Part shown: positions 1 to 64,000 of the stretch, piece by piece
Layout: each line of letters opens with the position of its first letter
Numbering within the stretch: the first letter of the stretch is position 1
Virus record (IMG/VR): IMGVR_UViG_3300006204_000008
Coordinates: 14,924-78,923 of that record
Reading direction: 5' to 3' (one strand)
Source: a virus
Taxonomy: Duplodnaviria > Caudoviricetes
Length of the DNA stretch: 64,000 nt
The notes under the pieces: model-generated
What the model saw: only the letters and a program-made list of their open reading frames with translations
Told to the model about the DNA's origin: nothing
The model's database searches: none
Position numbers and translations under genes: made by a program

Positions 1-466
1 GCGGCATCCCATGATAGATGGTCGGGAGGCTGCAATCTGGGTCAATGTACTGCCGCAGGACAACTCCGTTGATGAATTGATCCGCACACAAGGCATGGTA
101 GATCATGCTCAGTGCGCTGTCACCCAAGTCGTGGTCCGTCATGTCCTCCGTGATTTTGGTTTTGCCGAACCAGAACTTGTGGGAGGTCAGGCTGGACTTG
201 AGAAAAAGGGGATAGGAACATCCCAGGGAAGTGACCGCTTCCCAGACATACGGGCGAAGCCACGCGCCGAATTTTACGATCATTTCCGGCGCGTAATCAT
301 CACTGCTTACCCAGCAGAACCAATCATAGGGCAGCGGGATAAATATGCTTCTGGGTGAGGGCAGATACCCGGAAAGTTGGTAGTACCAGTTGTTGAAGGC
401 GTTGGGGTTGTCGCTGGCCTCCGCGAATACCCTTTGCATAAATTTTTCGTACTCTTCTTTGCTCAA
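1..466 (-). CDS. Hypothetical protein, possibly ATP-grasp-like; truncated by window edge (not in ORF track)
   Basis: Open frame from TTG at 466 (SD AGGAGG, TTGA overlap with upstream stop): MSKEEYEKFMQRVF...YPLFLKSSLTSHKF...GVVLRQYIDPDCSLPTIYHGMP, no stop before base 1. Confidence 0.7.
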   Translation of the reverse strand, partial: MSKEEYEKFMQRVFAEASDNPNAFNNWYYQLSGYLPSPRSIFIPLPYDWFCWVSSDDYAPEMIVKFGAWLRPYVWEAVTSLGCSYPLFLKSSLTSHKFWFGKTKITEDMTDHDLGDSALSMIYHALCADQFINGVVLRQYIDPDCSLPTIYHGMP

Positions 467-648
467 GACGGGTCCCTCCTTCCCCTCTCTTCGATCTCCA
501 CCATCTCCAGCACCTGCGCCCCCTGGGGCAGACGCAGTGCCGCCCCTGATTTGCTGAAATCCAATATCTCTACCTGAATGGGGTCAGGGGAAGAGGGGAT
601 TGTGTAGAGGACGGAATACTTTTTGAGACGGGCGTTGGCTCGTAACAT
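463..648 (-). CDS. Small hypothetical protein (61 aa)
   Basis: AAGGAGG SD before ATG; stop overlaps next start. Confidence 0.7.
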   Translation of the reverse strand: MLRANARLKKYSVLYTIPSSPDPIQVEILDFSKSGAALRLPQGAQVLEMVEIEERGRRDPS

Positions 649-710
649 CGCTTCAACCTCCTTACTCTGTACCGTTCTTTTTTTATTCTACCACCCTTGC
701 GAAATGATGC

Positions 711-751
711 TTGACTATAGGTTAAACCCATGTTATAATAGGTTTAACCTA
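711..751 (+). promoter_or_regulatory. SigA promoter with flanking 11-bp inverted-repeat operator
   Basis: TTGACT(711-716)-17 bp-TG.TATAAT(734-739); TAGGTTAAACC(718-728)/GGTTTAACCTA(741-751) perfect inverted repeat. Confidence 0.75.
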
Positions 752-770
752 ATGGAGAAGGGGATACAAA

Positions 771-944
771 ATGCCAGACACCCAAGCGAAAAAGGAATGG
801 GGGAAGCGCAACACAACCTTCATCGGCCTGAAACTGAACAACCGGACCGACCGCGACATCCTTCAGGCTCTGGAAGGGAAGGCGAAACAGACGGAAATCA
901 AACGGCTGATCCGCCTTGCCCTGGAAAAACAAAAAGGGGAGTGA
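771..944 (+). CDS. Ribbon-helix-helix-type small DNA-binding protein (57 aa; not in ORF track)
   Basis: MPDTQAKKEWGKRNTTFIGLKLNNRTDRDILQALEGKAKQTEIKRLIRLALEKQKGE; alternating beta-strand pattern FIGLKL then two helices; SD upstream. Confidence 0.75.
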   Translation: MPDTQAKKEWGKRNTTFIGLKLNNRTDRDILQALEGKAKQTEIKRLIRLALEKQKGE

Positions 945-949
945 AATCT

Positions 950-1966
950 ATGGCAAAGCTGGCCGGGGAGAAGTGGCAGCAGGCCACAGAGGAATATTTG
1001 GAGAACATGAGGGCGACAGGTCAGGCCGCAGCAAGTCTGCGGAATATGACCCAGACCTTGGAGCAGTTCGGGACGTTTTGGACCGAGCAGGCCGAGACAG
1101 AGGGCCGTGACCTGGCTGATCCCGCTTTTTCCGACGTGCTCCAGTGGAGAAACAGTCTTGTGGCCCGTGGACTGAAGCCCCGGACCGTGGAAAAGTACCT
1201 GACCCGTTTGGGGGCGTTCTTTTCTTATGCCTCAGATCCTTGCCTGGGGGAAGGGCGGTACTATGACAGCAGCCCGGTTTCCAAGCGTTTGAAGCCGGAC
1301 CTGCGGAAGGTGGACGCGCGGCCTTATGACATCATCCTCACCGACGAGCAGGCCGCGAAACTTTGGGACAGCAGTCTGCCGCCCAGCCGCAAGAACCACT
1401 ACAAGGAATGGCCCCGGAACTATGCCATCGTGGTGATGTTTCTTTCCACTGAGCTGCGCAACAGTGAGCTGCGGGCCCTTCGCCTGGGGGATCTGGATTT
1501 TGCGGCCGGAGAGATCACAGTGGAGCGGGGCAAAGGGGATAAGTTTCGGGTGGTGGAGTTCCCCGCCGTGGCACAGACCGCGGTGCAGTTGTACCTGCGT
1601 TCCGATGCCGCGCCACCGGAACGGGAAGCGGGTACCCTGCTCTTTGGACACGCCAGGAACGGCCTGTGGGGGGCGTTTACCTTGACGGGTATCTCATCGC
1701 TGGTGGAGCGCCATGTGCGCACGGTGACGGGCGTGGAGGGCGTGACAAGCCACGATCTGCGTCATGTCGGGGCAAGGCTGGATCTCAATAACGGAATGCG
1801 GCTGGAAGAGCTGCAAGCAAAGCTGGGCCATTCCAGCTATGACACCACACAGATCTACTCCGGCAGGCTCACTGCCCGCCGGGGGCAGCAGAAGGCCCGG
1901 GAGGTCTTTGCGGAGCGGGAGCGGCAGGCAGAGAAAAACGCCGCAAGGCTGCAGGAAGCTGTGTGA
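950..1966 (+). CDS. Tyrosine recombinase (XerC/integrase family)
   Basis: Catalytic residues LRNSEL (R), KGDK (K), HDLRH (H-x-x-R), LGH, TTQIY (Y); N-terminal SAM-like core-binding region; start moved to ATG 950 behind GGGGAG. Confidence 0.9.
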   Translation: MAKLAGEKWQQATEEYLENMRATGQAAASLRNMTQTLEQFGTFWTEQAETEGRDLADPAFSDVLQWRNSLVARGLKPRTVEKYLTRLGAFFSYASDPCLGEGRYYDSSPVSKRLKPDLRKVDARPYDIILTDEQAAKLWDSSLPPSRKNHYKEWPRNYAIVVMFLSTELRNSELRALRLGDLDFAAGEITVERGKGDKFRVVEFPAVAQTAVQLYLRSDAAPPEREAGTLLFGHARNGLWGAFTLTGISSLVERHVRTVTGVEGVTSHDLRHVGARLDLNNGMRLEELQAKLGHSSYDTTQIYSGRLTARRGQQKAREVFAERERQAEKNAARLQEAV

Positions 1967-2076
1967 GAGAGGAAAATACCAGGGGGTTCCCTGTTTGAAT
2001 AGAGAAGTTTTGAGAAAGAGACACGGCTGGCTACCGTGCCTCTCACCGTAAGTTTATTGTAATAGGAGAATGGATT

Positions 2077-3057
2077 TTGAAAAAACAACTCGGATGCTTT
2101 GTCCTCGTTTTGATTTGTGCAGCATCTTTGACGCTTGGAGGATGCGGACAAAGTCTGAATGAAAATTTTTCTGAGGCTTTGGAGGAAGCAGGGTATAGGG
2201 TGAATTCTGTATCGGTTTCTGACCCAAAAACAAAAATAAACGGGAAACAGGTTGAACTTAGCATTGAGAATGAAACCCTCTCAAAGGACGATTATGAAGC
2301 GATCCAGGAAATAGCGAACAGTGTTTACAAAAAGGAGAACAATTTTTCTGTTTTGCTGTCCATCGCTTATGATAACGGGAAAGAAAACTATTCCTATTTG
2401 GATGAAGTATATGGGATGACGCCGGAGGAGGCAAAAGAAAACCAAGGGAAGCCAAAAGCGGGGAAGCAGAAGGAGTTCGATTCAAAATCCGGGAGCGAAA
2501 ACGCTGGGATCGGCGCAAAAGAGGGCAGCGGACTGGGGAAGTATGCCTATGAAGGATCACAAGGAGAAGCGCAAAAAGAAACCCAAACGCATACTACACA
2601 AGAACCAAAAGAAGAAACCTCTTTCTGGGGACGATCTCAAAAAAGCGTCCTGGATGCGGTAGCTTCCCGCATGAGCAAATTAGAACTGGATGGTGAGATA
2701 GGCGTATACAAAACCACCAATGAATATGGAGACCTTTATATCCCGACCGTAAACGGGACACCGACACAAAACTCTTTATCCTTCACCGCAAACACCGCCA
2801 ACGGCGTGGACGAACCCACAGTGTTGTGCCTTGACATCGGGGACAGCGATTCCAATACAGGATTCACAGCAGCTGCCTGCTGCCTAATCCAAGAAGCAAC
2901 CGGGAAGGAATGGAGCGAAACATTTGAAGAGTTTATGGCTCTCTTCATCGGCGCAACAACGGCCCCAGGGGAAAGCTATACAGACACATTCGGCGGGCAG
3001 GAACTCCGCATGATAAGCGACGGGAGTAACGTAATTTTTAAGATAACTGCGCCTTAA
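2077..3057 (+). CDS. Lipoprotein moron
   Basis: Signal peptide with lipobox LTLGGC; visibly AT-rich relative to flanks. Confidence 0.75.
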   Translation: MKKQLGCFVLVLICAASLTLGGCGQSLNENFSEALEEAGYRVNSVSVSDPKTKINGKQVELSIENETLSKDDYEAIQEIANSVYKKENNFSVLLSIAYDNGKENYSYLDEVYGMTPEEAKENQGKPKAGKQKEFDSKSGSENAGIGAKEGSGLGKYAYEGSQGEAQKETQTHTTQEPKEETSFWGRSQKSVLDAVASRMSKLELDGEIGVYKTTNEYGDLYIPTVNGTPTQNSLSFTANTANGVDEPTVLCLDIGDSDSNTGFTAAACCLIQEATGKEWSETFEEFMALFIGATTAPGESYTDTFGGQELRMISDGSNVIFKITAP

Positions 3058-3122
3058 ACAGTGGTGGTAAGTTACCGCTTTTTCGGTGTAGAAACTATGA
3101 ATTTTCGAGAGGAGAGATCAAA

Positions 3123-4622
3123 ATGAAAGGGAAAAATCTGATTCACCACCTAGTCTCAATCGCTTTGGTTTTTGCGTTGGCTGGAATCAGTACAACGGCC
3201 TTTGCAGTGGAGGAAGGACTTCAAAACTTCAAGAAAGTGAACACCTATGAGGATGGGATGTTTTTGGACGTGGGAAGCGATCATTGGGCCAGGGATAACG
3301 TGAAGCTGGCCTATGAAGTAGGGATCATGAAGGGTACTGGTTCTCAATTCAACCCAAACAGCAATGTATCCGAGCTCGAAGCAATCACCATGGCTGCACG
3401 TCTGCACAGTATATACCATACGGGGAAAGAAGATTTCCAGCAGGGATCTCCTTGGTATCAGTGTTATGTGGACTACGCAAAAGAAAATGGTATCATCCCG
3501 GAAGGAATAGTATCTTTTGAAAAGAGTGCCTGCCGTTCGTTGTTTGTTGATATTCTTTACAAAGCTTTCCCGGAGGATGGGTTCAAAAAGATAAACGAGA
3601 TTTCCAATATACCGGATGTGGATAGGAATGACTTGATTAACGGGGAAGAAATATATCAGTTTTATGAAGCTGGAATTTTAACAGGAGCGGACAAAGATGG
3701 CTCTTTTAATGAAATTGGGGATATTCGCAGGAGCGAAGCGGCTGCAATTATCAGCCGCATGGTTGATGAATCACTCAGAATAAAAACCACACAACCTGAT
3801 TTCAAGCATTATTACCAGGATGATCCTCTCGTTTTGGACTTTGGGTATTACTGTGACGTAGATTTGAATAAAAAATATCGAGAGGGAAACACAAATGTTT
3901 ACCTTTATGAAGTGTTTTACCAGACCGAAAAAGGGCAAAAAATGATTGATTTTCACCAATGGCAAGATCGTTTAGCTGGAGAAGGATTTGTGCTGTCTGG
4001 TAGTGAAAGCCGTGATCGCGGCTATGCAACATTCTTTACGAAAGGTGACGTTGTTATAAAGGCTGGAATCTATCAAACAAATTATTTCATGGTTGAGGTT
4101 GGGAAAAAAGGAGAGATTGATGCACCCTCTCAGGAGGAAAGTAAAATTTCCACAGTGGAAAAAATGGTAGCATATCTCAACAAAAATATGAACGAAATCA
4201 AAACGCCGATGGGGAATATCTCGGTTGAAACAACTATCAGCGTGAACAACCGGAGTTATAATCTATACGATTGGCATATTCAATCTGATCCCGGCGCTAG
4301 TATGGTGTTTTTTAACTTGGAATATTCCATCGAGCACACGAAAGAACAAAAGAAAGAAACAATAGAAGCGTTGAGAGCATACCAAAAGGGAGTATACGAT
4401 ATCATTTCTAAATATTTCCCGGATAAGAAACTGTACGGCGGTTATTACTCTGGGTTTTACCAATATCCTAACCTACAGGTTGGTTATGATACGATAAAAG
4501 CATTCTCGTGGATGAATTATACCCCAAGCGAGTATATGGGTATCGAGGATGATGCCTACTACTCTTCTAAAATTACTGATTTCCATTGGGTTTCGACCTA
4601 TGACGATTATGTTTTCGACTGA
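3123..4622 (+). CDS. Secreted S-layer homology (SLH) domain protein (moron)
   Basis: Signal peptide; SLH motifs FLDVGSDHWARDNVKLAYEVGIMKG..FNPNSNVSELEAITMAAR and GILTG.DKDGSFN..GDIRRSEAAAIISR. Confidence 0.85.
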   Translation: MKGKNLIHHLVSIALVFALAGISTTAFAVEEGLQNFKKVNTYEDGMFLDVGSDHWARDNVKLAYEVGIMKGTGSQFNPNSNVSELEAITMAARLHSIYHTGKEDFQQGSPWYQCYVDYAKENGIIPEGIVSFEKSACRSLFVDILYKAFPEDGFKKINEISNIPDVDRNDLINGEEIYQFYEAGILTGADKDGSFNEIGDIRRSEAAAIISRMVDESLRIKTTQPDFKHYYQDDPLVLDFGYYCDVDLNKKYREGNTNVYLYEVFYQTEKGQKMIDFHQWQDRLAGEGFVLSGSESRDRGYATFFTKGDVVIKAGIYQTNYFMVEVGKKGEIDAPSQEESKISTVEKMVAYLNKNMNEIKTPMGNISVETTISVNNRSYNLYDWHIQSDPGASMVFFNLEYSIEHTKEQKKETIEALRAYQKGVYDIISKYFPDKKLYGGYYSGFYQYPNLQVGYDTIKAFSWMNYTPSEYMGIEDDAYYSSKITDFHWVSTYDDYVFD

Positions 4623-4670
4623 AGGCTTAAACGAGAAAAGTTGCTGCGCGGCAAGAAGATGATAGAGACG

Positions 4671-4708
4671 CTGGCCCCCGCCTGGTACTTCCGGCGGGGG
4701 CCAGTTTT
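4671..4708. terminator. Intrinsic terminator between convergent genes
   Basis: 12-bp stem CTGGCCCCCGCC/GGCGGGGGCCAG followed by TTTT. Confidence 0.8.
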
Positions 4709-4741
4709 GGATTGATGTATAAGGGCATGATGTCAGGCACA

Positions 4742-5080
4742 TCATTCATCTGCTCCGGCCCTGTCCAGTTTAGACAGCAGCTTCTCATAGGTAGCTTTTA
4801 GCTCTGGACTCATTTCCTCGTGGGCGAGTTTCGGTTCTCCTCGGAGTTCTCCAAGGATATCCTGGTAAGTTTCCTGCGCGGCCGGAGACCATCGAGATTG
4901 GGGAGGATTGCGTCCTTCGGCTGCTCGTATTCCATAAAACTTTTCGAGCTGACATAGCAGCTCATGCTGAGCATTCTCAACGAATCGGAAGCTGCGGTAG
5001 AGCCAGATAAAAACGCCCAATGCCCCACACAGTACGCCGAGAAGAAAGAGCGCCCCCAGAAAGTAAGGATTACCGCTCAT
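4742..5080 (-). CDS. Hypothetical membrane protein
   Basis: N-terminal hydrophobic helix YFLGALFLLGVLCGALGVFIWLY; SD GGAGAGG. Confidence 0.7.
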   Translation of the reverse strand: MSGNPYFLGALFLLGVLCGALGVFIWLYRSFRFVENAQHELLCQLEKFYGIRAAEGRNPPQSRWSPAAQETYQDILGELRGEPKLAHEEMSPELKATYEKLLSKLDRAGADE

Positions 5081-5291
5081 TGTCGGCATCCTCTCCAATC
5101 AAATCCAAAAGCGTGACAAGGTCGTAGAAGCACTTGGGAGACAGGCCCGTCTTTCCGAGAACGGACTTGATCCGCCTCTCTACCCAGGTTTGAGACATAT
5201 CCAGGTCCTGACAAACACGAGAGGTTTTCAAATCGCTGCGGGCCATAGAGGCGATTACCATTTTCTCTTCTGGCGTGAGTGTTTTTGACAT
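5070..5291 (-). CDS. Small HTH DNA-binding protein (PucR/LuxR C-terminal-like)
   Basis: SRVCQDLDMSQTWVERRIKSVLGKTGLSPKCFYDL matches phage HTH pattern; SD AAGGAGG. Confidence 0.7.
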   Translation of the reverse strand: MSKTLTPEEKMVIASMARSDLKTSRVCQDLDMSQTWVERRIKSVLGKTGLSPKCFYDLVTLLDLIGEDADNER

Positions 5292-5310
5292 GGCGCGTAT
5301 TCCTCCTTCC

Positions 5311-5340
5311 GGGGTCTTGAATTGTGGCGGTTCTCATTTT
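5311..5340 (-). promoter_or_regulatory. Repeated early-gene upstream element, copy 1
   Basis: 30 bp, 29/30 identical to 9967-9996; both lie just upstream of a leftward SD+ATG. Confidence 0.7.
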
Positions 5341-5582
5341 GTACAAATTCCTCCCCTGGGTTTCCCCAGGGGAGGCTTGAACAGGAGGTAGGTGCGGTAT
5401 GCGTCCAGGTCAGCCCGCTGGAGCCGAGAGGCACCAAGACCCTTGTGATGCACGGGGTGGTACGGTCTGCCGGAGCTGCCCCGTCGTATCTGCTGGCCGG
5501 ATGTGATGTGTAAAGACCTCCAACCAACTTCACCCGGCGCGTCTGCAAATAAATCGGCATCAGCCTGAAAATAAATCTTCAT
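5334..5582 (-). CDS. Possible small hypothetical protein
   Basis: 82-aa ORF, weak SD; lies in the leftward operon. Confidence 0.35.
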   Translation of the reverse strand: MKIYFQADADLFADAPGEVGWRSLHITSGQQIRRGSSGRPYHPVHHKGLGASRLQRADLDAYRTYLLFKPPLGKPRGGICTK

Positions 5583-5604
5583 TTTCCGGTGCTTACTTTA
5601 CACA

Positions 5605-5850
5605 TCTGGGCACGCATCTTTTCAGTTCAATAACCCGTTGGCGACGTGCCTGCCCACCTCTCGTTATGGTGTATCCGGCGTCACTCTCCGTCGTGTCACA
5701 GTTGCTATCGGTCTGTATTCCGTCCGGCTTCCACGGATGGGAGCGACCCAGCTATTGCCCCGCTTAGATTATCAAACATCCCAGTAAGCTGGTCTCCGCA
5801 AAGGCTAACCCCCATTTTCGGTACATGACCGGGATGTAGTTTTCAGCAGG
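5605..5850 (-). ncRNA. Candidate multi-stem structured ncRNA
   Basis: No credible ORF; several complementary segments, e.g. 5829-5837 with 5776-5784, 5741-5747 with 5680-5686, 5733-5737 with 5719-5723, 5645-5650 with 5609-5614, 5750-5757 with 5628-5635. Confidence 0.55.
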
Positions 5851-5852
5851 AT

Positions 5853-5930
5853 GGCCGCTGGCCGGATTTGAACCGGCAACCCTTGAGGGCCATTTCCTCC
5901 CTCCGGCTCTGCCTATTGAGCTACAGCGGC
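5853..5930 (-). tRNA. tRNA-like element with aberrant anticodon arm (pseudo-tRNA)
   Basis: GCCGCTG/CAGCGGC acceptor, GCTC/GAGC D-stem, GCCGG-TTCAAAT-CCGGC T-arm; anticodon arm GAGGG-AGGAAATGG-CCCTC has a 9-nt loop; no encoded CCA. Confidence 0.7.
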
Positions 5931-6194
5931 ATAGTCGGGCGCTGAACGGTTAAAACAGCAGCCCTATACTATTCTCTCATAAAGCGCGTTGAATAAATTT
6001 TACCGTTTTTGGGTTGGAACCATGGCCGGCCAAGCCGTGGGCCCAGGGTGCCGTCTGTTCCGAGCTGCCAAAACTATAGAAAGAAAAGAGGGGCTTCACT
6101 TCCTTTCGTTTTTGAGTTGGCCTATAGATGGTCCATGGGCTTTCCCATCCCTGGGGAAGCTGTGGAACCTCCCTATTTATAGAATACCATGGGC

Positions 6195-7328
6195 TCAAAA
6201 TAGCCCAATCTGCACTGGCTTGAAGGCTTCCTTTTGCTTTAGAAGCGCTTCGATCCGCTCCGGGTCCAATAATTTATACACCCGGCGTTTTTGGTATTGC
6301 TCCAGGTTATCCCACCCGTTGGAGAGAACCAGCCGCTCTGCCCGCTGGACCATTCTTTCCTGTGCGGCCTTTCGCCGGGCTGTTTTCTGCTCCTTGGCCT
6401 CTTTGAGCTCGTCTGCCGCATGGGTCACATGGACGCCGTCTGCAACGTCCTGCAAGTCCTGAAGGATATCTCGGGTATCTCTCCGAGCCGCACGAAAGTT
6501 CAAAAGCTCGATCTGGAGCGTTTTATCAAAAAACATTGCACTCCAATAGCGGTCCATAACATGATGTGTAATTTTGCGCTGGGCGAATTGTATGATAGCC
6601 TCGCAGATGGTCATGGAAACTGGCTTTGGCAGCAGCTTGCAGCCCTTCTCAATGCTGACCCTTTTCTCATCCGGGAACAAACCATTTCCTTTTTCTACCC
6701 AGGTTTTCTTTACGTCGTAAAAGACATTTCCCTTTTGAGGTACCAGGTCCTTTCCCAATATGCCGCAATGTGTACAGCCTAGGTTCATCTGAGCACAGTC
6801 AATCGGGTTATAATGGGTCCTCCAGGTCTTGCTTGTACGGCCGTAGCGGCTTTGATGGCGGCAGACACGGCCCTTGTGCGCACGCTCGAAAGCGTTCCAA
6901 CGTTCTTCGGCCTCCTGCCATACTTGCTTATGGGCTTCCTCCACGCTACCCTCAAAGGTGTAGGGACGAGTGGTTGGGTGACAGTTACAAGAGAAAAGGA
7001 TATCGTCTGGGTTGCTTCCGTAGCGTTCCTTCTGAAGAAGCGGATGCCGAAGGGGACACGGCTCGGCAGGGAAACGGGGGCAAGTGATCACTGGGTTGTC
7101 GTTCTCGGGGCGCCAGTCAATCCCATGAAAAGACATATAACCATTACTAAAGCCTGCGCCGGAAATCAGGAGGCCGCAGGGAGTCTCAAAGGTTATGTTT
7201 CCCCGGGTCTGGGGGGCATAGGTCCAGCCGCCTTCCAAGGGGTCATAGTTCCGCATACCGGGGGGTGTATCTTCCGGGGTGTATCCCTGCGCCAGGAGAC
7301 GGCGGGTTAGGCTGTTGATCTCTTTCAT
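6195..7328 (-). CDS. Hypothetical protein, Cys-rich (377 aa)
   Basis: Long ORF, 4-nt overlap with upstream gene, several CxxC/CxH motifs. Confidence 0.85.
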   Translation of the reverse strand: MKEINSLTRRLLAQGYTPEDTPPGMRNYDPLEGGWTYAPQTRGNITFETPCGLLISGAGFSNGYMSFHGIDWRPENDNPVITCPRFPAEPCPLRHPLLQKERYGSNPDDILFSCNCHPTTRPYTFEGSVEEAHKQVWQEAEERWNAFERAHKGRVCRHQSRYGRTSKTWRTHYNPIDCAQMNLGCTHCGILGKDLVPQKGNVFYDVKKTWVEKGNGLFPDEKRVSIEKGCKLLPKPVSMTICEAIIQFAQRKITHHVMDRYWSAMFFDKTLQIELLNFRAARRDTRDILQDLQDVADGVHVTHAADELKEAKEQKTARRKAAQERMVQRAERLVLSNGWDNLEQYQKRRVYKLLDPERIEALLKQKEAFKPVQIGLF

Positions 7329-7558
7329 AGGCCAGGACAGGGGACAAGGCCAAAGTGATTCTCCATGGTGTCCCGGAGCTCTGTTACAGTTAGGCCGTAT
7401 TCTTCTGCAATGCAGCTTTCGCAGACGATAGACTGATAGCCCAAGGCCCGAGAGATCCGTTTTTCCCAGCTGTTGGTGCGTCCACTGCAGAGTGGGCAGC
7501 GGATATTGTCATACCAGCGGAGCTTTTGGGCGTTTGTATAGACTGCTTTCTCAGACAT
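7325..7558 (-). CDS. Small zinc-finger-like protein
   Basis: CPLC...CESC; SD GAGGAGG. Confidence 0.75.
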   Translation of the reverse strand: MSEKAVYTNAQKLRWYDNIRCPLCSGRTNSWEKRISRALGYQSIVCESCIAEEYGLTVTELRDTMENHFGLVPCPGL

Positions 7559-7810
7559 CGTAAAACCTCCTCATTGTGCCCTGGCATTCGCTGTGGGCGC
7601 TTTTGTTTTCTTTTGGGTGTAATCGGCTAAGACTTGGAAAAAGCCGTCTGAGCGGGATACAAGCCCTGCTTCTTAATTCCATCGTAACATGGGGACAAAA
7701 TCAAAAGGTATTTGACAGAAACAGGGGTCTGAGATTCTGGTGGGGCTCGATTCCATATGCCGGAGGGCATTCTGCCAGATAGGGGACCACGGCCCCCTGC
7801 TGGCCCCTCG

Positions 7811-9910
7811 TTATGAGGGACCAGCGTCTTTCCAGCGGCGGAAAATATCCAAGGCTTTTTTGGAATCGCGGCGGTAGAGCTCTTGAAGAAAAAACTTTGC
7901 AACGTTTTGGTCCTTCGGGTCAACCTCTAGGACCAGCTGCTCCAGCTGTTCATCCGTGAGAAGGTCGAGCATATCTTTGATATCTTGCACTTCCTGCCGG
8001 CGGTGATCAACCAGGGCTTCCATCCAGGGTGCCAGGGAGACGGAAACCACATCCCCGGCGGCGGTGGAGAGGCAGGAGGCCAGACGGTCAGCCAGAGCCT
8101 CGATCTCCGCCGCCTCTTTGTCTGCTTCCTCTGCGGTGCATCCGTAGGGGTGTGCGCGGTGATGGGCGGCAAAGCTGCGGATGTGGGCCACCAGGCCACC
8201 GTCGTTATCCCCCAGGTCGTAGCGGCCTTCATAGCTGTGTTCCTCGCCGGATTCATCGGTCCAGGTGATGAGGAATTTCGTTTTATCATAGCCCCCCTTT
8301 TCCTCTTCTGCCCGTTCCAGGTCGTAACGTCCCAGGATGATTTCAGCGGCGGCGGGGGAGAGGTCCAGGGTGTTATCGTCCCAGCTGTAGAAGGCGGGGT
8401 GCTCACTCCAGCAGATTTTCACCACCGGCTCATCGGGACGGATGGGGTTTTGCCGGCTGATCTCTTCGATGTAGGCGCGGCCCTCCTGGGTTTGCTGCTC
8501 GACCTTGGCCTGCATCTCGGCCCGCTGTTTCTCGGCTGCTTCCTGCTCGGCAATTTGGCGGGCGGTTTCTTCGGCTTTTTCTGCAGAAGCCTCTTCAGGA
8601 GGGTTGGGGATCTTGATGCCCTCCGGGCAGAGCCGATTGACCACAGATTCATAGAACGCCTGGAGGGTGAGACTCTTCTGGATTTCCGGGTGATCTTCGC
8701 CGCAGTTCCAGGTGAGCCAGTCAGCGTTCTTTTTGGCGGCGTCTGCTTCCTGCTGGAAGTGGGCGGCGATCTGGGACAGGTCCTTTACTGTGGCGGGTGT
8801 GATCTGCGCGTGTTCGGCGTTCCAGGCGTCGGCCTTGGCGCAGTATTCCCTGCTGCTGTGGAAGTTTTTGAGGGGCCAAAAATGGGTGCTGTCGCTTCTG
8901 GTGCTGAGTTTCCCGGCTTTGGTGATGCGGAGCAAACAATGGTCTTTGCCGAGCCATCCCGGATCACCGGGAGAGTGCGCTACGAAATACAGGCCGTTGT
9001 GGCTTTTGGCGTAGGCGTTGCTGATCCGGACGATATCTCCGGTTTTCATTTTCTGGTCCTCCTCATGGTTTGGGGTCTGCTCCTCTGGCGTTTCTCGTTT
9101 TGCAGGATCTTCGGGAAACTCTTCGGCTTCCGGGGTCTGAGATTGCAGCGGTTCTCCATTCGCGGGAGTTTCTTCCGATGACACATCTTCCGGCGGAGCA
9201 TAGCGGAGGGCAGTATTCTCGCGGGTATAGTTTTTGTGCAGACGGACAGGAAGCAAAATCCCGTCACCGCTTGGGCCGGTGAAGTAAATGGGGCCGCTTT
9301 CCGGCTGGTCTGCAATATGGCAGGCGCTTGCGTCGGGCAGAAGTTCCAGCACATCCAGCAGATACCGGGCATTGACCAGGGGACGGCCAGGGCCGAAGTC
9401 CCAGACGATTTGCCCCTTTTTCCCGTCTAAAAACTCTTTTTCTGCGGTGCATAGCTTAATATGGGCCCGTACCTGGGCAATCGCGGGAAGGGTGAGGGGC
9501 TGCGTTTTACCCCGGCCGGAACCAAGAATCACAGGTTCCAAACTTTCCGCACCTTCGCTTTCGGGGAGGTCCAGGGGCTCATTAAGGGCCGCTCCGTGGA
9601 AGCCGCTGCAGATATACTGCCGGCCGTCTTTGCCAGTCCAGGCACCAAAGAAGTCTTTCCGGCTCATGGTTCCGGCCACCTTCAGCAGGCGGCGGGCGGC
9701 GGCCAGGATGCTCCGGCGGCCTGCGGACTTCGACTTGGCGGTAGCGATCTCTGTGCGGACGTCCCGCAGGATGGAGGCCAGGAGGCCCAGAGAATCGCCC
9801 AGGACCGGTGCGGCGGGGTCTGCGGCCAACTTCTTGACGGTGGCGGCTTCGGATTCCTCCAGGGTGGAAACATAGGCGTTCAGGTTTTCATACAGCTTCT
9901 CGATTTTCAT
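7811..9910 (-). CDS. Multidomain polyvalent-type protein with LPD25-like domain
   Basis: C-terminal VVKICWSEHPAF...GGYDKTKFLITW...YEGRYDLGDNDGGLVAHI resembles LPD25; acidic linker; internal in-frame SD+ATG at 9049. Confidence 0.65.
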   Translation of the reverse strand: MKIEKLYENLNAYVSTLEESEAATVKKLAADPAAPVLGDSLGLLASILRDVRTEIATAKSKSAGRRSILAAARRLLKVAGTMSRKDFFGAWTGKDGRQYICSGFHGAALNEPLDLPESEGAESLEPVILGSGRGKTQPLTLPAIAQVRAHIKLCTAEKEFLDGKKGQIVWDFGPGRPLVNARYLLDVLELLPDASACHIADQPESGPIYFTGPSGDGILLPVRLHKNYTRENTALRYAPPEDVSSEETPANGEPLQSQTPEAEEFPEDPAKRETPEEQTPNHEEDQKMKTGDIVRISNAYAKSHNGLYFVAHSPGDPGWLGKDHCLLRITKAGKLSTRSDSTHFWPLKNFHSSREYCAKADAWNAEHAQITPATVKDLSQIAAHFQQEADAAKKNADWLTWNCGEDHPEIQKSLTLQAFYESVVNRLCPEGIKIPNPPEEASAEKAEETARQIAEQEAAEKQRAEMQAKVEQQTQEGRAYIEEISRQNPIRPDEPVVKICWSEHPAFYSWDDNTLDLSPAAAEIILGRYDLERAEEEKGGYDKTKFLITWTDESGEEHSYEGRYDLGDNDGGLVAHIRSFAAHHRAHPYGCTAEEADKEAAEIEALADRLASCLSTAAGDVVSVSLAPWMEALVDHRRQEVQDIKDMLDLLTDEQLEQLVLEVDPKDQNVAKFFLQELYRRDSKKALDIFRRWKDAGPS

Positions 9911-9966
9911 AACTTTTCCTCCTGTGATTCCCCGGTTTTCCCGGGACGTGTATTCTGTGTGGATTT

Positions 9967-9996
9967 GGGGTCTTGGATTGTGGCGGTTCTCATTTT
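9967..9996 (-). promoter_or_regulatory. Repeated early-gene upstream element, copy 2
   Basis: 29/30 identical to 5311-5340. Confidence 0.7.
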
Positions 9997-10084
9997 ACGG
10001 GAAACCACTTTCACCCATGAGCGCCGCCCCGGAAGGGGCACCGGGCTTGCACCGGTCACGCCGCAGCGCGGGCCTTGCGGGCGA

Positions 10085-10648
10085 TCAATCCATCTGGCAG
10101 TAGTCCATAGCATCATAGCCCATGGAGCGGAGCGCGGCAGTCATGGCCTCTGCGTTGCGGCTGCGGGCGTTGCCCTGGGCTCGGGTGTCCGGGCCGAAAA
10201 CAAACTGTTTGGAGCCGTAACAATTCCAGACAAAACAGCCGGTCCCGGCTTCCTTCGCGGCTTGCTTCACTTTCTCCGCAGTCCAGCGGGGGAGGGAGAG
10301 GGCGGAGCTGTCAAAGTTACAAGTGCCGCCGTCCTCCGGGTTGGCATCCTCTACAGCGCGGCCAGCGGCCAGGGCCTTCTTGAGATCATCACGGAGCTTG
10401 GCGTAGCGTCCAGTCAGAGCGCCGGGGGCTCTCTTGTCTTTGGGCTTGTCCGGGGGATAGGCGGCGCGGATCACGGCAAAGTGGCTCAGGGCTTCCGCCT
10501 CTGTGGCGGATCTCATGCTGGCGATCTCGACATAACCGCCGGAAGTCATGAGCATTGTTTCATAGCTGCCAGGGGCAAGCTCGGAAGCGTCCAGGATGAC
10601 GCGGCGGCCCTTGAGGGTGTATTCCTCGTGCTTTACAGTGTTAACCAT
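10085..10648 (-). CDS. Hypothetical protein
   Basis: ORF MVNTVKHEEY..., SD AAAGGT. Confidence 0.75.
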   Translation of the reverse strand: MVNTVKHEEYTLKGRRVILDASELAPGSYETMLMTSGGYVEIASMRSATEAEALSHFAVIRAAYPPDKPKDKRAPGALTGRYAKLRDDLKKALAAGRAVEDANPEDGGTCNFDSSALSLPRWTAEKVKQAAKEAGTGCFVWNCYGSKQFVFGPDTRAQGNARSRNAEAMTAALRSMGYDAMDYCQMD

Positions 10649-10665
10649 GATAATACCTTTCTGCT

Positions 10666-10726
10666 CTACCATCATCAGGCCAGGGGGAGCAGTCCCTGAC
10701 GACGGGCCTTGGCCCGTTTCGGCTTA
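10666..10726 (-). ncRNA. Hammerhead ribozyme, type II topology
   Basis: Minus strand GCC-GAAA-CGGGCC AA GGCCCG-UC-GUCAGGG..CCCUGGC-CUGAUGA-U-GGU; GUC cleavage triplet; stem II short. Confidence 0.75.
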
Positions 10727-10737
10727 AATTGACGGGA

Positions 10738-11130
10738 TCAGGAGGCCCAGGGCAAGGGCCTGCCGGTGCTGTGGAAATAGCCGCTCCACCCATCAGGGCT
10801 TGCCCAGAAGCGGCGGACGTTGTCCTCAGCTCTCCATCCGACGTGCGCACAGACCTGCCAGCGGTTCCGCTTTTCGTAGCGGTTCATGGCCTTTGCCGTA
10901 GTGAGGACGGCGTTCACGTCAACGGAAACGATTTCGCAGGCACTGCGCAGGGCATCCCATGTGTAGGTGCTGGCGGTTTCCTTGCGGACATAGTTTCCAT
11001 ATTCCTCCAGGTCCAGGCTGGGGACCCAGCCGCCCTTGAAGGTCAGGCAGAAAATGCGGTATTCGTTTTCTGCGTTTAGGTAGTTCTGCGCCATGTCCAG
11101 CAGGGCCCGGATATTGTAACTGTTTTTCAT
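10738..11130 (-). CDS. Hypothetical protein
   Basis: MKNSYNIRALL..., SD AGGAGGG. Confidence 0.75.
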   Translation of the reverse strand: MKNSYNIRALLDMAQNYLNAENEYRIFCLTFKGGWVPSLDLEEYGNYVRKETASTYTWDALRSACEIVSVDVNAVLTTAKAMNRYEKRNRWQVCAHVGWRAEDNVRRFWASPDGWSGYFHSTGRPLPWAS

Positions 11131-11197
11131 GATATTTCCCTCCTGTTGATCTATCGGCCTGCGGCCTGTCGTGTTTTGTTTGACTATGACCGTATTA

Positions 11198-11284
11198 TAC
11201 ACGCGATTGTGTGCATTGTAAATCGACATTATACACATAATTATGTGTATTTATTTGTGCAAAACATACACTTGTTTATGTGTA
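11198..11284. promoter_or_regulatory. Divergent promoter region with three TACAC-N8-GTGTA operators
   Basis: 11198-11215, 11232-11249 (perfect palindrome TACACATAATTATGTGTA), 11267-11284. Confidence 0.75.
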
Positions 11285-11323
11285 TATATGGATATATAAT
11301 TGAGAGAAAAGGGAGGGGAGAAA

Positions 11324-11557
11324 ATGGCTATAATTTATGACAAACTTTTCCAAAAGTTAAAAGAAAAAGGGTATACAACATACCGCATCCGGCAGGAGCG
11401 GCTTATAAGTGAGGGGACATTGACCAACCTCCGGAATCATGCCAGGCATTTAGACGGCAAGGTCCTTGATCGTTTGTGTCGTGTGCTGGAGTGTCAGCCG
11501 GGGGATCTGATGGAGTGGGTGCCGGATGGTATCGCCAACGAGGAGGGCGTGGAGTGA
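11324..11557 (+). CDS. Cro/C1-type (Xre) HTH regulator
   Basis: IIYDKLFQKLKEKGYTTYRIRQERLISEGTLTNLRN...LDRLCRVLECQPGDLMEWVPD pattern. Confidence 0.9.
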   Translation: MAIIYDKLFQKLKEKGYTTYRIRQERLISEGTLTNLRNHARHLDGKVLDRLCRVLECQPGDLMEWVPDGIANEEGVE

Positions 11558-12309
11558 GGCAGCGAAGCTGTAAAGGGTGCGGAACCCCCTTTGTCGGAGA
11601 GGGTGAGCAACGGTTTTGCCCCACCTGCCGGATGGCGGCGCGGCAGGCATCGGTGATCCGGACCAGGCAGTGTATCCAGTGCAGCACACAATTTGAGGGT
11701 GGGCCCCGCGCTCGGTATTGCCCCCAATGCCGGACAGAGCGGCAGAGGCAACAGTCCCGAGAGTACCACCAACGCAAAGCTGCGGGGTCTGTCCGTCCCC
11801 TGGGGAGTGTGGACCTTTGTCAGGTATGTGGCGGAGAGTACATTGTTACCGGCGCACTACAGATGTACTGTCCAGCTTGTGCTGCTGATGCCGTGAGAGA
11901 TAAGGTTTTGCCGAGCAAACGAGCCCGAGCAAGATATCACGCCGAAGAACAAAGCGCACGGAAAAAAGAGTTGCGCAAGGAGAGCGCCGTCTGTGCCTAC
12001 TGCGGCGCGCTGTACACCCCAACGGACGCGGCTGTAACGTGCAGTGAGCAATGCGCCAAAGAGTATAAGCGCATTGTGCAGGGGATGGCCGACTATAAGC
12101 GAGGGAGGCGCAAAAAGCCGCCGGCACATGAGCGATATGCCAGCGGGTTGCCCCAGTCTGATCTCCCCGGTGTGTCTTATCACAGGAAGCGGAAGAAATG
12201 GCAAGTTATCCATCAGGGGAAATATGTTGGGCTTTTTGCATCCCAAGAGGAAGCCGAAGTGGTCAAGAAGAGGTTGGGAGAACAAGATGTTATGCCAAAC
12301 GACGAATAA
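11554..12309 (+). CDS. Multi-zinc-ribbon protein with C-terminal AP2-like DNA-binding domain
   Basis: Repeated CxxC pairs; PGVSYHRKRKKWQVIHQGKYVGLFASQEEA; GTGA overlap with upstream stop. Confidence 0.75.
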   Translation: MRQRSCKGCGTPFVGEGEQRFCPTCRMAARQASVIRTRQCIQCSTQFEGGPRARYCPQCRTERQRQQSREYHQRKAAGSVRPLGSVDLCQVCGGEYIVTGALQMYCPACAADAVRDKVLPSKRARARYHAEEQSARKKELRKESAVCAYCGALYTPTDAAVTCSEQCAKEYKRIVQGMADYKRGRRKKPPAHERYASGLPQSDLPGVSYHRKRKKWQVIHQGKYVGLFASQEEAEVVKKRLGEQDVMPNDE

Positions 12310-12355
12310 ACGATATCATTATCCCTGTTCTTTTGTTTATTTTGTGGATTGTATA

Positions 12356-12378
12356 TACACATAATCGCGTGTATAATA
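12356..12378 (+). promoter_or_regulatory. Fourth TACAC-N8-GTGTA operator overlapping a -10 box
   Basis: TACACATAATCGCGTGTA (12356-12373) running into TATAAT. Confidence 0.7.
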
Positions 12379-12459
12379 ATGGCAGACTCAAACAAGGCGA
12401 GACCCCAGAGGTCCACCCAAAGGACACCCCACCAGGGGAAGAAACAGGAGGATTAGAAA

Positions 12460-12768
12460 ATGACTATCGAAATGATGAAGAAAAACAATGGGGAAACCAC
12501 CGACAACGGAAAAACCTATGTCCTGACACATCAGGCGAACATTGGAGGCCCCCTGGATGCCCCCTATTATGCGGCATACGCAATCTGCCCGACAGACGGC
12601 CCAGACGAAGATGGTCTTTATCCGGTCTATTCTGTCACCTGGTATCCGTCTCAGGAGTGGCTGGACAGCGACCGAGAGGATGAGGGTTGGGCTTGCAACT
12701 GGGAAGAGGCCGATGAATTGTCCGCAACTGGGATGGGATACGACTTGGAGGATGACCGGTTAATTTGA
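12460..12768 (+). CDS. Acidic hypothetical protein
   Basis: SD AGGAGG; 102-aa ORF. Confidence 0.8.
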   Translation: MTIEMMKKNNGETTDNGKTYVLTHQANIGGPLDAPYYAAYAICPTDGPDEDGLYPVYSVTWYPSQEWLDSDREDEGWACNWEEADELSATGMGYDLEDDRLI

Positions 12769-12781
12769 GCACCATCAAAAC

Positions 12782-12864
12782 CCACCTGATGAGAGCCCGG
12801 AGGCACCGGGCCGAAACCACCCCGCAGCCAGCGGCGGCAGCTGCTCAAGTCTCCCGTGGTATGG
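12782..12864 (+). ncRNA. Hammerhead ribozyme, type I, imperfect stem I
   Basis: CUGAUGA 12786-92; stem II GCCCGG/CCGGGC; GAAA 12813-16; stem III ACCAC/GUGGU(12856-60); GUA triplet; stem I CCA/UGG needs a bulged C. Confidence 0.55.
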
Positions 12865-12924
12865 AGCGATGAGGCCCGCCGCAAGCCCCAGAATACCGCG
12901 AGATTGACAAGGAGGTATAACCCC

Positions 12925-13089
12925 ATGGCACGCTATCAAATCACCTACACCAAGGGCAACGCGCCCCTGGTGGCTTGGGCAGATACGCCGGAGGCAGCGC
13001 AGGTCAAAGCGGATCAGCTCCGGCGCGTCGGGTACGCCGTCATGGTGTGGGAGCACACCAAGGCAGGAGCCCGCAAAGCGGACATCTAA
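12925..13089 (+). CDS. Small hypothetical protein (54 aa)
   Basis: SD AAGGAGG; MARYQITYTKGNAPL... Confidence 0.75.
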   Translation: MARYQITYTKGNAPLVAWADTPEAAQVKADQLRRVGYAVMVWEHTKAGARKADI

Positions 13090-13101
13090 GCAAGACAGCA
13101 C

Positions 13102-13135
13102 AGGGCCGGGGGGGGATTATTCCGCCGGCCCTTTT
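13102..13135 (+). terminator. Intrinsic terminator
   Basis: AGGGCCGG/CCGGCCCT stem then TTT. Confidence 0.65.
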
Positions 13136-14301
13136 CCATGCCCGCATACGTCAAAATAAGAGCCGCCAAGGACGCCCATCACCCCATGAGTTTTGGGGCC
13201 GCATTCCCTGGCGGTTCTTGCTTTTTATACTTTCTTCAGGGGGCAATTCTTTAGCGCGCTACTGTGTTCCCTCTACCCCTGCGCGCGCACGCGTGCGCGT
13301 ATATATAATATATTTATATAAGCGAGCGCCCCCAGCGTAAGCGTCGGGGCGTGAGATACTTACATGACCATATACTGTGAGCGGCCAGCGCAAGTGAGGC
13401 CGCGGATGGTCTTTACTCGTGAGGCGGACGCGCAAGCGCTCCGCCGGATTGAGTATATCCACCCACAGAGCGCGACGAGCGTCAGCAATGTCGCGCGAGA
13501 GTATCACAGCCGGGGCGGTGCTGGTGTTGGTGATGGGGGGATGGATGAGTGAGGGCGCAAGCCTGCGGACTCTCCCGCCCTACTCCTGCCCTCCCTGCGG
13601 CCTGCTGCGGTTTTGGGGCTCGCTCTGCTCGCCTTGCGTGGTATACGATTAGTATATTATATACAATACTTACAGTTATACGTACATCAGGAAGAAGGTT
13701 GACGTAGAAAAAAACGAAGAGGACCAAAGCCACTGCGAAGATGGCGGAGAAACCAGAGCCCACCAAAGGGGGAGGGAAAGAAGAGATCAGCAGGGAAGAA
13801 ACAGAGCGGGGGCCCAACAGGAGAGAGGGGAAGAAAAAACGGGGAGAAGATGGGGAGATGGGGAGAGGGAAGGGAGTGTGTAGGAGGATGGAAAGAGTCA
13901 CCGCGCGGCTGATGTTCCTGCTCAAAGCCATGAGGGCCCGCGCGATGATCCAAGCGCGAAGTGTGAAAAAGGCACGGATCAGGCGGGAGACGCGCCACCT
14001 TGGCGGTCAAGTGGCAAGTGTTGTGATTCCTGCGAAGAATCACAACACTTGAAACCCATATACAGGCTTGAATAGAAAATAAAGGGTAAAACAGGGAGGC
14101 GGGGGAGTGCTTTTGCCGCAAGCACCCCCCTGGTTTGCAGTTTGGACCCCCTTTTTGGGCACGGTATACCTACTAGCTCTTCTTTCCGCTCCCATGTTCT
14201 CCATACCCCTCTGAACAGCGCACCCATCACCCAAGAACAAACTTAAACATCCAACCGCATGAGAAGCTTGGATAATATATCGAAAAGATAGACATTAGCA
14301 T

Positions 14302-14329
14302 TTGACAAATGCTGGATTTATGCTATAAT
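14302..14329 (+). promoter_or_regulatory. SigA promoter of head operon
   Basis: TTGACA(14302-07)-16 bp-TG.TATAAT(14324-29). Confidence 0.8.
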
Positions 14330-14353
14330 GAGGGCTGAAAGTGAATAAGTAAT

Positions 14354-14436
14354 CCTCACCGCAAGCAGGCGGCGGGAAGAGCCAAGCTGGGCTGAATCTA
14401 TTTCCAGAGATGGAGATGGGTTTAGCCCAGTTTTTT
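14354..14436 (+). promoter_or_regulatory. Conserved late-leader hairpin plus long terminator, copy 1
   Basis: CCTCACCGC-AAGCAG-GCGGCGGG-AAGAGCCAAG then about 20-bp hairpin and T6. Confidence 0.8.
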
Positions 14437-14470
14437 ATATCAAGAAATCAAGGGAGGAGGTGATGAGGAC

Positions 14471-15001
14471 GTGAGTGTAAGTGAAAACTACGGCTTTCAG
14501 CGCTGGCCCATGCTGCGGGAACCTTCCCGGGCTGTGACAGACGCCATGGAGAGAGCCATGCGCTTTATGGACAGCTGCAAAGAATCGGTCCTCATTTTGG
14601 AAGGGATGCCTATGACGGCACTGTGCATCCACAAGCAGGCCCATACCTACGGGGAGCTCTGGGACCAATTCGGTGAGATACTGCACCAGCGTCATTTTAT
14701 CCAGGAGTTTCCTGGAACGCCGGAGCTGGACGAAAAGCCGGACCTGAGCAGAGCCTTCGAGATCATGCTGGACTGCATGGAGCGGGTCATTACAGCCCTG
14801 GGAGAGTTCATCTTGGCGGCGGACGCCAACCGTCTTTATCCCCTGGGCCGGGAGGCAGAAAACCTGCAGATGGAGGTCAGCGGGGATATGACCCGCTGGC
14901 TGGAAGCGGCAAGGCTTTGGGAGGATTCGGCGGGAAGCAAGGTATCCTTCGAGAAATGGATGAGGGACTTCTTCGATGCAGGACCGGATACGGCGGAATG
15001 A
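14471..15001 (+). CDS. Hypothetical helical protein, first gene of head operon
   Basis: GTG start behind GGAGGAGG. Confidence 0.8.
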   Translation: MSVSENYGFQRWPMLREPSRAVTDAMERAMRFMDSCKESVLILEGMPMTALCIHKQAHTYGELWDQFGEILHQRHFIQEFPGTPELDEKPDLSRAFEIMLDCMERVITALGEFILAADANRLYPLGREAENLQMEVSGDMTRWLEAARLWEDSAGSKVSFEKWMRDFFDAGPDTAE

Positions 15002-15014
15002 GAGGGGAAGTGCG

Positions 15015-16424
15015 ATGAAAGCAGTGAAAACGAAGCCTCTGCTGGACCCCATTCGTGTGGTACAGACGGGAGAGCTGAAAGTTCTGCGCAGACAGAACGC
15101 CTTTCTCTCCGACGTGGAGCTCTGGGTACTCAACGACCTGGTCAACCGAAATAACTGGCGGTTCGTCAACCTGGAGGAGCATCGGGCCCTCTTTGCTGGG
15201 ACGCCGATCCTCATCGCCTACATCCACAAGGGAGCGGGCATCGGAGACGGCCATAACTTTGAGCTGCGCCGGGACCCCAAGACGGGGAAGAACCGTCCGT
15301 CCTTCACGGCGGACACGGCGGAGCGGATCGTGGGATCTCTGTCGGATGATCCCGGCGATATCCGGCTGGAAGAGAAAGGCGGCGTGACTTGGGTGGTCGC
15401 CCGGGGAACACTCTGGAACTTCTACGCGCCGGAGCTGGTGGACAAGATCACGGCGGATGCTGCGCAGGGACGGACCATGTCGGTGAGCATCGAAGCCCTG
15501 GTCCAGGAGTTCCACATAGGCGAAGAGGGCGAGGAAGTGGAGGACCGGTGGATTCCTCTGGGCACCACCATCCTGGGGGACCACGTTGCCCCTGCAGTGA
15601 AAGACGCCCGGATCGTAGCAATGCAGGAGGGCGGGAGCTTTGAGGAATTGAAGGTCCGGGCAGCCTCGTATGCGAGAAACAACGGCAACCAAAAGAACGG
15701 AAGAGGAGGGAGCGCAAAGATGAACAAGAAAGCCATGGAACAGCTGGCTGCTAAGTTTGAGGGCTATAAGGTCCTTGCTGTGTCCAAGGACGGACGGCGT
15801 GTCATTCTTTTGGACCAGGGGGGCGGGGCCTACGGCTACACCTTCGGGGAAGAGGACCAGGGCGAAGTTATCCAGGCCAAGATCAAGCCCACGGAGCTGA
15901 GTGTCCGCACCGCGGCTGAGGACGGCGAAGAGGGCCTGAGCCTGGACATGGACGACATTCTGGACCATGTGACCAACAGCGTTCGGGATCAGGCAAAGAC
16001 CATTGAGAACCTGAACAAGCAGCTGGAGGAGGCCAACGCCGCCGTGGAGGCCATGAAGCAGGCCGAACAGCAGCGCCGGGTGGACAGCGTCAAGGATGTG
16101 CTCACACGCACTCTGGAGGAAATCAGGGAAAACACTGGCGCGGATGTCTCCGAGCTGGCGGAAAAGGTCAAAGAGCTGTCGGATAAAGCGGAAAACTATG
16201 CGCAGCTGGAGGACAGCGAGGGCAAGTTCTGCGGCGCAGACCAGGCCAAGAAAGACCTCCTGGCGATTCACGGGGAACTCTGCATCAAGAAAGCGAAGGC
16301 GCAGAAGCTGGCGGAGAAGAACACCTACATCTGGGATCATCTGCGGCGCAGCAGCGCCGGCAGCGGTGAGGATGATGGCGGGATTGCCGGACTGCTGGCC
16401 AGAAACGGAATCACCAACGAGTAA
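15015..16424 (+). CDS. Putative prohead protease-scaffold fusion
   Basis: Two genes upstream of the capsid; globular N-half, coiled-coil acidic C-half; internal in-frame SD+ATG at 15720. Confidence 0.65.
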   Translation: MKAVKTKPLLDPIRVVQTGELKVLRRQNAFLSDVELWVLNDLVNRNNWRFVNLEEHRALFAGTPILIAYIHKGAGIGDGHNFELRRDPKTGKNRPSFTADTAERIVGSLSDDPGDIRLEEKGGVTWVVARGTLWNFYAPELVDKITADAAQGRTMSVSIEALVQEFHIGEEGEEVEDRWIPLGTTILGDHVAPAVKDARIVAMQEGGSFEELKVRAASYARNNGNQKNGRGGSAKMNKKAMEQLAAKFEGYKVLAVSKDGRRVILLDQGGGAYGYTFGEEDQGEVIQAKIKPTELSVRTAAEDGEEGLSLDMDDILDHVTNSVRDQAKTIENLNKQLEEANAAVEAMKQAEQQRRVDSVKDVLTRTLEEIRENTGADVSELAEKVKELSDKAENYAQLEDSEGKFCGADQAKKDLLAIHGELCIKKAKAQKLAEKNTYIWDHLRRSSAGSGEDDGGIAGLLARNGITNE

Positions 16425-16447
16425 GGAAAAGGGAGGGACAATTCAAG

Positions 16448-17047
16448 ATGGCCTATATTGAAAAAACTGCTTTTGAGGCGCGGATCACGAACAACGAGTT
16501 CAACGAGCTTGTGAATGTGACGGGCCGATTCCAGACGGATGAGACGGATGACGTGTGTTCGGCCGGGATGCTGTGCGTGAGAGGGGATCAGCTTCCTTGT
16601 GCTGGTTTTCCTGCCTCTGTGAAGAACGAAAATGCTTGGTATATGACGGCTGCGGCATCAACGGTGAATGCCAACGAAGTGATTTATGCCAGCAACACCT
16701 ATGACTGGAACCTGCTTCAGGACCCCGTGACAGGCAACGCCTATGCCGTCGGGGTGGAGACCCTGGGTCTGCCCATCCCCAAGGGCCGGGACGGGACTTT
16801 CACGCAGATCGTGTTTGACGGCGTTCATGTGTACCGCTTTGGTGAGGGCAACTTCTCTGCGGAAGTGGGGAGTAATACGTTCTTCACGATTGCGGATGGG
16901 CTTCTGGTGCCTGCCGCCGCTGCTCCGACGGCTGCCGGGGCCATTTACTTCAAGCTCCGGGGTACCGGCAGCTTCACGGTAGGTACCCGTCAGGCATTCG
17001 GTTATGTGGACGTGGTGGCGTGCAAAGTCAACGCTGCCGGCAACTGA
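16448..17047 (+). CDS. Putative capsid decoration/cement protein
   Basis: Position directly before MCP; beta-rich 199 aa. Confidence 0.6.
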   Translation: MAYIEKTAFEARITNNEFNELVNVTGRFQTDETDDVCSAGMLCVRGDQLPCAGFPASVKNENAWYMTAAASTVNANEVIYASNTYDWNLLQDPVTGNAYAVGVETLGLPIPKGRDGTFTQIVFDGVHVYRFGEGNFSAEVGSNTFFTIADGLLVPAAAAPTAAGAIYFKLRGTGSFTVGTRQAFGYVDVVACKVNAAGN

Positions 17048-17064
17048 GAGAGGAGGAAGACAGA

Positions 17065-18303
17065 ATGAAACTTTCCTTGAACAGCATTCCTCAGAGTGTA
17101 TTTTCTGTGCGGGCGTGCGACACCCAGGACAAGACCAGCGAGAGGGCGAACCTGGTTGCCTTGGGCCGTCTGCTGAACTTCTCTTATGCGGAGCAGGGTA
17201 AGCGGATGCTGGATAAGGCCAAGGGCATGGATGTCATTGGCGACCGTTTGCCGCTGACGGCTCAGGCATACCGGGAAACCAACGAGAAGTTCCGCCAGGG
17301 CCATCTGCTCTATGCGGCGAAGCGTCTGTGCGACTTTACAGGTCAGCAGGCCCCGGAGGATTTTGAGGCATTCAAGCGTCAGTCCCAGAACTACTACGGA
17401 AACCCTGACTTCTACCGGATTCTCCAGGGCATCTATGTAGAGATCATCACGCCGATCCTGCCGTCTGTGTACTCTGAGGCGGTGAGCCTGTTTGCTGAGG
17501 TGGTAGAGGTCGGCTTCGGGGAGACCTACACGGTGCAGGTAGGCTCCAACGACATTCCTGTGTTCCAGGATTCCTCCTGGGGCGCTTCTCGGTCGGTGCC
17601 CCGCAATCGCTTCTATGATGCGTCTTACACGCTGAATCCCTCTCCGAAGAGTGCGTGGATCACGGCAAAGTGGACCCAGCTGGTGGGTAACGGCATGGAC
17701 TTCGGACGGTTCTTCGCCAACATTGCCGCCGGTATGTATGCCAAGACCATGGGGATGTTCAATCAGGCGATGGTTACGGCCACTGCTGACACCAGCCTGA
17801 TTCCTGCCGGCTTGAACTACACCTTCAACACCCCCAACTGGGTTGCGGCATCTGCCAAGGTGGCGGCACTGAACGGCACGATTATCAGCAACGTGTTCGC
17901 CACGGGGGCGGCCGTGCCGCTGAGCAAGGTGCTTCCCACCAACGTGACCGGCAGCACCAACGTGAATATGGATGCAGCCATCGCCACGCTGCTGGGCGCA
18001 GACTATACCCGCAGCGGCTACCTGGGCGAGTTCATGAGTGTTCGCCTGATTCCCTTCATGGATGCTGTGGTACCGGGCACCCAGAACACCACGGTTGACC
18101 TGATCACCAGCCAGACGGATATCTGGATGATGGCGGGGAACGGACTGAAGCCTCTGACGATGGCCTTCAACCGCGACACACCCATTACCATTGAGATGGA
18201 CCCGACCAAGACGGCGGATTTCGAGATCGGATTCAACCTCACCATGGCGCTGGATTCCGTAGCGGTGTTCGCCGGCAAAATCGCGCACTTCACGGTGGCC
18301 TGA
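17065..18303 (+). CDS. Major capsid protein
   Basis: 412 aa, strong SD, biased codon use, followed by a terminator, head-operon position. Confidence 0.75.
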   Translation: MKLSLNSIPQSVFSVRACDTQDKTSERANLVALGRLLNFSYAEQGKRMLDKAKGMDVIGDRLPLTAQAYRETNEKFRQGHLLYAAKRLCDFTGQQAPEDFEAFKRQSQNYYGNPDFYRILQGIYVEIITPILPSVYSEAVSLFAEVVEVGFGETYTVQVGSNDIPVFQDSSWGASRSVPRNRFYDASYTLNPSPKSAWITAKWTQLVGNGMDFGRFFANIAAGMYAKTMGMFNQAMVTATADTSLIPAGLNYTFNTPNWVAASAKVAALNGTIISNVFATGAAVPLSKVLPTNVTGSTNVNMDAAIATLLGADYTRSGYLGEFMSVRLIPFMDAVVPGTQNTTVDLITSQTDIWMMAGNGLKPLTMAFNRDTPITIEMDPTKTADFEIGFNLTMALDSVAVFAGKIAHFTVA

Positions 18304-18308
18304 ATTTT

Positions 18309-18342
18309 CCGGGGGGAGGGGAGTTCCCTTTCCCCCGCTTTA
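18309..18342 (+). terminator. Terminator-like hairpin after capsid gene
   Basis: GGGGGAGGGG/CCCTTTCCCCC stem, short T tail. Confidence 0.55.
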
Positions 18343-18385
18343 TGCACCTGCGGGAAGAAGCCGGTTCAACTCCGGCGAGGTGCAT
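18342..18385 (+). ncRNA. tRNA-minihelix-like element (acceptor-like stem plus T-arm)
   Basis: ATGCACCT/AGGTGCAT enclosing GCCGG-TTCAACT-CCGGC. Confidence 0.5.
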
Positions 18386-18483
18386 TTTGACGGAATGCTA
18401 TACTAAAAACAGAGGGAACGCAGGGCGGGCAAGCCCCCGCCGCCTCTGACGATAAAACCAAAGGATGGAAAGGAGCGGACCCA

Positions 18484-19266
18484 ATGGCAAGACAGAAGAA
18501 GACGGATCTGCTTCCCGAAGGGGAGCTTATGGAGGAGACCGGCGCGGCCGGCATGACCCTTGGCGAGAGTTCGGAAGGGGAGCCTCCCACGGAAGAGGCG
18601 GAAACCAAGATGGAGACGATTTCTCTGGAAGACAGCGATCTTGCTGTCGAGATGGAGAAACTGCGCCGGCAGAATGAAACCCTCGTGGAACAGATGGAGA
18701 TCATGAAGGAGCAGCTGCAAAAGCAGAGTGTCCCGACCGTGGTCCAGGTATCCGCCGAAACGGAGCGGGTTCGCTTCCTGTGGCAGGCAGAGGTAGCCAA
18801 CGAAAACATCAAGACCTTTGGGGAAGGCGGGATGTTTGGCCGGATCGTGGGCAAAACGGGAAGCTTCTATGTCCCCAAGAGCGACTTGGCCCGGGTAATG
18901 GATGCGGAAAACCGCCTGTTTTTGGACAAACGCTGGCTGATCGTGGTCAGCGGTTTGGATGAGGAGGAGCGGGAAGCCCTGGGCGTGAATTATCACGACG
19001 GGGAACTGCTTGATCGGAGGGCGTTTGAGAAGATGGTGGAGCTTGGGGACGAGCTGTTGGAGCTGTACCCTGAGCTGTGTGAGGGGCATAAGGTGATGGT
19101 GGCTCAGCGTTACCGGGAAGCCTTTGACCGGGGAAGCCCCCATGTGACCCGGGAGCGTGTGACTGCCCTGCGTGACATGGCCCAAACGGCCCATATCACA
19201 CCCAACCCCTTCACCAGCATCCTGCAGGAGATGAACAAGCGGGAAGCCGGAGAGGGCGAAGGCTGA
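18484..19266 (+). CDS. Hypothetical head-region protein
   Basis: 260 aa, SD AAGGAG, acidic N-terminus. Confidence 0.8.
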   Translation: MARQKKTDLLPEGELMEETGAAGMTLGESSEGEPPTEEAETKMETISLEDSDLAVEMEKLRRQNETLVEQMEIMKEQLQKQSVPTVVQVSAETERVRFLWQAEVANENIKTFGEGGMFGRIVGKTGSFYVPKSDLARVMDAENRLFLDKRWLIVVSGLDEEEREALGVNYHDGELLDRRAFEKMVELGDELLELYPELCEGHKVMVAQRYREAFDRGSPHVTRERVTALRDMAQTAHITPNPFTSILQEMNKREAGEGEG

Positions 19267-19277
19267 GGAAGAGACCT

Positions 19278-19368
19278 ATGGCAAAGTGTATAAATACCAC
19301 TATTTACCAGTGGGGGGGGGCGTTCTGACCTCCTGATTGGCGAAATGCCCAAAGGGGGGTGCGTCTGA
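19278..19368 (+). promoter_or_regulatory. Poly-G leader uORF switch A (G9, predicted OFF)
   Basis: SD GAGGA+ATG 19278; G9 19312-20; stop 19326-28; G8/G11 would read to TGA 19366-68 overlapping ATG 19368. Confidence 0.8.
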
Positions 19369-19877
19369 TGGCATATGTTGCCCCCAACTGGAAGAATGGC
19401 GCGGCCCCCGCGCTGGATGCCGCAGCCTTACAGGCAATCAGCGACGCCATTGTGGAGTTGCAAAACAAGAATACGTCCCAGGATAGCCTGATTGCTTCTT
19501 TGCAGTCAGAAATTTCATCCCTAAAGGATGGAAATATTCAGGTAGCCAGCGGATCATATTCAGGCACAGGAAGATCCGGAAGCTATGAAAACAGCACGAG
19601 AATTAACTTTCCCTTTGTTCCTGGCGTTATCTTCCTCTATTGCCCTAATGATGGCTGCTGCATGACCATCACTTCGAGTTCACAACAGAATACAATGTAT
19701 CTGTTTGGCTCCAGCGGATCTGTGGTTTATGCATTTGATTGGACCCAGATTTCTGTAAGCCCAAAGTATGGTACAGGATCTATTGCTTGGTATGGGAGCT
19801 CGGCTAAGAGACAGGCGAATGAATCAGGAAAGAAGTATTACTACCGAGCGTTTGGTAGGGTAGAAAAGAGTGCTTGA
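19368..19877 (+). CDS. Adhesin/receptor-binding-like paralogue A
   Basis: Shared N-terminus MAYVAPNWKNGAAPALDAAALQAISDAIV; GSYSGTG...INFPFVP...WY...Q.N...YYY.AFG C-domain. Confidence 0.75.
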   Translation: MAYVAPNWKNGAAPALDAAALQAISDAIVELQNKNTSQDSLIASLQSEISSLKDGNIQVASGSYSGTGRSGSYENSTRINFPFVPGVIFLYCPNDGCCMTITSSSQQNTMYLFGSSGSVVYAFDWTQISVSPKYGTGSIAWYGSSAKRQANESGKKYYYRAFGRVEKSA

Positions 19878-19938
19878 TATCCAAAGTTATATTTTGCCAT
19901 AGGTGTTGCGGCACTGATTTCATAAAGGAGGAATCTGC

Positions 19939-20643
19939 ATGGGCACCACATGGTCAGAAGTTATCACGGACTATGCGATGCTGGAGATCAACGACATACG
20001 CCTCCAGCAGGAATCGGCACAGAATCCGGCGCAGTTTTTCCGGCGGATGAGTGCGTATATGAAAAATGCGATCCCCCGATTTACCAGTCCCCCGGAAGAA
20101 CGGGCGTGGCTTTCCCATACACCCCCTCAGTTTTGGGATACCGCATGGACGGCCCCGGCGGGAGGCGAAGCGGCCACGCTGGAGACAGGTCAAACGGGTT
20201 TTGAGATGATGAGCGTGGTGGAGGCCCAAGCCGCAAGGACGGGGGAAACCCTTTGGGTGCCGTACACGGAGGCCAGCTATGACCCGGAGACGGGGGACGT
20301 GTGTTTTCCAGCGGGCATCCCGGAGGGGACGCGGTTCCGTCTGGATTTCTTCACCGACGGTGTGTTTGACTACGAACTTTCCGAAGAGGAAAAGCATATC
20401 CTGGCCCTGTTTATCAAGCTGATCTGGACGAAACGCTTCGCCGGGGACTGGCTGAATATGCAGCCCAAGGTCAAGGATAAGAGTTTCAGCACCGGCGCAG
20501 AGTCGAACCAGATTCGGGCCATGACGGAGCGGGGAACAGCAGACAGCTATGATGTGTATGCGCAGATGGCAACGTATGCGCAGAACGTGGAATATCTGAA
20601 CCTTCTGCGGCAGGGCCGTGTCCCGACCCCCAGGAGGCCATGA
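19939..20643 (+). CDS. Putative head-tail adaptor
   Basis: Position after head genes; 234 aa. Confidence 0.5.
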   Translation: MGTTWSEVITDYAMLEINDIRLQQESAQNPAQFFRRMSAYMKNAIPRFTSPPEERAWLSHTPPQFWDTAWTAPAGGEAATLETGQTGFEMMSVVEAQAARTGETLWVPYTEASYDPETGDVCFPAGIPEGTRFRLDFFTDGVFDYELSEEEKHILALFIKLIWTKRFAGDWLNMQPKVKDKSFSTGAESNQIRAMTERGTADSYDVYAQMATYAQNVEYLNLLRQGRVPTPRRP

Positions 20644-20655
20644 GGGGAAAAGGCT

Positions 20656-22005
20656 ATGGCAGGAGAAGAACACACAGTGAGGATAGAGGACAGGCTTAGG
20701 AATGTATCTGCTGTGGCGGATGTCCCTATCGTGATCCCGGGAAATACTCCGGCCCAGGCGGCAGGGCGGCAGTTTGCCTATTTTGAAGGGGAGACGGCTC
20801 TGTTTCGTGAGTTGTATGACCAGTACGCCGCCGATTATTTTGAGGCCCAAGTCCAGGGACTTGACCCGGAGGATTTTATGGCCTGGAGCTGGCAGAAGCT
20901 CCGCTTTTCGGATATGGCGGACCTGACGCCGACGGCAACATACCTGTCGGACAATATCAAGCTGGTGCTGTTTGCCAGTGCGGCGATTCAGTATGTGCCC
21001 CGTGGGGCGAAGATCGTGACGGCGGGCTCTACCTGGTTAGTGACCAACCCGCAAAGCATTTCTGGGGTCAGTGCGGTGGCGGTGGCGGAACGCTGCGCTG
21101 CCATGTGGCACTATTTTGACTGGTACGGAAACGTCAAGGGGGAGCCGATGGTGGTGCGGGATCAGATTGCCCGGGCTTCTGCCCAAGACCCCCAGGACTG
21201 GCTTTTGATTACGAAGCAGTATTTCAACGTCAAAATGCAGTACAACGAGGCAACCGCCCAACTGAACACAAACAGCCGCATGATCCTGGGCTCGGGAGCC
21301 TACCACATTACGGGATATTCTGACTTCCTGCGGGAGTTTACGGAGGACGGAGAAAGTATCCACATGGTGGAATTCGCCCTGCGGTATGAGGAGCCCAACG
21401 ATGCCATCGACGATATGGCGCGGCAGGTAGCGGGAGGAAAGAACTTCTCGTGGGAGGTGGATGTCTCCGGCCCGAAGCAGCTGCGGGTGGGAGAGAATGC
21501 GGTGTATCAGGCCGCGTCCCTGCGGTGTGGGGAGGGGGTGGAGAACAGCGAGGAGCATCCCATCACCTACCTATGGGGCAGCAGCGACAGCGAAATGGCG
21601 CAGGTGGATGAGGCAAGCGGAGAAGTGACAGCCTTTGCTGCCGGACGGGTCACCCTGACAGCTGTCTTGTCTGAGAACCCGGAGCATAGCGGGAGCTTTG
21701 AGATTGAAATCTCAGAAGCAGCGCCGGAGGAGAAGTATGCTGTCTTTCTGGGAACGGTACCGGAAAAACTGTCAGCCTATGAAAGTATGACGCTCCGTGC
21801 TGTCTGCTGCCGGGGCGGCACTCAGCTGCCCGAGGAGCCGGTGACGTGGAACTTCACTGGGGCGCAGCTGAGTGCCTATAGCGCGGTGGTCCATGGAAAC
21901 GAGGCGCATATTTCCTGCTGGGGCGGGAGTGTGGAGCCTTTGGCCGTCACAGTGTCGTTTGGAACAGGAAAGACCACAGCGGAAATTCAACTGGAAGGGA
22001 TCTGA
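20656..22005 (+). CDS. Putative head-closure/neck protein with Ig-like (Big_2) domain
   Basis: YLWGSSDSEMAQVDEASGEVTAFAAGRVTLTA Big_2-type motif. Confidence 0.6.
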   Translation: MAGEEHTVRIEDRLRNVSAVADVPIVIPGNTPAQAAGRQFAYFEGETALFRELYDQYAADYFEAQVQGLDPEDFMAWSWQKLRFSDMADLTPTATYLSDNIKLVLFASAAIQYVPRGAKIVTAGSTWLVTNPQSISGVSAVAVAERCAAMWHYFDWYGNVKGEPMVVRDQIARASAQDPQDWLLITKQYFNVKMQYNEATAQLNTNSRMILGSGAYHITGYSDFLREFTEDGESIHMVEFALRYEEPNDAIDDMARQVAGGKNFSWEVDVSGPKQLRVGENAVYQAASLRCGEGVENSEEHPITYLWGSSDSEMAQVDEASGEVTAFAAGRVTLTAVLSENPEHSGSFEIEISEAAPEEKYAVFLGTVPEKLSAYESMTLRAVCCRGGTQLPEEPVTWNFTGAQLSAYSAVVHGNEAHISCWGGSVEPLAVTVSFGTGKTTAEIQLEGI

Positions 22006-22009
22006 ATAC

Positions 22010-22186
22010 ATGGCTTCTGAGAACTGCCCCCACGCAGTGAGAAAGCGGGGGGATGTGAGCATCCATTGCAAAAAGCTGGAGGGAGAGCGGTATACCCAGT
22101 GCGCCCACCAGTATTTCTGCGGCCAGACCAAGCGTTGGGAGGCATCACCCAATGCGGCGGACTGCCCGCTGCGGGTCCGAAAGTAA
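22010..22186 (+). CDS. Small Cys-rich hypothetical protein
   Basis: MASENCPHA...CAHQYFC...CPLR; tight operon packing. Confidence 0.7.
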   Translation: MASENCPHAVRKRGDVSIHCKKLEGERYTQCAHQYFCGQTKRWEASPNAADCPLRVRK

Positions 22187-22223
22187 AAGCGTACCAAGAC
22201 AAGCGAAGAGAAGGAGGAAGGGT

Positions 22224-22862
22224 ATGCAGATTTATCGGTTGAACGAAGAGAAAGCGGCGAAGCTGCGGGCCTATATGCCAGTGATGGAGAAGGCAGCGTT
22301 CGTGGAGCAGGCGGCCAGTCGCTGCTTTGATCGGTTGGAGGTGGGCTATCACGGGAACGGGATGGACCTGCCCCTGGCCCCCATGTACAAGGAAAATCCT
22401 CAGCTTCCGGCCCGATACCTGATGGGCGTTTTGGTGAAGTTCTACCTGGGCGAGAGTTTCGAGGGTGTAGAGGAGGATCCAGAGCTGATGAGTGCAGACG
22501 ATTACGACCGCTGGGCTCGGGCTGACCCCTTGGGACAGCTCATCCAGTGGAAGAGCAAGGATCCGGGGGCGCGGGAGACGGCGGCGTTCCTGCTGCGGGA
22601 CTATCACGATTTGGAGAAACGGTTTTACCGGGAGATCGCGGGCCTGCTGCAGGTGATGAACGATCCCCTGGGGCGGCTGTTCTATGTGCTGGAATCCTAC
22701 AGCCAGACCGGGCCGAACGCCTGGGAAAAAGGCGTGGAGGACTTGAAGAAGGTCCGGGATGAGCTGGAAGCCTACCATAAAGGGAAAGAAAAGGCGCGTG
22801 AGAAGGGGGAAGGCTGCGCTCAGGAGACGGAGGAAGGAGCGCGGAGCGATGGCGGCGTGTGA
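22224..22862 (+). CDS. Hypothetical virion-region protein
   Basis: SD AAGGAGG; operon packing. Confidence 0.75.
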   Translation: MQIYRLNEEKAAKLRAYMPVMEKAAFVEQAASRCFDRLEVGYHGNGMDLPLAPMYKENPQLPARYLMGVLVKFYLGESFEGVEEDPELMSADDYDRWARADPLGQLIQWKSKDPGARETAAFLLRDYHDLEKRFYREIAGLLQVMNDPLGRLFYVLESYSQTGPNAWEKGVEDLKKVRDELEAYHKGKEKAREKGEGCAQETEEGARSDGGV

Positions 22863-23553
22863 GGTGGGGTTTGAAAGCCCCTATTACCCCTATGAGAAGG
22901 TGCAAACGGGCTTCAACACCCTGCGCGGGGCCGAAGAAATTCCCGCCAAGATTCTTCGATATCTGCTTGACCTGCCGGACTGGAAAGGGTATCAGCCTGT
23001 AGATGATAACAGCAGGCCAAGGGTGAGGTTGGCAAAGTATGTGTACTATGACGATGCAAACCCTTTGTCTTATCCGCTGCCGTCACCCCAGCAGAAGCTG
23101 AGCCTGTTGTATGATGGGGACCAGCCTGTAGTGAACACAGACGAGGAGAAGGTGCGTCACCCCAAGGGTTACCGGCTGTATCCCCAGATGTATTGGGGGC
23201 AAAGTCAGCTGGAGGCCCAGACTACAGTGAAATGCTACATTGGTCGTGTGCTTCCTGTGAGCGAGATGAGGACAAGCATCGGCCTGAGTTTTGTGATCTT
23301 ATGCAATACCAGCCAGGAGAACAACACGAGAACGGACGCCTACTCCCGGGCGTATGACATTGAGCAGTGTATCATTGAGGCGCTGCACGGTGTGAATCTG
23401 TCAGGTATCGGCGTGGTGGAGTTCTCCCGGCCCAGCCACTTTGACAACGGGAGTGAAGCCATTGCCGACCAGGGAACCAACGTAGGCCGGGAGCTTCACA
23501 TGAGCATCAGCTGGATGGAGAGCGGAGGAAGCGAAGATGGAACTCTCGGCTAA
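22849..23553 (+). CDS. Putative tail terminator/completion protein
   Basis: Position before tail tube; overlapping gene ends. Confidence 0.5.
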   Translation: MAACEVGFESPYYPYEKVQTGFNTLRGAEEIPAKILRYLLDLPDWKGYQPVDDNSRPRVRLAKYVYYDDANPLSYPLPSPQQKLSLLYDGDQPVVNTDEEKVRHPKGYRLYPQMYWGQSQLEAQTTVKCYIGRVLPVSEMRTSIGLSFVILCNTSQENNTRTDAYSRAYDIEQCIIEALHGVNLSGIGVVEFSRPSHFDNGSEAIADQGTNVGRELHMSISWMESGGSEDGTLG

Positions 23554-24409
23554 GACGGCGCGGGCCATCCGCGTTTACGAGCCTGTGAAAACGGAGGGCT
23601 TGACCCTGTACCCGATTTTGATGCAGGAGTATGAGAGTTTTCTGCAGGGGAAGTCGGCGATCTCTTTTCTGGCGCGGTCGCTGCCCCTGGAATATCTGTC
23701 CCAGCCGCTTCTCTCGGCCTTTTACCGGATGGATATGACGGCGCTGAGGCAGGGAGAGGAACCATCGGGGATGTTTTACCGAAGTCTGCTCTTCCTGGCT
23801 CTGTCTCTGCGCTTGGGAGAGGGGAAGAGCGAGGAGGAGCGTGTGAAGCTGTTCCGCGTGGCAGCGGAGCGGGAGCAACCAGATAAACTTCTGGCCGTGG
23901 AGGCGGAGACCGGAGAGGGAGAAAAGATTCGGATCACGCCGGTGATGTTCCAGCGCCTGCGGCCCATCCTGGCGGCGCAGAATGGGATCGAACTGCTCAG
24001 CGACGACACAAACCCTGACCTGCTGGAAGCAGAACGGGACATTGCCCAGCAGCGGGGGCCGAAGCTGGATTATAGGATGGATAGCCTCATAAGCACGGTA
24101 GCGGCCCTGAGCGGAAGCGAAGAAAGGGATCTGGAGGACTGGCCCATTCTAAAGTTTCAGAGGAGACAGGAGGCATTGGAACGGGTACTGAACTTCCTGA
24201 TCTGCGGCGTGGGAGAGACCCAGGGGACGAAGTGGAAGAAAGGGAATCCATATCCCAGCCCGTTCTTTGACCGGGTACAGGAGGACAGCGCGGCGCTTGT
24301 CTCGCTGGAATCCTACGCAGGGGGCGCGGGGCTGGAAGCCGTACGCAACGCAGGAAACAGCGTGGCTCCGGCTGCGCCCATCCTGGAATTTCCGATGATT
24401 GGAAAATAG
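23537..24409 (+). CDS. Hypothetical tail-region protein (possible assembly chaperone)
   Basis: 290-aa ORF in operon. Confidence 0.6.
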   Translation: MELSAKTARAIRVYEPVKTEGLTLYPILMQEYESFLQGKSAISFLARSLPLEYLSQPLLSAFYRMDMTALRQGEEPSGMFYRSLLFLALSLRLGEGKSEEERVKLFRVAAEREQPDKLLAVEAETGEGEKIRITPVMFQRLRPILAAQNGIELLSDDTNPDLLEAERDIAQQRGPKLDYRMDSLISTVAALSGSEERDLEDWPILKFQRRQEALERVLNFLICGVGETQGTKWKKGNPYPSPFFDRVQEDSAALVSLESYAGGAGLEAVRNAGNSVAPAAPILEFPMIGK

Positions 24410-24425
24410 AAAGGAGTAAACACGC

Positions 24426-25565
24426 ATGATTAGTTTTACTGACCCGAGATTGTATGTAAAGGGCACCTGTGCGGCTATGCTGCTGGACAAAAGTACGGGG
24501 GATGTGAAGTATTGGTCCGACAAGTTTCAGACCGGCAACATCACCACATCCCTGACCGAGGGCGAGATCCGTGCGGGTCTTGGCAACGGAATCGCAGCGA
24601 TCATCCCTTCGGATTCTGACCTCCAGGTAGAATTCACTGCCGCGAACTTCTCTCTGTGGGCGAAGATGGCCCAGGTGGGCGGTACACTGAACTACAATGC
24701 CCCGGTCATGACTTGCCAGGTAATCGAAGCAACTGCCGCTTCCTTGTCCCTGGATGTGACCCAGGGCGCTCCCATCGCACCGCTGGGCATGAGTCAGGCG
24801 GCAGTGTATGTGCAGGAAGTGGGGACCACCGCGCCGGTGGGGGTGTATGGCAAAGCCTATGCGGTAGACCCGTCCACAGGCGTGATTGCCGATTTTACCG
24901 CTACGGTGGGCAAGAAGTACAAGGTGTTTTACACCAAAAACTTTGCCACGGCTCAGGTGGGTACCATATCCAGCTTCTTTGACCCAGGCGTTTATTACTT
25001 CCTGGCACAGATGGCGGTTTATGCCAACAAAACTGCTGGGGAGAAGAACAGCGGGACCCGTGTGGGCTGGCTGTATAACATCGTCCCGAGTTTGAAGCTG
25101 GGCGGCAACGCCGGTGTGGTAGGAGATCAGACCAACAATGACACCACCAGCATCTCTGGCCGCGCGGTGATCTCTGACGAGGATGTGGTCTCGGAGCTGT
25201 GCGGGACCTGCAACGGCGGCGGCAACGTATATGCCTACTACGTCTATGTCCCAGATGACGGTGCGGAAGCTATTTCCGGCCTGGCCGTCGTGGGCGGCAC
25301 AGTGAACGTGGAGGTAGGCAAGACCGCACAGATTCCCGTCCGCTTTGTGATGGCCAACGGGGAACTGGTGATCCCCGCCTCCTATGGTGATGGGTTTACT
25401 TATGAAGCTACGGGTGCGCCGGAGGGTACTACGGTGTCCAATGAAGGTTTGATTACCGCTGGGACTACGGCAGGTGACTTCGACGTGAAGATCATCTATG
25501 ACAACGGAGGAAAGGACATGGAAGCCTCTGTTACCGCGAGTGTGGTAGCGGCGCCGGAGCCTTGA
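24426..25565 (+). CDS. Major tail (tube) protein with C-terminal Ig-like domain
   Basis: 379 aa, strong SD, C-terminal GTTVSNEGLITAGTTAG Ig motif, followed by terminator. Confidence 0.75.
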   Translation: MISFTDPRLYVKGTCAAMLLDKSTGDVKYWSDKFQTGNITTSLTEGEIRAGLGNGIAAIIPSDSDLQVEFTAANFSLWAKMAQVGGTLNYNAPVMTCQVIEATAASLSLDVTQGAPIAPLGMSQAAVYVQEVGTTAPVGVYGKAYAVDPSTGVIADFTATVGKKYKVFYTKNFATAQVGTISSFFDPGVYYFLAQMAVYANKTAGEKNSGTRVGWLYNIVPSLKLGGNAGVVGDQTNNDTTSISGRAVISDEDVVSELCGTCNGGGNVYAYYVYVPDDGAEAISGLAVVGGTVNVEVGKTAQIPVRFVMANGELVIPASYGDGFTYEATGAPEGTTVSNEGLITAGTTAGDFDVKIIYDNGGKDMEASVTASVVAAPEP

Positions 25566-25583
25566 TGATAGAGGGATAAATAC

Positions 25584-25615
25584 TACAGGGCTCCTCGGTT
25601 TTGAGGAGCCCTGTA
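25584..25615. terminator. Strong hairpin after tail tube gene
   Basis: 13-bp perfect stem TACAGGGCTCCTC/GAGGAGCCCTGTA. Confidence 0.7.
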
Positions 25616-25842
25616 AAAGAAATAGCCCCCCAAAAAGCAGAGGGCTATCGCTTGGTTCGAGCCTGCACTTAATACCCCGCACGCAGGCACGCGGCCGTCG
25701 AAAGCGAGTTGCACACTTATAAACCGCTGGCAACACGCGGCAACATTGGGTAGAGCTAAGCAGAGCTTAGTTTCCCTTTTATATTATAAGAATTCCGGTG
25801 AGAAATCCACCATCAGCTTATACGAAAAAGGAGGAACCGACT

Positions 25843-25933
25843 GTGGCGAAATACACAATTACCAATAAATGGATACGGGGGGGGGCATTCTGACCTCCTG
25901 ACTAGCAGAATGCCCAAAAGGGGGTGCGTCTGA
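25843..25933 (+). promoter_or_regulatory. Poly-G leader uORF switch B (G9, predicted OFF)
   Basis: SD AGGAGG+GTG 25843; G9 25877-85; stop 25891-93; G8/G11 reads to TGA 25931-33 overlapping ATG 25933. Confidence 0.8.
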
Positions 25934-26448
25934 TGGCATATGTTGCCCCCAACTGGAAGAATGGCGCGGCCCCCGCGCTGGATGCCGCTGCGTTGCAAGC
26001 AATCAGTGATGCCATTGTGGAGTTGCAAAACAAGAACACATCCCAGGATTCACTGATATCCTCCCTGCAGTCAGCGGTCAATGGAAAAGCAAGAGTGGCG
26101 TTTGGGACATATAGAGGGACGGGAGCGTTTGGAAGTACACATAGAAACCGTATAACATTGGGGTTTGCACCGTTTCTTTTTATGTGTACGGGTACCTATT
26201 GTTATAGCCCCATGAAATATTTTACTGTCGGATTTGGATGCGCGGCTGGGTATGTGACCCCTTCATTCGTTTGGTTAAGGGGGCCAAACACTATTTTGAC
26301 GAGCGACGTTAATTCTACGAGTCAGCTTGAACACTATAGTATATACCCAACATGGGGGGATACCTTTATGGAGTGGTATAGTGAAAGCAACGCAGAATGC
26401 CAACTAAACGCTTTATATACATACTACAATTATCTTGCTTTAGGGTAA
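25933..26448 (+). CDS. Adhesin/receptor-binding-like paralogue B
   Basis: N-terminus near-identical to A; GTYRGTG...ITLGFAP...WY...CQLN..YTYYNYLALG. Confidence 0.75.
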   Translation: MAYVAPNWKNGAAPALDAAALQAISDAIVELQNKNTSQDSLISSLQSAVNGKARVAFGTYRGTGAFGSTHRNRITLGFAPFLFMCTGTYCYSPMKYFTVGFGCAAGYVTPSFVWLRGPNTILTSDVNSTSQLEHYSIYPTWGDTFMEWYSESNAECQLNALYTYYNYLALG

Positions 26449-26569
26449 ACAAAACGTGAAGTCTTTGCAGTTACGAAAAAGAATCACCCTTCCGCCGAAG
26501 CGAAATCCTGAGCGGGATTCCACAGAAAGCCTTTTTGTGCTATAATCTTTGTGAAGGGAGGCGAAACCT

Positions 26570-26881
26570 GTGCAGAGATGGAAAAACCGGTGGCTTCGCC
26601 GCAATGCTGGGGCACGTGCGGCGCTGCGGACACGGCCCGCTTCGGCGGATGGAACAAGGCGGTGCAGCGACTGCGCAAATTTCCTCTGCTGCCCGAAGGG
26701 GAGCAGGGCCGGAAATCATGTAGACTGCTTTGTGCCCTACACTATGCTGCGGGATCAGGAACGGCGCAGGGAAGAGCACAAGGAAGTGGATCAGTTTGCA
26801 GCTGTGATGGGGGGCATTCTTGCCATCTCCTGTGTTGTTCTGGTTTTGATTTTCGTCATCCCGTATGTCCTTGGTATTTGA
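26570..26881 (+). CDS. Small protein with C-terminal transmembrane helix
   Basis: SD GGAGG; upstream TG.TATAAT at 26541-46; hydrophobic tail. Confidence 0.6.
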   Translation: MQRWKNRWLRRNAGARAALRTRPASADGTRRCSDCANFLCCPKGSRAGNHVDCFVPYTMLRDQERRREEHKEVDQFAAVMGGILAISCVVLVLIFVIPYVLGI

Positions 26882-26918
26882 TAGAATACGGACAAAAAAA
26901 CATACTTTTGAAAGATTC

Positions 26919-27008
26919 CCTCGCCGCAAGCAGGCGGCGGGAAGAGCCAGAAGGGCTGAACAAACCTCTCGGAAGAAACCGGGAGGGGCGTTCAGCCCTT
27001 CTTTTTTT
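26919..27008 (+). promoter_or_regulatory. Conserved late-leader hairpin plus long terminator, copy 2
   Basis: CCTCGCCGC-AAGCAG-GCGGCGGG-AAGAGCCAG then AGAAGGGCTGAAC/GTTCAGCCCTTCT stem and T run. Confidence 0.8.
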
Positions 27009-27030
27009 ATTCGGGAAGGGAGGAAAGAAA

Positions 27031-27456
27031 GTGGGAGAGAGCGCAAATGTCGCGGCATTTATTGCCAAGCTGGACACAGCGATTGACGAAGTGATGCAGA
27101 CAACAGTGGCGGACGGCGCGAAGGAAGCTCTTCAGAGGGCCGCACAGTCAGAAGTGTATTCGTATTCCCCGCTATTCTACAGCCGCAGAGGGACAGCAGG
27201 GGGCATCGCAGACAAGAGGAATATGGAAACGGAGTACGGCGGTTTTACGTTGACCATCCAGGACGTGGCCTCCTGGCAGCAGATTTACGGCGGGAGCGCC
27301 CCGGGGGAACGGTTAGCGGAGGCCCTTGCATCTGGGTCAGCCCGGTATCACTTTCATCGGGCGGGGCCGAGGCCCTTCCATGAAAAGGCGGAGAAGGAGT
27401 ACGGCGCACTGTTTGCCGCTGATTTGATTGGTGGGCTTCGGGCCAAAGGTTTTTGA
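27031..27456 (+). CDS. Putative tail-completion protein (HK97 gp10-like position)
   Basis: GTG behind GGAGG; immediately before tape measure. Confidence 0.55.
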   Translation: MGESANVAAFIAKLDTAIDEVMQTTVADGAKEALQRAAQSEVYSYSPLFYSRRGTAGGIADKRNMETEYGGFTLTIQDVASWQQIYGGSAPGERLAEALASGSARYHFHRAGPRPFHEKAEKEYGALFAADLIGGLRAKGF

Positions 27457-27474
27457 GGAAGGATGGGATAGAGC

Positions 27475-30400
27475 ATGGCAGAGATCGTCACGTTAAAAGT
27501 TAATGTTGACCGGGGACAGCTGACCGCCCTCCAGGCGGACTTGGCGAAACTACAGTCTAAGACGGTGGACATTAAGGTAAACGCCTCCGGGTTTGCGGCA
27601 TTGGACAAGAACATCGTCAAGAACATCAACAGCGTATCCCGCTTTGTCAATGCCGCCTCCCGACTGGAAAAGACCCAGGCCCAAGTGCGGATTGCCCAGG
27701 AGCGGACGGCGCAGGCAACTCAGCGGAGGATGACGGCGGAGAGCCAGCTTGCCGCACAGCAGGCGCGGCTTGCAACGCAAAACGCCAGGACGGCAACGGA
27801 GGAAGCACGGCTTGCCACCCAGACCCAGAAAACCGCCACGGAGGAAGCCAAGGCAGCGACCCAGGCCCAGAGAGTGGCCCAGGAGCGGGCCAAACTGGCT
27901 ACCCAGACCCAGCGGACCGCGACGGAAGAGGCGCGGCTTGCCACCCAGCAGGAACGCACACGGACCGCCCAGGCCCGGGCGTCGGCGTCCCAGCAGAGGA
28001 TGATCCGCTCTACTAACGAAGCGACCCAGGCCAACAATAACCTCATTACCAGCCTTGCCAGCAGCGCAAAGGGAATGGCACAGTCGATGCTGACGGCGGC
28101 GCTGATTTATAAGCCTGTCCAGTCGTTCAAGGAAGCTCTGGAAACCATGAAGGCTGTGGATGCCGAGCTGGTCAACGTGGGCAAGGTGACCAAGTGGCCG
28201 GAGGAACGGTTGAAGGCCATGGGAGAGCAGGCATACAAGACTGCTTCTGAATATGGCGTGGCGGCGAATGAGTATTTGTCGAGCGTAACGGAGTTTACTC
28301 GGGCAGGCTATCTGGGACAGAGCGAGGCGTTGGCAGAGCTGGCGAACAAGACGCAGATCGTGGGTGACACCACGGCAGATGTGGCCAACCAGTTTTTGCT
28401 GGCGGTGGACAAGGGCTACCAGATGGGCGGTTCTGTTGAGAAGCTGAGCGCGGTGCTGGACGGGGCCAACGAGATTGGCAACAACTTTGCAACTAGCATC
28501 CCGAAAATTGCCGAGGGCCTTGGTAAGGTGGCGCCCATCGGCGCACAGGCCAAGGTGGGCATTGACGAACTGTCTGCCGCCATCGGCACGGTCACAGCCG
28601 TCACGCAGAGAAGCGGTACTGAGGCCGCGACGGCCCTTCGCGCCCTGTTCTTGAACATCATGGGCGACACTAAGACGGAGATTGACGAGGGCGTGACCTG
28701 GACCACAGGTGAAATCGCGGGTTTGCGGGACGTGCTGAATATCTATGCCTCCGACGTAGTGGCGGCGGCGGATGCTACGGGCAGCCTCATCAATCCCATG
28801 GAAGCCATCGGGGCGCTGTCGCAGTCGATGAAGGACGGCGTTCTGACGGAACAGAAGCTGATGGAAATGGTTTCCGACATCGGCGGCAAACTCCGTACCT
28901 CTCAGCTGCTGGCCTTGATCCAGAACTGGGATATGTACGAGGCGATGCTGGATAAGTACGAAAACGCCGCCGGGTCTGCCGACCGGGAAGTGGAACGGGC
29001 CATGGATTCCTGGGGGAGAAAGACCGAGGTTCTGAAGAACACCTGGACACAGTTTGTTTCCCATATCGTAGAGACAGACACCATCAAAGGGACCATTACC
29101 GGGGTCACTGACGTCATTTCCGGGTTGGACACCCAATTTGGCCATGTAGCACTGAGCGTGGGGACATGGACTCTGGGGATTATGGGCGCGGCAAAGGCCG
29201 TGAATGCGCTCGGAACGGCCTTTGCTTCCTCAAAACTCATGTCGGGGATCAACTACCTGAGAAGCATGAATGCCCTGGGCGGCGCACAGGGCGTGATGAA
29301 AGGGCTTGGATTCCTGATAAAAACTAACCCGGTGATTGCCGGGGGTCTTGCCTTTGCGGGCCTGTATACTTTAGTCAAAGAGCTTCGGGAAGTCGCTCCG
29401 ACCGTGGAACACGCCAGAGACGAGATAGAAAAACTGCAAGCGCAGCTAGAAGAGGGTTTTGGTGGTGGCAGTGAGTACGAGGACCTTCTCTCCCGGGCGG
29501 ATAGTCTGACAGCGGCCGAGCAGCAGCGGCTTACCATTTTGAAAGCGCAGAAGCAGGCGTTGGAAGGGCAGATCGAGGACACCAAAGAGTTGGAATTTGC
29601 CCGTTTCCAGAATAACCTTGGCATTGGGAACGAGCGTCAGGAAATGTCCGGGAAAACCATAGACGAAACCCGGCTTGACAAGATGAGAAAGACGCAGGAG
29701 AGCTTGACAGAGGCTTTCCAAGCGGGTGAGATCGGTGCGACGGAGTTCAAGAAGGGTCTGACAGATCTGATTTCGGAGAGTGAGGAGTATTACAACGCCC
29801 TTGTGAAGTATAAGGACGCGGGATACGACCTGACCCAAGCTCAAAAAGCCACGATTGAGCGGTATGAATCTATCGCGCAGCTGCTGGGCACAGCAGAAAA
29901 TGGGTATCTGTCGGCGGCAGTGGCCTTGGAGCGGTTTGACGCCGCAGCGGAGGTAGGGGGGAAGACCCTGCTCAATGGAGATGCTTTGAAAAAGTCCCTG
30001 GAAGAAGCAGGGGCAACGGCGGAGCAGATCGAATCCATCCTGGCGAACATCGGCGAGGATGAGAACACCATCCTGATTGACATTGAAGCTGACCCGAAAG
30101 CCGCCTTGGATGCTTTGAAGGAAGTGGGCATTGCAGCGGAGAACGCCGACGGGACGATTGAGATCGACTATTCCGCGTTCAGCGGACTCATGAGCCAGCT
30201 GGGCTACACAAATGAAGAGGCTTCTTCCCTGACGCAGAATCTGAGAGAGCTGGGAAATGTCACATTCACGAATCTTCCCGGACAGATGGATGCGACCGGA
30301 GCGAAAATCGAAAGCGTTTCAGAGCGGACGCAGAATGCGAAGAGACAGCTGGACGCACTGGGCAGGACGAAGGCCCAGCCGAAGATAGAACTGAAAGATG

Positions 30401-33123
30401 ACGGCGCACAGGCGCGGATCGAAGCCATCAAGAGCAGTCTGGCCGGAATCCCGCGTAGCATCAACGTTGCCATCCGTGTAGCAAATGGGACCGCAGGGGC
30501 TATTACCGGAAGTATGCTCAGCCCATATTTGCCGAAACGAGCAGACGCAGAAGGCACCGATGCCTTCCCCGGCGGTAAAACCCTGGTCAACGAGTTGGGG
30601 CCTGAAATCATCCGGGAAGGAGGCCGGGCCAGGATCGCCGCCGGAGGCAGGCCGACCATCACCACGGTAGCGCGGGGAGCGCAGATTTTTACGGCGGAAG
30701 AGACGAGGGATATTCTCTCCGGGCGCGGGCAGGATATCCCACTCGCGTCTTTTGCCTTTGGTGCGAAGAAATCCGGGTCTATTTCCTCGCTATCCTCTAA
30801 CGGAACAGGTCTTTCGGAATTTGCCCACAGCAGACCGGCCGGAAGCCAGACCAGCAGCGGGAGCGGCAGCCCAAGCAGTGCAGGGAAGAAGAGTGCGTCC
30901 GGTTCTACCGCGAGAAAGTCCAGCTCTGGAAGCGGGAGTTCCGGGAAGAGCGGCGGCAGCAGCGGAGGCGGAAATGATGCACAGCTGGAGGCATTGCAGG
31001 CGGATCTTGAGCTTTTGAAGGCGCAGTATAGCTTTCTGGAAGCCTCCGGGGCCGGAGCCGATGCACTCACCGCCAAGTCCAAAGAAATCCAAACGGCCCT
31101 GCATAACATCAACAACTACCTCCGGGCTACCAACGGGGAGGAAAAGGACATCGTGTCCAATTCCACCGACTGGTGGAAAGAACTTGAAACGATAAAATCC
31201 ACCATCACGGAGGCTTACGAGGCGGAGCGGGATTTGCTGGACACGGAGATCGAGCTTTCCCAGCGGCAGGGCCTGAATGTTGGGACGCAGCTGGAGAAGT
31301 ATCGTCAAATTCAGGATTCCCTACACAAGCAGGCGCAGTATTTAAGGCAGATCGGCGCATCTCAGGCGGAGATCAACAAGCTGTCTTTGGAATGGTGGGA
31401 TGTTCAAGAGGACATCAAAAAGGCTCAGGAGGATCTTTGGGACGAGTTGAGTGATGCTGTTGATTGGGAACTTCAGCGGGCGGATGAAGCGCGGGAAGCT
31501 GAGATTAAGGCCATTGATTACCTCATTGAGCAGAAGGAAGCGGCGCGGGATGCGGCGAAGGAGGAGAAGGAGACCCAGGAAAAACTATTACGCATTGAGG
31601 AGGCACGGGCCGCGCTGGAAAACGCGAAGAATGAGCGAACGGTCCGAATGTTCAACGCCCAGACCGGGCAGTGGGAATGGATTGCAGACCCCAAAACGGT
31701 GAAGAGCGCCCAGGATGAGTTGGATGAGGCGGAGAAGGACTGGAGGGAATACCAGGAAGAGCTCGCATACCAGAAAGAAATCAGGGAGATGGAGCGGCGC
31801 AAGAAGGCCATCAACGATCAATATGATGAGTTGGAAAAGTCCTGGAAGAAGATCACCCAGAGTATGCAGCAGCCAGCCCGGAAAATCAGTGACATTCTTG
31901 ATGACATTGCTAAGAATGGCACGCCGCAGATGAAGGCGCAGATTGGTAATGTAAATAAGCTTCTGGGCGACCTTGGGAACTACATCAAGGGGGTTATCGG
32001 AATCGGTACAGGTGACAGCTACTTCGACGAGTATTGGAGTCAGCCCTTTGACCAGACGAAGGTTGACGAGGTTGTCACCCAAGGCAAGGACTACAGTCAA
32101 GACACAGCGGACTATCACGCGATGATGGAACGGGCCTCGAATGTGGATGACTTTTACTACTTTGCGGCACAGCGGCAAGCCAAAATGGAGGCGTTAGGCA
32201 TCAAGGCAGGGGTGGACAAGGACGCCAACGGGAACGTTTATAAGACCAATGAGCAGATTTGGAAGGAATGGCAGGCAAATCATAAGGGGTGGGAAAATGT
32301 TCCGACGAACATGGGAGCGCCCTACACACCGGTAACCGGCGGTGGGAAGACTTATGCTTCAGTAAACGGCAAGGCCCCGGCTGGGATGAAGGTTGGGGAC
32401 CAAGTAGTTACCCAGGGCGGAACTTATGAAATCACGGGATTCAACCCCGATGGTACTTATCAATCTAAGTATGTGAGTGATACCACTAAGGACACCTATA
32501 AGGGTAGTTACGCTAACAGCTCCGGTTCTTCCTCATCTGGAAGCTCTGGCAGCAAGGGAAGCGGTTCTTCCTCCGGGTCCTCTTCTTCCGGCAACAAGGG
32601 TGGCGGGACATATGCTTCTGTCAACGGTAAAGCCCCCTCCGGCCTGTCAGCAGGGGACAAGGTAGTCACTCAGGGCGGCACATACAAAATCACAGGTGTC
32701 AATAAGGATGGGTCCTACCAGTCTCAAAAGGTGTCAAGTCAGACAAAGAGCGACTATGAGAAAAATGGCGGCACCTACTCCAAGAAGTACGATGAAGGCG
32801 GCATCCTTCGCGGCCTGGGCGGCATCAAGGCTACAGCGGAAAATGAAATGGTCCTGCCCCCGGACATCACTGCCGCCCTGCTCAAACCAAGCGCGGACGC
32901 TGTGTTCCAGCAGAGAATGAAGGAGCTGGGGCTGATTTATGGTACGCCCCAGCGTCTTGGACCTCAGCTGGCGGGCATGGCCAGGACAGGGAACAACTAT
33001 GACCACTCTGGCCCGGAGTATCATATGGGCAATATCACCCTCAGCGAGGCCCAGGCAAAGAGCATGACAGTCTATGATCTGGCGCAGAAGGCGAGGAATC
33101 TGACTCTATTCAATGGAAGATAG
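27475..33123 (+). CDS. Tape measure protein
   Basis: 1882 aa, helical Ala-rich repeats, TP901-type core, hydrophobic segment, Ser/Gly linkers. Confidence 0.92.
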   Translation: MAEIVTLKVNVDRGQLTALQADLAKLQSKTVDIKVNASGFAALDKNIVKNINSVSRFVNAASRLEKTQAQVRIAQERTAQATQRRMTAESQLAAQQARLATQNARTATEEARLATQTQKTATEEAKAATQAQRVAQERAKLATQTQRTATEEARLATQQERTRTAQARASASQQRMIRSTNEATQANNNLITSLASSAKGMAQSMLTAALIYKPVQSFKEALETMKAVDAELVNVGKVTKWPEERLKAMGEQAYKTASEYGVAANEYLSSVTEFTRAGYLGQSEALAELANKTQIVGDTTADVANQFLLAVDKGYQMGGSVEKLSAVLDGANEIGNNFATSIPKIAEGLGKVAPIGAQAKVGIDELSAAIGTVTAVTQRSGTEAATALRALFLNIMGDTKTEIDEGVTWTTGEIAGLRDVLNIYASDVVAAADATGSLINPMEAIGALSQSMKDGVLTEQKLMEMVSDIGGKLRTSQLLALIQNWDMYEAMLDKYENAAGSADREVERAMDSWGRKTEVLKNTWTQFVSHIVETDTIKGTITGVTDVISGLDTQFGHVALSVGTWTLGIMGAAKAVNALGTAFASSKLMSGINYLRSMNALGGAQGVMKGLGFLIKTNPVIAGGLAFAGLYTLVKELREVAPTVEHARDEIEKLQAQLEEGFGGGSEYEDLLSRADSLTAAEQQRLTILKAQKQALEGQIEDTKELEFARFQNNLGIGNERQEMSGKTIDETRLDKMRKTQESLTEAFQAGEIGATEFKKGLTDLISESEEYYNALVKYKDAGYDLTQAQKATIERYESIAQLLGTAENGYLSAAVALERFDAAAEVGGKTLLNGDALKKSLEEAGATAEQIESILANIGEDENTILIDIEADPKAALDALKEVGIAAENADGTIEIDYSAFSGLMSQLGYTNEEASSLTQNLRELGNVTFTNLPGQMDATGAKIESVSERTQNAKRQLDALGRTKAQPKIELKDDGAQARIEAIKSSLAGIPRSINVAIRVANGTAGAITGSMLSPYLPKRADAEGTDAFPGGKTLVNELGPEIIREGGRARIAAGGRPTITTVARGAQIFTAEETRDILSGRGQDIPLASFAFGAKKSGSISSLSSNGTGLSEFAHSRPAGSQTSSGSGSPSSAGKKSASGSTARKSSSGSGSSGKSGGSSGGGNDAQLEALQADLELLKAQYSFLEASGAGADALTAKSKEIQTALHNINNYLRATNGEEKDIVSNSTDWWKELETIKSTITEAYEAERDLLDTEIELSQRQGLNVGTQLEKYRQIQDSLHKQAQYLRQIGASQAEINKLSLEWWDVQEDIKKAQEDLWDELSDAVDWELQRADEAREAEIKAIDYLIEQKEAARDAAKEEKETQEKLLRIEEARAALENAKNERTVRMFNAQTGQWEWIADPKTVKSAQDELDEAEKDWREYQEELAYQKEIREMERRKKAINDQYDELEKSWKKITQSMQQPARKISDILDDIAKNGTPQMKAQIGNVNKLLGDLGNYIKGVIGIGTGDSYFDEYWSQPFDQTKVDEVVTQGKDYSQDTADYHAMMERASNVDDFYYFAAQRQAKMEALGIKAGVDKDANGNVYKTNEQIWKEWQANHKGWENVPTNMGAPYTPVTGGGKTYASVNGKAPAGMKVGDQVVTQGGTYEITGFNPDGTYQSKYVSDTTKDTYKGSYANSSGSSSSGSSGSKGSGSSSGSSSSGNKGGGTYASVNGKAPSGLSAGDKVVTQGGTYKITGVNKDGSYQSQKVSSQTKSDYEKNGGTYSKKYDEGGILRGLGGIKATAENEMVLPPDITAALLKPSADAVFQQRMKELGLIYGTPQRLGPQLAGMARTGNNYDHSGPEYHMGNITLSEAQAKSMTVYDLAQKARNLTLFNGR
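27750..27980 (+). repeat. 11-residue tandem repeats in TMP N-terminus
   Basis: Recurrent TQ(K/R)TATEEARLA units, 33-bp DNA periodicity. Confidence 0.75.
32341..32727 (+). repeat. Duplicated about 43-aa domain in TMP C-terminus
   Basis: TYASVNGKAP.G..GD.VVTQGGTY.ITG.N.DG.YQS at 32341-32469 and 32599-32727 with Ser/Gly linker. Confidence 0.8.
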
Positions 33124-33169
33124 GATGATTTGGAGCCTGTGATACGATGGAGGTGGGAGGTGAAAAGCT

Positions 33170-33415
33170 GTGCAAAATCTATATTTAATACAATCTGCTG
33201 CGGGAAAGAGTGTGAGCGAATTGGAACAGGAACGGTTTGCTTTGCTTGAAAAAGCAAAATTCGTTCTTGGAGAAGGTGATTTTGAAATACGCAGGGTAAT
33301 TCCTGCTATTGGCATGGCCGTTTTGCATGGGAATTCTGAAGGTCTCAATTCTTTATTCTGCGGGGATTCGGCATTGTTTTGGATGGATAGTCCGGTGGAA
33401 AGAATCGGTAGCTGA
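33170..33415 (+). CDS. Small hypothetical protein
   Basis: GTG behind GGAGGTG. Confidence 0.6.
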   Translation: MQNLYLIQSAAGKSVSELEQERFALLEKAKFVLGEGDFEIRRVIPAIGMAVLHGNSEGLNSLFCGDSALFWMDSPVERIGS

Positions 33416-33431
33416 GAGAGGAGTAAATTAT

Positions 33432-33531
33432 ATGACAAATTGCACAATTACCAATAAATGGATGCGGGGGGGGGGGCTCTAGCCTACTAACCGTCAAAAT
33501 GACGAAGGGGGTGCTGGTATGCCTCTGGTGA
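33432..33531 (+). promoter_or_regulatory. Poly-G leader uORF switch D (G11, predicted OFF)
   Basis: SD AGGAG+ATG 33432; G11 33466-76; TAG 33480-82; G10/G13 reads to TGA 33529-31, overlapping the gene starting at 33519. Confidence 0.75.
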
Positions 33532-34130
33532 ATGGGAAATATCAGGCCCCAAACTGGAAGAACGGACAGGCCCCGGCCATTGACGCAGCGGAGCTGCAAG
33601 CAATCTGCGATAGATTGCAGGCGCTGGATAATTCTACAGCCTCTCCTATACTGGAGTTTGACGAGACAAAGATAGACACGGTTGCGTCTTCTGGTAAGAG
33701 GATTGAATTGGTGGCTCCTTTGATGCCTTACTTTAAAGCTGTGGAATGCTCCGCTTACCTACAGCTACTTGAGACGTTGTCGGAAGCCCCCAATTATCAG
33801 TTGGAATTTGTGAACTCCTATAATAATGCGGTTAAAATAAATTACTATAGGGATGGACAAACCGTAGCCAATAATGTTGATGCAATAGTTCTACCTGGAG
33901 GACCAAAAAGAAATGGAGAGAGGCTATCAATAAATTGGGGGTGGAATGATGTTTCGACTAGTGGTGTCATCACAAAACTAGATTATTGGGCACAAAATAA
34001 CGGTGGATTCATCAAGAGTACGTTTTATATCTGGTGTGATAGTTTGATCCAGAGGGTTTATTTGAAAAACTATAATGGGACAACAAAGGTTACTGGGAGA
34101 ATGGCAAGATTGGGAGTTTTGGAAACATGA
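33519..34130 (+). CDS. Adhesin/receptor-binding-like paralogue D (unrelated C-domain)
   Basis: N-terminus MPLVNGKYQAPNWKNGQAPAIDAAELQAICDRL; AT-rich variable C-terminus. Confidence 0.7.
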   Translation: MPLVNGKYQAPNWKNGQAPAIDAAELQAICDRLQALDNSTASPILEFDETKIDTVASSGKRIELVAPLMPYFKAVECSAYLQLLETLSEAPNYQLEFVNSYNNAVKINYYRDGQTVANNVDAIVLPGGPKRNGERLSINWGWNDVSTSGVITKLDYWAQNNGGFIKSTFYIWCDSLIQRVYLKNYNGTTKVTGRMARLGVLET

Positions 34131-34162
34131 CACTCCCCACAGCTAAAGCCGGGGGAGTGTCA
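34128..34162. mobile_element. IS200/IS605-end-like palindrome (PATE-like scar) or terminator
   Basis: TGACACTCCCC-ACAGCTAAAGCCG-GGGGAGTGTCA. Confidence 0.4.
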
Positions 34163-34218
34163 ACGATAGACCATTTTTCAAATGTCAAAGATTACTTAAC
34201 GTCCCATCCCCCAGGACA

Positions 34219-34491
34219 ATGGCGTTGGACAGATTGCCAAATACCAGCACCAGAGCCTGATCCCCCACGGCCTTGGACGCTGCGGCTCTACAAGCGATGA
34301 GTGACGCTATTGTAGCGAACCAGACGAAGAACACGTCCCACGATTCCACCATCTCATCCATGCAGTCAGCAATCTCGGCGTTACAAAGTGGTGGATTGAT
34401 AGTGGAAGTGGTGCGCCAACTGCATCAACGCAACTTAATGTTTCTGGCTCGACATACCATTTCTTGGAAATCTGGGTATAATTCAGGCTAA
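34219..34491 (+). pseudogene. Decayed sixth paralogue of the adhesin family
   Basis: ALDAAALQAMSDAIV..KNTSHDSTISSMQS in one frame; C-terminal WIDSGSGAPTASTQLNVSGSTYHFLEIWV in another; upstream in-frame TGA at 34258. Confidence 0.7.
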
Positions 34492-34518
34492 CATCTGCGT
34501 AAAAGGAGGAGTAAACGA

Positions 34519-35478
34519 ATGGAACGAGAAAAAATACCGCCTGCGGAGCAGCAGCGGCGGTACAACGAATTGGAGCAGGAGACCAGCACAGACTTGGCGT
34601 ATTTCTATTGCTGCATCGCTTTTGATGTTCCCTTCGCTCCAGAAGCGGTACCCAAGGACGAGGGGGCGGACCGGTGGGTGCAGTACCTCAAGAACCTAGC
34701 CCGGATGCCGCAATATCTGGACCGGAAGGGCAAGTATCTGAGCTTCCTGGCCGGGAGGACGAACGTCCTGGAGATTTTTGGGGCCAGCTTGGATGTGGGA
34801 CGGTTCCGGGAAGCTCTGGAGGACGGCAAGCCCGGGACCCGGGAGCAGAGGGAGACTTGGGGTGTGGGGCCTAAAAAATATCCCTACACCGCGGAAGATT
34901 ATGACGAGCTGGACCGGACTTATAAAATCCTCTCCTCAGATTTGGAGAAGGCCGGGGGCGTGTCTGTGAAGCAGGAGTTTGTCCTTCGCCGCTGCTCCAC
35001 CCGTACCCTTGAAATGAAACGGCTTGAGGACGCGGGCCGCCTAGACTCAGCCAAAAAGCTCCAGGAAATGATTCAAAAGGACCTGGAATCGGAACAGCTA
35101 CGCAAAAAGGACGCCAAGCCCGTTGAAGACTTCCGGCTGGATTCCCTGGCCGACGCACTGGAGAAGGCGGGGCTGATGCGGGAGGGAAAGTGGTGCCCCC
35201 CCGATGAGGCGTTTGAAATCTTCTTTGGGCATCCCCCTGCCTACCCTTACACCCGGGATGCGGCGGATCAGATGATCCTCATCAATGAGAACCGGATGCG
35301 GAACAACGACGGCCTGCCGGAGCTGGGGATTCTGCCGGACGAAATGCGTCTGGTGGATGAGCTGGGCGAGTTTGCCCAGGAGCAAAGTCCCAGAGAAGTG
35401 ACAGCGTATGAAAAGCTGGGCCTGGTGAAAATGCCCCCTGTGGGGCAGGGGGAAAGCCCGGAGGAGGGCGGGAACTGA
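34519..35478 (+). CDS. Putative terminase small subunit (positional)
   Basis: Directly upstream of TerL; helical and charged. Confidence 0.5.
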   Translation: MEREKIPPAEQQRRYNELEQETSTDLAYFYCCIAFDVPFAPEAVPKDEGADRWVQYLKNLARMPQYLDRKGKYLSFLAGRTNVLEIFGASLDVGRFREALEDGKPGTREQRETWGVGPKKYPYTAEDYDELDRTYKILSSDLEKAGGVSVKQEFVLRRCSTRTLEMKRLEDAGRLDSAKKLQEMIQKDLESEQLRKKDAKPVEDFRLDSLADALEKAGLMREGKWCPPDEAFEIFFGHPPAYPYTRDAADQMILINENRMRNNDGLPELGILPDEMRLVDELGEFAQEQSPREVTAYEKLGLVKMPPVGQGESPEEGGN

Positions 35479-35494
35479 TGGGAAAGGAGGAAGC

Positions 35495-37351
35495 ATGGCC
35501 CATAGGACAGGGAAAGCCTATATCAACAACCTGGGATGGGTGAGCAAGAAGGCCACAGCAGACCGGGACTATCAGGGCTATGAGGACGCCGTGGGGGCGT
35601 TTGTGCTTTGGGTGTTCCGGTGGTACCCGGACAAGCTCTTGGACATCCTGCGAAGCCCGGAGGCAGATTATAAAAACGAAGAGCTGATCCAGCGGGTTAT
35701 GATGCGGGCTTATGCCAGAAAACAGCGGGTCAGTTTTACGGGCTGCCGGGGCCTGACCAAGACTTCCACCAAGTTCAAGTCCAAGCTCATTGACGGGTTG
35801 GTTTGGCCCGGAACACAATCCAGTTACTACGGACCGTCCTATAAACAGATGGCGGCGATTGCCTCCAAGACCTTCCACCAGATCGCTCATGATTACCCCG
35901 TTTTGGCGGGGATGTGGCGGGTGGCGGCGGAATCCAAGGACGATTTCAAGATCCAGACTGTGTTCGGCTCTACCTTTTCCATCGCCGCCATGCGCGGAGA
36001 CAATATCCATGATGTGACGGCGGAGGAGTATGCCCAGGAAGAGAACCCTGCCTTTGACTATCTGGAATATAAGCGGGTGGTGCTTCCGGCAGTGCGCCTG
36101 TGGCATAACGTCCTGGGCGCCCCGGATGAGAACTATATCGGCTACAAACGCCATGCCATCACCTCCGCCGGACGGAAGCAGAATCATGCTTATCAGACCC
36201 GGTGTCGGGTGGCGAAGGCTATGAATGAGGGCGAGAGTGCTTTTGCCATGGATATCTCCTGGGAGAGCGTAGTCCTGCAGCTCATGCGGCCTTTCGATTG
36301 GGCGGCGGACCTGAAAGAAGAACTGACCCCAGAGGAGTGGATGCGGGAGATGGAGAGCCGTTACACAGGAACCGATGAGTTCCCCATGCTCACGGAAGAA
36401 ACCCTGCTGGACAGCCAGAGAAACGCCGTGATGGAGCGGCAGCACTGCTGCAAGGAAGCGGAATGCAAGCTGCGGCCCGAGGATGTGATCTACATCGTGG
36501 GCTACGACGTGTCCTACGAGGACAGCGCCCGCAACGCCAAGTGTGCTCTGGTGGTGCTGAAACTCACCCGGTACAAGAACTATATGAAGCGCAACGTGTA
36601 CTGCAAGGAAGTGGTCTATGTGGATGACTGGCCCCCGCCGGACAATCAGATGGTGCAGGCGCGAAAGCTGAAGGACGTGTGGAATCGTTTCTGCTATGAG
36701 GGCAGCGAGACCTATATCGCCATTGACTGCTGGCAGTACGGCAAGGGCGTGGTGGAATGCTTGATGATGGACCTGGCCGACGGACTGCCGCCACTGTGTG
36801 TGTATGAGCACGCCATGTACCGGGACACGGAGCTTCCCGGATCTTTGCCGGTGATCTACCCCATCAAGGCCGGCGGTGCGGGGGTGACGGATCCGGACTT
36901 TGAGATGATCAAGTATGCCCAGACCCAGTTTGACAACCACAATGTATCCTTACTGTTGGGGAATCAGCGGGAGGGTGTAGAGGCATACAAGCGGTATCAC
37001 AACATCAAGACGGATATGCAGGACTGGTATATCGTCAAGCCATATCAGAAGTGCCGGGAGCTGGTGGGGCAGATCCAGAATCTGAAGCTCATGCCCTCTG
37101 GCGCTGGAATGAGTGAGAAGCGGATCAGTAAAAGTATCCAGCGTGACAGCTGGTCAGCTTTGAAGTATGCCCTGCGCTTTGCCCAGCGGTTAGAATGGCA
37201 GAATCTGCGGCAGAGGAACCGGAGCAGCGATTGGGACGAACTTCTGAGGCAGTACGAGGACAAGGCCCCTGGACGCTCTGATCTTCTCTCCTGGGGAGGA
37301 CGAGGGAAAGGGAGGCTGGCGACACAGAGGAAAGGAGGCAGATTATTTTGA
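35495..37351 (+). CDS. Terminase large subunit
   Basis: Walker A-like GCRGLTKTS, Walker B-like VTAEE, motif III ITSAG, RNase H-like YIVGYDVS, C-terminal D.WSALKY. Confidence 0.88.
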   Translation: MAHRTGKAYINNLGWVSKKATADRDYQGYEDAVGAFVLWVFRWYPDKLLDILRSPEADYKNEELIQRVMMRAYARKQRVSFTGCRGLTKTSTKFKSKLIDGLVWPGTQSSYYGPSYKQMAAIASKTFHQIAHDYPVLAGMWRVAAESKDDFKIQTVFGSTFSIAAMRGDNIHDVTAEEYAQEENPAFDYLEYKRVVLPAVRLWHNVLGAPDENYIGYKRHAITSAGRKQNHAYQTRCRVAKAMNEGESAFAMDISWESVVLQLMRPFDWAADLKEELTPEEWMREMESRYTGTDEFPMLTEETLLDSQRNAVMERQHCCKEAECKLRPEDVIYIVGYDVSYEDSARNAKCALVVLKLTRYKNYMKRNVYCKEVVYVDDWPPPDNQMVQARKLKDVWNRFCYEGSETYIAIDCWQYGKGVVECLMMDLADGLPPLCVYEHAMYRDTELPGSLPVIYPIKAGGAGVTDPDFEMIKYAQTQFDNHNVSLLLGNQREGVEAYKRYHNIKTDMQDWYIVKPYQKCRELVGQIQNLKLMPSGAGMSEKRISKSIQRDSWSALKYALRFAQRLEWQNLRQRNRSSDWDELLRQYEDKAPGRSDLLSWGGRGKGRLATQRKGGRLF

Positions 37352-37689
37352 GCAGCGCAAAGGAAAAAGTGTGGAAGGTCTGGGCTATGCCTTTCGGCGA
37401 AGATACGTCCCGGGAGGCCCAATCCTTTCCCTGCTGCCGGATCACGAAAGACTATATTCTGGTCTACAGCCCGCAGCCGCCCGAGGGAGCGGCGGTGGAG
37501 GTTGGAGCGGAAGAACTGTACCGGCTGACCGGGCAGGACAATGACTGGCTCCTGGGGGCACTCCTGGAGCAGCTGGGACGCAGGATGAAGGAAGAGGAAA
37601 AAGAAATCCAGTCCCGCCTGCGGGAGAAGGTGGAACAGCTGGCTGCTGAGCTGCAGAAGGAAGCAGAGAAAGAAGGGCTGCCCTTATGA
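37348..37689 (+). CDS. Hypothetical protein
   Basis: 4-nt overlaps at both ends. Confidence 0.7.
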   Translation: MSSAKEKVWKVWAMPFGEDTSREAQSFPCCRITKDYILVYSPQPPEGAAVEVGAEELYRLTGQDNDWLLGALLEQLGRRMKEEEKEIQSRLREKVEQLAAELQKEAEKEGLPL

Positions 37690-39467
37690 GAGAAGCACGG
37701 AATCTGACGGAAGATTTACAGCAGGCGGCATTCGGCTCCTACCAGGAAATCTTTGATACGTTCCGCACTTTGTCACAGAAGTATGGGAACCTGTCGCAGG
37801 ACGGCATGATCGCCGCCTTTACGCGGGTGAGCGGGCAGGGGGCTTTCCTCAATAACCCCTACATACAGAACCGGCGGGTGAAAGGTATTTCCTCTCTTCC
37901 GGCGGACTTCACCAAGGACCAGGTGGGGGAGATGCTGCGAAGCGCGGAGAGCAACGAGCAGCCCCTGCGGCAGGTGGAGCATGGGTTGGAGTATACGGCT
38001 TATCCGCTGCTCCACATGAGAAAGGTCTACCAGGACCTCCTGACCTATCACAACTGCTTTACGCCGGCTTTTGTAGACAGGGAGGACGTGAAGAAGGATT
38101 CCTTCTGGCGGGAATGGCGGCTGCTGGAAAAGATGAGACGGGAACTGAACCCAGGACGATGGGCCCATCAGATCGCCGGTCAGGCCATGCAGGAGGGGAA
38201 GGTGTTCTATGTTCCCCGGGTGGAGGTGGACAAGAGCCACAATGAAGTCTGCCACGCCTTTCTGCAGCAGCTGCCGTCGGACTGGACCAAAATCGTGGGG
38301 TTCAACAATAAGTCGAAGTATACGGTGTCGTTCAATCTCTTCTACTTCCTGCAGCCGGGGACGAACCCGCTCCAATTCGGGGACCTGTTCCTGCCTTACC
38401 TGGACCCGTTCTTTTCCCTCCTGCCGCCAAAGCCCCCGAAAGGGACGGGCAGGACGGTTCTGTACGCATCCAAGAATGCCTTGGACCTGACACGGTTTGA
38501 GGCCATGCAGAAAGCGGGGACGCTGGGAGGAGAAGTGGATGCCTATTATCAAAACGGGCGTTGGTTCTATTGGGTGACCCTCCCCGTGGAGAAAGTCTTT
38601 CCCTTTGAGATAGACGATGCCAACCGGGCAGTGGTATCCCCGTGGACGGGCCTGTTTTTGAGCCTGATCCAGCTGGCCCAGTATGAGCAGGTGCAGCTGG
38701 AGCTGGTGCAGAACCCGCTGATTTCCCTGCTGACGGGGGAAATCCCTTATTATGATTCCCAGTCCTCCAAACTGGAGGATACCTACCGGCTGTCCAGGAC
38801 GGGCCAGAAGATGTTTGAAAGTTTCTGGTACCAGATGTTGGAGCAGAGCAACACCAGCGGGATCGGCCTTTACATGGCTCCCCTGGCAAATATGAAGCTC
38901 CACACGCTGTCGGAAGCCCCTGGCGCCACGGAGATCAGTTCCAATGGCTACGCTTACACCATGGCGAAGGCAGGGCTGGCGGGCATCATCCCCACGAAGG
39001 AGGATCCGAAGGCCGGACTAGCGCAGATATCATTCAAGATCGAGAGCCGCTTTGCACAGCAGATTTATGGCGATTTTGAGCGGATGGTAAACTGCATCGT
39101 GAAGGGCCTGCATCTGAACTACCGATGGACTTTCCGTATGTTTGGAGATCTGGCGACAGACCCGGAGTTGGAGGAGGGCGCCCGAAAAGGTATGACTTTG
39201 GGCATCCTGCCAGACACCATTTTGTACAACGCCCTGCACGACCGCAGCATATTGGATGATATGTCGGTATCCTTCGCGGTGGCGGAAAGTGGTATCATGG
39301 ACGCACGGCTTCCCTTGGTGACCAGCTACAGCGCCAAGAATCCGGACAGCGGTCTGCCGCCGGAGGTAAAGCACGAGCTGAACCCTGGGGGACGCCCGGA
39401 CAGCGGAGGGAAGGCTACGTCGGAAGGCCAGGAGCAGGACATTGACCAGGGAGGAGGCACGGTGTGA
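37686..39467 (+). CDS. Portal protein
   Basis: 593 aa downstream of TerL; C-terminal PGGRP motif typical of portals. Confidence 0.75.
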   Translation: MREARNLTEDLQQAAFGSYQEIFDTFRTLSQKYGNLSQDGMIAAFTRVSGQGAFLNNPYIQNRRVKGISSLPADFTKDQVGEMLRSAESNEQPLRQVEHGLEYTAYPLLHMRKVYQDLLTYHNCFTPAFVDREDVKKDSFWREWRLLEKMRRELNPGRWAHQIAGQAMQEGKVFYVPRVEVDKSHNEVCHAFLQQLPSDWTKIVGFNNKSKYTVSFNLFYFLQPGTNPLQFGDLFLPYLDPFFSLLPPKPPKGTGRTVLYASKNALDLTRFEAMQKAGTLGGEVDAYYQNGRWFYWVTLPVEKVFPFEIDDANRAVVSPWTGLFLSLIQLAQYEQVQLELVQNPLISLLTGEIPYYDSQSSKLEDTYRLSRTGQKMFESFWYQMLEQSNTSGIGLYMAPLANMKLHTLSEAPGATEISSNGYAYTMAKAGLAGIIPTKEDPKAGLAQISFKIESRFAQQIYGDFERMVNCIVKGLHLNYRWTFRMFGDLATDPELEEGARKGMTLGILPDTILYNALHDRSILDDMSVSFAVAESGIMDARLPLVTSYSAKNPDSGLPPEVKHELNPGGRPDSGGKATSEGQEQDIDQGGGTV

Positions 39468-39468
39468 G

Positions 39469-39654
39469 ATGGGGAAAGTGAGAGTAAGTGCGGCGGACCT
39501 GCGGTGCATCAACGACGCCCTGGAATCCGGGTGTGATGTGCGCATCCAGAATGTAAAAGGCGGCTACCGCATCATTGCGGAGCGGCCCAAGGTATTGAAG
39601 CGAGAACCGGACCGGGAAAACAGAACGGAGGAAAATACATGGCAAAGTGTATAA
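39469..39654 (+). CDS. Small hypothetical protein
   Basis: MGKVRVSAADL...; coupled to portal stop. Confidence 0.65.
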   Translation: MGKVRVSAADLRCINDALESGCDVRIQNVKGGYRIIAERPKVLKREPDRENRTEENTWQSV

Positions 39655-39730
39655 ATACCACTATTTACCAGTGGGGGGGGGGCGATCTAGCCTCCTGACT
39701 GGCAGAATGCCCAAAAGGGGGTGCGTCTGA
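39639..39730 (+). promoter_or_regulatory. Poly-G leader uORF switch C (G10, predicted OFF)
   Basis: SD GGAGG+ATG 39639; G10 39673-82; TGA 39696-98; G9 gives TAG; G8/G11 reads to TGA 39728-30 overlapping ATG 39730. Confidence 0.8.
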
Positions 39731-40221
39731 TGGCATACGTTGCCCCCAACTGGAAGAATGGCGCGGCCCCAGCGCTGGACGCTGCCGCCTTGCAGGCAAT
39801 CAGCGATGCCATTGTGGAGAACCAAGGAGATATTGCCTCACTCAAAACAGCAGTGGCAGAGAAAGCAGATGTGGTAATCGGGTCCTATGTTGGCACGGGT
39901 GGCTATGGAAGTTCGCGCCCGTCTTCGCTCACATTCCCTAGTCCAGTCGAGTTTCTTTGGATATATGCTATTCGTTATGGAGATGGCAGCATAGGCTCTA
40001 CGCTTTATCGAGGGATGACTACCCTTCCCACCCTCACATTGTTGATGAATACTTGGCGCACGACACGCGGTTTTGATCTTATTAACCACAGTTTGACTTC
40101 TGCCGCTGCAGCAAGGCGCACCAACTCTGGAAAAACTGTAGAGTGGTACAATAGTAATTCGGATAGTTCACAAGGTAGTATCAGTGGCTATACTTACTAT
40201 TATTTGGCTGTATTGCAATAG
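39730..40221 (+). CDS. Adhesin/receptor-binding-like paralogue C
   Basis: Same N-terminus; GSYVGTGGYG..LTFPSP...WYNS...Q.S..GYTYYYLAVLQ. Confidence 0.75.
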   Translation: MAYVAPNWKNGAAPALDAAALQAISDAIVENQGDIASLKTAVAEKADVVIGSYVGTGGYGSSRPSSLTFPSPVEFLWIYAIRYGDGSIGSTLYRGMTTLPTLTLLMNTWRTTRGFDLINHSLTSAAAARRTNSGKTVEWYNSNSDSSQGSISGYTYYYLAVLQ

Positions 40222-40266
40222 GTCAGTGCAGAGAGCAATTCTCTAAATAAGTAGAAGGAGCATAAA

Positions 40267-40602
40267 ATGAAACTAATCGAAATCGCCGCTCTGGAAAACG
40301 GGGCGCATAGAAACCAGGAAATCTATGGGGTTGAAGATATGGAAATACCCAAGGGATACGCCGTCATCCCAGAGGATATGGAGATACCGGAAACCTTTCC
40401 GTTTGTGAACGTCAAGGCTGAGCCCGTGACACGCACGATGGATGTCGGCAGGGACGAAGAGGGCAACCCTGTTCAGGACACCTTCGAGCGCATGGAGGTA
40501 GTGGAACTCACCCCAGGCGAAGTTCCACCCCCGGAGCCAGAGCCTCCCAGAGAGCCCACCGACAGCGAGATTTTAAGCGCCATGCTTGGTCTGGCGCAGT
40601 AA
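40267..40602 (+). CDS. Tail-fibre-associated small protein
   Basis: MKLIEIAALENGAHRNQ pattern recurring next to Clostridia phage fibre genes; Pro-rich end. Confidence 0.65.
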   Translation: MKLIEIAALENGAHRNQEIYGVEDMEIPKGYAVIPEDMEIPETFPFVNVKAEPVTRTMDVGRDEEGNPVQDTFERMEVVELTPGEVPPPEPEPPREPTDSEILSAMLGLAQ

Positions 40603-40617
40603 GAGGAGGGAAACGAA

Positions 40618-41046
40618 ATGGACAAGCTGCAAGCAGCCGAACAGTTCCGCCGCACCTTACAGCTCTTTGCGGCAAGCTTGGGCGAGGATCAGGCCAGGGA
40701 AGTGGCAACCATCTACCCCCACTATGCGCCTGGGACTGTCTACACCAAGGGCCAGTACATCATTGCGGGGGAGGACGGCAACGGGGACCCGCTGCTTTAT
40801 CGTGTTGAGCAGGACCACAGCAGTCAGGAGGATTGGCCCCCAAAGAGTACGCCGTCCCTCTATACCTGCCTCAGTCTGACGGAAGAAGGATATCCCATTT
40901 GGAGTCCGCCCAGCGGGGCGCAGGACGCTTATAACATGGGTGATATCGTTTCCTGCGACGGGAAGCTTTGGAAGTCGGAAATCGACGGGAACACGACGCA
41001 ACCCGGGAGTGACGGGCGGTGGTGGAGTGTTTATCATGAGGAATGA
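40618..41046 (+). CDS. CBM5/12-like (chitin-binding-type) domain protein
   Basis: LYRVEQDHSSQEDWPP...W..P.GAQDAYNMGDIV..DGKLWKS..DGN...PG...W. Confidence 0.7.
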   Translation: MDKLQAAEQFRRTLQLFAASLGEDQAREVATIYPHYAPGTVYTKGQYIIAGEDGNGDPLLYRVEQDHSSQEDWPPKSTPSLYTCLSLTEEGYPIWSPPSGAQDAYNMGDIVSCDGKLWKSEIDGNTTQPGSDGRWWSVYHEE

Positions 41047-41068
41047 GAACACACCCCACTGACATTGT

Positions 41069-41096
41069 TTGACATTCCCCAAGTTTATGGTATAAT
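41069..41096 (+). promoter_or_regulatory. SigA promoter of tail-tip operon
   Basis: TTGACA(41069-74)-16 bp-TG.TATAAT(41091-96). Confidence 0.8.
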
Positions 41097-41113
41097 CAGC
41101 TTAATATGAAATT

Positions 41114-41192
41114 CCTCGTCGCAAGCAGGCGGCGGGAAGAGCCAAGCTGGGCTGTTTTCTCCTGAACAAGGGGAAGGCAGCCCAGCTTTTTT
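41114..41192 (+). promoter_or_regulatory. Conserved late-leader hairpin plus long terminator, copy 3
   Basis: CCTCGTCGC-AAGCAG-GCGGCGGG-AAGAGCCAAG then AAGCTGGGCTG/CAGCCCAGCTT stem and T run. Confidence 0.8.
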
Positions 41193-41214
41193 CAAAGGGA
41201 GAGGAGGTCAGACG

Positions 41215-43302
41215 GTGCTTTTCCAACCCACGAACATCACCCCATCCCTGCGGGGAGAGCTGGGAAACGGGACGGTGGACGCTACCAAGGATTTGACAGT
41301 TTCCTGGCAGGTCAACGGCAATTCACCGCTGACGGCCTTCCAGATCGTGATCTATCAAAACAACACCTCCAGCACCCAGGTATACACCACGGGAAAGAAA
41401 ACGGACAACTGTCCGTTCTACGGAACCAACTACGCCGGGGCTGTGGAGACTTTTTCGTATACCATCCCCAAGGCGGCGCTTTCCGGCGCAGGCATCACAA
41501 ATGGGAAGGAATATAAGTTGGTCATCACCCAGTGGTGGAGCAGTTCGGAGAGCGTGGTACAGACCAGCGCGGCGGCGTTTCTCACCCGGGCGGCGCCATC
41601 CTTGGCTTTGAAGAGTTTCCCGCCGGTCCTGGCAGTACGCTTGTATACCTTTGAGGCCAACTACACCCAGGCCCAGGGTGATGTCCTGAACTGGGTGCGC
41701 TGGCAGATCGCCCTGCAGTCTGACGTGGGCAATCCCCTTTACGACAGCCACAACATTTACGGGACCGCAGAGCTGAAGGTCTCTTATGACGGCTTTTTCT
41801 CCGGCGGGGCCTATGCAGTGCGCTGCCGGGTTCAGACGGTGAACGGTGTGGAGGCGGATACGGGCTGGGTGAGTTTCCGGGTGAACTACGCATCCTCCAT
41901 GCTGGAGGGCGTTGTGACAGCCCGCTGCGCTTCCGGGCAGAAGAGCGCAGTGCGGGTGGAATGGCCCGCCATCTCCTACACACCGGGGAGCGGCACGGGG
42001 AGCTGGAGCGTGAGCGAGGGGATCTTGAATCTGTCCCCCGGGTCCTCCGTTACTTGGGATACCACCAACGGGAAGGGTTTGGTATTCCCGGCCCCGTGGT
42101 CCATTCTCTATAAAACGGCCCTGGGGGGTGTGAGCGCAGCCCTTATCACCATGACTACCGGTGGCGGAACGCTGGCAGTGAGCTATAACGCGGCCAACCT
42201 GACCCTGAGCATCACTCTGGGGGGAACGACGCTGGCGGCGTGGTCCGGGCTGACAGCCAACGCCCAGCTCAACATGGTATTGACCCCGACGGCCCTCTAC
42301 CTTTATAAGCTGGAGTATACCGGAGGGCTATATCCTTCGGCAACCCTGTTTCCTGGTCCCAACCTCTTCCCTATGGCGGACAACTTTCCCACTGTGGGGC
42401 AGCAGGCTTTTTCCCTGCGCTATACCCAGGGCAGTATCGCCAGCGTCACCTTGGGGGCAGTACAGAGCTGCGATTTTATCGAGATCATCCAGAGGGAACC
42501 GTCCAGCGCGGCCATTCAGGCGCTGTACAACGGACGGCCTTATACACCCGTTTACGATTCCAACACCTACCTGCTGGCGGACTTCTCCAACGGCCTGAAC
42601 GCCGGGAACCTGGGGAACAACAGCAGCGGAGAGCTGACGGGACTGGCCCTCTACCGCCGGAAGGGGAGCGGGGGCAATTTGAAGCATTTGGCAGATCTGC
42701 CGCTGACCACCGTGGGCGTCTATGACTACGGCGCGGCCAGTCAGCAGGGACCCTATGTCTACTACCTTTTCCCACTGGGTACTGACACTTATATTGCATC
42801 GCCTATTCAATCCGGGGAGATCGTTCCGTGCTTTTGGAACTGGTCTATCCTCTCCTGTGTGGATGGGACAAGGGAAGGGGAGTATCAGGTCCAGGCGGAG
42901 TACCGCTTTGGGAAGAACTTGGTCAGCGGGAGTATGAGCAACAACAACGCCCCAAACGTGATGAAGAATTTCACCCGTTATCCCACGATCCAGCCGGAGC
43001 CGAGCAATTATCTTTCCGGTACCCTGCAAAGCCTGATCGGCATCATCGACTACCGGGACGGGAACGGCTACAGCGACACCCTGGACTTGCGCGATGAAAT
43101 CTACGAGCTGTCCACCACGTCGAACACTCTCTTCTTGAAGAACCGGAAGGGGGATCTGTTTCCGATTCGCCTGAGCGACGCCACGTCCATGGAGACTATG
43201 GACGCCAGCCGGGAGCAGGCCCAGAGCGTGTCCCTGTCTTGGGCGCAGACCGGCAGCGGGGAGGGTGTGTCCCTGCTGGCCTATACCGATATTGATGCCT
43301 GA
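41215..43302 (+). CDS. Tail-tip/baseplate protein with FN3/Ig-like repeats
   Basis: 695 aa beta-rich; GTG behind GAGGAGG. Confidence 0.7.
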   Translation: MLFQPTNITPSLRGELGNGTVDATKDLTVSWQVNGNSPLTAFQIVIYQNNTSSTQVYTTGKKTDNCPFYGTNYAGAVETFSYTIPKAALSGAGITNGKEYKLVITQWWSSSESVVQTSAAAFLTRAAPSLALKSFPPVLAVRLYTFEANYTQAQGDVLNWVRWQIALQSDVGNPLYDSHNIYGTAELKVSYDGFFSGGAYAVRCRVQTVNGVEADTGWVSFRVNYASSMLEGVVTARCASGQKSAVRVEWPAISYTPGSGTGSWSVSEGILNLSPGSSVTWDTTNGKGLVFPAPWSILYKTALGGVSAALITMTTGGGTLAVSYNAANLTLSITLGGTTLAAWSGLTANAQLNMVLTPTALYLYKLEYTGGLYPSATLFPGPNLFPMADNFPTVGQQAFSLRYTQGSIASVTLGAVQSCDFIEIIQREPSSAAIQALYNGRPYTPVYDSNTYLLADFSNGLNAGNLGNNSSGELTGLALYRRKGSGGNLKHLADLPLTTVGVYDYGAASQQGPYVYYLFPLGTDTYIASPIQSGEIVPCFWNWSILSCVDGTREGEYQVQAEYRFGKNLVSGSMSNNNAPNVMKNFTRYPTIQPEPSNYLSGTLQSLIGIIDYRDGNGYSDTLDLRDEIYELSTTSNTLFLKNRKGDLFPIRLSDATSMETMDASREQAQSVSLSWAQTGSGEGVSLLAYTDIDA

Positions 43303-43357
43303 GTTTTAACCTGGTCGAAATCGACCCCTTTACTCAAAACAGAAGGAGGGAATCGCT

Positions 43358-46300
43358 GTGGCCTACTTCGCCGCCACCGGAAGCGAACAGAGCTTTACCA
43401 TGCCCAAAGCGGGGCGGTATTACATAGATGTGGCCGGCGCGGAAGGCGCTGTGGGCAACAGCTATTCCGGCAGCTATGGGTCTGTCCCCGGCAAGGGAGC
43501 CAGACTTCGCCTGCTGGTAGATCTGGCCGCAGGGGATGTTCTGACGGTCATCGTCGGCAAGCAGGGAAAGGGGACCAACGGGACCGCGAAGGATGGTGCT
43601 TCCGGCGGGTCCGGCGGCGGGACCTTCGTTTTCAAGCGGATTGCTTCCGTCACCAACGCCAACTATCAGTTCACCAAGAACGGGGTGAACTACGAGGTGT
43701 TGGCCGTAGCCGCCGGCGGCGGCGGGACCGGGGACCAGAGCTATAAATCAGCGGTGAGCAACGGGGCCAACGGCCTTGGCGCAGCATATAAGCATCCGGG
43801 AAACTATGTGGCCTGGTCCACCCAGACGGCAAGCCTGACCTCCTCTGTGAGCCTGTCCGCCCCGCTGAGTATTTCTCAGTATATCGCCAACGGAGCTGGG
43901 GGTGCTTACTATACCCGCGGTTCCTCCACAGGCACCGGAGGATTTGGCATGGGCGGAGCCACGGATGACAATCCCTCCTGCGGCGGCGGCTGGTCCGGCA
44001 ATAACACGGGGGTCTATTCCTGGGCCATCAACACCAGTGCCATAGGCGAGGACGGGGCCAACAGCGGGGATGGTTACGCGGAGATCACCGAGCTGAAAAC
44101 CATGCTGACCAACCTGATTCCCAACCCCAGCTTTGAGACGACGGCGGATTGGTCCGGGCTGACCCGTTCCACCACCTATGCAGATTTTGGGCAATATTCC
44201 TCCCGCCTGGGGAGCACGTCAGGCACCGGCACCTATATCAATACGGTCAAGCCCACCAAGCCCCCGGTGAAGGGGCACAAATACTATGGGCGGCACTATC
44301 TGCGCACCACCACCAATGTCACCACGGCGGATAACCGCTTTGAACTCTACGCCGGAGACGGTGCGGGGCTGAACTTCGTGTTTGGCAACAACGGCGGAAA
44401 TCACCCCCAGTGGGATATGGAGTCTAAGATCATCACGCTGACCACACTGGCCTCCGCCGCGTCCAACTACAGCATCCGCAACTTTACGGTCAACGCCTCC
44501 AATTATGTCTACTGCGACGGGCTGATGCTCATTGACCTGACTGCAGCCTTCGGGGCCGGGAACGAGCCCAGCAAGGAGTGGTGCGACCGGGTGATCCCCT
44601 TCTTCGAGGGGACCAGGGCGGTGACCGTGCGGGCCAAGGCCACCATTACCAGGCAGCCGGTGAGCGGGAGCTATATCATCAACACCGCCGCCTCGGCCCT
44701 GACGGTTGCCGCCACGGGACAGGGGACGCTTTCTTATCAGTGGCAGCGGTCCAGCAACGGCAGCAGCTGGACCAATATTTCTGGGGCGACGGGGACCGCC
44801 TACACCCCGCCGACAACGGCCCTTGGAACCATCTATTACCGCTGTGTGGTGACGGATACCCTGGGCGCCCCGGCCCTGTATCCCTCCACCGCACTTTATC
44901 CTGGAACCGTGCTGTACCCCATGGCGGAGGGTCTTTACGACACAGCGGCCACCAACAGCACGGCGGTGACGGTACTGGTTTACGGAGCGGTGGCCCCCAC
45001 TATCACCACCCAGCCTGTGAGCGCCACCTACGATAACAGCGAGACACCGGTTCCTCTGACTGTAGCGGCGTCGCCTCCAGCCAACGGGACCCTGGAATAC
45101 CAGTGGCAGAACAGCCCCAACGGAAATACCTGGACGAATATCTCTGGAGCTACAGGGACCAGCTATACACCGCCCACCAGCACCAACGGGTCCATTTCCT
45201 ACCGCTGCGTGGTGACGAACGTGGTTCAGTCTGACCGCAAGTCCACCAATTCCAACACGGCTACCATTACCATCCGAGGTGCCGTAGCACCTACGATCAG
45301 CGCACAGCCCCAGAGTTCGGCCTATGGACTGGAGGACACGCCGGCGCCTTTAAGCGTGACAGCGTCCACCACCCAGGGAACGCTGAGCTATCAGTGGTCG
45401 GTGTCTGGGGACGGGGGCATCACCTGGGCCAATATCGCCGGAGCCACGTCCAGTACCTACACCCCGCCCACGGACAGCACGGGGACGAAGCAATACCGGG
45501 TGACGGTGACCAGCACAGTGGGCATCTCTACCGCTTCTGTGGTTTCTGACCCGGCCAGCGTTACGGTTTACGCCGCAACAATACCGGTATTTACCAGGCA
45601 GCCCACCGGGGCCACCTATGACCATGGGGCAGAGGCCGCGCCTCTGACAGCGGCGGCAAGTGCGGAATGGGGCGCTGTTCTTTATCAGTGGGAACGGTCC
45701 GAGGATGCCGGCGCAAGCTGGAGCGAGATCCCGGGAGCCACGGCGGCTTCCTACATGCCCCCGACCACCCCGGGTGGGACGGTTTCCTACCGGCTCAAGG
45801 CCACCAATATCGTTGGCCCTACCTCCGAAAGCGCCTATTCCGACACTGCGGTCATTACCATCCTGTCGGCCTCCGCGCCTGTGTTTGCCGCGCCCCTGAG
45901 CGGGGCGGAATACGATCAGGGAGATCCGACGACCGCTCTGATCGGAACGGCCGCATCCCCGCATGGTACCGTGACTTATCAGTGGTACGGCAGGACGGGA
46001 AGTGGGGCTTTCTCCGCCCTCACAGGCCAGACTGCCGCAGCCTTTACGCCGCCCAGCGCGGCCCAGGGTGTGTATCAATACTACGTCGTTGCCACCAACA
46101 CCGTGGGGACTTCCACGGCCACGGCCCAAAGCAATACCGTCACCATCACGGTCTATGGGGCCACGGAGCCGATCTTTACGGTTCAGCCAGTGAGTGCGGA
46201 TTATATTGAAAACGACCCGGCAGCGGCTCTGACTGTTGCGGCCACCGTGGAGCGGGGAAGCCTTGCCTTCCAGTGGCAGTTGTCTCGGGGGACGGTCCGG

Positions 46301-48010
46301 GCGTGGTCTGATATCCCGGGGGCAGACGCAAACGCTTATACACCACCTACCAGTGTCCCGGGAACATACCAGTACCGCTGTGTAGCGGTGAATACCGTGG
46401 GTACCTCCGTCGCTACCAGCTTTTCGGAGACGGCGCAGATCACGGTGACAGCGGCCCAGGTCCCTGTTTTCCTGCATCCGCTGGTCAATGCCACCTACAG
46501 TCTGCTTTCCCTCACCGGGGAGCTGGACGGCACGGCGGAGGTCACGGACGGGGGTACTATCACTTACCGGTGGTTCATGGCAGAGAAGGGACAGTCCTTT
46601 GTGGAAATCCCTGACGCGGTGTATGCTGCCTATCAGCCCAAGTCCATCACGGCAGGGGTATGGCAATACTACGTCATCGCTACTAACACGCTCCATAACT
46701 CCGTACGCAGCGCCACGTCCAATACGGCGGAAATTACTATCATCGACCGGCGGTGGACGGCGGCGGAGAAGATGCGGGACTATCTAAACCAGCTCCGCAC
46801 ACCCTTTGTAAAATTGTGCCGCCTGCGTTTCCTTCAGCCCGACGGGTCCACGGCCTTTGCCCTGGACAACAACCCCTTTAACCGCCGCAGTGGGGCTTTT
46901 ATCGCCGACGGGAGCATTTCATGCAACCTCCAGAACGGCACCCGCCGTACAGCCACGGTGAATCTCTCAAACCTCGATGCCGCCTACGACTACAACCTCA
47001 ACATGGTTTGGTTCGGTCAGGAGATCGCCATCGATGAGGGCCTTGTCCTCTCCAATGGGGAGGACTACTACATCCAGCAGGGAATCTTCTGTGTGGAAAG
47101 CCCAACGGAGACCGTAGAGCCAGGGAACCGGGTGGCCCAATACAATCTTACTGATAAATGGTCCATGCTGGACGGAACGTTGTTTGGCTACCTGGAGGGG
47201 ACGTATGAGGTGAAAGTGAACACCAACATTTTTGAGCCGATTCAAGCGATCTTGTCCTTGGACCGGGGGAATGGGCGGAAAGTAGATGCTGTGCCACCGG
47301 TTTTCACGGAATATTACAACACAAAAACCCAAAAACTTGCGGACGGAACTACAGTCAAGCTAACTGATTCTCCGTATACTCTTCGTGTTGATGGGGAGAG
47401 CGGGTCCTATGGAGACGTGGTTCTGGGGATGGCGGAGATGGTAAATGCCTGGGTCGGCTACGATTCCGCAGGTGCCCTGCGCCTGGACCCATCCCAGGAT
47501 GATATCCTTGACACGGACAAACCCATACTCTGGCGTTTCTCCATGGAGGAGGCACAGTTATTGGGCGCAGCCTACACGGTGAAAAACACGGAAGTCTACA
47601 ATGATTACATCGTGATCGGCGAACAGTTGGATGACAACAGCCAGCCTGCGGGTCGGGCCACCAACTTAGACCCCATGAGCGACACCAATGTACAGACCAT
47701 AGGCCGCAAGACGTTCCGGCAGAGCGCGGCGGGATACGCCACAAAACAGCAATGTGAAGACAGAGCTGTTTGGGAACTGAAACGGTCTGCGGGATTGCAA
47801 AAGGCGGTGTCTATCTCCTGTACGCAGATGTTCCACCTTGAGGAAAACAACCTTGTCACCGTGACCCGGACGGACAAGCCGGGGTCTCCGGTAGAGCGGC
47901 ACCTGATCATGGGCTTTGAGCGGCCCTTGGCAGGCACAGGGGAGATGACCATCACGGCAGTGTCGGTGAATGATTACCCAAACGCCACGGTGACGGGTTG
48001 GCCGGAGTGA
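43358..48010 (+). CDS. Large tail-tip hub/adhesion protein: Gly-rich domain, CBM-like domain, seven Ig-like repeats, C-terminal hub
   Basis: AGGGG..GSGGG Gly-rich N-terminus; NLIPNPSFE; seven P.(I/F)T.QP...Y...L.V.A...YQW units; C-terminal ~420-aa baseplate-hub-like region. Confidence 0.8.
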   Translation: MAYFAATGSEQSFTMPKAGRYYIDVAGAEGAVGNSYSGSYGSVPGKGARLRLLVDLAAGDVLTVIVGKQGKGTNGTAKDGASGGSGGGTFVFKRIASVTNANYQFTKNGVNYEVLAVAAGGGGTGDQSYKSAVSNGANGLGAAYKHPGNYVAWSTQTASLTSSVSLSAPLSISQYIANGAGGAYYTRGSSTGTGGFGMGGATDDNPSCGGGWSGNNTGVYSWAINTSAIGEDGANSGDGYAEITELKTMLTNLIPNPSFETTADWSGLTRSTTYADFGQYSSRLGSTSGTGTYINTVKPTKPPVKGHKYYGRHYLRTTTNVTTADNRFELYAGDGAGLNFVFGNNGGNHPQWDMESKIITLTTLASAASNYSIRNFTVNASNYVYCDGLMLIDLTAAFGAGNEPSKEWCDRVIPFFEGTRAVTVRAKATITRQPVSGSYIINTAASALTVAATGQGTLSYQWQRSSNGSSWTNISGATGTAYTPPTTALGTIYYRCVVTDTLGAPALYPSTALYPGTVLYPMAEGLYDTAATNSTAVTVLVYGAVAPTITTQPVSATYDNSETPVPLTVAASPPANGTLEYQWQNSPNGNTWTNISGATGTSYTPPTSTNGSISYRCVVTNVVQSDRKSTNSNTATITIRGAVAPTISAQPQSSAYGLEDTPAPLSVTASTTQGTLSYQWSVSGDGGITWANIAGATSSTYTPPTDSTGTKQYRVTVTSTVGISTASVVSDPASVTVYAATIPVFTRQPTGATYDHGAEAAPLTAAASAEWGAVLYQWERSEDAGASWSEIPGATAASYMPPTTPGGTVSYRLKATNIVGPTSESAYSDTAVITILSASAPVFAAPLSGAEYDQGDPTTALIGTAASPHGTVTYQWYGRTGSGAFSALTGQTAAAFTPPSAAQGVYQYYVVATNTVGTSTATAQSNTVTITVYGATEPIFTVQPVSADYIENDPAAALTVAATVERGSLAFQWQLSRGTVRAWSDIPGADANAYTPPTSVPGTYQYRCVAVNTVGTSVATSFSETAQITVTAAQVPVFLHPLVNATYSLLSLTGELDGTAEVTDGGTITYRWFMAEKGQSFVEIPDAVYAAYQPKSITAGVWQYYVIATNTLHNSVRSATSNTAEITIIDRRWTAAEKMRDYLNQLRTPFVKLCRLRFLQPDGSTAFALDNNPFNRRSGAFIADGSISCNLQNGTRRTATVNLSNLDAAYDYNLNMVWFGQEIAIDEGLVLSNGEDYYIQQGIFCVESPTETVEPGNRVAQYNLTDKWSMLDGTLFGYLEGTYEVKVNTNIFEPIQAILSLDRGNGRKVDAVPPVFTEYYNTKTQKLADGTTVKLTDSPYTLRVDGESGSYGDVVLGMAEMVNAWVGYDSAGALRLDPSQDDILDTDKPILWRFSMEEAQLLGAAYTVKNTEVYNDYIVIGEQLDDNSQPAGRATNLDPMSDTNVQTIGRKTFRQSAAGYATKQQCEDRAVWELKRSAGLQKAVSISCTQMFHLEENNLVTVTRTDKPGSPVERHLIMGFERPLAGTGEMTITAVSVNDYPNATVTGWPE

Positions 48011-48058
48011 TTTTAGGGCTGTGATACAATGAGAGATAAGATGACAGGAAGGAGAGAT

Positions 48059-48153
48059 ATGACTATGGCGAAATACACAATTACCAGTAAATCCCAACGG
48101 GGGGGGGGTGCCTCCATAACACCCTAGGCACCTTGCACAAGGGGGTGGCGTGA
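48059..48153 (+). promoter_or_regulatory. Poly-G leader uORF switch E (G10, predicted OFF)
   Basis: SD AAGGAG; ATG 48059/48065; G10 48099-108; TAG 48125-27; G9 gives TAA; G8/G11 reads to TGA 48151-53 overlapping ATG 48153. Confidence 0.8.
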
Positions 48154-48839
48154 TGGCTTACGTTGCCCCCAAGTGGAAGAACAGCGGACCGCCCGCCTTG
48201 GACGCTGCCGCGCTGCAAGCGATTTCTGATACATTGGCGAAAGTGCCCATTGAAAATGGTGGGACTGGGGCTACCAGCGCTGCGGCTGCCCTCCATGCAC
48301 TCATCAGTGCAGTCGAAGGAGTGAATGAAACGGGGATCACTTCCAGTTCCCGTATCCCATTTGATGTTTGGCCAGATGGCCCTGCGAAATATATAACAGC
48401 GAATGGACTCGGAAGGTACTTTGCAAGAAATGTTGATGGCCTGATGATGCAGGTTGGTTCCTATGTCGGGACAGGGCTTTATGGAAGTGGTAACCATAAC
48501 ACGCTTACTTTCACCATGTATCCTAAATTTGTTTGGCTGTTTGGGATGTGTAATTCCAGTTATACAAGTGGAATAGGCACCAAACTTAGTCTGATAGGAA
48601 TCAACGACGGGGGAGATAACAACACCATTTATTCGACAGCACCTGGATGGTATGTGTCTGGGTACAAACAAGAACAAGGATTTTGGTATAAATCTTCTTC
48701 TACATATTCATATGGGCGTGAACAAAGTATATCAACCGGAGATGGCAGAGTGAGATCTTTAAGATGGTATAACACACAAAGTGCATCTGCACAGCTTAAT
48801 CAAAGCTCAACGAGGTATATATGGCTTGCTTTGGGCTGA
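48153..48839 (+). CDS. Adhesin/receptor-binding-like paralogue E
   Basis: MAYVAPKWKNSGPPALDAAALQAISD; GSYVGTGLYG..LTFTMYP...WYN..SASAQLNQSSTRYIWLALG. Confidence 0.75.
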   Translation: MAYVAPKWKNSGPPALDAAALQAISDTLAKVPIENGGTGATSAAAALHALISAVEGVNETGITSSSRIPFDVWPDGPAKYITANGLGRYFARNVDGLMMQVGSYVGTGLYGSGNHNTLTFTMYPKFVWLFGMCNSSYTSGIGTKLSLIGINDGGDNNTIYSTAPGWYVSGYKQEQGFWYKSSSTYSYGREQSISTGDGRVRSLRWYNTQSASAQLNQSSTRYIWLALG

Positions 48840-48884
48840 GCTTCGAATCCTGCTACAGATAAATGATTGAGAGGGGGAAAACGT

Positions 48885-49100
48885 ATGAAGAAAACAGAAC
48901 CGATCGGCACCCTGCGCTTCAAAGACGGAACGGACGTTGAAGTGACAGGGGAGAACAACCGCTACTGGCTGTGTCAGTACGGGCAGTTCCGCAAGAACAA
49001 CCCGGCAATCGAAGGCTTCACCCCGCCTTCTAAGAAGCCGAGGCGGAGCGAACCGGACTTTGAAGCGTTAGGGGAGGTGAAGGAAGATGTCAGTCGTTAA
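48885..49100 (+). CDS. Small hypothetical protein
   Basis: SD GAGGGGG; stop overlaps next gene. Confidence 0.7.
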   Translation: MKKTEPIGTLRFKDGTDVEVTGENNRYWLCQYGQFRKNNPAIEGFTPPSKKPRRSEPDFEALGEVKEDVSR

Positions 49101-50400
49101 TGGCGTTTATGAAGCGCCAGACTGGAAGGACGGGCAGCCTCCGGCGATCAGTGCGGAGGAGCTGAGGGCTATAGCTCAAGCTCTTACTGGGCAGGTGGGT
49201 ATTCCTAATCCTGTTTTCTCTGGAAGTATTTCGATGGGGAGATATCCTGGAATTACCGTCGGAGAAAATAGTACTGCACTTGGAAATCAAGTATCTGCAT
49301 CAGGAAAATATTCTCATGCAGAGGGAAAGAATGCTCGTGCGCAAGGCCAATACTCCCACGCAGAGGGAAACTACACTACCGCATCAGGAGAATCATCCCA
49401 TACAGAGGGGGACCGTACCACTGCATCAGGCACAAACTCTCACGCAGAGGGAGACCGAAGCTCAGCGTCAGGAGCCTACAGCCATGCTGAGGGATATGTT
49501 ACAAAATCACAAGCTTTTGCCAGCCATTCAGAGGGAAGTCTAACTATCGCATCGGCTGATTACTCCCATGCTGAAGGGAGAGGCACTACAGCGTCTAACT
49601 ATAGCTCTCATGCGCAGGGAATGTATAATAAACCCATGGAAGGCGGTGGGACTGGTGGCAATCTTGTTGGCGATGCAATGGTTATTGGTAATGGAATGAA
49701 TGAACAAAGCCTTTCCAATGCTTTCCGAATCACTCGATCTGGGGCCGTCTACGGCGTCGGCAGCTTCCACACCAGCGGCGCGGACTATGCCGAATACTTC
49801 GAGTGGGCTGACGGCAACCCCAACGCCGAGGACCGCGTGGGCCGCTTCGTGACGTTGGAAGGGGACAGGCTCAAACTGGCCGGTCCGGGGGACTATCTGC
49901 TGGGCATCGTCTCCGGCAACCCCTGCATCGTCGGCAACGGTGATGAGGACTGGCTTGGCCGCTGGGTCCACGACGAGTTTGATCGTTTTGTGAAGGAGTA
50001 CCTGGAGGAGGATAGGGAACCCCTGGATATCCCCGAGGGCCTGTCCGATGAGGAACGCCTTGCCCTCATCACTGCCCCGGATGTGCGGGAGGAGAACGGA
50101 CAGTATTACCGCATCACCTCCCGGGTGGTGGACTATGAGACGCCTTCCTGGCGGCTGAAAGCGAACCCTGCATATGATCCGTCTCAGCCCTACGTTGAGC
50201 GAAGGGACCGGCAGGAGTGGGACACAGTAGGTATGCTGGGGGTGCTGGCGGTCCGGGATGACGGGACCTGTCAGGTAAACGGCTTCTGTCAGGTGGCAGA
50301 GGGCGGCGTTGCCACGGCGGCGGAAGGATATGTCCCTGGCCTCACGTACCGGGTCATTGACCGGGTGAGTGACAAGGTTGTAAAAGTGGTTTTCCGCTGA
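49087..50400 (+). CDS. Tail fibre/spike with YadA-like SHAEG repeats and Peptidase_G2-type intramolecular chaperone
   Basis: 14-aa SHAEG repeats; ADYAEYFEW.DGNP..EDRVG.FV...EWDTVGMLG.L.VRDDGTC.VNG; N-terminus related to the adhesin family (APDWKDGQPPAISAEEL). Confidence 0.85.
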   Translation: MSVVNGVYEAPDWKDGQPPAISAEELRAIAQALTGQVGIPNPVFSGSISMGRYPGITVGENSTALGNQVSASGKYSHAEGKNARAQGQYSHAEGNYTTASGESSHTEGDRTTASGTNSHAEGDRSSASGAYSHAEGYVTKSQAFASHSEGSLTIASADYSHAEGRGTTASNYSSHAQGMYNKPMEGGGTGGNLVGDAMVIGNGMNEQSLSNAFRITRSGAVYGVGSFHTSGADYAEYFEWADGNPNAEDRVGRFVTLEGDRLKLAGPGDYLLGIVSGNPCIVGNGDEDWLGRWVHDEFDRFVKEYLEEDREPLDIPEGLSDEERLALITAPDVREENGQYYRITSRVVDYETPSWRLKANPAYDPSQPYVERRDRQEWDTVGMLGVLAVRDDGTCQVNGFCQVAEGGVATAAEGYVPGLTYRVIDRVSDKVVKVVFR

Positions 50401-50434
50401 GGGAAACCTTGAAAATTCAAAGGAGGATATCATC

Positions 50435-50638
50435 ATGGAAAAGAACGTATTTTGGCAGAACCGCAAGGCCATCCAGGCTATCTGCAAGCGGGACAATGTG
50501 GATGTGGATGTTGCCACGCGTAAGTTCATCCACGAGGCCAAACTAACCGACTATGGGGATGACTGGGCCGACTGGCAGATGGAATGCCGGAAGTACATGA
50601 AGTCCAAGGACAAGACGCTGGCGGATCTGTTCCGCTAA
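50435..50638 (+). CDS. Small hypothetical protein
   Basis: SD AAGGAGG. Confidence 0.75.
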   Translation: MEKNVFWQNRKAIQAICKRDNVDVDVATRKFIHEAKLTDYGDDWADWQMECRKYMKSKDKTLADLFR

Positions 50639-50655
50639 GGAAAGAGGTGTTAAAT

Positions 50656-50958
50656 ATGAGAATCGACTGGGCAAGGAAATTGACCAGCAGGAAGCTGTGG
50701 ATGGCGCTGGCCGCGTTCATTTCGGGTCTTATCATGGCCTTCGGCGGCGGCGAAAGCATGGCGCAGACGGTGAGTGGTTGCATCCTTCAGGGGGCTGCGG
50801 TGCTTGGGTACTTACTGGCAGAGGGCCTGACAGACGCTTCCTCTGTGGTTCCGGGAGAACCCGACTATGTGAAGCAGGTTCAGGGGACGGGTGTTACCGT
50901 GAGCAAAACCACGTCTATCTGGGACAGCACACAGAGCGGAGGGGATGACGGTGAGTAA
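50656..50958 (+). CDS. Holin
   Basis: MRIDWARKLTSRKLWMALAAF...GYLLAEGLTDA holin signature, two TM helices. Confidence 0.85.
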   Translation: MRIDWARKLTSRKLWMALAAFISGLIMAFGGGESMAQTVSGCILQGAAVLGYLLAEGLTDASSVVPGEPDYVKQVQGTGVTVSKTTSIWDSTQSGGDDGE

Positions 50959-51745
50959 CAGCCCCCTGGTGAACTATACAAAGCTGTCTCCCTACTGTAC
51001 GAAGCCGAGGAACAAGCAGATCAAGGGGATCTCCATCCACACTATGGCAGGCCCCGGGAGCGTGGAGGGCTGCGGACAGGTATTCCAGACTACCAGGGCT
51101 TCCTCCCACTATGGCATTGGGCCGGACGGCAGGATCGGGCAGTACGTGCGGGAGGAGGACCGCGCCTGGTGCTGCAGTCACGCCGTAGACCACAGCGTGG
51201 TGACCATCGAGGTTTCCAGCATCCAGGCATACAAGGAGCCCTACGCCTGTACCGATGAAGCCTATGCGGCGCTGATTGATCTGTGTACGGATATCTGCCG
51301 CCGCAACGGCATCAAGAAGCTGCTCTGGGTGGAGGGCAAGGAGAACTGTCCGGCCTACACAGGGCGGTGGGATGTGTGCAACATGGTCCCGCACCGCTAT
51401 ACCACGGACAAGGGGAAGTCCTGCCCCGGGAACTACCTGTTCGGGCGGTATGGGGATATCGCAGAAAAAGTGAACGACCGGCTGGCAGGACAGATGATCA
51501 ACAAGGAGGATGAACTGGATATGACCATCGACCAGATGATTGAGGAAATGACGCCGGAGCAGGCGTACAAACTGGCCCAGAAGGCGGAGCTGCACGCCAA
51601 GACACTGCCGGAACCGGCGTGGAGCCGGAAAGAGGGCCACTGGCAGCGGGCCGCCGATGCTGGTGTCATGGACGGCACTGCCCCGGAGCGGTACGTCCGC
51701 CGGGATGAGCTGGCGGCGGTGCTGGGCAGGAAATGGCTGATCTGA
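50945..51745 (+). CDS. Endolysin, N-acetylmuramoyl-L-alanine amidase (Amidase_2) with SLH-like tail
   Basis: ISIHTMAG, SSHYGIG, VTIE, PHR, KSCPG motifs. Confidence 0.9.
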   Translation: MTVSNSPLVNYTKLSPYCTKPRNKQIKGISIHTMAGPGSVEGCGQVFQTTRASSHYGIGPDGRIGQYVREEDRAWCCSHAVDHSVVTIEVSSIQAYKEPYACTDEAYAALIDLCTDICRRNGIKKLLWVEGKENCPAYTGRWDVCNMVPHRYTTDKGKSCPGNYLFGRYGDIAEKVNDRLAGQMINKEDELDMTIDQMIEEMTPEQAYKLAQKAELHAKTLPEPAWSRKEGHWQRAADAGVMDGTAPERYVRRDELAAVLGRKWLI

Positions 51746-51748
51746 ATC

Positions 51749-52177
51749 ATGTTGGAATGGATCGGGAATTACCTTGGGGACGCTGCGGCTTTCCTGTTGC
51801 TCGGGTCTGGTCTAATCGAACTCGTCCCCATTCGTATCAATCCGTGGTCTTTCGTGTTCAAGAAGATCGGACACGCAGTCAACGGGGAGGTCATTAGTAA
51901 GGTCAACGACCTTTCGGAGGCTTTGGATAAGCACGTCCAGGCCGATGAGCGGCGGGAGGCAAGAGAAGCCAGAGAAAAAATTCTGCGCTTTTGTGATGAG
52001 ACCCTGGAGGGCAGAAGGCATAGCCAGGAGCACTTCAATGAGGTGCTGGACGATATCACAGAGTACAAGCGATACTGTGATGAGCACCCGGATTTCCCCA
52101 ATGATAAAGCGGTGCTGGCCATCGAGAGGGTGGAGCAGATTTATCGCAAGTGCTTGGAGGAGAACGACTTTCTCTGA
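51749..52177 (+). CDS. Lysis-cassette membrane protein
   Basis: N-terminal TM, I.INPWS motif common in Clostridia phage lysis modules. Confidence 0.7.
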   Translation: MLEWIGNYLGDAAAFLLLGSGLIELVPIRINPWSFVFKKIGHAVNGEVISKVNDLSEALDKHVQADERREAREAREKILRFCDETLEGRRHSQEHFNEVLDDITEYKRYCDEHPDFPNDKAVLAIERVEQIYRKCLEENDFL

Positions 52178-52186
52178 GAGAGATGG

Positions 52187-52218
52187 GGCTGTCGGGGGTA
52201 TAAATCCCTCGGCAGTTC
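52187..52218 (+). terminator. Terminator-like hairpin after lysis cassette
   Basis: GGGCTGTCGGGGG/CCCTCGGCAGTTC pairing. Confidence 0.5.
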
Positions 52219-52224
52219 CGTTGT

Positions 52225-52268
52225 CTTCATAATAGTTCTCCTTCTACAGAGGGAGATATATTGTGAAG
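52225..52268. other. Candidate attP for the serine integrase
   Basis: 44-bp imperfect palindrome CTTCATAATA-GT-TCTCCTTCT-AC-AGAGGGAGA-TA-TATTGTGAAG centred on AC. Confidence 0.6.
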
Positions 52269-52285
52269 TATCAATGGTAAAAAAA

Positions 52286-53626
52286 TTAGCTATTCAAGGT
52301 ATACTCCATGTGCCGATCTGGGTAGATGATGATTTCTTTGATGAGAATCCTCCAAAATTCCTGCTTTCCTTCCCGGGACATACTGCGGTAGGTTGTTTCC
52401 CAGCCCTCGGACAGCAGCCTTTCTGCCTTGTCAAAGTTGGGCCGCTCCTGGGAGGCTGATTCCATGCGGAGGGCATCAATCTTCCCCGTATAGGTTGCCT
52501 GGTCTTTTTTATACTCTTCCAGGCTGATAAGATCGTTAAGATATAGGTCCTTTAGTTTTCCGACCTTGGAGGTGAGGGCGGCAATCTCGCCCTTGTAATC
52601 ACGCTGCTTTTTCTGCTCGTATAGGCGATCCACTGCGACCTTCCATTCTGACATCTTTTCGTTGATGGTTTCCATGAGGAAGGTTTCAACTTTCCGTTCT
52701 AAGAGATTCGTCGTGTTTTGGCATCCGCTGCGGGCCATGTAGTGCGACGTGCAGTTATAAAAAAAGGATTCTTGGTTTGTGTTGACACGCCCGCCCATCC
52801 GCTGCCCGCATTCTCCGCAGATGACCAGGCCAGAGAAGAGATATACTCGATTGTGCTTTGTTTTTCTCACGACGCGCCGCCTCATTCCTTGTATTTTATC
52901 AAATTCCTCCTTGGTGATATAGGGAGGGGTCATGCCGTCAACGTCGAAGTAACGGCCATAGTAAGCAGTGTTGTTCAGGATTTTGTTGGCCTTTTGATAG
53001 CTTAGGTGAAGCCCGTACTGCTCCTCTGTGAGTCTGGACGCTTGGTACAGGGAACCACAGGCTAGGTATTTTCTGAAAAATATCTCGATCGCATCCTTTG
53101 TTGCTGGGTCTTTAATATAGCGTTTTCCCTCGATCTTATACCCAGGGGGACAGGTCCCGGTGAGGGGTTCCAGCTTCTGCCGCTTCCTCTCGTTGACGGC
53201 TTTGATCCGTTCACTGGTGCGGTCGGCTTCGTCTTGCGCCACGCTCAACATGATATTGATTTTAAGCCGGCCGGAGGCGGTGTAGGTGTCATAATCCTCC
53301 TGGATGGTTTTCCAATTTACGTTGTGGGCTTCCAAAATATCCTGGACTTTGTAGTAATCTTTCACGGAACGAAACCAACGGTCCAGCTTTGTGAACACGA
53401 TCATTTCGCCCATCCCTGCACGGACATCATTGAGGAGACGTTGCAGCTCTGGGCGCTTGGAGGCTGGCTTGCGGGCGGACACTCCAGCGTCCGTGTACAC
53501 CCCCACCACCTGGTGGTGGTTTTCTTTTGCCCACTCTTGGAGTGCGGCAGTCTGGGCCTCAATGGATAGGCCGTGAATCACCTGCTCCTCGGTGGAGACA
53601 CGGACATATAAAAAGACTTTTTTCAT
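52286..53626 (-). CDS. Large serine recombinase (integrase)
   Basis: YVRVSTEEQ catalytic Ser, KLDRWFR, recombinase domain, CGECG zinc ribbon, coiled coil. Confidence 0.95.
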   Translation of the reverse strand: MKKVFLYVRVSTEEQVIHGLSIEAQTAALQEWAKENHHQVVGVYTDAGVSARKPASKRPELQRLLNDVRAGMGEMIVFTKLDRWFRSVKDYYKVQDILEAHNVNWKTIQEDYDTYTASGRLKINIMLSVAQDEADRTSERIKAVNERKRQKLEPLTGTCPPGYKIEGKRYIKDPATKDAIEIFFRKYLACGSLYQASRLTEEQYGLHLSYQKANKILNNTAYYGRYFDVDGMTPPYITKEEFDKIQGMRRRVVRKTKHNRVYLFSGLVICGECGQRMGGRVNTNQESFFYNCTSHYMARSGCQNTTNLLERKVETFLMETINEKMSEWKVAVDRLYEQKKQRDYKGEIAALTSKVGKLKDLYLNDLISLEEYKKDQATYTGKIDALRMESASQERPNFDKAERLLSEGWETTYRSMSREGKQEFWRILIKEIIIYPDRHMEYTLNS

Positions 53627-53667
53627 CGGCACCGCCCCTTCTTATCCCGCCTACCTAGGCGGTTTTT

Positions 53668-54192
53668 TTATGCCATTTTTTCGCCGGTTCCATTTGTACT
53701 TGGTGAAGCTGATAACTCTGCCTGGATTTTCTTTTCTTGAAGGACTTCCTGATAAAACGATTCTGCCTCAGCTTTGGCTTCTTCTTCTGGAGTTGGAGCT
53801 GGCGGAGCAAGCATACCCGCCTCCATGGTATCTCGCTCCTTTCTGGCGGCTTCTGCCTCCATGCGGTTCTTCTCTTCGTCAGTTACCAGGCGGACCATAC
53901 GCTGGCCGTGGGCATCCAGTGAATCGTAATCTGCTGCTATCTTCTGTGCTTTTTCCGATAGGCTGGTCACTATCTCCTGCTTTTTGTGAATGAGACATCC
54001 TTCCTGAATGCTTTCGATATCCAAGTCGAGAGCGTTGAAAATTTTGATAATTGTAGCAACGCCAGCGTTTGAAAGGCCGCGCTTGAAAATGGAATCAACC
54101 GTGGAATAAGGAAGATCATTCATCTGCGTAAAAGCCCGAACACTTTTGTACCGGGAGAGGATTTCTTCTTTTAACTGGTTTTCAACGTTCAT
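53668..54192 (-). CDS. CI-like repressor (Xre HTH)
   Basis: YKSVRAFTQMNDLPYSTVDSIFKRG HTH; divergent from cro. Confidence 0.85.
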   Translation of the reverse strand: MNVENQLKEEILSRYKSVRAFTQMNDLPYSTVDSIFKRGLSNAGVATIIKIFNALDLDIESIQEGCLIHKKQEIVTSLSEKAQKIAADYDSLDAHGQRMVRLVTDEEKNRMEAEAARKERDTMEAGMLAPPAPTPEEEAKAEAESFYQEVLQEKKIQAELSASPSTNGTGEKMA

Positions 54193-54251
54193 AGGGGAAT
54201 CCTCCTTTCACCCTGATTCTATCGTGACAGCTCCATAATGTCAAGAATATT

Positions 54252-54340
54252 TTACGCATTTGCGAAAATAAATTCGTATTTCCCCTTGACATTTTCCGAA
54301 ATTTCGTGTACTATTTAGCTAAATTAACGCAATAGCGGAA
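54252..54340. promoter_or_regulatory. Lysis/lysogeny switch: rightward promoter and three operator-like sites
   Basis: TTGACA(54286-91)-17 bp-TACTAT(54309-14); CG-N6-CG sites at 54252-67, 54294-309, 54325-40. Confidence 0.65.
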
Positions 54341-54360
54341 ACAAAGGGAGGATAAGTACG

Positions 54361-54570
54361 ATGAATAACCTTGCTGCGGAAATGACTCGGTTTGGTGTGC
54401 GGTATGTGGACCTGCAAACTTTGCTTTGTTGCACCGATAAAACTGTCCAAAACAAGATCAACGGAAAGACGGAGTTCTCCGTTGGAGAGGCGTTCAAAAT
54501 CAGGGATACCTTCTTCCCTGGTATGCGTCTTGAATACTTATTCAAGAGCGAAACGCAGGACAGCGCGTGA
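54361..54570 (+). CDS. Cro-like HTH protein
   Basis: TDKTVQNKINGKTEFSVGEAFKIRDTFF..LEYLF. Confidence 0.88.
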   Translation: MNNLAAEMTRFGVRYVDLQTLLCCTDKTVQNKINGKTEFSVGEAFKIRDTFFPGMRLEYLFKSETQDSA

Positions 54571-54584
54571 AGGGGGGTGAGAGG

Positions 54585-54854
54585 ATGGAAGCTATTATAC
54601 TCGCAAAAGAAATTACCTGCCTCTTAGAGGGGAGGAGAAAAAAGGAGGTGAGGGGGGATATGACATTGGATGAAATTATTTCCATGATGGACAACGACAA
54701 GCCAGAAGATGTATTAGCGAGCATTCCGCCCGATAAGATGCGTGATATACCCAGTGAAATTTGCAAACTGCTAACAAAGAACGGCCTTTCGTTTCAGCAA
54801 GCAGAATTATTGCTAGCCGTAGCGAAAAGCCGACTTCGAAAAGCAAAGATTTAA
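54585..54854 (+). CDS. Small hypothetical protein (start may be 54660)
   Basis: SDs before both 54585 and 54660. Confidence 0.6.
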   Translation: MEAIILAKEITCLLEGRRKKEVRGDMTLDEIISMMDNDKPEDVLASIPPDKMRDIPSEICKLLTKNGLSFQQAELLLAVAKSRLRKAKI

Positions 54855-54866
54855 CTCTCTTTCCTA

Positions 54867-55124
54867 TCAAAAGTTATATGAGTTCTTGAAACTTTTTACC
54901 TGGACATTGAATAGGTAAGAAAATGGATTGTTGCTATCCTCACAGATACATTCTTCAACAGCACCCAAAGCACAAACACCTGTTTTTATCCTTTGGTAAG
55001 GTTCGCTTGGAAATGCTTGACCACAATTCGGGCATTCCATAGACGGACGATCCTTGAAGTCTTGAGGGCGCAATTCAAATGAGCACAGGCATTTTTTACA
55101 CTCGATACTAATTTTGAAGTCCAC
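54867..55124 (-). CDS. Zinc-ribbon moron
   Basis: GTG behind AAGGAGGTG; CKKC...CPNC; own TG.TAGAAT promoter near 55151-59. Confidence 0.7.
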   Translation of the reverse strand: MDFKISIECKKCLCSFELRPQDFKDRPSMECPNCGQAFPSEPYQRIKTGVCALGAVEECICEDSNNPFSYLFNVQVKSFKNSYNF

Positions 55125-55245
55125 GTAGCTCACCTCCTTTCTCCGCCTAAATTCTACCACAGGGTGTGGGAAGGGGCAATAGGCAGAGATGCAGGATAGC
55201 GCATAAAAATCCTCCCCACGGGAGGAATGGGGGGGAGGTGAGACG

Positions 55246-55434
55246 ATGCATGATCCTAAACCCTTAACCAATAAGGTCGATAATACGCTCCATAATTCCA
55301 GAACGGTATTCAACAATGACACCAAAAGCAAAACTGAGAATCGAAACGATCACAGAAACTACGGCGGTTTGATTGTAAAAGCGTGCTTGTTTTTCTTGCT
55401 TGGCATTGTGGCGGCGTATCTCGCCGGCTTCTGA
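55246..55434 (+). CDS. Small membrane protein
   Basis: SD GGAGGTG; C-terminal TM; overlaps an antisense gene. Confidence 0.5.
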   Translation: MHDPKPLTNKVDNTLHNSRTVFNNDTKSKTENRNDHRNYGGLIVKACLFFLLGIVAAYLAGF

Positions 55435-55692
55435 CGCTGCATCTTCTTTAGCTTCCAAAACACCGCGCCCTTGAGGCGTGATGTATATCATCCCTTCGTA
55501 GACGATGAGGGGATCACCTTCGATTTCAATCACAGTTGTTTCAGGAGCTTTGATAAGTTCGTTATGAAGCAGAAAAAGAAACGTATCATCGGAAAAATCT
55601 AGTTCTTCATGTGGAACGCCACTGTGGTTTTCAGCCCAGGCGTTGTTGAGATCGGAAAGTATATCAAGAGATTCTCTGTCTATCGCTAACAT
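55264..55692 (-). CDS. Membrane-anchored moron
   Basis: SD AGGAGG; C-terminal TM; TG.TAGAAT at 55717-25. Confidence 0.7.
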   Translation of the reverse strand: MLAIDRESLDILSDLNNAWAENHSGVPHEELDFSDDTFLFLLHNELIKAPETTVIEIEGDPLIVYEGMIYITPQGRGVLEAKEDAASEAGEIRRHNAKQEKQARFYNQTAVVSVIVSILSFAFGVIVEYRSGIMERIIDLIG

Positions 55693-55824
55693 GACTATTC
55701 GCCTCCTGTTGCTCCAATTCTACCATGGAGGACGGGCAATAGCAATGCGAAACAGACAGCGCGTGAAGGGGAGAGAGAAAACCGCCCCTGACGGGGGCGG
55801 TATGGAGAAGAAGGAGGTGATTTC

Positions 55825-56010
55825 GTGGACCTTAGAGATTTGATTGCTTTGCTGGCTGGACTAACATCCTTCATTGCTATCGTTGTATCTTTGGTCAATA
55901 TCGTTTGGCTTATTGAAGGCTTCCCAGAACTAAAATGGAAGATAGGGAAGAAGCGAAAGAAGAAGCCCGAGGCCACCGATGCAGAGCGAAATGATAGAAA
56001 TCACGAATGA
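55825..56010 (+). CDS. Small membrane protein
   Basis: GTG behind AAGGAGGTG; TM then basic tail. Confidence 0.6.
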   Translation: MDLRDLIALLAGLTSFIAIVVSLVNIVWLIEGFPELKWKIGKKRKKKPEATDAERNDRNHE

Positions 56011-56247
56011 CTGATGCGCTCTTTTCGCAGACGCTTCCGCCTGCTGATGAGCCAGCTCGGCTTGATCTTGGGCTATCTTCACCGCTTCCGCCGCCGCTTT
56101 GGTCATCTGCTCCAATTCATCCAGACGCTTTAGATATTCCAACGGCTTGAGGTTTTGGTTCATGGATTGGGCCAGACGGTCAGCGGGAGTGGAATCCGGG
56201 GCGATAGAGGGGTATATCTTGCCGGTGATGGGATCGTACATAGTCAC
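55930..56247 (-). CDS. Coiled-coil protein with C-terminal TM (moron)
   Basis: SD AAAGGT; TG.TAGACT at 56272-80. Confidence 0.65.
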   Translation of the reverse strand: MTMYDPITGKIYPSIAPDSTPADRLAQSMNQNLKPLEYLKRLDELEQMTKAAAEAVKIAQDQAELAHQQAEASAKRAHQSFVISIISLCIGGLGLLLSLLPYLPF

Positions 56248-56376
56248 ACAACCTTTCTATCTAATTCTTTAAGTCTACCACAAGGTGGGGGGAAGGGAGA
56301 AGGGGTGATAGTCCAGCAGTCAACTTGGACAAGCCCAGGAACATATCTTGAATCAAACCAAAAGGAGGGGATAGCA

Positions 56377-56532
56377 ATGGATGAAAAGATGGATGTATTT
56401 GCGAGAGCAACGCTGTTTCTCTATCAGAAAAGACTTGAAAGTCTTGGCCTGGAGGGTGATTTGAGAGTGGTCCGGGTTGGCGAGGAAGAGGAAAAACCCA
56501 AAGAGGATGCCCAATACACAAAGGTCTGCTGA
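56377..56532 (+). CDS. Small hypothetical protein
   Basis: SD AAGGAGG. Confidence 0.7.
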   Translation: MDEKMDVFARATLFLYQKRLESLGLEGDLRVVRVGEEEEKPKEDAQYTKVC

Positions 56533-56534
56533 AA

Positions 56535-56594
56535 TCCCACCTGATGATGGCAAGCCGGTTACTTGCCGAAACGCCCCGCAGGGGCGTCGTGGGA
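56535..56594 (+). ncRNA. Hammerhead ribozyme, type I
   Basis: UCCCAC-CUGAUGA-U-GGCAAG(7)CUUGCC-GAAA-CGCCCC(GCA)GGGGCG-UC-GUGGGA; all three stems perfect; cleavage after C56588. Confidence 0.92.
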
Positions 56595-56731
56595 AACCCC
56601 TGACAAGATGAGCGCACCCGTGTTATAGCTCCTGCGAAGGATGGAGGCCATGCCCGACGGACAGGAAATCGCTTGTTCGGTGCTGGAGGGGAATCCCACT
56701 CCCCCTAAAAACGGAAGAAGGGAGGTATCCC

Positions 56732-57082
56732 ATGACACAAGAGGACAGAAAGTCCATCCTGCAAATGGCCCAGGGGGCCATCATGGAGCGTGTAGACTAC
56801 GAAATGTCTAGGGTTCTGGACAACATCTTGGACCCGAACACCAGCGCCACAGCGAAGCGGAAGCTGATGGTGACACTGACCTTTACGCCTGATGATGAGC
56901 GGGAGCATATCACGGTAGGAACCGTGGTCAAGCCCGTGCTGGCTGCGACCAACCCTGTTGTAACGTCCCTTTATGTCGCGGACGAGCAGAATGTGGTAGA
57001 GATGGTAGCCCAGTTGCCAGGTCAGATGGACATCGAAGGCGCAGAGCAGCAGCGGCCGCCGCTGTTGAAAGTCATTAACTAA
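56732..57082 (+). CDS. Conserved-type phage early hypothetical protein
   Basis: SD GGAGGT; paired with next gene. Confidence 0.8.
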   Translation: MTQEDRKSILQMAQGAIMERVDYEMSRVLDNILDPNTSATAKRKLMVTLTFTPDDEREHITVGTVVKPVLAATNPVVTSLYVADEQNVVEMVAQLPGQMDIEGAEQQRPPLLKVIN

Positions 57083-57096
57083 GGAGGAAAAAACGA

Positions 57097-57840
57097 ATGC
57101 TGAAAGAAGTGTATGACCGCATCCAAGAGACGGCACAGCCTCAGACCGTTGAGGTTGGAGGTGTGACTTATCTGGTGACCCAGAACGGGAAGATCAGTGA
57201 GGTTTTCCCCAAAGCCATCATCCCTGATACCTTGCCCCTGAACAGCTTGGACGCTTTGGTACAGCTGGTCAAGACCGAATTTTCCCATCGGGCGGAAGAG
57301 GATGGGAAGGCCCTGTACATCACGATTCCCGACCACCTGACGGTCCGCTGCTTCGGCCATCCTGACTACGATCAGAGGGCAGTACGGCCGGTTTACTATG
57401 AGGCCCACGCTACTGACGTTCCCGGTTGGGACGAGCGGGTAGAACTGCCTTTTGAGGAAATGCAGATCGCCCTTCGCACTCGCTTCCAGGAGACGGCGGA
57501 TATGCCCTATATCCAAAAGCTCCTCAGCGAGATTTCTACAGGGGCGAAGATCACCTTCAATGACAACGGCGTTGCAACTACTATTGTGACCAAGAAGGGA
57601 ATTGACCTTCAGGCCAATGAGACCATCAAGCCTATTATCGCCCTGCGGCCCTACCGTACTTTTCAGGAGGTGGAGCAGCCGGAGAGCATTTTCCTGATCC
57701 GCATCAATGAGCGGGGCATCAGCTTCATCGAGGCCGACGGCGGGATGTGGAAGCTCCGTGCCCGGGAGACGATCAAAAGTTATCTGGGATGGAAGCTGAA
57801 GGATGAGATTGAAAATGGCAGTGTGGTGATAGCGCTTTGA
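57097..57840 (+). CDS. Conserved-type phage early hypothetical protein
   Basis: LRPYRTFQEVEQPES.FLIR...EADGG.WK pattern seen in Clostridia phages. Confidence 0.8.
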   Translation: MLKEVYDRIQETAQPQTVEVGGVTYLVTQNGKISEVFPKAIIPDTLPLNSLDALVQLVKTEFSHRAEEDGKALYITIPDHLTVRCFGHPDYDQRAVRPVYYEAHATDVPGWDERVELPFEEMQIALRTRFQETADMPYIQKLLSEISTGAKITFNDNGVATTIVTKKGIDLQANETIKPIIALRPYRTFQEVEQPESIFLIRINERGISFIEADGGMWKLRARETIKSYLGWKLKDEIENGSVVIAL

Positions 57841-57959
57841 GGGCGAAGGAATGCCCCCCAGAGTTAGCGCCTCTGAGGGGCAGAGAAGGACAAAACAAAG
57901 AACAGATTAGGTCCTGTGGTCATTATAACATAACTGATGAGGAAATCAAGGAGAACTCT

Positions 57960-58604
57960 ATGCGGGAACCCAAACGGCTTACTTTTCCTGATCGGGCCTC
58001 CTGGCTGGAGGGCAGACAGAATGGCATTGGCGCCTCAGAGGCGGCAGCTGTCCTGGGGGAATCTCCCTTCACCACCGCGACAAAACTGTGGCGGTTGAAA
58101 ACGGGGCTGGACAAGCCCCGTGACCTCTCTGGGAAGACCGTAGTGGAGCGGGGGAACCGGATGGAACCGGCCCTGCGGACCATGTTTCAGGCCCTGTACC
58201 CGGAACTGACGCTGGAGTATCACCAGTTCGATATGCTCTACCAAGCGGACAAGCCCTACCTCTACGCCACCTTGGACGGGGAACTACTGACCAAGGACCA
58301 CCGGCGGGGTGTGCTGGAAATCAAAACGGCGACGATGTCCAATGCGTTGTCCTGGGATAGGTGGCGGGATGCCGTGCCGGATCACTACTACATCCAGATT
58401 CTCCACCAGCTTCTGGCGACGGGGTACAGTTTTGCGGTCCTTTTTGCAGCTCTCTTCGATTTGCACGGCGGGATCAGCCTGCGAACCTATGCCTTTAAGC
58501 GGGAAGAGTGCCAGGAAGATATGGACTACCTGGCAGAGAAAGAAACTGAATTTTGGAAGCACGTTGAGGACGGGACACTTCCGTCGGTTGTGCTTTCCCT
58601 ATGA
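57960..58604 (+). CDS. YqaJ-like viral recombinase exonuclease
   Basis: GIGASEAAAVLG, GNRMEP, ATLDG, LEIKT, YYIQILHQL. Confidence 0.92.
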   Translation: MREPKRLTFPDRASWLEGRQNGIGASEAAAVLGESPFTTATKLWRLKTGLDKPRDLSGKTVVERGNRMEPALRTMFQALYPELTLEYHQFDMLYQADKPYLYATLDGELLTKDHRRGVLEIKTATMSNALSWDRWRDAVPDHYYIQILHQLLATGYSFAVLFAALFDLHGGISLRTYAFKREECQEDMDYLAEKETEFWKHVEDGTLPSVVLSL

Positions 58605-58620
58605 GAAAGGAAAATCAATC

Positions 58621-58887
58621 ATGTTGAAAGTTACCATCATCGACGAGAGTGAAGCTAAGGTGCTTCTGGATGAGAAGTGTGAATCCATCATGGGTGCCAC
58701 CCATAACGGGAAAGATGGCGGGAAATCTCTGGCCATCATCCATGGAACGTCGGGTCATGTGGCTTCGATGGCCTCAAGACTTCTTGCTCTCGTCAAGATG
58801 ACCTTGAAGGAGAATCCCAAAGCTGCTGCTCTCTTATTGGCAGAGGACCTGTTCCGCTGCTTCACGGAGGATAAGAAGGATGCGTGA
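58621..58887 (+). CDS. Small hypothetical protein
   Basis: SD GAAAGGA; coupled. Confidence 0.65.
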   Translation: MLKVTIIDESEAKVLLDEKCESIMGATHNGKDGGKSLAIIHGTSGHVASMASRLLALVKMTLKENPKAAALLLAEDLFRCFTEDKKDA

Positions 58888-59755
58888 GGTGAATTTCGCG
58901 GTCAGCACCGACCTGAAGGCAATGCAAGACCTTGAGATCGAGGCCAATTTTGCCGTCTGCAAGGAGGGCCTGGAGGAAATGATGGCCCCCTATACCTCCC
59001 TGGTGGTCACCGAGGACGGCATCAAAGAGGCCAGGAAAGACCTGGCCTCCATCCGCAAGACCCGGGAAGCGATTGAAGATTCGCGAAAGTTGGTCAAAAA
59101 GCTCTACGAGCAACCCCTGAAGCGATTTGAGGGGAAGGTGAAAGAGCTCACCGCTATTTGCGAAAAAGGCATCGTCAACTTGGACAGTCAGGTCAAGCGC
59201 TTTGAAGAAAAAAGAGCGGAGGAAAAGGTGTCGGGCCTGCTGCGGCACTATGACGCTGTAATTGGTGACATGAAGCCATACCTCCCTTGGGGGAAACTCT
59301 ATAACCCCCGCTGGCGAAATGCTACATACGCTGTGGACACGGCGAAGCAGGAGATCGAGCAGGCGGTGGAGAAATGCCGGTCGGACGTGGCAGGGATTCT
59401 TGCCATGAAGCATCCCCAGGAGCCCGCTATGCTGGCCTACTACAAGGAGTGCGGCGATCTTGGGTCCGTGATGAACCGCATGGAACAGCTGAAAAAGCTG
59501 GAGGAAGATGCGCAGAAGCGGAGAGAAGCCGCTGCGCAGAAACAAGCGTCTCAGAAAGCGTCCCGGGGGGTAAAGGCCGGCCCTCTCCCCCCAAAGAAAC
59601 CGGAAGCCGCTCCTGCCGAAGAGAAGGAAGCAGAGGGCCAACAGCTTTATGTTGTGGATTTCCGGGCTTACCTCACAAAAAAGGAGCTGGTTGACCTGCA
59701 GCACTTTTTCCACGAGCGGGGAATCCGCTACGGAAGAGTGCCGAAGCAGGCATAA
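58880..59755 (+). CDS. DUF1351-like recombination-module protein
   Basis: Coiled coil; YTSLVVTED.IKEARKDLASIRK pattern. Confidence 0.75.
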   Translation: MREVNFAVSTDLKAMQDLEIEANFAVCKEGLEEMMAPYTSLVVTEDGIKEARKDLASIRKTREAIEDSRKLVKKLYEQPLKRFEGKVKELTAICEKGIVNLDSQVKRFEEKRAEEKVSGLLRHYDAVIGDMKPYLPWGKLYNPRWRNATYAVDTAKQEIEQAVEKCRSDVAGILAMKHPQEPAMLAYYKECGDLGSVMNRMEQLKKLEEDAQKRREAAAQKQASQKASRGVKAGPLPPKKPEAAPAEEKEAEGQQLYVVDFRAYLTKKELVDLQHFFHERGIRYGRVPKQA

Positions 59756-59779
59756 GTGGGAGGGGGATGCCCTTTGGCT

Positions 59780-60334
59780 ATGAGCCTCAAAGACCTCCCA
59801 CCCTGGGCCCAGGAGCAGATCGCCCGAAAGGTCCTGGAAGAGAACCGCCGCCGCAGGGCTAAGGACAAGCCTCCAGAGCAGTCCCCGGCAGAGTCCGGAA
59901 CACTTCCGAAGGCTCCTTCCTTCCCCCTCCAGTACACCATCCGGGGAGAGCCCCGGACCAAGAAGAACCACCAGGAGATCGCCGGGAGAGGGAGACGCTG
60001 CCCTGTCTGCGGGAAGCCGGAACGGCAGTGGGTCCGGCAGGGGAGGGCGCACAGGGACTATGAGACCCTGGCCCTGCCCCAGCTGATCCCGGTTCCTGAA
60101 CGGCCTATTGAGGCGCCGGTGCATATCAAGTGCCTCTTCTACATGGCTTCCCGCCGTGTGGTGGATGGCCTGAATCTGGAAGCGGCGGTGGATGATCTGC
60201 TGGTGGAGGCCGGTATTCTGGCCGACGATAACAGCCGCATCGTGATTTCCCATGACGGGAGTCGTGTCCTTTATGACAAAGAGAATCCCCGAACGGAAAT
60301 CACCATCCGAGCGGCAAAGGAGGATTCATTATGA
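59780..60334 (+). CDS. RusA-like Holliday junction resolvase
   Basis: GEPRTKKN, VDGLNLEAAVDDLLVEAGILADDNSRIV, DKENPRTEITI. Confidence 0.85.
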   Translation: MSLKDLPPWAQEQIARKVLEENRRRRAKDKPPEQSPAESGTLPKAPSFPLQYTIRGEPRTKKNHQEIAGRGRRCPVCGKPERQWVRQGRAHRDYETLALPQLIPVPERPIEAPVHIKCLFYMASRRVVDGLNLEAAVDDLLVEAGILADDNSRIVISHDGSRVLYDKENPRTEITIRAAKEDSL

Positions 60335-60999
60335 GTAAAAGTTGCACGGAGTGCGATTATTTTGAAGGCTATACCTGTGATGGAGAGCCTTTGTGCTCCT
60401 ATGAAGAGGATGGGGTAGATTGCCCCTATAACGATGAGAGCTCGGTTTATGAGAGGAAAATGGAAGATGGGGTCAAATTTGAAATTGACGTCACTTTCTT
60501 TACGAAGTATATCCAGGAGACACTCAAGAACACCGTCAAGAATCTTACACGGGATATTGTGGAGAGGGAAATCAGGAACATTATTACCGAGGTTTATAAG
60601 GAGGAGATAAAAACTCTTACCAAAGAAGCGGTAGCCAAAGCCGTGGACGCCCAGGTGGCGGACTTTATGGCAGGTGATATCGAGATCGGCGGAGGCTGGA
60701 TGGAAAAACCGAGGACCATGAGCCGGAAAGACTATCTAGCCGAGCTGGTGGAAAATGAACTGAGCGATAATAAAACTCAGTCTAAGATGAAGAACATGGC
60801 CCATGAAATGAGCCGAGGTGCTATTGATACCTTTGCCCGAAAGATGAAGGACGAGATCAATGCGGGTATAAATGCGTATTTCAACAACGCTACACGAGAA
60901 GTCCTTACAGACAACGTTGTATCCATGCTGATGAACAATGAAACCTATCAGAGGATGGCGCAAAGCATGAAGCATTTTCTGCCGGAGGGAACGGAATGA
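60331..60999 (+). CDS. Hypothetical protein
   Basis: 222-aa ORF, ATGA overlaps. Confidence 0.75.
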   Translation: MSKSCTECDYFEGYTCDGEPLCSYEEDGVDCPYNDESSVYERKMEDGVKFEIDVTFFTKYIQETLKNTVKNLTRDIVEREIRNIITEVYKEEIKTLTKEAVAKAVDAQVADFMAGDIEIGGGWMEKPRTMSRKDYLAELVENELSDNKTQSKMKNMAHEMSRGAIDTFARKMKDEINAGINAYFNNATREVLTDNVVSMLMNNETYQRMAQSMKHFLPEGTE

Positions 61000-61259
61000 A
61001 AACAGTGTACGATATCAAGCAAGCCCTGGACCCTGACCTCTATGTCCGGGCCGTCCCCGTATGGCAGGCGGAGCGACGGATGCGTGAGGGGCGGAAGTAC
61101 CCTGATACCCTGATCTATCTCTCCTCTCCCTGGATGGACGAGCCCCAGGAGGACGTGCAGAGGGACACAATCTCCAGCCCCATCCGATTCAGACTGGCCT
61201 TCGCGGCGGCGGCGCTGTGCCTGGGACTGATTTGCTACGTGGGCAAGCTCCTGCTATGA
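60996..61259 (+). CDS. Small protein with C-terminal TM
   Basis: ATGA overlaps; hydrophobic end. Confidence 0.65.
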   Translation: MKTVYDIKQALDPDLYVRAVPVWQAERRMREGRKYPDTLIYLSSPWMDEPQEDVQRDTISSPIRFRLAFAAAALCLGLICYVGKLLL

Positions 61260-61441
61260 CCTTCTGTCCAGGCCCGCCCCCGCCCGGGTATCAGCGCATA
61301 GAACCCGCCGCACCCGTATATCGACACTGCCGGGACTGCGGGCAGAAGTGGAATACCTCTGCCATAGACCGGGGAGGAAAGCATTATTACTGCCATGTCT
61401 GCGAGGCCAAGAGGCGCAGGGCGGGGCGGCGGACCTTGTAG
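61256..61441 (+). CDS. Small zinc-finger protein
   Basis: CRDC...CHVC. Confidence 0.6.
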   Translation: MTFCPGPPPPGYQRIEPAAPVYRHCRDCGQKWNTSAIDRGGKHYYCHVCEAKRRRAGRRTL

Positions 61442-61449
61442 CCTGAGAG

Positions 61450-61674
61450 GTGAGCGTTGTGCATGACCATGACTATGCGTTTGTACCTGCCTGCCGGCCG
61501 TGGAACTCGTTGGAGGCCGAGCCCGCTGTATCTGTGCTGCGGTCGGGGGATGCACAGCCGATGATCAACCGCTGCCTCGACTGTCCCGCGCCGGAATGCT
61601 ACAACTGCCTGGGAGGCGGCAAGAGGAACGCCCCAGAGGGTCAACTGTACTTATCGGATTTCTTTGAGTTTTAA
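61450..61674 (+). CDS. Small Cys-rich protein
   Basis: CLDCPAPECYNC; GTG behind GAGAGGTG. Confidence 0.6.
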   Translation: MSVVHDHDYAFVPACRPWNSLEAEPAVSVLRSGDAQPMINRCLDCPAPECYNCLGGGKRNAPEGQLYLSDFFEF

Positions 61675-61687
61675 GGAGGATTTTACT

Positions 61688-62659
61688 TTGAAAGCGAAAA
61701 ACACACTTGCCCCGACTTTGGAGGCGAAGAAGAAAATCAATTTCAGCACAGCCATCAATTCGGCATCCCTGAAGAAGATGATGATGGATTCCCTGGGCGA
61801 CAGCAGAGCTGTCGCGCGTCTGACCTCGACGCTGATTTCTGCGGTGGCGCAGACACCCAAGCTCCAGGAATGTGAGGCGTCCACCATTGTGGCCGCTGCG
61901 CTGCGCGGTGAGGGGATGGGCCTGATCTACGGGCAGGGCTACTATGTGATTCCTTACGGCGATGTGGCCCAGTATGCGCTGTCCTATAAGGGCTTCATCC
62001 AGCTTGCCATGTCTACGGGCTTCTATGCTGATATCGACGCCCGGGACATTCGGGCTGGGGAGTTGAACGGGCGGGACCCGCGCACAGGCCGCTGGCGTAT
62101 CAACTTGGCTCTCTATGAGGATGACGAAACCCGGGAGGCCCAGCCTATCATTGGCTACTATGCCTACTTTGAGCTGAAGGACGGCACTTTCAGGAGCGAG
62201 TATTGGTCCCTGGACAAGCTCCTCAAGCACGCCGACCGCTACTCTCCGGCCTTCTCCCTGGAGAAGTTCCGCAGGCTCAAGGCGGGGGAGACAACCCCGG
62301 AGGAAACCAAGAAGCTCCTGAGCGGGACCCCGTGGTATGACGAGGGCGAGGGGCAGGCGAAGATGTGCAAAAAGACGGTCCTGCGCCAGCTGCTGAACTC
62401 CGGCTACGCACCGCTGTCCAATGAGGTGCGGTCGATCCTCCGGGAGGAAAGCCGGGGGGAAGAGGCCGAGGAGCCTATCTTTGACAACATCATCCAGACC
62501 CAGGAAGTCGTACAGGATGCCCCTGACGCGGCTCTGGATGCCCCGGAGGAATCAGGCGGCACCAACCATGAGGAGGGCGGGAAGAATGCCCAGGAGACGC
62601 AGGAGAAGGTCTCAGAGGGAGATCCCATCGCGTCCTTCTTCGACGCAGCGGAGGGCTGA
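61688..62659 (+). CDS. recT: RecT-family single-strand annealing protein
   Basis: C...TIVAAALRG..MGL.....YVIPY...AQY.LSYKGFIQLA; M.KKTVLRQLL..YAPLS. Confidence 0.9.
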   Translation: MKAKNTLAPTLEAKKKINFSTAINSASLKKMMMDSLGDSRAVARLTSTLISAVAQTPKLQECEASTIVAAALRGEGMGLIYGQGYYVIPYGDVAQYALSYKGFIQLAMSTGFYADIDARDIRAGELNGRDPRTGRWRINLALYEDDETREAQPIIGYYAYFELKDGTFRSEYWSLDKLLKHADRYSPAFSLEKFRRLKAGETTPEETKKLLSGTPWYDEGEGQAKMCKKTVLRQLLNSGYAPLSNEVRSILREESRGEEAEEPIFDNIIQTQEVVQDAPDAALDAPEESGGTNHEEGGKNAQETQEKVSEGDPIASFFDAAEG

Positions 62660-62664
62660 TCCCC

Positions 62665-63096
62665 ATGGGACGAATCGCCACAAAAAAGAAGGACGACCCC
62701 AGCGGCGGTTTTGATACCGTCGTCTGGGGAACCGTCTCCCGGGATGCCGAGGTGACACAGATTGGAGAGAGGAAAACCCCAAAAGTCAAGTTCGGCGTGG
62801 CCTACGACAAGGGTCAGTTCATGAACTGCGCCGCCTTTGGGAACACCGAGACGGCGCAGTTTGCCGCCTCACTGGAAAAAGGGGACAAGGTGCTGTGTGC
62901 CGGTGTGTGGACCCGTCGCACTTGGATCGGAAACGACAACAAGGAACGGGTGACGGAAGAGCTGAATTGTGATGTCATCTTTGCCCCGTCGCTTCTCTAT
63001 CAAACTGCTTTCCGGGTGCCGGGGGACCAGGACGGGGAGACGTACAGCGAGGGGGCGGAAGCCGATGAGGCGGAAGAGTACGTCCCCCAGGTCTAG
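62665..63096 (+). CDS. SSB-like OB-fold protein 1
   Basis: G.V.RDAE...KFGVA..KGQFMNCAAFG....FAASLEKGDKV. Confidence 0.75.
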   Translation: MGRIATKKKDDPSGGFDTVVWGTVSRDAEVTQIGERKTPKVKFGVAYDKGQFMNCAAFGNTETAQFAASLEKGDKVLCAGVWTRRTWIGNDNKERVTEELNCDVIFAPSLLYQTAFRVPGDQDGETYSEGAEADEAEEYVPQV

Positions 63097-63112
63097 CGAT
63101 AGGAGGGAGAGC

Positions 63113-63520
63113 GTGGTCAATCATTTAATCTTGCAGGGGCGCTTGGTCCGAGACCCTGAGCTAAGGGAAACAGAGAACGGGAAGGCGTACACCACCATTA
63201 CCATCGGATGGAACGAGAAAAGAGGGGATCAGGAGAATCGGTTATTTGTCCGGTGCATCGCCTGGGGGAAAACAGCGGAGATGATCTGCAATTATTTCGT
63301 GAGAGGCCAGGAAATCATCGTTTCCGGGAAACTCCTCTCCAACAAGTGGGAGGATTCCGAAGGCGGGAAGCATGAGGATATCCAGCTGTACATTAAGCAG
63401 GTGGATTTCTGTGGGCCGAAGCGGGAGGGTGCGGGCCAGACCAAGGCATCCTCTTTTACGGTGCCTCCCGCAGGTGAGCTCCCAGACATCGACATTGGGG
63501 ACGATGAGCTTCCGTTTTAA
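63113..63520 (+). CDS. ssb: Single-stranded DNA-binding protein
   Basis: NHLILQGRLVRDPELR, CIAWGKTAE, acidic tail DDELPF. Confidence 0.92.
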   Translation: MVNHLILQGRLVRDPELRETENGKAYTTITIGWNEKRGDQENRLFVRCIAWGKTAEMICNYFVRGQEIIVSGKLLSNKWEDSEGGKHEDIQLYIKQVDFCGPKREGAGQTKASSFTVPPAGELPDIDIGDDELPF

Positions 63521-63532
63521 GGAGACCAGCGC

Positions 63533-64000
63533 ATGGGGAAAGACTATTTTCGCTGTTATCACAAATATCTGAATCAATGCGAAAAGCTCACTGACGAAGA
63601 GATGGGACGGCTGTTTCGCGCTCTCCTGCTCTACAGCGAAAGTGGAGAGACACCGGTGCTTGATGGCCGGGAAGCGGTAGCATTTGATTTCATTGCGGAT
63701 AAGATCAGTGAAGAGAAAGCGCACGATGAAGAGATCTCAAAGAAGAGAAGTGAAGCTGGGAAACAGAAAGGCCGCAGAAAAGTGAAACGTGCTGCGGCAC
63801 AAGGGATCGAGGAAAAAGCAGGGGACAGCATTCAGAAGCAAGCGGAAACAAGCGAAAGCAAAACAGAGCAAATGCAAGCAAAAAAAGCAAATGCTTTTTT
63901 TGATAAGCAAACGGAAGCAAATGAAAGCAACCCTTCCCCCCTTCTCCCCCCTTCCCCCTCCTCCCTTGTCCCTTCCCCCCCAGACCCCCCTATCCCTGAT
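63533..64000 (+). CDS. Replication initiator/replisome organizer (DUF6291-type N-terminus), truncated
   Basis: MGKDYFRCYHKYLNQCEKLTDEEMGRLFRALLLY...KKRSEAGKQKG, then low-complexity Ser/Pro linker; runs off window. Confidence 0.75.
   Translation, partial: MGKDYFRCYHKYLNQCEKLTDEEMGRLFRALLLYSESGETPVLDGREAVAFDFIADKISEEKAHDEEISKKRSEAGKQKGRRKVKRAAAQGIEEKAGDSIQKQAETSESKTEQMQAKKANAFFDKQTEANESNPSPLLPPSPSSLVPSPPDPPIPD

Follow-up and report, generated by a model that had tools for sequence, protein, structure and literature searches.

To our knowledge, late-gene switching in the temperate phages of the dominant gut Clostridia is largely unknown, and the textbook systems (Q, N, put, RinA/ArpU) derive from a few model hosts. 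Antitermination controls late genes in the cases of lambda nut/boxB, HK022 put and pR'/Q. Herein, put and nut render the polymerase processively terminator-resistant and do not overlap with a terminator; in the PL-putL-tL arrangement of HK022, promoter-proximal hairpins are followed by the terminator. RAT elements of the BglG/LicT type consist of a single hairpin of ~29 nt, which is read by a PTS-controlled CAT domain. Antiterminators of this type are reviewed in PMC12591593. Dual hairpins are the targets of ANTAR proteins such as EutV, NasR and AmiR (Ramesh et al. 2012, PMC3369931), and we use the definition given there: tandem hairpins, the second of which overlaps the 5' base of a terminator. 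Finally, gut-2 (RF02990) is an orphan motif from gut metagenomes (Weinberg et al. 2017, PMC5737381); Rfam classes it under sRNA, and no published function was found for it in the literature searched.

Three two-hairpin elements ahead of virion operons

The DNA analysed, hereafter the window, is a stretch of 64,000 nt from a Caudoviricetes phage (IMG/VR record IMGVR_UViG_3300006204_000008, positions 14,924 to 78,923). A pattern scan of the window placed CCTCRYCGCAAGCAGGCGGCGGGAAGAGCCA with 0 mismatches at 14354-14384, 26919-26949 and 41114-41144 on the + strand. This 31-nt motif, of which no copy is expected by chance, matched in 0/100 dinucleotide shuffles; the three copies are the only ones in the entire 78.9-kb viral record, and no others emerged when the window was scanned with a covariance model run without filters. 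The copies vary at two positions only, both in the 5' stem arm and resulting in G-C, U.G or A.C, and the 24-nt block GCAAGCAGGCGGCGGGAAGAGCCA is the same in 3/3 copies.

In the element, hairpins of 8 bp (P1) and 4 bp (P2) are joined by a GAAG linker. In copy 1 (14354..14393, +; 53.4 bits with model R1), P1 pairs 14355-14362 with 14369-14376 around the loop AAGCAG, the linker AAG occupies 14377-14379, and P2 pairs AGCC (14380-14383) with GGCT (14390-14393) around the loop AAGCTG. Copy 2 (26919..26957, +; 48.2 bits, R1) has P1 at 26920-26927 and 26934-26941, the linker at 26942-26944, and P2 formed by AGCC (26945-26948) and GGCT (26954-26957) with the loop AGAAG. In copy 3 (41114..41153, +; 50.8 bits, R1), the corresponding parts are P1 at 41115-41122 and 41129-41136, the linker at 41137-41139, and P2 at 41140-41143 and 41150-41153, again with the loop AAGCTG.

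Each P2 is fused to an intrinsic terminator. Terminator 1 (14384..14438, +) has a stem of ~23 bp and a T run, its 5' arm beginning in the P2 loop and including the P2 3' strand; terminator 2 (26949..27009, +) is a 13+8 bp hairpin with 7 T, and terminator 3 (41144..41194, +) is a 20-bp stem with a T run, the 5' arms of both taking in the P2 loop and 3' strand. The long hairpins differ in sequence, with folding z-scores of -6 to -7. Since the terminator 5' arm has the P2 loop and 3' strand at its base, P2 and the terminator are mutually exclusive. The same fusion was found in 25/27 copies, the minimum-energy fold consisting of P1 and a long hairpin incorporating the P2 3' strand and terminating in a U run, and also in five additional lineages; the exceptions are L080, which has no terminator, and L076, which has no clear one.

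Promoters of the sigma-A type precede two of the copies. TTGACA, a 16-nt spacer and TGcTATAAT (14302..14329, +) match the consensus at 12/12 positions and include the upstream TG, the -10 hexamer ending 25 nt upstream of copy 1; TTGACA, 16 nt and TGgTATAAT (41069..41096, +; 12/12, with TG) end 18 nt upstream of copy 3. For copy 2, there is a possible extended -10, TGaTAGAAT (26879..26887, +), overlapping the stop codon of a 103-aa ORF (26570-26881), and a better promoter-like site further upstream (26519-26546; 10/12, with TG).

Behind copy 1 (14471..16424, +), there are genes for proteins of 176 aa (14471-15001) and 482 aa (14976-16424), the latter with relatives at 33-66% identity that bear Pfam YonD_N; structural/virion genes follow. 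Copy 2 is followed (27031..33123, +) by a YomN-like 141-aa gene with a GTG start (27031-27456) and a 1882-aa tape measure gene (27475-33123; phrog_4211, E 1e-67, and PF27376 on homologues for this operon), and copy 3 (41215..48010, +) by the gene for a protein of 695 aa (41215-43302) and that for a tail protein of 1550 aa, which contains Ig-like repeats (43358-48010; phrog_1887 tail protein, E 2e-38, for this operon). The encoded serine recombinase and CI-like repressor indicate that the phage is temperate; with two late operons nevertheless behind 12/12 sigma-A promoters, a gate would therefore be needed.

An initial annotation had already described the motif at 14354, 26919 and 41114 with an invariant loop and a G-C, G.U or A.C stem, the long hairpin and T run behind each copy, sigA promoters 18-25 nt before copies 1 and 3, TG.TAGAAT before copy 2, and the location of the copies ahead of head, tape-measure and tail operons. 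All of this is borne out by the pattern scan, the stems of 23, 13+8 and 20 bp, the two 12/12 promoters and the genes annotated behind the three copies. However, that annotation recognised one hairpin: P1 is real, but the gut-2 alignment and covariation (see below) give the element two, and the tail that it had read as 'AAGAGCCA' comprises the linker and the 5' strand of P2, the covarying 4-bp hairpin that overlaps the terminator.

Kinship with gut-2 and conservation among relatives

Judging from alignment and covariation, the motif is a divergent, sub-threshold relative of Rfam gut-2. When 9 kb were searched with the gut-2 model, copy 1 scored 19.1 bits (E 1.8) and copy 3 scored 22.0 bits (E 0.33), copy 2 being unlisted; none of the three copies reached the gathering threshold of 39.8 bits in this Rfam model scan. 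Nonetheless, the model aligned to copies 1 and 3 over positions 1-48 of 48, with both helices and the linker matching, and both helices covary in a joint alignment of the window copies and gut-2 members. In the window copies and gut-2 alike, P1 has 8 bp, a hexaloop and, close to its base, a conserved non-canonical pair; the GAAG linker and a 4-bp P2 with a loop of 5-6 nt are likewise common to them. Outside the Rfam definition, they also share a phage late region as context, the P2-fused terminator and the same small protein family upstream; true gut-2 members in phage contigs have this fused terminator, which is absent from the Rfam model. They differ in the loops (AAGCAG/AAGCUG in the window, AAUYGG in gut-2), in P2 (AGCC/GGCU versus GRCC/GGYC) and in number, the window phage having three copies, two with their own promoters, and gut-2 phages one copy and no promoter. 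The initial annotation did not recognise the motif as a known riboswitch and held that a match to a known Rfam family of unrelated function would speak against its model; a known relative does exist, but the objection does not arise because gut-2 has no assigned function.

In an 18-copy MAFFT alignment, 93.4% of cells were paired versus 69% in shuffles, double-change cells numbered 53 versus 15.5, and 7/8 pairs covaried in P1 and 2/4 in P2; pairing fell to 29-46% when the partner columns were slid by 1-3. With 35 distinct copies from several phage groups, in an alignment fitted to the model, covariation extended to 12/12 pairs. The placement is conserved as well. A model built without the copies of the related phage L068 located them at three sites orthologous to those in the window: ahead of the 174-aa/YonD_N genes, of YomN and the tape measure, and of the 690-aa and 1553-aa tail genes. 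Fully covaried versions of the element also lie upstream of orthologues of the 176-aa gene (60-78% identity). Overall, about 4-7% of the sampled Oscillospiraceae genomes have prophages with this RNA family, which is also present in several phage lineages.

About 10 positions are conserved overall, and the loops vary (AAGCAG, AAAUGG, AAUCGG, GAGUAG). Unrelated phages share the nucleotides of linker and junction, conservation being highest at the CC before P1 and in the GAAG linker. The P1 loop and 3' strand, in contrast, are nearly identical among the copies of one phage and different between phages, which fits a phage-specific reader.

The small basic protein encoded near the element

The gene at 39469..39654 (+) encodes a small basic protein of 61 aa from the ATG at 39469, or of 70 aa from the TTG at 39442, with a helix and beta hairpin fold. 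The phage has one copy of this gene; it lies 1.46 kb upstream of copy 3 and stands at the end of a conserved four-gene block (319, 618, 113 and 593 aa). Its family (41-90 aa, basic, median pI 9.6) was the top cluster of an all-against-all comparison, joining the gut-2 and prophage groups, and is the sole late-region family in all phage groups compared, once a profile detects the small protein in the group of the window. The homology that links the window protein to its gut-2-group counterparts is only moderate (hhalign probability 67%, E 5e-5), and family and fold comparisons gave no match to a known RNA-binding family or fold.

In 11 lineages, the small-protein gene has its stop codon between -10 and +25 nt from the RNA, and in 5 others 0.3-1.5 kb away. 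When loci were fetched from the protein side, the RNA was directly downstream in all of them, including lambda-like and SPP1-like head modules. Among 151 Oscillospiraceae genomes, 10/10 protein matches at E < 1e-7 fell in genomes also containing the RNA, and 9 of these matches adjoin it or lie within ~1 kb; the RNA of G053 scored only 10.2 bits (E 0.3). The small-protein gene was not seen in L060, L068 and L072, where the available sequence does not span the expected block.

A small protein family encoded beside the RNA in otherwise unrelated head modules is, at the level of sequence comparison, a new observation. The protein at 39469-39654 is most likely the best candidate for an antiterminator and RNA partner, although it could also be a head-assembly protein kept in place by synteny after a large portal-type gene.

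A putative gate for late transcription and its place among known systems

Overall, the dual-hairpin element most likely decides whether transcription continues into the virion genes. We consider it reasonably probable that each copy, comprising two-hairpin RNA, terminator and operon, is an attenuator opened by a trans-acting factor, the likeliest being the small protein. P2 would act as a 4-bp antiterminator, its loop and 3' strand doubling as the bottom of the terminator 5' arm beside the U tract. We infer that by default the 20-bp terminator wins over P2, such that transcripts from the sigma-A promoters or upstream genes would end after about 90-100 nt, and this early stop would keep the virion genes silent in the lysogen. 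A trans-acting factor clamping P1, linker and P2 would prevent the terminator base from forming, and RNA polymerase would then proceed into the head, tape-measure and tail operons; with the protein from 39469-39654 as the likeliest factor, its build-up may open all three gates together.

The initial annotation had likewise combined promoters, abortive RNA and a phage factor. This model gains from the conditional-terminator anatomy, the strong host-type promoters at two copies and the predicted product of ~90-100 nt; a trans-acting phage factor still appears the most plausible trigger, now with a candidate gene for this putative function. As a general scheme, however, constitutive promoter and abortive RNA do not hold, being a feature of this phage group and not of the family, because most relatives sit inside an operon, without a promoter of their own, 15-40 nt before the RBS of the next late gene. 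Against the proposed gate, the element of the gut-2 group is located in the middle of a late operon, a position less easily reconciled with a timing switch.

The succession of two promoter-proximal hairpins and a terminator recalls HK022, and both hairpins could bind RNA polymerase directly, with no protein factor and timing set solely via promoter control. The carrier phages have no recognised RNA-binding or antiterminator-domain family in common, and a linker and junction conserved across unrelated phages are what a universal target such as the polymerase would predict. Such a put-like RNA nevertheless seems unlikely: its mechanism does not need the overlap of P2 with the terminator base (25/27), the P1 sequence is phage-specific, and constitutive antitermination from sigma-A promoters would express virion genes in the lysogen of a temperate phage. 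It is also improbable that the promoter-hairpin-terminator units are sRNA genes, whose ~95-nt products act in trans as a protein sponge or lysogen regulators with no gating downstream. Copies 1 and 3 are indeed complete promoter-to-terminator units, gut-2 is an sRNA in Rfam, and the Stx phage late promoter reportedly yields a short terminated RNA (StxS) with a regulatory role of its own (PMC7547250); yet most members are promoterless, and the next late genes would then be left without another visible transcription route. The sRNA and gating roles are not exclusive.

The element might instead belong to ordinary module-boundary terminators, its conserved hairpins stabilising or processing the 3' end of an upstream mRNA, e.g., that of the small protein. 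Its location directly after the small-ORF stop codon in many phages would agree with this, as structured 3' ends protect mRNAs, but neither a covariation-conserved 4-bp hairpin competing with the terminator base nor copies directly behind a promoter, with no upstream gene in the transcript, would be explained, and we find this quite unlikely. A metabolite or nucleotide signal stabilising P1-linker-P2 and blocking termination is a very unlikely trigger: the RNA is compact and conserved, most of all at the junction, and has the classic antiterminator/terminator expression platform of a riboswitch, but ~10 conserved positions and variable loops offer little for a pocket, the controlled genes are virion genes only, with no metabolic ones among them, and the tight small-protein linkage would be left unexplained. 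A host ANTAR-family regulator coupling phage late genes to a host signal would suit two small hairpins with mostly A-first hexaloops, the second overlapping the terminator 5' base, and the P2 consensus AGCC-N5-6-GGCU resembles the 13-mer AGCAANGRRGCUY (PMC3369931). However, ANTAR binding requires A at position 1 and G at position 4 of both loops, and the window loops (AAGCAG, AAGCUG or AGAAG) do not conform. Position 4 is C in the window and C or U in most copies; with AAAUGG, AAACGG, AAUCGG and GAGUAG among the relatives, only L060 (AAUGGG) obeys the rule. ANTAR sites lack an equivalent of the conserved GAAG linker, and an ANTAR domain was not found in the phage: PF03861 had no candidate in G000 and just 16-bit matches in G001 and G002, a level reached in 13/14 control genomes. 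Such a host reader is therefore highly improbable.

Coming back to an attenuator opened by a phage factor, it is tempting to suppose, as a tentative extension, that the gut-2 RNA and a basic helix-plus-beta-hairpin protein of ~42 residues make up a mobile two-part cassette, the mini-protein representing a new class of RNA-binding antiterminators that gate virion genes. This would concern phages of Oscillospiraceae whose head modules are of at least four unrelated types, with three sites in the window phage, and, if true, would give the orphan gut-2 its function, which in any case becomes testable. A far wider RNA family is now defined, for which a tiny protein without known family membership is put forward as the partner. 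Should the two indeed belong together, ~130 nt of gene and 100 nt of RNA would make a compact portable module of antiterminator and target, which would be useful as a genetic switch and would add a new case in which a mini-protein recognises RNA. In uncultured gut phages, the starts of late operons could be annotated with the help of these elements, and the short terminated RNA may be a marker of lysogeny.

With lambda pR'-tR'/Q (6S RNA), the proposed gate shares its logic: a strong constitutive late promoter, termination in the lysogen to give a short RNA, and lytic read-through. Q, however, binds promoter DNA and modifies the paused polymerase, whereas here a conserved RNA structure competes with the terminator. 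HK022 put and lambda N-nut boxB also have promoter-proximal RNA hairpins upstream of terminators in phage operons, but without similarity in sequence or size and with no Rfam link. Pfam and PHROG scans of ~60 phage ORFs, many of them matchless, gave no Q, N or other antiterminator family. RAT shares the protein-stabilised hairpin overlapping the terminator 5' arm, but no CAT-type domain or RAT sequence is present here. The tandem hairpins, with the second overlapping the terminator 5' base, have the defining layout of ANTAR targets, with which they share mini-hairpins with mostly A-first hexaloops, the exclusion of the terminator 5' base by the second hairpin, multiple gates across one gene cluster and an expected dimeric reader. 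They differ in the linker (3-4 nt and conserved, versus 5-12 nt and variable), in P1 (8 bp, versus 3-6 in ANTAR-target hairpins) and in the reader, an associated unrelated mini-protein of ~42 aa in place of an ANTAR-domain protein. The analogy with nut/boxB, put and Q drawn in the initial annotation extends to shared logic only; the P2-terminator overlap suggests that hairpins compete, as in ANTAR and RAT systems, and not that RNA polymerase is modified.

Architecture and conservation of the dual-hairpin RNA

The 31-nt pattern that the initial annotation had reported at three places matches the window at 14354, 26919 and 41114 (+) with 0 mismatches, while none of 100 dinucleotide shuffles match it. 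A filter-free scan of the window with our covariance model yielded no fourth copy, and the entire 78.9-kb viral record, which is rated complete and of which the window covers bases 14924-78923, carries exactly three. Each copy comprises an 8-bp first hairpin (P1), a GAAG linker and a 4-bp second hairpin (P2), formed by AGCC, a loop and GGCU. What had been described as the 'AAGAGCCA' tail of a single hairpin is the linker plus the 5' strand of P2. Differences between the copies are confined to two positions in the 5' arm of the first stem, and all three share an identical 24-nt block that extends from the loop to where the second hairpin starts. As annotated, a long hairpin and a T run stand behind each copy, with hairpin sequences unrelated between copies; the loop and 3' strand of P2 are also the first bases of the terminator 5' arm, and P2 and the terminator base are therefore mutually exclusive. 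When the leaders are folded as RNA between the likely start and the T run, they reach -47 to -55 kcal/mol (z-scores -6 to -7). The promoters assigned to copies 1 and 3 are indeed perfect TTGACA-16-TGnTATAAT sites, 25 and 18 nt upstream, respectively. For copy 2, only the extended -10-like TGaTAGAAT stood, with a 10/12 site 370 nt upstream.

Relative contigs were fetched via the proteins encoded directly behind copies 1 and 2. Where orthologues of the 176-aa protein (60-78% identity) are encoded, the motif lies upstream of the same gene; the P1 stems are wholly different yet paired (e.g., CUUUUCUG/CAGAAAAG and CUCUACGC/GCGUAGAG), and the linker and P2 are conserved. In a MAFFT alignment of 18 copies from the window, its relatives and the Rfam family gut-2, 93.4% of cells are paired vs 69% in shuffles, with compensatory changes in 7/8 P1 pairs and 2/4 P2 pairs; shifting the partners by 1-3 columns abolishes this signal. 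The covariance model, built from these 18 sequences, was then run on unseen contigs fetched via the YomN-like protein encoded behind copy 2. In one phage among them (L068), most of whose proteins share 58-81% identity with those of the window, copies occupy the same three orthologous sites: one ahead of the 174-aa/YonD_N genes, one ahead of YomN and the tape measure, and one ahead of the 690-aa and 1553-aa tail genes. Among 35 distinct copies, in an alignment fitted to the model, all 12 pairs covary. For 25 of 27 copies, the minimum-energy fold combines P1 with a terminator that takes up the P2 3' strand and has a U run at its end. The palindrome could also be read as a DNA operator; the G.U pairs, together with the complete covariation and turnover of the stems, exclude this reading. 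The motif is absent from relatives found via the 482-aa protein (L004-L012, 35-39% identity), exact and relaxed scans of viral contigs for the variant of the window returned nothing or chance matches within genes, and blastn against cultured phages gave no real match.

A tRNA gene lies directly upstream of the 176-aa orthologue in two relatives, preceding the motif in L055 (~9760-9830) and replacing the missing motif and terminator in L066 (~2080-2150). The tRNA/T-box idea that these genes prompted found no support. Another terminator-like hairpin of the window (18335-18390) follows a 427-aa gene (17020-18303) that received no family name. The hairpin includes GGGAAGAAGCC, which resembles the linker and P2 5' strand, and it may be a motif remnant or a chance occurrence (12.3 bits with our model, E 0.2).

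At gathering thresholds, Rfam reports no family at the motif. Its description as uncatalogued did not survive E-value reporting, which returned gut-2 (RF02990) as the sole matching family. In copies 1 and 3 alike, the gut-2 model aligns to the same place over its full length, with both helices paired, at 19-22 bits (cut-off 39.8). A gut-2 consensus pattern led us to 21 viral contigs; 13 of the 20 scanned pass the Rfam threshold, and a fused terminator, which lies outside the Rfam model, is present in 21/21. No function is assigned to gut-2 in the searchable literature. The gut-2 copy of contig L014 scores 57.4 bits with our model, and its sequence-identical twin scores 34.4 bits with the Rfam model, under the cut-off. 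In the same contig (4750-5191, -), two other Rfam phage motifs occur: a skipping-rope RNA upstream of the gut-2 copy and a GP20-b RNA just past the terminator, before the next gene. In contig L025 (4444-4540, -), a skipping-rope RNA alone was reported.

The phage and its hosts

The phage is temperate and encodes a large serine recombinase (52286-53632) adjoining a CI-like repressor. Its virion genes are SPbeta-like, with relatives carrying the Pfam families YonD_N, YomN, YomU_Tube and YomW. The strict motif pattern has a single genome match, an Oscillospiraceae MAG, and our model finds the RNA in 6 of 151 sampled Oscillospiraceae genomes. The phage sequence is present in mouse-gut libraries. 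Four mouse-gut RNA runs contain it as short low-depth contigs without end or strand information, which may be DNA carry-over.

At least seven genes begin with a common ~35-aa N-terminal module (MRLMAYVAPNWKNGAAPALDAAALQAISD...) followed by differing bodies (window 19359, 25924, 33519, 39721, 48150 and 49087, all +, and 13351-14046 of the whole record); in L068, genes of this type lie directly upstream of motif copies B and C. A twister-sister ribozyme (10008-10085, -; 65.7 bits) and a type II hammerhead ribozyme (10660-10724, -; 45.6 bits) flank a 196-aa ORF (10085-10675, -), and a tRNA is found at 5853-5930 (-). The ~1.2 kb before the first late promoter (13100-14300) show low-complexity frames on both strands and no convincing ORF; no protein-level conservation was seen in relatives, where a long stretch at this place is likewise poor in ORFs, and the region may hold a packaging site or an origin. 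The early region outside the window (1-14923 of the record) encodes a class-V aminotransferase (cysteine desulfurase-like, E 4e-76), a SNF2 helicase-N6/N4 methylase fusion, a DUF1599 nucleotide-modification protein and a Rep_1 replication protein.

A small protein as candidate partner of the RNA

Pfam and PHROG scans, which covered most early genes and the genes lying between the early region and the first late promoter, revealed no antiterminator family. The families found were HTH_26, RecT, YqaJ, SSB, IstB-like, Rep_1 and methylases, along with a multi-zinc-ribbon protein with PHROG HNH-endonuclease-family matches. The ANTAR domain (PF03861) was not found in the phage. Two further candidates were set aside: a 103-aa arginine-rich ORF (13741-14052), considered as an N-like peptide, lies in a low-complexity region where ORFs overlap on both strands and which relatives do not conserve, and the 'PLTLEELREMD..PVWV' protein (8623-8982 of the record), also present in gut-2 phages, belongs to no family and shows no positional link with the RNA.

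In an all-ORF comparison across motif-bearing phages and prophages, the top-ranked family, with members in eight genomes from the gut-2 and prophage groups, was a tiny protein of 41-47 aa in most of them. In 11 lineages, the distance between its stop codon and the RNA is between -10 and +25 nt. The profile of this family also detects 59-88 aa proteins in the phage group of the window, and profile-profile comparison of the gut-2-group and window-group proteins gave a probability of 67% (E 5e-5). The window gene (39442-39654, +; start probably the ATG at 39469, which a GGGAGGAGG ribosome-binding site precedes) is the last of a conserved four-gene block (319, 618, 113 and 593 aa), 1.46 kb upstream of copy 3; in L055 and another relative, L057, this gene is found 0.8 kb upstream of the copy preceding the 176-aa orthologue. 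A run of ~10 G (39674-39683) lies 20 nt past the stop codon in the window and precedes a gene with the repeated N-terminal module.

The family comprises at least 249 clusters in a large protein collection, named 'hypothetical protein' by those sources that name them, and none of the clusters matches Pfam. In five further lineages fetched via the protein, our model matched just downstream with a fused terminator in 5/5; these include a lambda-like module (Portal_2, ClpP, cap_E) and an SPP1-like one (SPP1_portal, Mu_F, Phage_scaffold). Among the 151 Oscillospiraceae genomes, 13 encode the protein. All 10 matches with E < 1e-7 are in genomes that also contain the RNA, and 9/10 adjoin it or lie within ~1 kb (in genome G053 only at 10.2 bits, E 0.3); the lone RNA-positive genome without a clear protein match has a weak one directly adjacent. 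The protein is basic (median pI 9.6), and in its AlphaFold prediction one helix and a beta hairpin make up a confident core (pLDDT ~90, residues 17-47). Neither Foldseek nor VIA-align gave a fold match that rose above noise, and a PDB sequence search returned designed proteins and HU only (E 0.3-0.6), with no known family. RNA and protein move together among otherwise unrelated head modules, and for this reason we prefer the small protein as the candidate reader of the motif RNA; it may instead be a head-assembly protein whose position is kept by synteny. As far as the searchable literature shows, the link between this RNA and a mini-protein is new.

The proposed switch and known systems

A temperate phage whose virion genes stand behind perfect host-type promoters needs a post-initiation block, and the leaders look like such a block. 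The initial annotation, which had inferred conditional termination before late operons and a factor acting in trans, appears to be right in kind. We read the motif as a predicted factor-stabilised dual-hairpin antiterminator, because its layout is that described for ANTAR regulators. By default, transcription would terminate after ~90-100 nt. Binding of a factor to P1, the linker and P2 would withhold the bottom 4-9 bp of the terminator beside the U tract, and the polymerase would then continue into the operon. Loop-loop kissing between P1 and P2 was rejected, since a linker of 3-4 nt and P2 loops that vary give it no support. In the gut-2 group, the gate sits within the late operon and has no promoter; we would guess that it serves as a delay or threshold between the upstream portal/Mu F genes and the capsid genes. 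In these phages, the terminase is found upstream of the portal/Mu F genes where the sequence covers it.

The closest analogies proposed initially, nut/boxB, put and pR'/Q, did not hold up: with lambda pR'/Q the likeness is limited to the logic, and with nut and put to promoter-proximal hairpins, whereas the terminator-overlapping hairpin layout is ANTAR-like. The targets of ANTAR regulators are small tandem hairpin pairs with 5-6 nt loops, mostly hexaloops, in which the second hairpin overlaps the 5' base of an intrinsic terminator, and several such gates may occur per gene cluster (PMC3369931). The motif shares the hairpin pair, the terminator overlap by the second hairpin and the several gates in one cluster. 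Strictly defined, it falls outside the ANTAR targets: loop position 4 is C or U rather than G, the linker is short and conserved, and the phage is without an ANTAR domain. Overall, we place the motif in the orphan gut-2 family, as a divergent branch whose switch design is ANTAR-like.

Follow-up and report, generated by a model that had tools for sequence, protein, structure and literature searches.

In the pil1 locus of Streptococcus gallolyticus the regulated genes are preceded by a translated leader-peptide gene that contains a slippage-prone repeat (Danne et al. 2014, PMC3894217). The number of repeats sets the frame and the length of the leader, and only long leaders reach a stem-loop and raise expression; opening of this stem-loop by the ribosome gates the downstream genes, and low expression is the majority state (PMC3894217). 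In Haemophilus influenzae the repeat is found in a small upstream gene, lex2A, while lex2B, downstream of it, codes for the enzyme (PMC3116884). Among phages, the Campylobacter Fletchervirus group is described as carrying hypermutable polyG tracts of 7–11 G in receptor-binding protein genes, which give rise to subpopulations (Sorensen et al. 2021, Cell Rep 35:109214, as summarised in 10.1101/2025.10.21.683753). Short homopolymers also cause reversible frameshifts in T2, T4 and other phages as a form of bet-hedging, at contingency loci of at least 6 bases that lie mostly within ORFs and are under-represented in tail fibres (Gomez, Barrick and Waters, bioRxiv 10.1101/2025.10.21.683753). Our literature search found no paper uniting phase variation, translational coupling and a repeat tract.

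The DNA considered here is a 64,000-nt stretch (the window) of the 78.9 kb genome of an uncultured gut phage. It holds five runs of G, all on the plus strand, each in a short leader gene ahead of a paralogous main gene. By analogy, this cassette is best read as a phage counterpart of the pil1 switch, since in all leaders the repeat likewise lies inside an SD-led leader ORF upstream of the main gene. There are clear differences. The pil1 repeat is a GCAGA pentanucleotide and not a G homopolymer, its stem-loop is an intrinsic transcription terminator whereas the phage hairpin has no U-run, and it has one short and two long frames where the phage leader has two short and one long. Unlike pil1, the phage device apparently acts on the SD and start codon of the gene that follows, through a stop-start overlap, and it is used six times in one genome. 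The run lengths are in the range summarised for Fletchervirus and the genes are again putatively involved in host recognition; in that summary the runs are inside the coding sequence, whereas here they occupy a separate leader ORF and leave the coding sequence untouched. These dedicated 9–11 base runs in leader ORFs before fibre-like genes also differ from the loci of the T2/T4 type, and lex2A carries a tetranucleotide repeat at a bacterial LOS locus instead of a G run. The sequence-only reading that preceded this work had not recognised the layout as a described phage system. Precedents do exist, as gating by a leader repeat is published for pil1 and poly-G switching of phage receptor-binding genes for Fletchervirus.

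A comparison can also be made with attenuation of the ermC/cat type, in which a short leader ORF and alternative RNA pairings determine whether the SD of the following gene is masked or free. The signal there is drug-induced ribosome stalling, in contrast to the heritable change of leader frame that we propose.

Layout of the cassettes

Homopolymers of at least 9 bases occur six times in the whole 78.9 kb genome, and all six are cassette G runs. Five are in the window (Table 1), as had been counted from the sequence alone; the sixth belongs to an additional cassette, F, at genome position 13295, about 1.6 kb upstream of the window, and is a G9 in a short frame. The leader start codon (ATG or GTG) lies exactly 34 nt 5′ of the G run in nine of nine leader types, and every leader has its own SD 6–10 nt upstream of this start. 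The sequence 5′ of the leader start is non-homologous between cassettes, yet an SD is present in each. From the G run to the main-gene start is 42–47 nt in cassettes A–E, and translation of every run length gives a main frame that is closed between the two. Each cassette further contains a CCUCC-type anti-SD segment and a strong GGGGG SD for the main gene. The leaders sit within long same-strand operons, and a promoter reading was rejected because the leaders share no consistent sigma-70-like site.

Table 1. Features of cassettes A–E, numbered from the first letter of the window.
Feature	Position	Strand	Comment
Leader A (uORF, SD-led, ATG 19278)	19278..19367	+	
Leader A short-frame stops	TGA 19326-28, TGA 19334-36	+	
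Leader A anti-SD CCUCC	about 19329-19334	+	
Cassette A main SD	19353-19361	+	
Leader A long-frame stop	19366-68	+	overlaps main ATG
Run A, G9	19312..19320	+	long frame needs G8/G11
Paralogue A, 169 aa	19368..19877	+	conserved N-terminus, long helix, beta-sandwich head (predicted)
Leader B (uORF, GTG 25843)	25843..25932	+	perfect 10-bp hairpin from the last three G's of the run
Run B, G9	25877..25885	+	long frame needs G8/G11
Paralogue B, 171 aa	25933..26448	+	
Leader C (uORF, ATG 33432)	33432..33518	+	short-frame stops TAG, TAA; long frame ends 13 nt inside main gene
Run C, G11	33466..33476	+	long frame needs G7/G10/G13
Paralogue C, 203 aa	33519..34130	+	subgroup with F, C-terminal domain different
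Leader D (uORF, ATG 39639)	39639..39729	+	part before the run identical to that of leader A
Run D, G10	39673..39682	+	long frame needs G8/G11
Paralogue D, 163 aa	39730..40221	+	
Leader E (uORF, ATG 48065 or in-frame ATG 48059)	48065..48152	+	
Leader E linker			diverged sequence; retains 7-bp hairpin at the end of the run, CCUCC and UGAUG overlap
Run E, G10	48099..48108	+	long frame needs G8/G11
Paralogue E, 228 aa	48153..48839	+	

Frame logic and its conservation

When every run length was translated for cassettes A–E, two frames met a stop 6–19 nt after the run (the short frames) and the third (the long frame) continued to the main gene. A stop-start overlap, formed in the long frame only, is UGAUG in A, B, D, E and the P0002 type and UAAUG in L069-71; in F, C, L007 and L047 the long-frame stop falls 8–13 nt beyond the main start. 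In the commonest state the leader and the main gene are in the same frame with one or two stops between them. The early stops use TGA, TAG and TAA in different leaders, and leader B has two of them in frame, so that recoding of a stop codon was rejected. Selection on the long-frame peptide was also rejected: its residues vary freely between near-identical leaders, and the peptide itself is therefore probably unimportant.

The sequence-only reading had placed the five tracts in SD-led uORFs before paralogues, with lengths of G9, G9, G11, G10 and G10 in A–E and all of them currently closed. Coordinates, SDs and all-length translation bear out the arrangement, the same lengths were found and all five runs are in a short frame. 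The lengths it gave for the open frame are right for A, B and E and were exchanged between C and D, and the overlap with the main start that it described at A, B and E is present at D as well, C being the leader that ends inside its gene.

The frame logic is conserved. At least five diverged leader types from other metagenomes keep it, and leaders with diverged linkers (A/B/D/F type, C, E, L007 type, L047 and L069 type) all retain two early stops and one frame that closes at -1 or at +8 to +13 of the main start, whereas shuffling the linkers of nine leaders reproduced the three-frame layout in only 1–4.5% of cases per leader. Conservation of the closed-frame stops had been put forward earlier as a check, and both the short-frame stops and the long-frame stop are indeed retained in diverged leaders with different stop codons. 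The module is found also before an unrelated fibre-like gene (L051). In the family member L065, which lacks a repeat, a uORF of 18 codons finishes in a UAAUG overlap.

Variation in run length between samples

Run lengths were read from contig consensus sequences, and the G9–G11 lengths, which come from short-read assemblies, may be wrong where contig coverage is low. The runs are hypervariable. Stretches of 4–10.6 kb in contigs from other samples align without a mismatch in two phage lineages, and the indels there are confined to the G runs. Contig L054 aligns with the genome over 9,928 nt with no mismatches and two indels, both within runs, and L019 over 10,617 nt with no mismatches and one indel, this being run D, which is G11 (long frame) in sample 3300006168. 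For L017 and L053 every indel of the 10–12 kb shared part falls in runs A and B. The second lineage behaves in the same way, with L028 against L010 and L040 against L007 each giving 4,026 nt, no mismatches and a single indel in the run.

Across samples run A is G9, G10 or G11, run B is G9 and in two others G8 (long frame), and the L010 locus is G9, G10 or G11; the lengths at one locus spread up to G8 to G11. Repeat length thus differs between otherwise identical genomes, and gains and losses both occur at a single locus, as expected of a reversible contingency locus. Since run length is the sole difference between otherwise identical phage copies, it most likely serves to switch, at random and heritably, the choice of fibre heads that the virus produces. 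The open-frame alleles G8 and G11, proposed earlier as a test in relatives, were both found. The 36 observations comprise two of G8, 10 of G9, 18 of G10 and six of G11. Long-frame alleles (A at G11, B at G8 in two samples, D at G11 and L028 at G9) make up five of the 36 against 12 expected, with a nominal p of 0.008 for observations that are not independent. This scarcity fits a mostly silent bank such as that of the relative L011 described below, but also a switch of opposite polarity.

The main genes

The six main genes encode small proteins that share an N-terminus and are predicted to have a long helix and a variable beta-sandwich head (the structure model has a pLDDT of 74). The paralogues had been described as having a common N-terminus and different C-terminal domains; the first part stands, and the second needs qualifying, as A, B, D and E have framework motifs in common in the C-terminal domain also and C and F form a second subgroup. 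The head resembles predicted tail-fibre proteins in weak BFVD matches (E 3e-7 to 2e-5); in the PDB it comes closest to a phage tail fibre, at a Z of 5.8, which is under the safe level. A Foldseek search of the PDB gave generic Ig-like matches only. Pfam gave nothing for the paralogues and PHROGs only marginal matches, a PDB sequence search found no match, records of cultured phages contained no DNA or protein match and a search for longer fused relatives returned four weak matches only. In leaderless relatives the gene is located between the tail genes and the holin. The gated genes would most likely provide alternative heads for a tail fibre or receptor-binding protein, in competition for one docking site.

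Relatives carry other arrangements. The distant relative L011 has four paralogues with the same N-terminus and with C9–C11 inside codons 17–20, one of the four being in frame, and in the deletion variants L008 and L009 the G run falls inside the gene. Intragenic runs like those summarised for Fletchervirus are hence present in L011, where the run is poly-C, and in L008 and L009, and absent from cassettes A–E. Some contigs join the leader of B to gene D (13.6 kb skipped) or the upstream of A to D (20 kb skipped), one head gene (P0002) is found behind three different leader upstreams, and in one relative the modules are in a different order.

RNA structure and the main ribosome-binding site

A strong, ideally spaced SD precedes each of the main genes, which could therefore be translated independently. 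The predicted accessibility of this SD is below the median of 36 other phage genes for all six main genes (percentiles 3–42). Two competing folds of similar energy are predicted, of which one masks the SD and the other frees it, and between F and B one stem pair shows a compensatory change from G-C to A-U. The hairpin is predicted to be weak in C and in the L069 type, so it is not universal. On these predicted structures translation in the long frame passes over anti-SD, SD and start codon, and in the short frames it ends before or within the anti-SD; a ribosome terminating in a short frame would also briefly cover the anti-SD, so that the states may differ by degree and not as on and off. A search of the leaders against Rfam found no matching family. 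A terminator or attenuation reading was rejected, there being no U-run after the hairpin and no terminator-like site on the plus strand of any leader.

Discussion

Slipped-strand phase variation through a leader peptide and translational coupling is our best reading of these data, and we consider it probable. Each cassette would be a contingency locus whose repeat lies in a short translated leader ORF and not in the gene under control. Slippage of the DNA polymerase would alter the G run by one or two bases, and run length would decide the reading frame of ribosomes as they come off the run. In two of the frames termination would follow 6–20 nt further on, before or inside the CCUCC-type segment, and the main gene would be left to its own, partly masked SD with low or no expression. 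In the third the ribosomes would traverse the anti-SD and SD and terminate on the main start (UGAUG or UAAUG) or 8–13 nt past it; such reading would open the structure and allow termination-reinitiation, and the gene would therefore be on. We infer both that the main gene depends on the long frame and in which direction it does so. The phase variation that had been proposed from the sequence alone is in this sense partly supported.

The same switch could act with opposite or graded polarity, so that a short leader leaves the SD free and the gene on, and a long leader occludes initiation and turns it off or dims it. Expression would then be expected at two out of three run lengths. We think this unlikely. 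In its favour, 31 of the 36 observed alleles are in a short frame, the main SD is strong and well spaced, and the lowest-energy fold in B, F and L059 leaves it free. Against this, a stop placed exactly on the start codon, as UGAUG in four leader types and UAAUG in a further one, is characteristic of positive coupling, and the repeat-free uORF of L065 keeps such a UAAUG. Occlusion would be better served by the gene's +1 frame, which is naturally long and open, yet this frame is always closed at -1 to +13. In L011, where the off state is unambiguous, three of the four genes are off too.

It is improbable that the G run acts as RNA, its length tuning the pairing with the CCUCC in cis, with CCCCC codons of the gene or with an RNA in trans, as a rheostat. 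The G-repeat of H. pylori tlpB and the small RNA RepG provide the model for this. Several pairings between G-rich and C-rich segments are possible, and in the folds of lowest energy the run is paired with GCCCCC in codons 4–6, but RNA pairing leaves the conserved leader SD and start, the fixed 34-nt distance and the three-frame stops without explanation.

Slightly less probable again is that the length differences are homopolymer errors of sequencing or assembly, and the cassettes ordinary duplicated 5′ regions that do not switch. No sites in short-read data are more prone to error than runs of G9–G11, coverage is about 1x in some contigs (L020, L047), and the genome offers no internal control of equal length because the cassette runs are its sole long homopolymers. 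Long JGI contigs of 20–79 kb nevertheless show changes of +2, +1 and -1 at the same loci as their sole differences, the pattern recurs in the second lineage, and the run is kept in diverged copies and in the poly-C relative; the conserved frame layout would moreover be without reason.

The repeated leader and N-terminus might instead serve mainly as a site of homologous recombination that shuffles fibre heads and structural modules, with the G run incidental, which we regard as very improbable. The joins of the B leader to D and the A upstream to D, P0002 behind three upstreams and the reordered modules of the relative all point this way, yet the joins may be assembly chimeras across repeats of 70–200 nt, and recombination requires no run, leader SD or frame layout. 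It could coexist with the switch.

Recoding on the G run has the least chance of being right. Ribosomes would shift frame by +1/-1, or jump from GGG to the SD GGG in the manner of T4 gene 60, and yield a leader-fused protein or leaky expression independent of DNA run length. The hairpin and nearby stops after the run, the GGG codon in the main-gene frame of every SD (a GGG-to-GGG hop is compatible with the sequence because the G5-6 SD contains GGG in every frame) and the commonest state, with both genes in one frame and one or two stops between, would suit it, but homologues begin at the main ATG with a normal SD, the stops are 2–6 codons past the last GGG with none adjoining the take-off codon, the hairpin begins inside the run and so leaves no 5–9 nt spacer, B has two in-frame stops, and length variation is seen directly in the DNA.

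Returning to phase variation through the leader, a broader reading, which we put forward tentatively and hold with rather less than even confidence, is that the leader is a portable contingency module of host-recognition genes in phages of gut Clostridia. Its parts would be an SD, 11 codons, the G run, two early stops, the anti-SD, the SD and the stop-start overlap, with six copies gating a bank of fibre heads and the repeats doubling as crossover points. If so, host range would be diversified on two time scales with the coding sequences untouched, and crossovers at the repeats would swap heads and whole structural modules.

If the leader frame sets fibre output, the cassettes would be a compact hedge of viral host range in which a reversible slip of one base leaves the receptor-binding gene intact. 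Should the heads compete for one docking site, a population would be a heritable and reversible mix of virion types, with up to 32 states for five switches, as counted from the sequence alone, and up to 64 with F, in both cases only if each switch is binary and independent. Leader-peptide phase variation, published so far for a bacterial pilus, would be extended to phages, and consensus sequences of metagenomic phages could conceal functionally different subpopulations. The leader would also be a very small, portable stochastic switch for use in synthetic biology, and it is easily searched for, flagging candidate host-recognition genes in uncultured phages.

Leader cassettes and their reading frames

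The window spans bases 14924–78923 of a 78.9 kb IMG/VR virus record, judged complete by CheckV, and holds five cassettes, A–E (main genes at 19368, 25933, 33519, 39730 and 48153), in which a leader, a short upstream ORF carrying a run of G residues, precedes a paralogous main gene. The positions and lengths of the five runs match those given in the sequence-only reading, and translation of each leader at every run length places all five in a short frame, one of the two that stop early, as that reading had it. The run lengths it gave for the open frame hold for A, B and E but had been swapped between C and D: the main start is reached only at G8 or G11 in A, B, D and E, and only at G7, G10 or G13 in C. 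Searching the entire genome by pattern revealed one more cassette, F, which lies 1.6 kb ahead of the window and has a G9 run in a short frame preceding a further paralogue. It lies outside the structural region and is preceded by a 275-residue gene without a family match. The genome contains six homopolymers of at least nine bases, every one of them a cassette G run. The only other G8 sits in a terminator-like GC-rich hairpin followed by T residues, and has the same length in L018, the single other assembly covering that site.

The paralogues had been described as sharing an N-terminus and differing in the C-terminal domain. The first 35 residues are indeed common to A, B, D and E, but the C-terminal domain of these four also has common framework motifs, arranged around a hypervariable middle. 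C and F make up a separate subgroup.

A Shine-Dalgarno (SD) sequence lies 6–10 nt upstream of every leader start, and the DNA before the start is non-homologous between cassettes. In all nine leader types, from this phage and other metagenomes, exactly 34 nt separate the leader start from the run. The SD and this fixed spacing would be hard to explain unless ribosomes start at the leader ATG or GTG and the frame matters. We compared leaders with diverged linkers, namely the type shared by A, B, D, F and the protein cluster P0002, those of C and E, the L007 type (found in a 73%-identical phage), the human gut metagenome leader L047, and the L069-71 type. In every one, two frames close within 6–20 nt after the run, while the third, the long frame, crosses the main SD without a stop and terminates on the main start or 8–13 nt past it; where it ends on the start the overlap is UGAUG, or UAAUG in L069-71. 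The early stops, already seen to use different codons in different copies, are kept across the diverged leaders as TGA, TAG or TAA depending on the leader. When linkers were shuffled with the last 14 nt fixed, this three-frame layout was reproduced by 1–4.5% of shuffles per leader; its retention by four or five largely independent linkers is therefore far beyond chance. Placement of a stop at the start codon is specific, since the +1 frame of gene A would otherwise be open for more than 30 codons. The long-frame peptide sequence varies freely among near-identical leaders, and it seems to be the destination of the ribosome that counts, not the peptide made. Recoding is a less likely explanation of such leaders.

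Run-length variation

Exact-protein look-up showed that the same phage had been assembled independently from five JGI samples and from one Logan run, and we compared these assemblies base by base with the present genome.

Assemblies of the same phage compared with the present genome
Assembly	Length compared	Mismatches	Indels
L054	9,928 nt	0	2: run A (G10), run B (G8)
L019	10,617 nt	0	1: run D (G11)
L017/L053	10-12 kb shared part	8	2: run A (G11), run B (G8)
L016	20,492 nt	0	0
L052	14,510 nt	0	0

In a second lineage, each of the pairs L028/L010 and L040/L007 aligned over 4,026 nt with no mismatches and a single indel, in the G run. Over 36 contig-by-locus observations the run was G8 twice, G9 in 10, G10 in 18 and G11 in 6, with long-frame alleles in 5 (nominal p 0.008, the observations not being independent). 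Open-frame alleles, proposed in the sequence-only reading as the ON state, therefore exist in other assemblies, and both gains and losses are seen at a single locus. As there is no control homopolymer of equal length, a residual chance persists that some length differences are consensus errors; sequencing error is nevertheless a less likely account of the variation.

Repeats in relatives and possible recombination

Four adjacent genes of L011, a 62-kb IMG/VR contig, have the same N-terminal motif with C9–C11 inside codons 17–20 of each; all four need C10, and one is in frame. L008 and L009 are deletion variants of the L007-type leader in which the G run falls within the main gene; as far as the run, L008 has 100% identity to a contig whose leader is intact. 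The assembled ORF of each (L008:3979 and L009:3955) shares its frame with an ATG that precedes the run by 6 nt. A repeat-free family member, L065, has an 18-codon upstream ORF with its own SD and a UAAUG overlap with the main start, and in members P0008 and P0015 the gene simply begins downstream of a small gene, between the tail genes and the holin. On L051, a contig beginning inside the leader, homologous pre-run sequence, G9, a hairpin and a GGGGG SD precede an unrelated 331-residue gene; the leader may be portable.

Crossovers fall at cassettes in the mosaic contigs L017, L018, L055, L059 and L060. The B leader is joined to gene D, skipping 13.6 kb including the tape measure gene; the A upstream is joined to D, skipping 20 kb; a D-type linker is found within cassette A; and the head gene P0002 follows leader upstreams of the D, C and B types. 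The joins reflect either true recombination or chimeric assembly across repeats of 70–200 nt. In the 73%-identical relative L007/L010 (IMGVR_UViG_3300006143_000061) the structural modules have a different order (tail protein, cassette, module of 34519–39467, cassette, module of 19939–23553), with cassettes at the module borders. Ends or beginnings of L061, L062 and L063, from the Oscillospiraceae genome bin MGBC111873, fall at a cassette. One of the three contigs begins directly after the G run, an indication that the cassette repeats break assemblies. That the cassettes are purely recombination sites is less likely.

Predicted RNA structure

A perfect 10-bp hairpin beginning in the last three G residues of the run is predicted in F and B, with one compensatory change between them (G-C to A-U). 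It is retained with wobbles and mismatches in A and D; E has a 7-bp hairpin of unrelated sequence at the equivalent place and the L007 type a 9-bp stem with one mismatch. A CCUCC or similar pyrimidine run in the loop or linker is able to base-pair with the GGGGG of the main SD. The predicted lowest-energy fold masks the SD in A, D and the P0002 type, and in B, F and L059 is the hairpin with the SD free, at an energy similar to the masked form. Predicted SD accessibility of the six main genes lies at percentiles 3–42 relative to 36 other phage genes. These predicted folds agree with a gate at the level of translation. A rheostat of RNA only is less likely. An Rfam search of the leaders gave no match. 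An intrinsic terminator was rejected because no hairpin is followed by a U-run.

Proposed switch and precedents

On balance, the cassettes are probably a contingency switch acting via the leader peptide and stop-start coupling, in which the target of the leader ribosome would be the SD and start codon of the main gene. The long frame is present in only 5 of 36 alleles, which suits a mostly silent bank like that of L011 but would suit the opposite polarity too, with a long leader repressing the main gene; the exact stop-start overlap favours positive coupling.

The closest published case to the proposed coupling switch is pil1 of S. gallolyticus, where GCAGA repeats set the length of a leader-peptide gene and ribosomes melt a terminator only in long leaders (PMC3894217); the pil1 target is thus a terminator, whereas that of the phage cassette would be the SD and start codon. 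Phage receptor-binding genes switched by polyG are already published for Fletchervirus, as cited in 10.1101/2025.10.21.683753. Contingency loci of phages, and phase variation through a leader peptide in a bacterium, are likewise published; our literature search found no paper on leader-ORF repeat gating of phage genes.

The phage and its putatively gated proteins

The late region resembles that of a siphovirus and carries SPbeta-type structural families (YonD_N, YomW, YomU_Tube and YomN). The nearest protein clusters are from Bacillota, and relatives were found in contigs of an Oscillospiraceae genome bin (mouse gut catalogue) and other Clostridia bins. The protein encoded directly after cassette E combines YadA-head repeats with a Peptidase_G2 autoproteolytic (intramolecular chaperone) domain and is likely a constitutive tail fibre or spike.

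Coordinates of features (window positions unless marked)
Feature	Position	Strand	Detail
Cassette F	genome 13261-14190; L001:1483-2268		uORF, G9, 231-aa paralogue
tRNA	5853-5930	-	Rfam, above gathering score
Twister-sister ribozyme	10008-10085	-	Rfam, above gathering score, 65.7 bits
Type II hammerhead ribozyme	10660-10724	-	Rfam, above gathering score, 45.6 bits
G8 outside cassettes	13108-13115	+	
Tape measure protein	27475-33123		1,882 aa
Portal-like protein	37686-39467		
Sigma-70-type promoter	41069-41096	+	perfect 12/12 with extended TG; upstream of 695-aa gene at 41215
Tail protein	43358-48010	+	1,550 aa
56-nt repeat in tail gene	44759-45765	+	4 copies, spacing 294-363 nt; matches tandem Ig-like domains
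Peptidase_G2/YadA-head fibre or spike	49087-50400	+	437 aa
Endolysin	50945-51745		
Fibre-like genes	L011:1805-6341		four, 180-448 aa
Repeat-free leader	L065:2870-3005		
Leader before unrelated gene	L051:1-1079		

The family of gated proteins comprises 18 clusters in 5.8 billion proteins, none of them named. In an AlphaFold model of protein A (pLDDT 74), a short N-terminal strand is followed by a helix at 18–54 and a beta-sandwich at 57–164. BFVD matches to the sandwich are predicted tail-fibre proteins from gut viromes (E 3e-7 to 2e-5), and its best solved-structure match is a phage tail fibre with a Z of 5.8, too low for reliance. Judged by their size, layout and gene position in leaderless relatives, the gated proteins may be small receptor-binding heads that share a docking end.

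What the first reader, a model, noticed from the sequence alone, without database searches (positions are those of the whole stretch)
19328..19360. Conserved hairpin sequesters the adhesin Shine-Dalgarno, giving the switch a mechanism
Seen: after each G-tract an anti-SD segment can pair with the adhesin SD: A ACCTCCT(19328-34)/AGGGGGGT(19353-60); B 25893-99/25919-25; C GCCTCCT(39690-96)/39716-22; weaker equivalents in D and E. The inner stems vary but keep pairing (GGC-GAAAT-GCC in A, GGCA-GAA-TGCC in C, CGTCA-AAA-TGACG in D). Inference: the SD is closed by default, and only a uORF ribosome in the open frame travels through the hairpin and exposes it.
Basis: partly seen in the sequence, partly recalled or inferred. 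Interest (0 to 1): 0.75.

Follow-up and report, generated by a model that had tools for sequence, protein, structure and literature searches.

The report
Ribosome-site lock in phage poly-G switches

Summary
The window is a complete 78.9-kb phage of mouse/human-gut Oscillospiraceae. Five small paralogous tail-tip-like genes (a sixth lies just upstream of the window) each sit behind a 11-codon leader ORF with a G9-G11 tract. One tract frame ends on the gene's ATG; the other two stop 28-42 nt upstream.

Local folding and RNAalifold both return that hairpin for A-C. It is no better than dinucleotide shuffles and has no compensatory changes. It competes with a 10-bp stem that leaves the SD free, and with an SD-AUG hairpin formed with codons 3-6 of the gene.

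Only the downstream hairpin can separate ON from OFF.

SD occlusion as such is supported. RBS opening energy is 10-17 kcal/mol, against a median of 3.6 for 34 other genes and 2-5 for four non-switchable paralogues. It also exceeds a composition- and codon-preserving null across 17 leader types. A related pair shows a G-C to A-U compensatory change in the downstream helix.

Verdict: principle partly supported, stated mechanism not. The scan has already noted the same poly-G leader module on other DNA.

The parts
19278..19328 (+). Leader ORF A as assembled (G9; stop TGA 19326-28), with its own GGAGG-type SD upstream
19312..19320 (+). G9 tract of cassette A. G8 or G11 would run the leader ORF to TGA 19366-68, which overlaps ATG 19368
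19328..19334 (+). It lies between the two OFF-frame stops 19326-28 and 19334-36
19318..19350 (+). Alternative stem P1: last 3 G of the tract plus 7 nt (19318-27) pairing with 19341-50. The anti-SD sits in its loop and the SD is left free
19352..19361 (+). Shine-Dalgarno AAGGGGGGTG of gene A (3' arm of P2 and 5' arm of P3)
19355..19385 (+). Downstream hairpin P3: SD plus spacer (19355-67) pairing with codons 2-6 (19372-85), with the ATG 19368 in the loop; -14.2 kcal/mol
19368..19877 (+). Gene A, 169 aa, with the shared N-terminal about 35 aa and a variable head
25843..25935 (+). Cassette B leader: GTG start 25843, G9 25877-85, anti-SD 25893-99, P1 25883-92 with 25906-15 (perfect 10 bp), SD 25918-26, ATG 25933
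39639..39732 (+). Cassette C leader: ATG 39639, G10 39673-82, anti-SD 39690-96, SD 39715-23, ATG 39730; P3 39717-29 with 39734-47
33432..33531 (+). Cassette D leader: ATG 33432, G11 33466-76, degenerate anti-SD GCCTACT 33482-88, inner stem 33492-96 with 33500-04, SD 33505-13, ATG 33519. The ON-frame stop is 33529-31
48065..48170 (+). Cassette E leader: ATG 48065, G10 48099-108, GCCTCC 48110-15, CACCCT 48120-25, SD 48139-47, ATG 48153. A 13-bp P3 hairpin pairs 48141-53 with 48158-70 (-21.5 kcal/mol)
49087..50400 (+). Non-switchable paralogue (437 aa) with the same N-terminal domain, an ordinary GGAGG SD and no G-tract leader. RBS opening energy is 3.1 kcal/mol; used as an internal control

Best explanation
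Each cassette is a phase-variable translational-coupling unit, and the gene's own ribosome-binding site is kept base-paired.

Shown from sequence:
- A well-initiated 11-codon leader ORF runs into a hypermutable G tract.
- In one of the three frames it ends on or just past the gene's ATG (TGATG in A, B, C and E). In the other two it stops 28-42 nt upstream.

Predicted:
- The SD (AAGGGGGTG, a G run) sits in a C/U-rich, G-poor leader and in front of a C run in codons 5-6.
- It can therefore pair three mutually exclusive ways. P3 is an SD-AUG hairpin with codons 2-6. When the tract end instead pairs in stem P1, the anti-SD is looped out.

Inferred:
- P2 is at most the resting-state lock of an untranslated leader.
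- Ribosomes stopping in either OFF frame sit on the anti-SD and free the SD from P2, but the SD then falls into P3. That keeps SD and AUG closed because those ribosomes never reach it.
- Only the ON-frame ribosome unwinds the SD arm, terminates at the AUG and re-initiates, held by the SD.
- Discrimination therefore rests on stop-start overlap plus the downstream hairpin, not on the hairpin at 19328-60.
For: Three-frame rule: it holds in all five cassettes, in the sixth one upstream, and in about 20 unrelated phage contigs.

Tract length: it differs between otherwise identical leaders from different samples.

RBS opening energy:
- The five genes need 10.4-16.9 kcal/mol. All 34 control genes need 7.9 or less (median 3.6; p=2e-6). 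In the wider context p=0.002.
- Nine switchable leader types give 6.4-16.9, against four non-switchable paralogues at 1.9-5.2 (p=0.0014).
- Across 17 leader types, opening energy exceeds a null with a dinucleotide-shuffled leader and synonymously recoded codons (mean z 1.26, Wilcoxon 5e-4).

SD complementarity in the leader exceeds own-contig background (9 of 17 in the top 10%, Fisher 1e-7).

OFF-state modelling: with an OFF ribosome footprint masked, the SD stays occluded (6-18 kcal/mol in A-E) by the downstream partner.

P3 helix:
- Stability is -14 to -21.5 kcal/mol.
- Codon choice favours it in Z, C, E, F and H (p<=0.045).
- Self arm pairing beats cross-type arm pairing (p=0.026).
- L160 against L221: the SD changes from GGGGG to GGAGG, matched by a synonymous CCC to CCT change (G-C to A-U) in the downstream arm.

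The SD motif is conserved in all three reading frames of the ON-frame leader ORF, so it is an RNA element and not a peptide.
Against: - All structure evidence is thermodynamic prediction.
- For A, B, C and D themselves the combined null gives z of -0.5 to +0.6. Composition alone (G-run SD, C-rich leader) already produces about 9 kcal/mol.
- The cassettes are paralogues, so the control comparisons are not independent.
- In full-length context the G tract competes for the C-rich partners and lowers occlusion in B and C to 6-7 kcal/mol.
- In an SD-unbiased sample of 15 other poly-G leader units, occlusion was not general (mean z 0.45, p=0.26). Two types have an open RBS.
- GCC and CCC are the commonest Ala and Pro codons here, so the C run need not be selected.
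- All six cassettes are in OFF frames in the assembly, so the ON assignment itself is inferred.
Confidence: 0.5

Rival explanations
1. One reading: the anti-SD/SD hairpin (19328-34 with 19353-60 and its equivalents) is the lock, and only the ON-frame leader ribosome passes through and opens it.
For: It is the local MFE in A-C and the RNAalifold consensus of eight related leaders, with 93% of cells paired. CCTCC between the two OFF stops is kept in A, B, C, Z and the J-type relative. The leader's SD complementarity is in the top 5-6% of genome windows.
Against: - The OFF stops at -42 and -34 flank the anti-SD, so OFF ribosomes cover it too.
- There are no compensatory changes, and it is not above shuffles.
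- D has a mismatched CCTAC with a background-level duplex. E and Z use other partners.
- P1 is more stable than P2 in Z, B and L187.
- The upstream pyrimidine box is unchanged between L160 and L221 although the SD changed.
Confidence: 0.15
2. There is no selected structure. Gating works purely by distance-dependent termination-reinitiation, and predicted SD pairing is a by-product of a G-run SD next to a pyrimidine-rich leader that has to carry two out-of-frame stops.
For: Shuffled leaders give nearly the same occlusion (for A-D). There is no covariation in P1 or P2. Other poly-G leader units with ordinary SDs show an open RBS. A review states that coupling falls steeply with stop-start distance even without structure (PMC12548453).
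Against: With an accessible strong SD the gene would be translated independently of the leader frame, which defeats the switch. The family-level excess over the null argues against it. So do the contrast with the non-switchable paralogues and the compensatory change in L160/L221.
Confidence: 0.25
3. Stem P1 (tract end with the CAGAAYGCCC arm) is the functional element. It presents the anti-SD in its loop for a loop-SD pseudoknot or kissing contact, or serves another role such as pausing or processing.
For: P1 is a perfect 10 bp in Z and B, with G-C, A-U and G-U at one pair, and it is the MFE for B in long context. An unrelated leader type (L205/L207) also places CCTCTT in the loop of a 6-bp stem just before its SD (read by eye).
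Against: P1 has mismatches in A, C, L184 and L147 and no pair with double changes relative to the commonest pair. A full pseudoknot has 0 nt and 3-4 nt linkers across 7- and 10-bp helices, which is sterically implausible (inference from general pseudoknot geometry; no tool here folds pseudoknots).
Confidence: 0.07
4. The hairpin 7 nt after the slippery G run stimulates -1 ribosomal frameshifting, giving leaky ON expression from one OFF genotype.
For: The G run is a perfect slippery sequence, and the 7-nt spacer to P2 in A, B, C and Z matches the canonical 5-9 nt.
Against: The spacing and the hairpin are not kept in E, F, H, I or the unrelated leader types. A frameshift stimulator has no need to use the SD as its 3' arm. 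-1 shifting would reach the ON frame only from G10 (C, E), not from G9 (A, B, Z).
Confidence: 0.03

Closest known systems
RNA-unfolding translational coupling with an RBS-sequestering structure (MS2 coat-lysis, E. coli rpmI-rplT; reviewed in PMC12548453)
   Same: The downstream gene's SD and start are predicted to be base-paired and to be opened by a ribosome translating the upstream ORF. A stop-start overlap and an SD before the restart codon are present.
   Different: The upstream ORF is a tiny leader whose reach is set by a hypermutable G tract. Several mutually exclusive partners compete for the SD. Nothing has been tested experimentally.
Streptococcus gallolyticus Pil1 switch: repeat-number variation in a leader peptide gene plus ribosome-induced destabilisation of a stem-loop (Danne et al. 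2014, PMC3894217)
   Same: A simple-sequence repeat changes how far leader-peptide ribosomes travel, and the longer leader disrupts a downstream stem-loop to turn the gene on.
   Different: In Pil1 the stem-loop is a transcription terminator. Here no terminator is present and the target is the RBS, so control is at translation. The repeat here is a G homopolymer, the host is a phage, and there are five or six copies per genome.
Hypermutable polyG tracts in receptor-binding protein genes of Campylobacter Fletchervirus phages (Sorensen et al. 2021, cited in PMC12823448)
   Same: Phage-encoded G tracts create heritable ON/OFF diversity in host-recognition proteins.
   Different: There the tract lies inside the protein-coding gene. 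Here it lies in a separate leader ORF and acts through coupling and RBS occlusion.
ermC-type leader-peptide translational attenuation
   Same: A leader ORF ribosome determines whether an SD-sequestering hairpin is open.
   Different: ermC depends on drug-induced ribosome stalling, not on frame. No arrest motif was found or tested here.

Membership tests
RNA-unfolding translational coupling (RBS-sequestering hairpin) | RBS of the downstream gene is base-paired when the upstream ORF is not translated | tested here: met
   Prediction only: opening energy 10-17 kcal/mol against a median of 3.6 in 34 control genes, and 1.9-5.2 in non-switchable paralogues.
RNA-unfolding translational coupling (RBS-sequestering hairpin) | The helix is supported by compensatory evolution | tested here: not met
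The downstream SD-codon helix has one compensatory G-C to A-U change, but in a related pair, L160/L221.
RNA-unfolding translational coupling (RBS-sequestering hairpin) | Only translation that reaches the structure opens it, so ON and OFF are discriminated | tested here: not met
For the downstream hairpin P3 the criterion is met in silico.
RNA-unfolding translational coupling (RBS-sequestering hairpin) | Disrupting the structure raises uncoupled expression | not testable with these tools
   Needs reporter assays.
Termination-reinitiation coupling | Stop of the upstream ORF overlaps or abuts the start of the downstream ORF, with an SD before the restart codon | tested here: met
   In the ON frame the configuration is TGATG in A, B, C and E, and the stop is +10 in D. 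The SD lies 5-6 nt before the ATG.
Pil1-type leader-peptide repeat attenuation (Danne 2014) | Simple-sequence repeat inside a leader peptide ORF that changes leader length | tested here: met
   G9-G11 lies in an 11-codon leader ORF. Tract length differs between samples.
Pil1-type leader-peptide repeat attenuation (Danne 2014) | The target stem-loop is an intrinsic transcription terminator | tested here: not met
   There is no plus-strand terminator-like site in 19150-19500 and no U run after either stem.
Campylobacter-phage polyG contingency loci | G tract lies inside the receptor-binding protein ORF | tested here: not met
   The tract lies in a separate upstream ORF that ends before or at the gene's ATG. 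Two relatives with the leader deleted (L010, L011) do fuse it in frame.
-1 frameshift stimulatory hairpin | Slippery run, 5-9 nt spacer, stable structure, conserved across relatives | tested here: inconclusive
   The spacer is 7 nt in A, B, C and Z. The arrangement is absent in E, F, H, I and in unrelated leader types.
Any Rfam family | Covariance-model match | tested here: not met
   No family reaches threshold in the leader. The best E-values are 2.5-6.3.

The most novel reading that the evidence does not exclude
The leader is a three-way RNA toggle built around a deliberately promiscuous G-run SD. Tract length sets where leader ribosomes stop. That in turn selects among the tract-end stem, the anti-SD hairpin and the SD-AUG hairpin, giving graded rather than binary output for each of six tail-tip genes. 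The AAGGGGGTG leader would then be a portable regulatory cassette shared by many unrelated gut phages.
Probability: 0.2. Interest if true: 0.7.

Novelty: new variant of a known kind. Interest (0 to 1): 0.5.

Why it matters
If the occluded SD is real, these cassettes show how a phage turns a slippage-prone homopolymer in a tiny leader ORF into a clean translational ON/OFF decision for each of several alternative host-recognition proteins, without putting the repeat inside the protein.

The same leader design (short ORF, G tract, two early stops, AAGGGGGTG, overlapping stop-start) turned up in about 20 otherwise unrelated phage contigs. Understanding which RNA pairing does the gating would therefore bear on host-range bet-hedging in gut phages generally. 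It would also provide a compact natural part for synthetic stochastic switches.

The present work changes what should be mutated first: codons 3-6 and the spacer, not only the anti-SD.

Tried and rejected
- Pattern scan for the conserved leader-ORF codons in viral contigs hit mostly chance matches.
- A scan for more A/B/C-type leaders (tract, then GCCCAAA, then G run) found only L147.
- The genome-contig scan found one MAG (Oscillospiraceae MGBC111873), with contigs broken at the leaders.
- P(SD paired) as a metric saturates (about 0.8 in shuffles) and was replaced by opening energy.
- The peptide-level explanation for CCTCC (Ser-Leu-Leu in the ON frame) was considered. It was dropped because the pyrimidine box and the SD occur in all three frames across leader types.
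- The C run in codons 5-6 as evidence of selection was rejected, because GCC and CCC are the commonest codons.
- An SD-unbiased sample of poly-G leaders gave no general occlusion. Start-codon calls there are heuristic.
- The AlphaFold model of protein A was too poor (pLDDT 57) to search folds. Pfam gave nothing for the five proteins, and PHROGs gave only weak tail-fibre or other hits.
- Literature searches found no description of a poly-G leader-ORF coupling switch in phages.

Full report
CONTEXT. The window is 64 kb of a 78.9-kb IMG/VR virus record rated complete. It has a tape-measure gene (27475-33123, PF10145). Relatives carry SPbeta-like structural genes (YomU tube, YomN, YonD). The only genome hit is a mouse-gut Oscillospiraceae MAG. 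The 'adhesins' are five 163-228-aa proteins with a shared N-terminal stretch of about 35 aa and divergent heads. A sixth cassette lies 1.6 kb before the window. A 437-aa paralogue at 49087-50400 has the same N-terminus and no G-tract leader. They are best read as alternative tail-tip or fibre proteins; PHROGs gives only a weak tail-fibre hit, and the AlphaFold model is poor.

THE SWITCH. Each cassette has a GGAGG-type SD and then an 11-codon leader ORF running into G9-G11. After the tract there are three outcomes. Two frames stop 28-42 nt before the gene's ATG. One frame runs to a stop that overlaps it (TGATG in A, B, C and E; 10 nt inside in D). All six cassettes are in an early-stop frame in the assembly.

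The same rule holds in relatives and in about 20 unrelated phage contigs found with a pattern that fixed only the tract, the SD and an ATG. Otherwise identical leaders from different samples differ in tract length: G9/G10, G9/G10/G10 and G11/G12/G12. This supports hypermutability.

THE OBSERVATION. Folding from the tract end to ATG+12 gives the proposed hairpin as MFE in A, B and C. RNAalifold on eight A/B/C-type leaders (this phage plus L147, L179, L184, L187) gives it as consensus.

The support stops there.
- Z-scores against dinucleotide shuffles are -1.5 to +0.1.
- SD opening energy is no higher than with shuffled leaders for A-E (z -0.3 to +0.8).
- 93% of cells pair, but no pair shows a double change, and shuffles reach the same values.
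- Against same-strand genome windows, the leader's SD complementarity is in the top 4.5-6.5% for A-C, about 10% for E, and at the median for D.
- D's anti-SD is mismatched, and its inner stem is missing from its nearest homologue, type F.

COMPETING FOLDS. Following a lead from another first-reader note, I found stem P1. The last three G of the tract plus seven bases pair with the CAGAAYGCCC arm.
- It is a perfect 10 bp in the upstream cassette Z and in B, with G-C, A-U and G-U variants at one position.
- Like P2, it has no statistically supported covariation.

A third fold, P3, pairs the SD and spacer with codons 2-6 of the gene (GTT GCC CCC region) and encloses the ATG.
- Its stability is -14.2 (A), -14.3 (B), -16.1 (C), -20.4 (D) and -21.5 (E) kcal/mol.
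- In E it is the MFE in long context.

WHY THE STATED MECHANISM FAILS. In A, B and C the two OFF stops are the triplets immediately before and after CCTCC. A ribosome with either stop in its A site covers roughly 15 nt on each side; this comes from general knowledge of ribosome footprints and of the helicase position cited in PMC12548453. The anti-SD is therefore inside the ribosome, and P2 is open in the OFF frames as well.

That review also notes that upstream ribosomes tens of nucleotides away can unfold an RBS structure without blocking initiation (rpmI-rplT). P2 alone would therefore make the OFF frames leaky.

When I masked the footprint of an OFF ribosome, the SD stayed occluded (6-18 kcal/mol in A-E), because it switches to P3. 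Only the ON-frame ribosome invades P3 and ends on the ATG.

IS OCCLUSION REAL? Several controls say the RBS is unusually closed.
- Against 34 other genes of this phage with strong SDs: 10.4-16.9 kcal/mol versus a median of 3.6 and a maximum of 7.9 (p=2e-6). In the wider context p=0.002.
- Against the four non-switchable paralogues that share the N-terminal coding region: 1.9-5.2, versus 6.4-16.9 for nine switchable types (p=0.0014).
- Across 17 leader types, SD complementarity in the leader exceeds own-contig background (Fisher 1e-7).
- Across the same 17 types, total opening energy exceeds a null that shuffles the leader and recodes the first 13 codons synonymously (mean z 1.26, Wilcoxon 5e-4).

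The partner differs by type. Leaders with a strong adjacent upstream anti-SD (L154, L157, L166, L169) have little downstream pairing. Z, E, F, H, L160 and L167 rely on downstream codons beyond synonymous expectation.

The clearest evolutionary signal is in L160 against L221. The leaders are nearly identical, the SD changes from GGGGG to GGAGG, and the paired proline codon changes from CCC to CCT. Two further changes in the same arm add pairs, and the encoded residues are unchanged. Self arm pairings are also slightly better than cross-type pairings (p=0.026).

CAVEATS.
- For A-D themselves the combined null is not exceeded. A G-run SD in a C-rich, G-poor leader is occluded almost whatever the order.
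- The cassettes are paralogues, so they are not independent observations.
- The G tract competes for the C-rich partners in full-length RNA.
- An SD-unbiased sample of 15 other poly-G leader units shows no general occlusion, and two types have an open RBS. Occlusion is therefore a trait of the AAGGGGGTG leader family, not of every such switch.
- GCC CCC is ordinary codon usage.
- No terminator or Rfam family explains the leader.

COMPARISON AND NOVELTY. RBS-sequestering structures opened by upstream translation, and termination-reinitiation at overlapping stop-start codons, are textbook (PMC12548453). A repeat in a leader peptide gene that decides whether ribosomes disrupt a downstream stem-loop is known from S. 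gallolyticus Pil1, but there the stem-loop is a terminator (PMC3894217). Phage poly-G contingency loci are known inside RBP genes of Campylobacter phages (cited in PMC12823448), and short repeats are known in T-even phages. I found no description of the leader-ORF form. This finding is therefore a new variant of a known kind. Its specific mechanistic claim needs to be redirected from the upstream hairpin to redundant occlusion, with the downstream SD-AUG hairpin as the likely discriminator.

Noticed in passing
window 10008-10085 (-), 10660-10724 (-), 5853-5930 (-): Rfam gathering-level hits: twister-sister ribozyme (65.7 bits), type II hammerhead (45.6 bits) and a tRNA. The two ribozymes flank one small gene.
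   Followed up: no
L173:112-205 (genome positions about 13261-13354, 1.6 kb before the window): Sixth cassette Z with the same leader design (G9). It has a perfect 10-bp tract-end stem and the SD variant GAGGGGGTG.
   Followed up: yes
L010:571-1131 and L011:547-1125: In two related contigs the whole leader between tract and gene is deleted, so the leader ORF is fused in frame to the tail-tip gene and the G tract lies inside the coding sequence. This could be real variation or mis-assembly.
   Followed up: partly
L160 and L221 (IMG/VR 3300045988_074214 and _110574): Near-identical leaders in which the SD changed from GGGGG to GGAGG and the downstream paired codons changed synonymously to keep and extend the helix.
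   Followed up: yes
L176/L177/L188; L178/L183; L184/L185/L186: Identical leaders from different samples differ only in tract length by one G.
   Followed up: partly
window 19278-19311, 25843-25876, 33432-33465, 39639-39672, 48065-48098 and relatives: The leader peptide before the tract is conserved (M-x-K/N-C/Y-T-I-T-N/S-K-W/S-x-R, or MAKCINTTIYQW), with a core that is identical at nucleotide level. It is A/T-rich. The function of the peptide or RNA is unknown.
   Followed up: no
L152, L156, L158, L162, L168: Another poly-G leader type in which the ATG after AAGGGGGTG is followed at once by a stop. The real gene start lies about 63 nt further on, none of the three frames stops early, and L156 has a G20 tract.
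   Followed up: no
L181:9776-10358: A close relative carries a PhdYeFM/ParE toxin-antitoxin pair after the tube gene, at the slot where this phage has cassette B.
   Followed up: no
L133 and L136: An F-type leader whose tract has decayed to TTGGGGGG (G6) and sits in an early-stop frame. It is possibly a locked-OFF copy.
   Followed up: no
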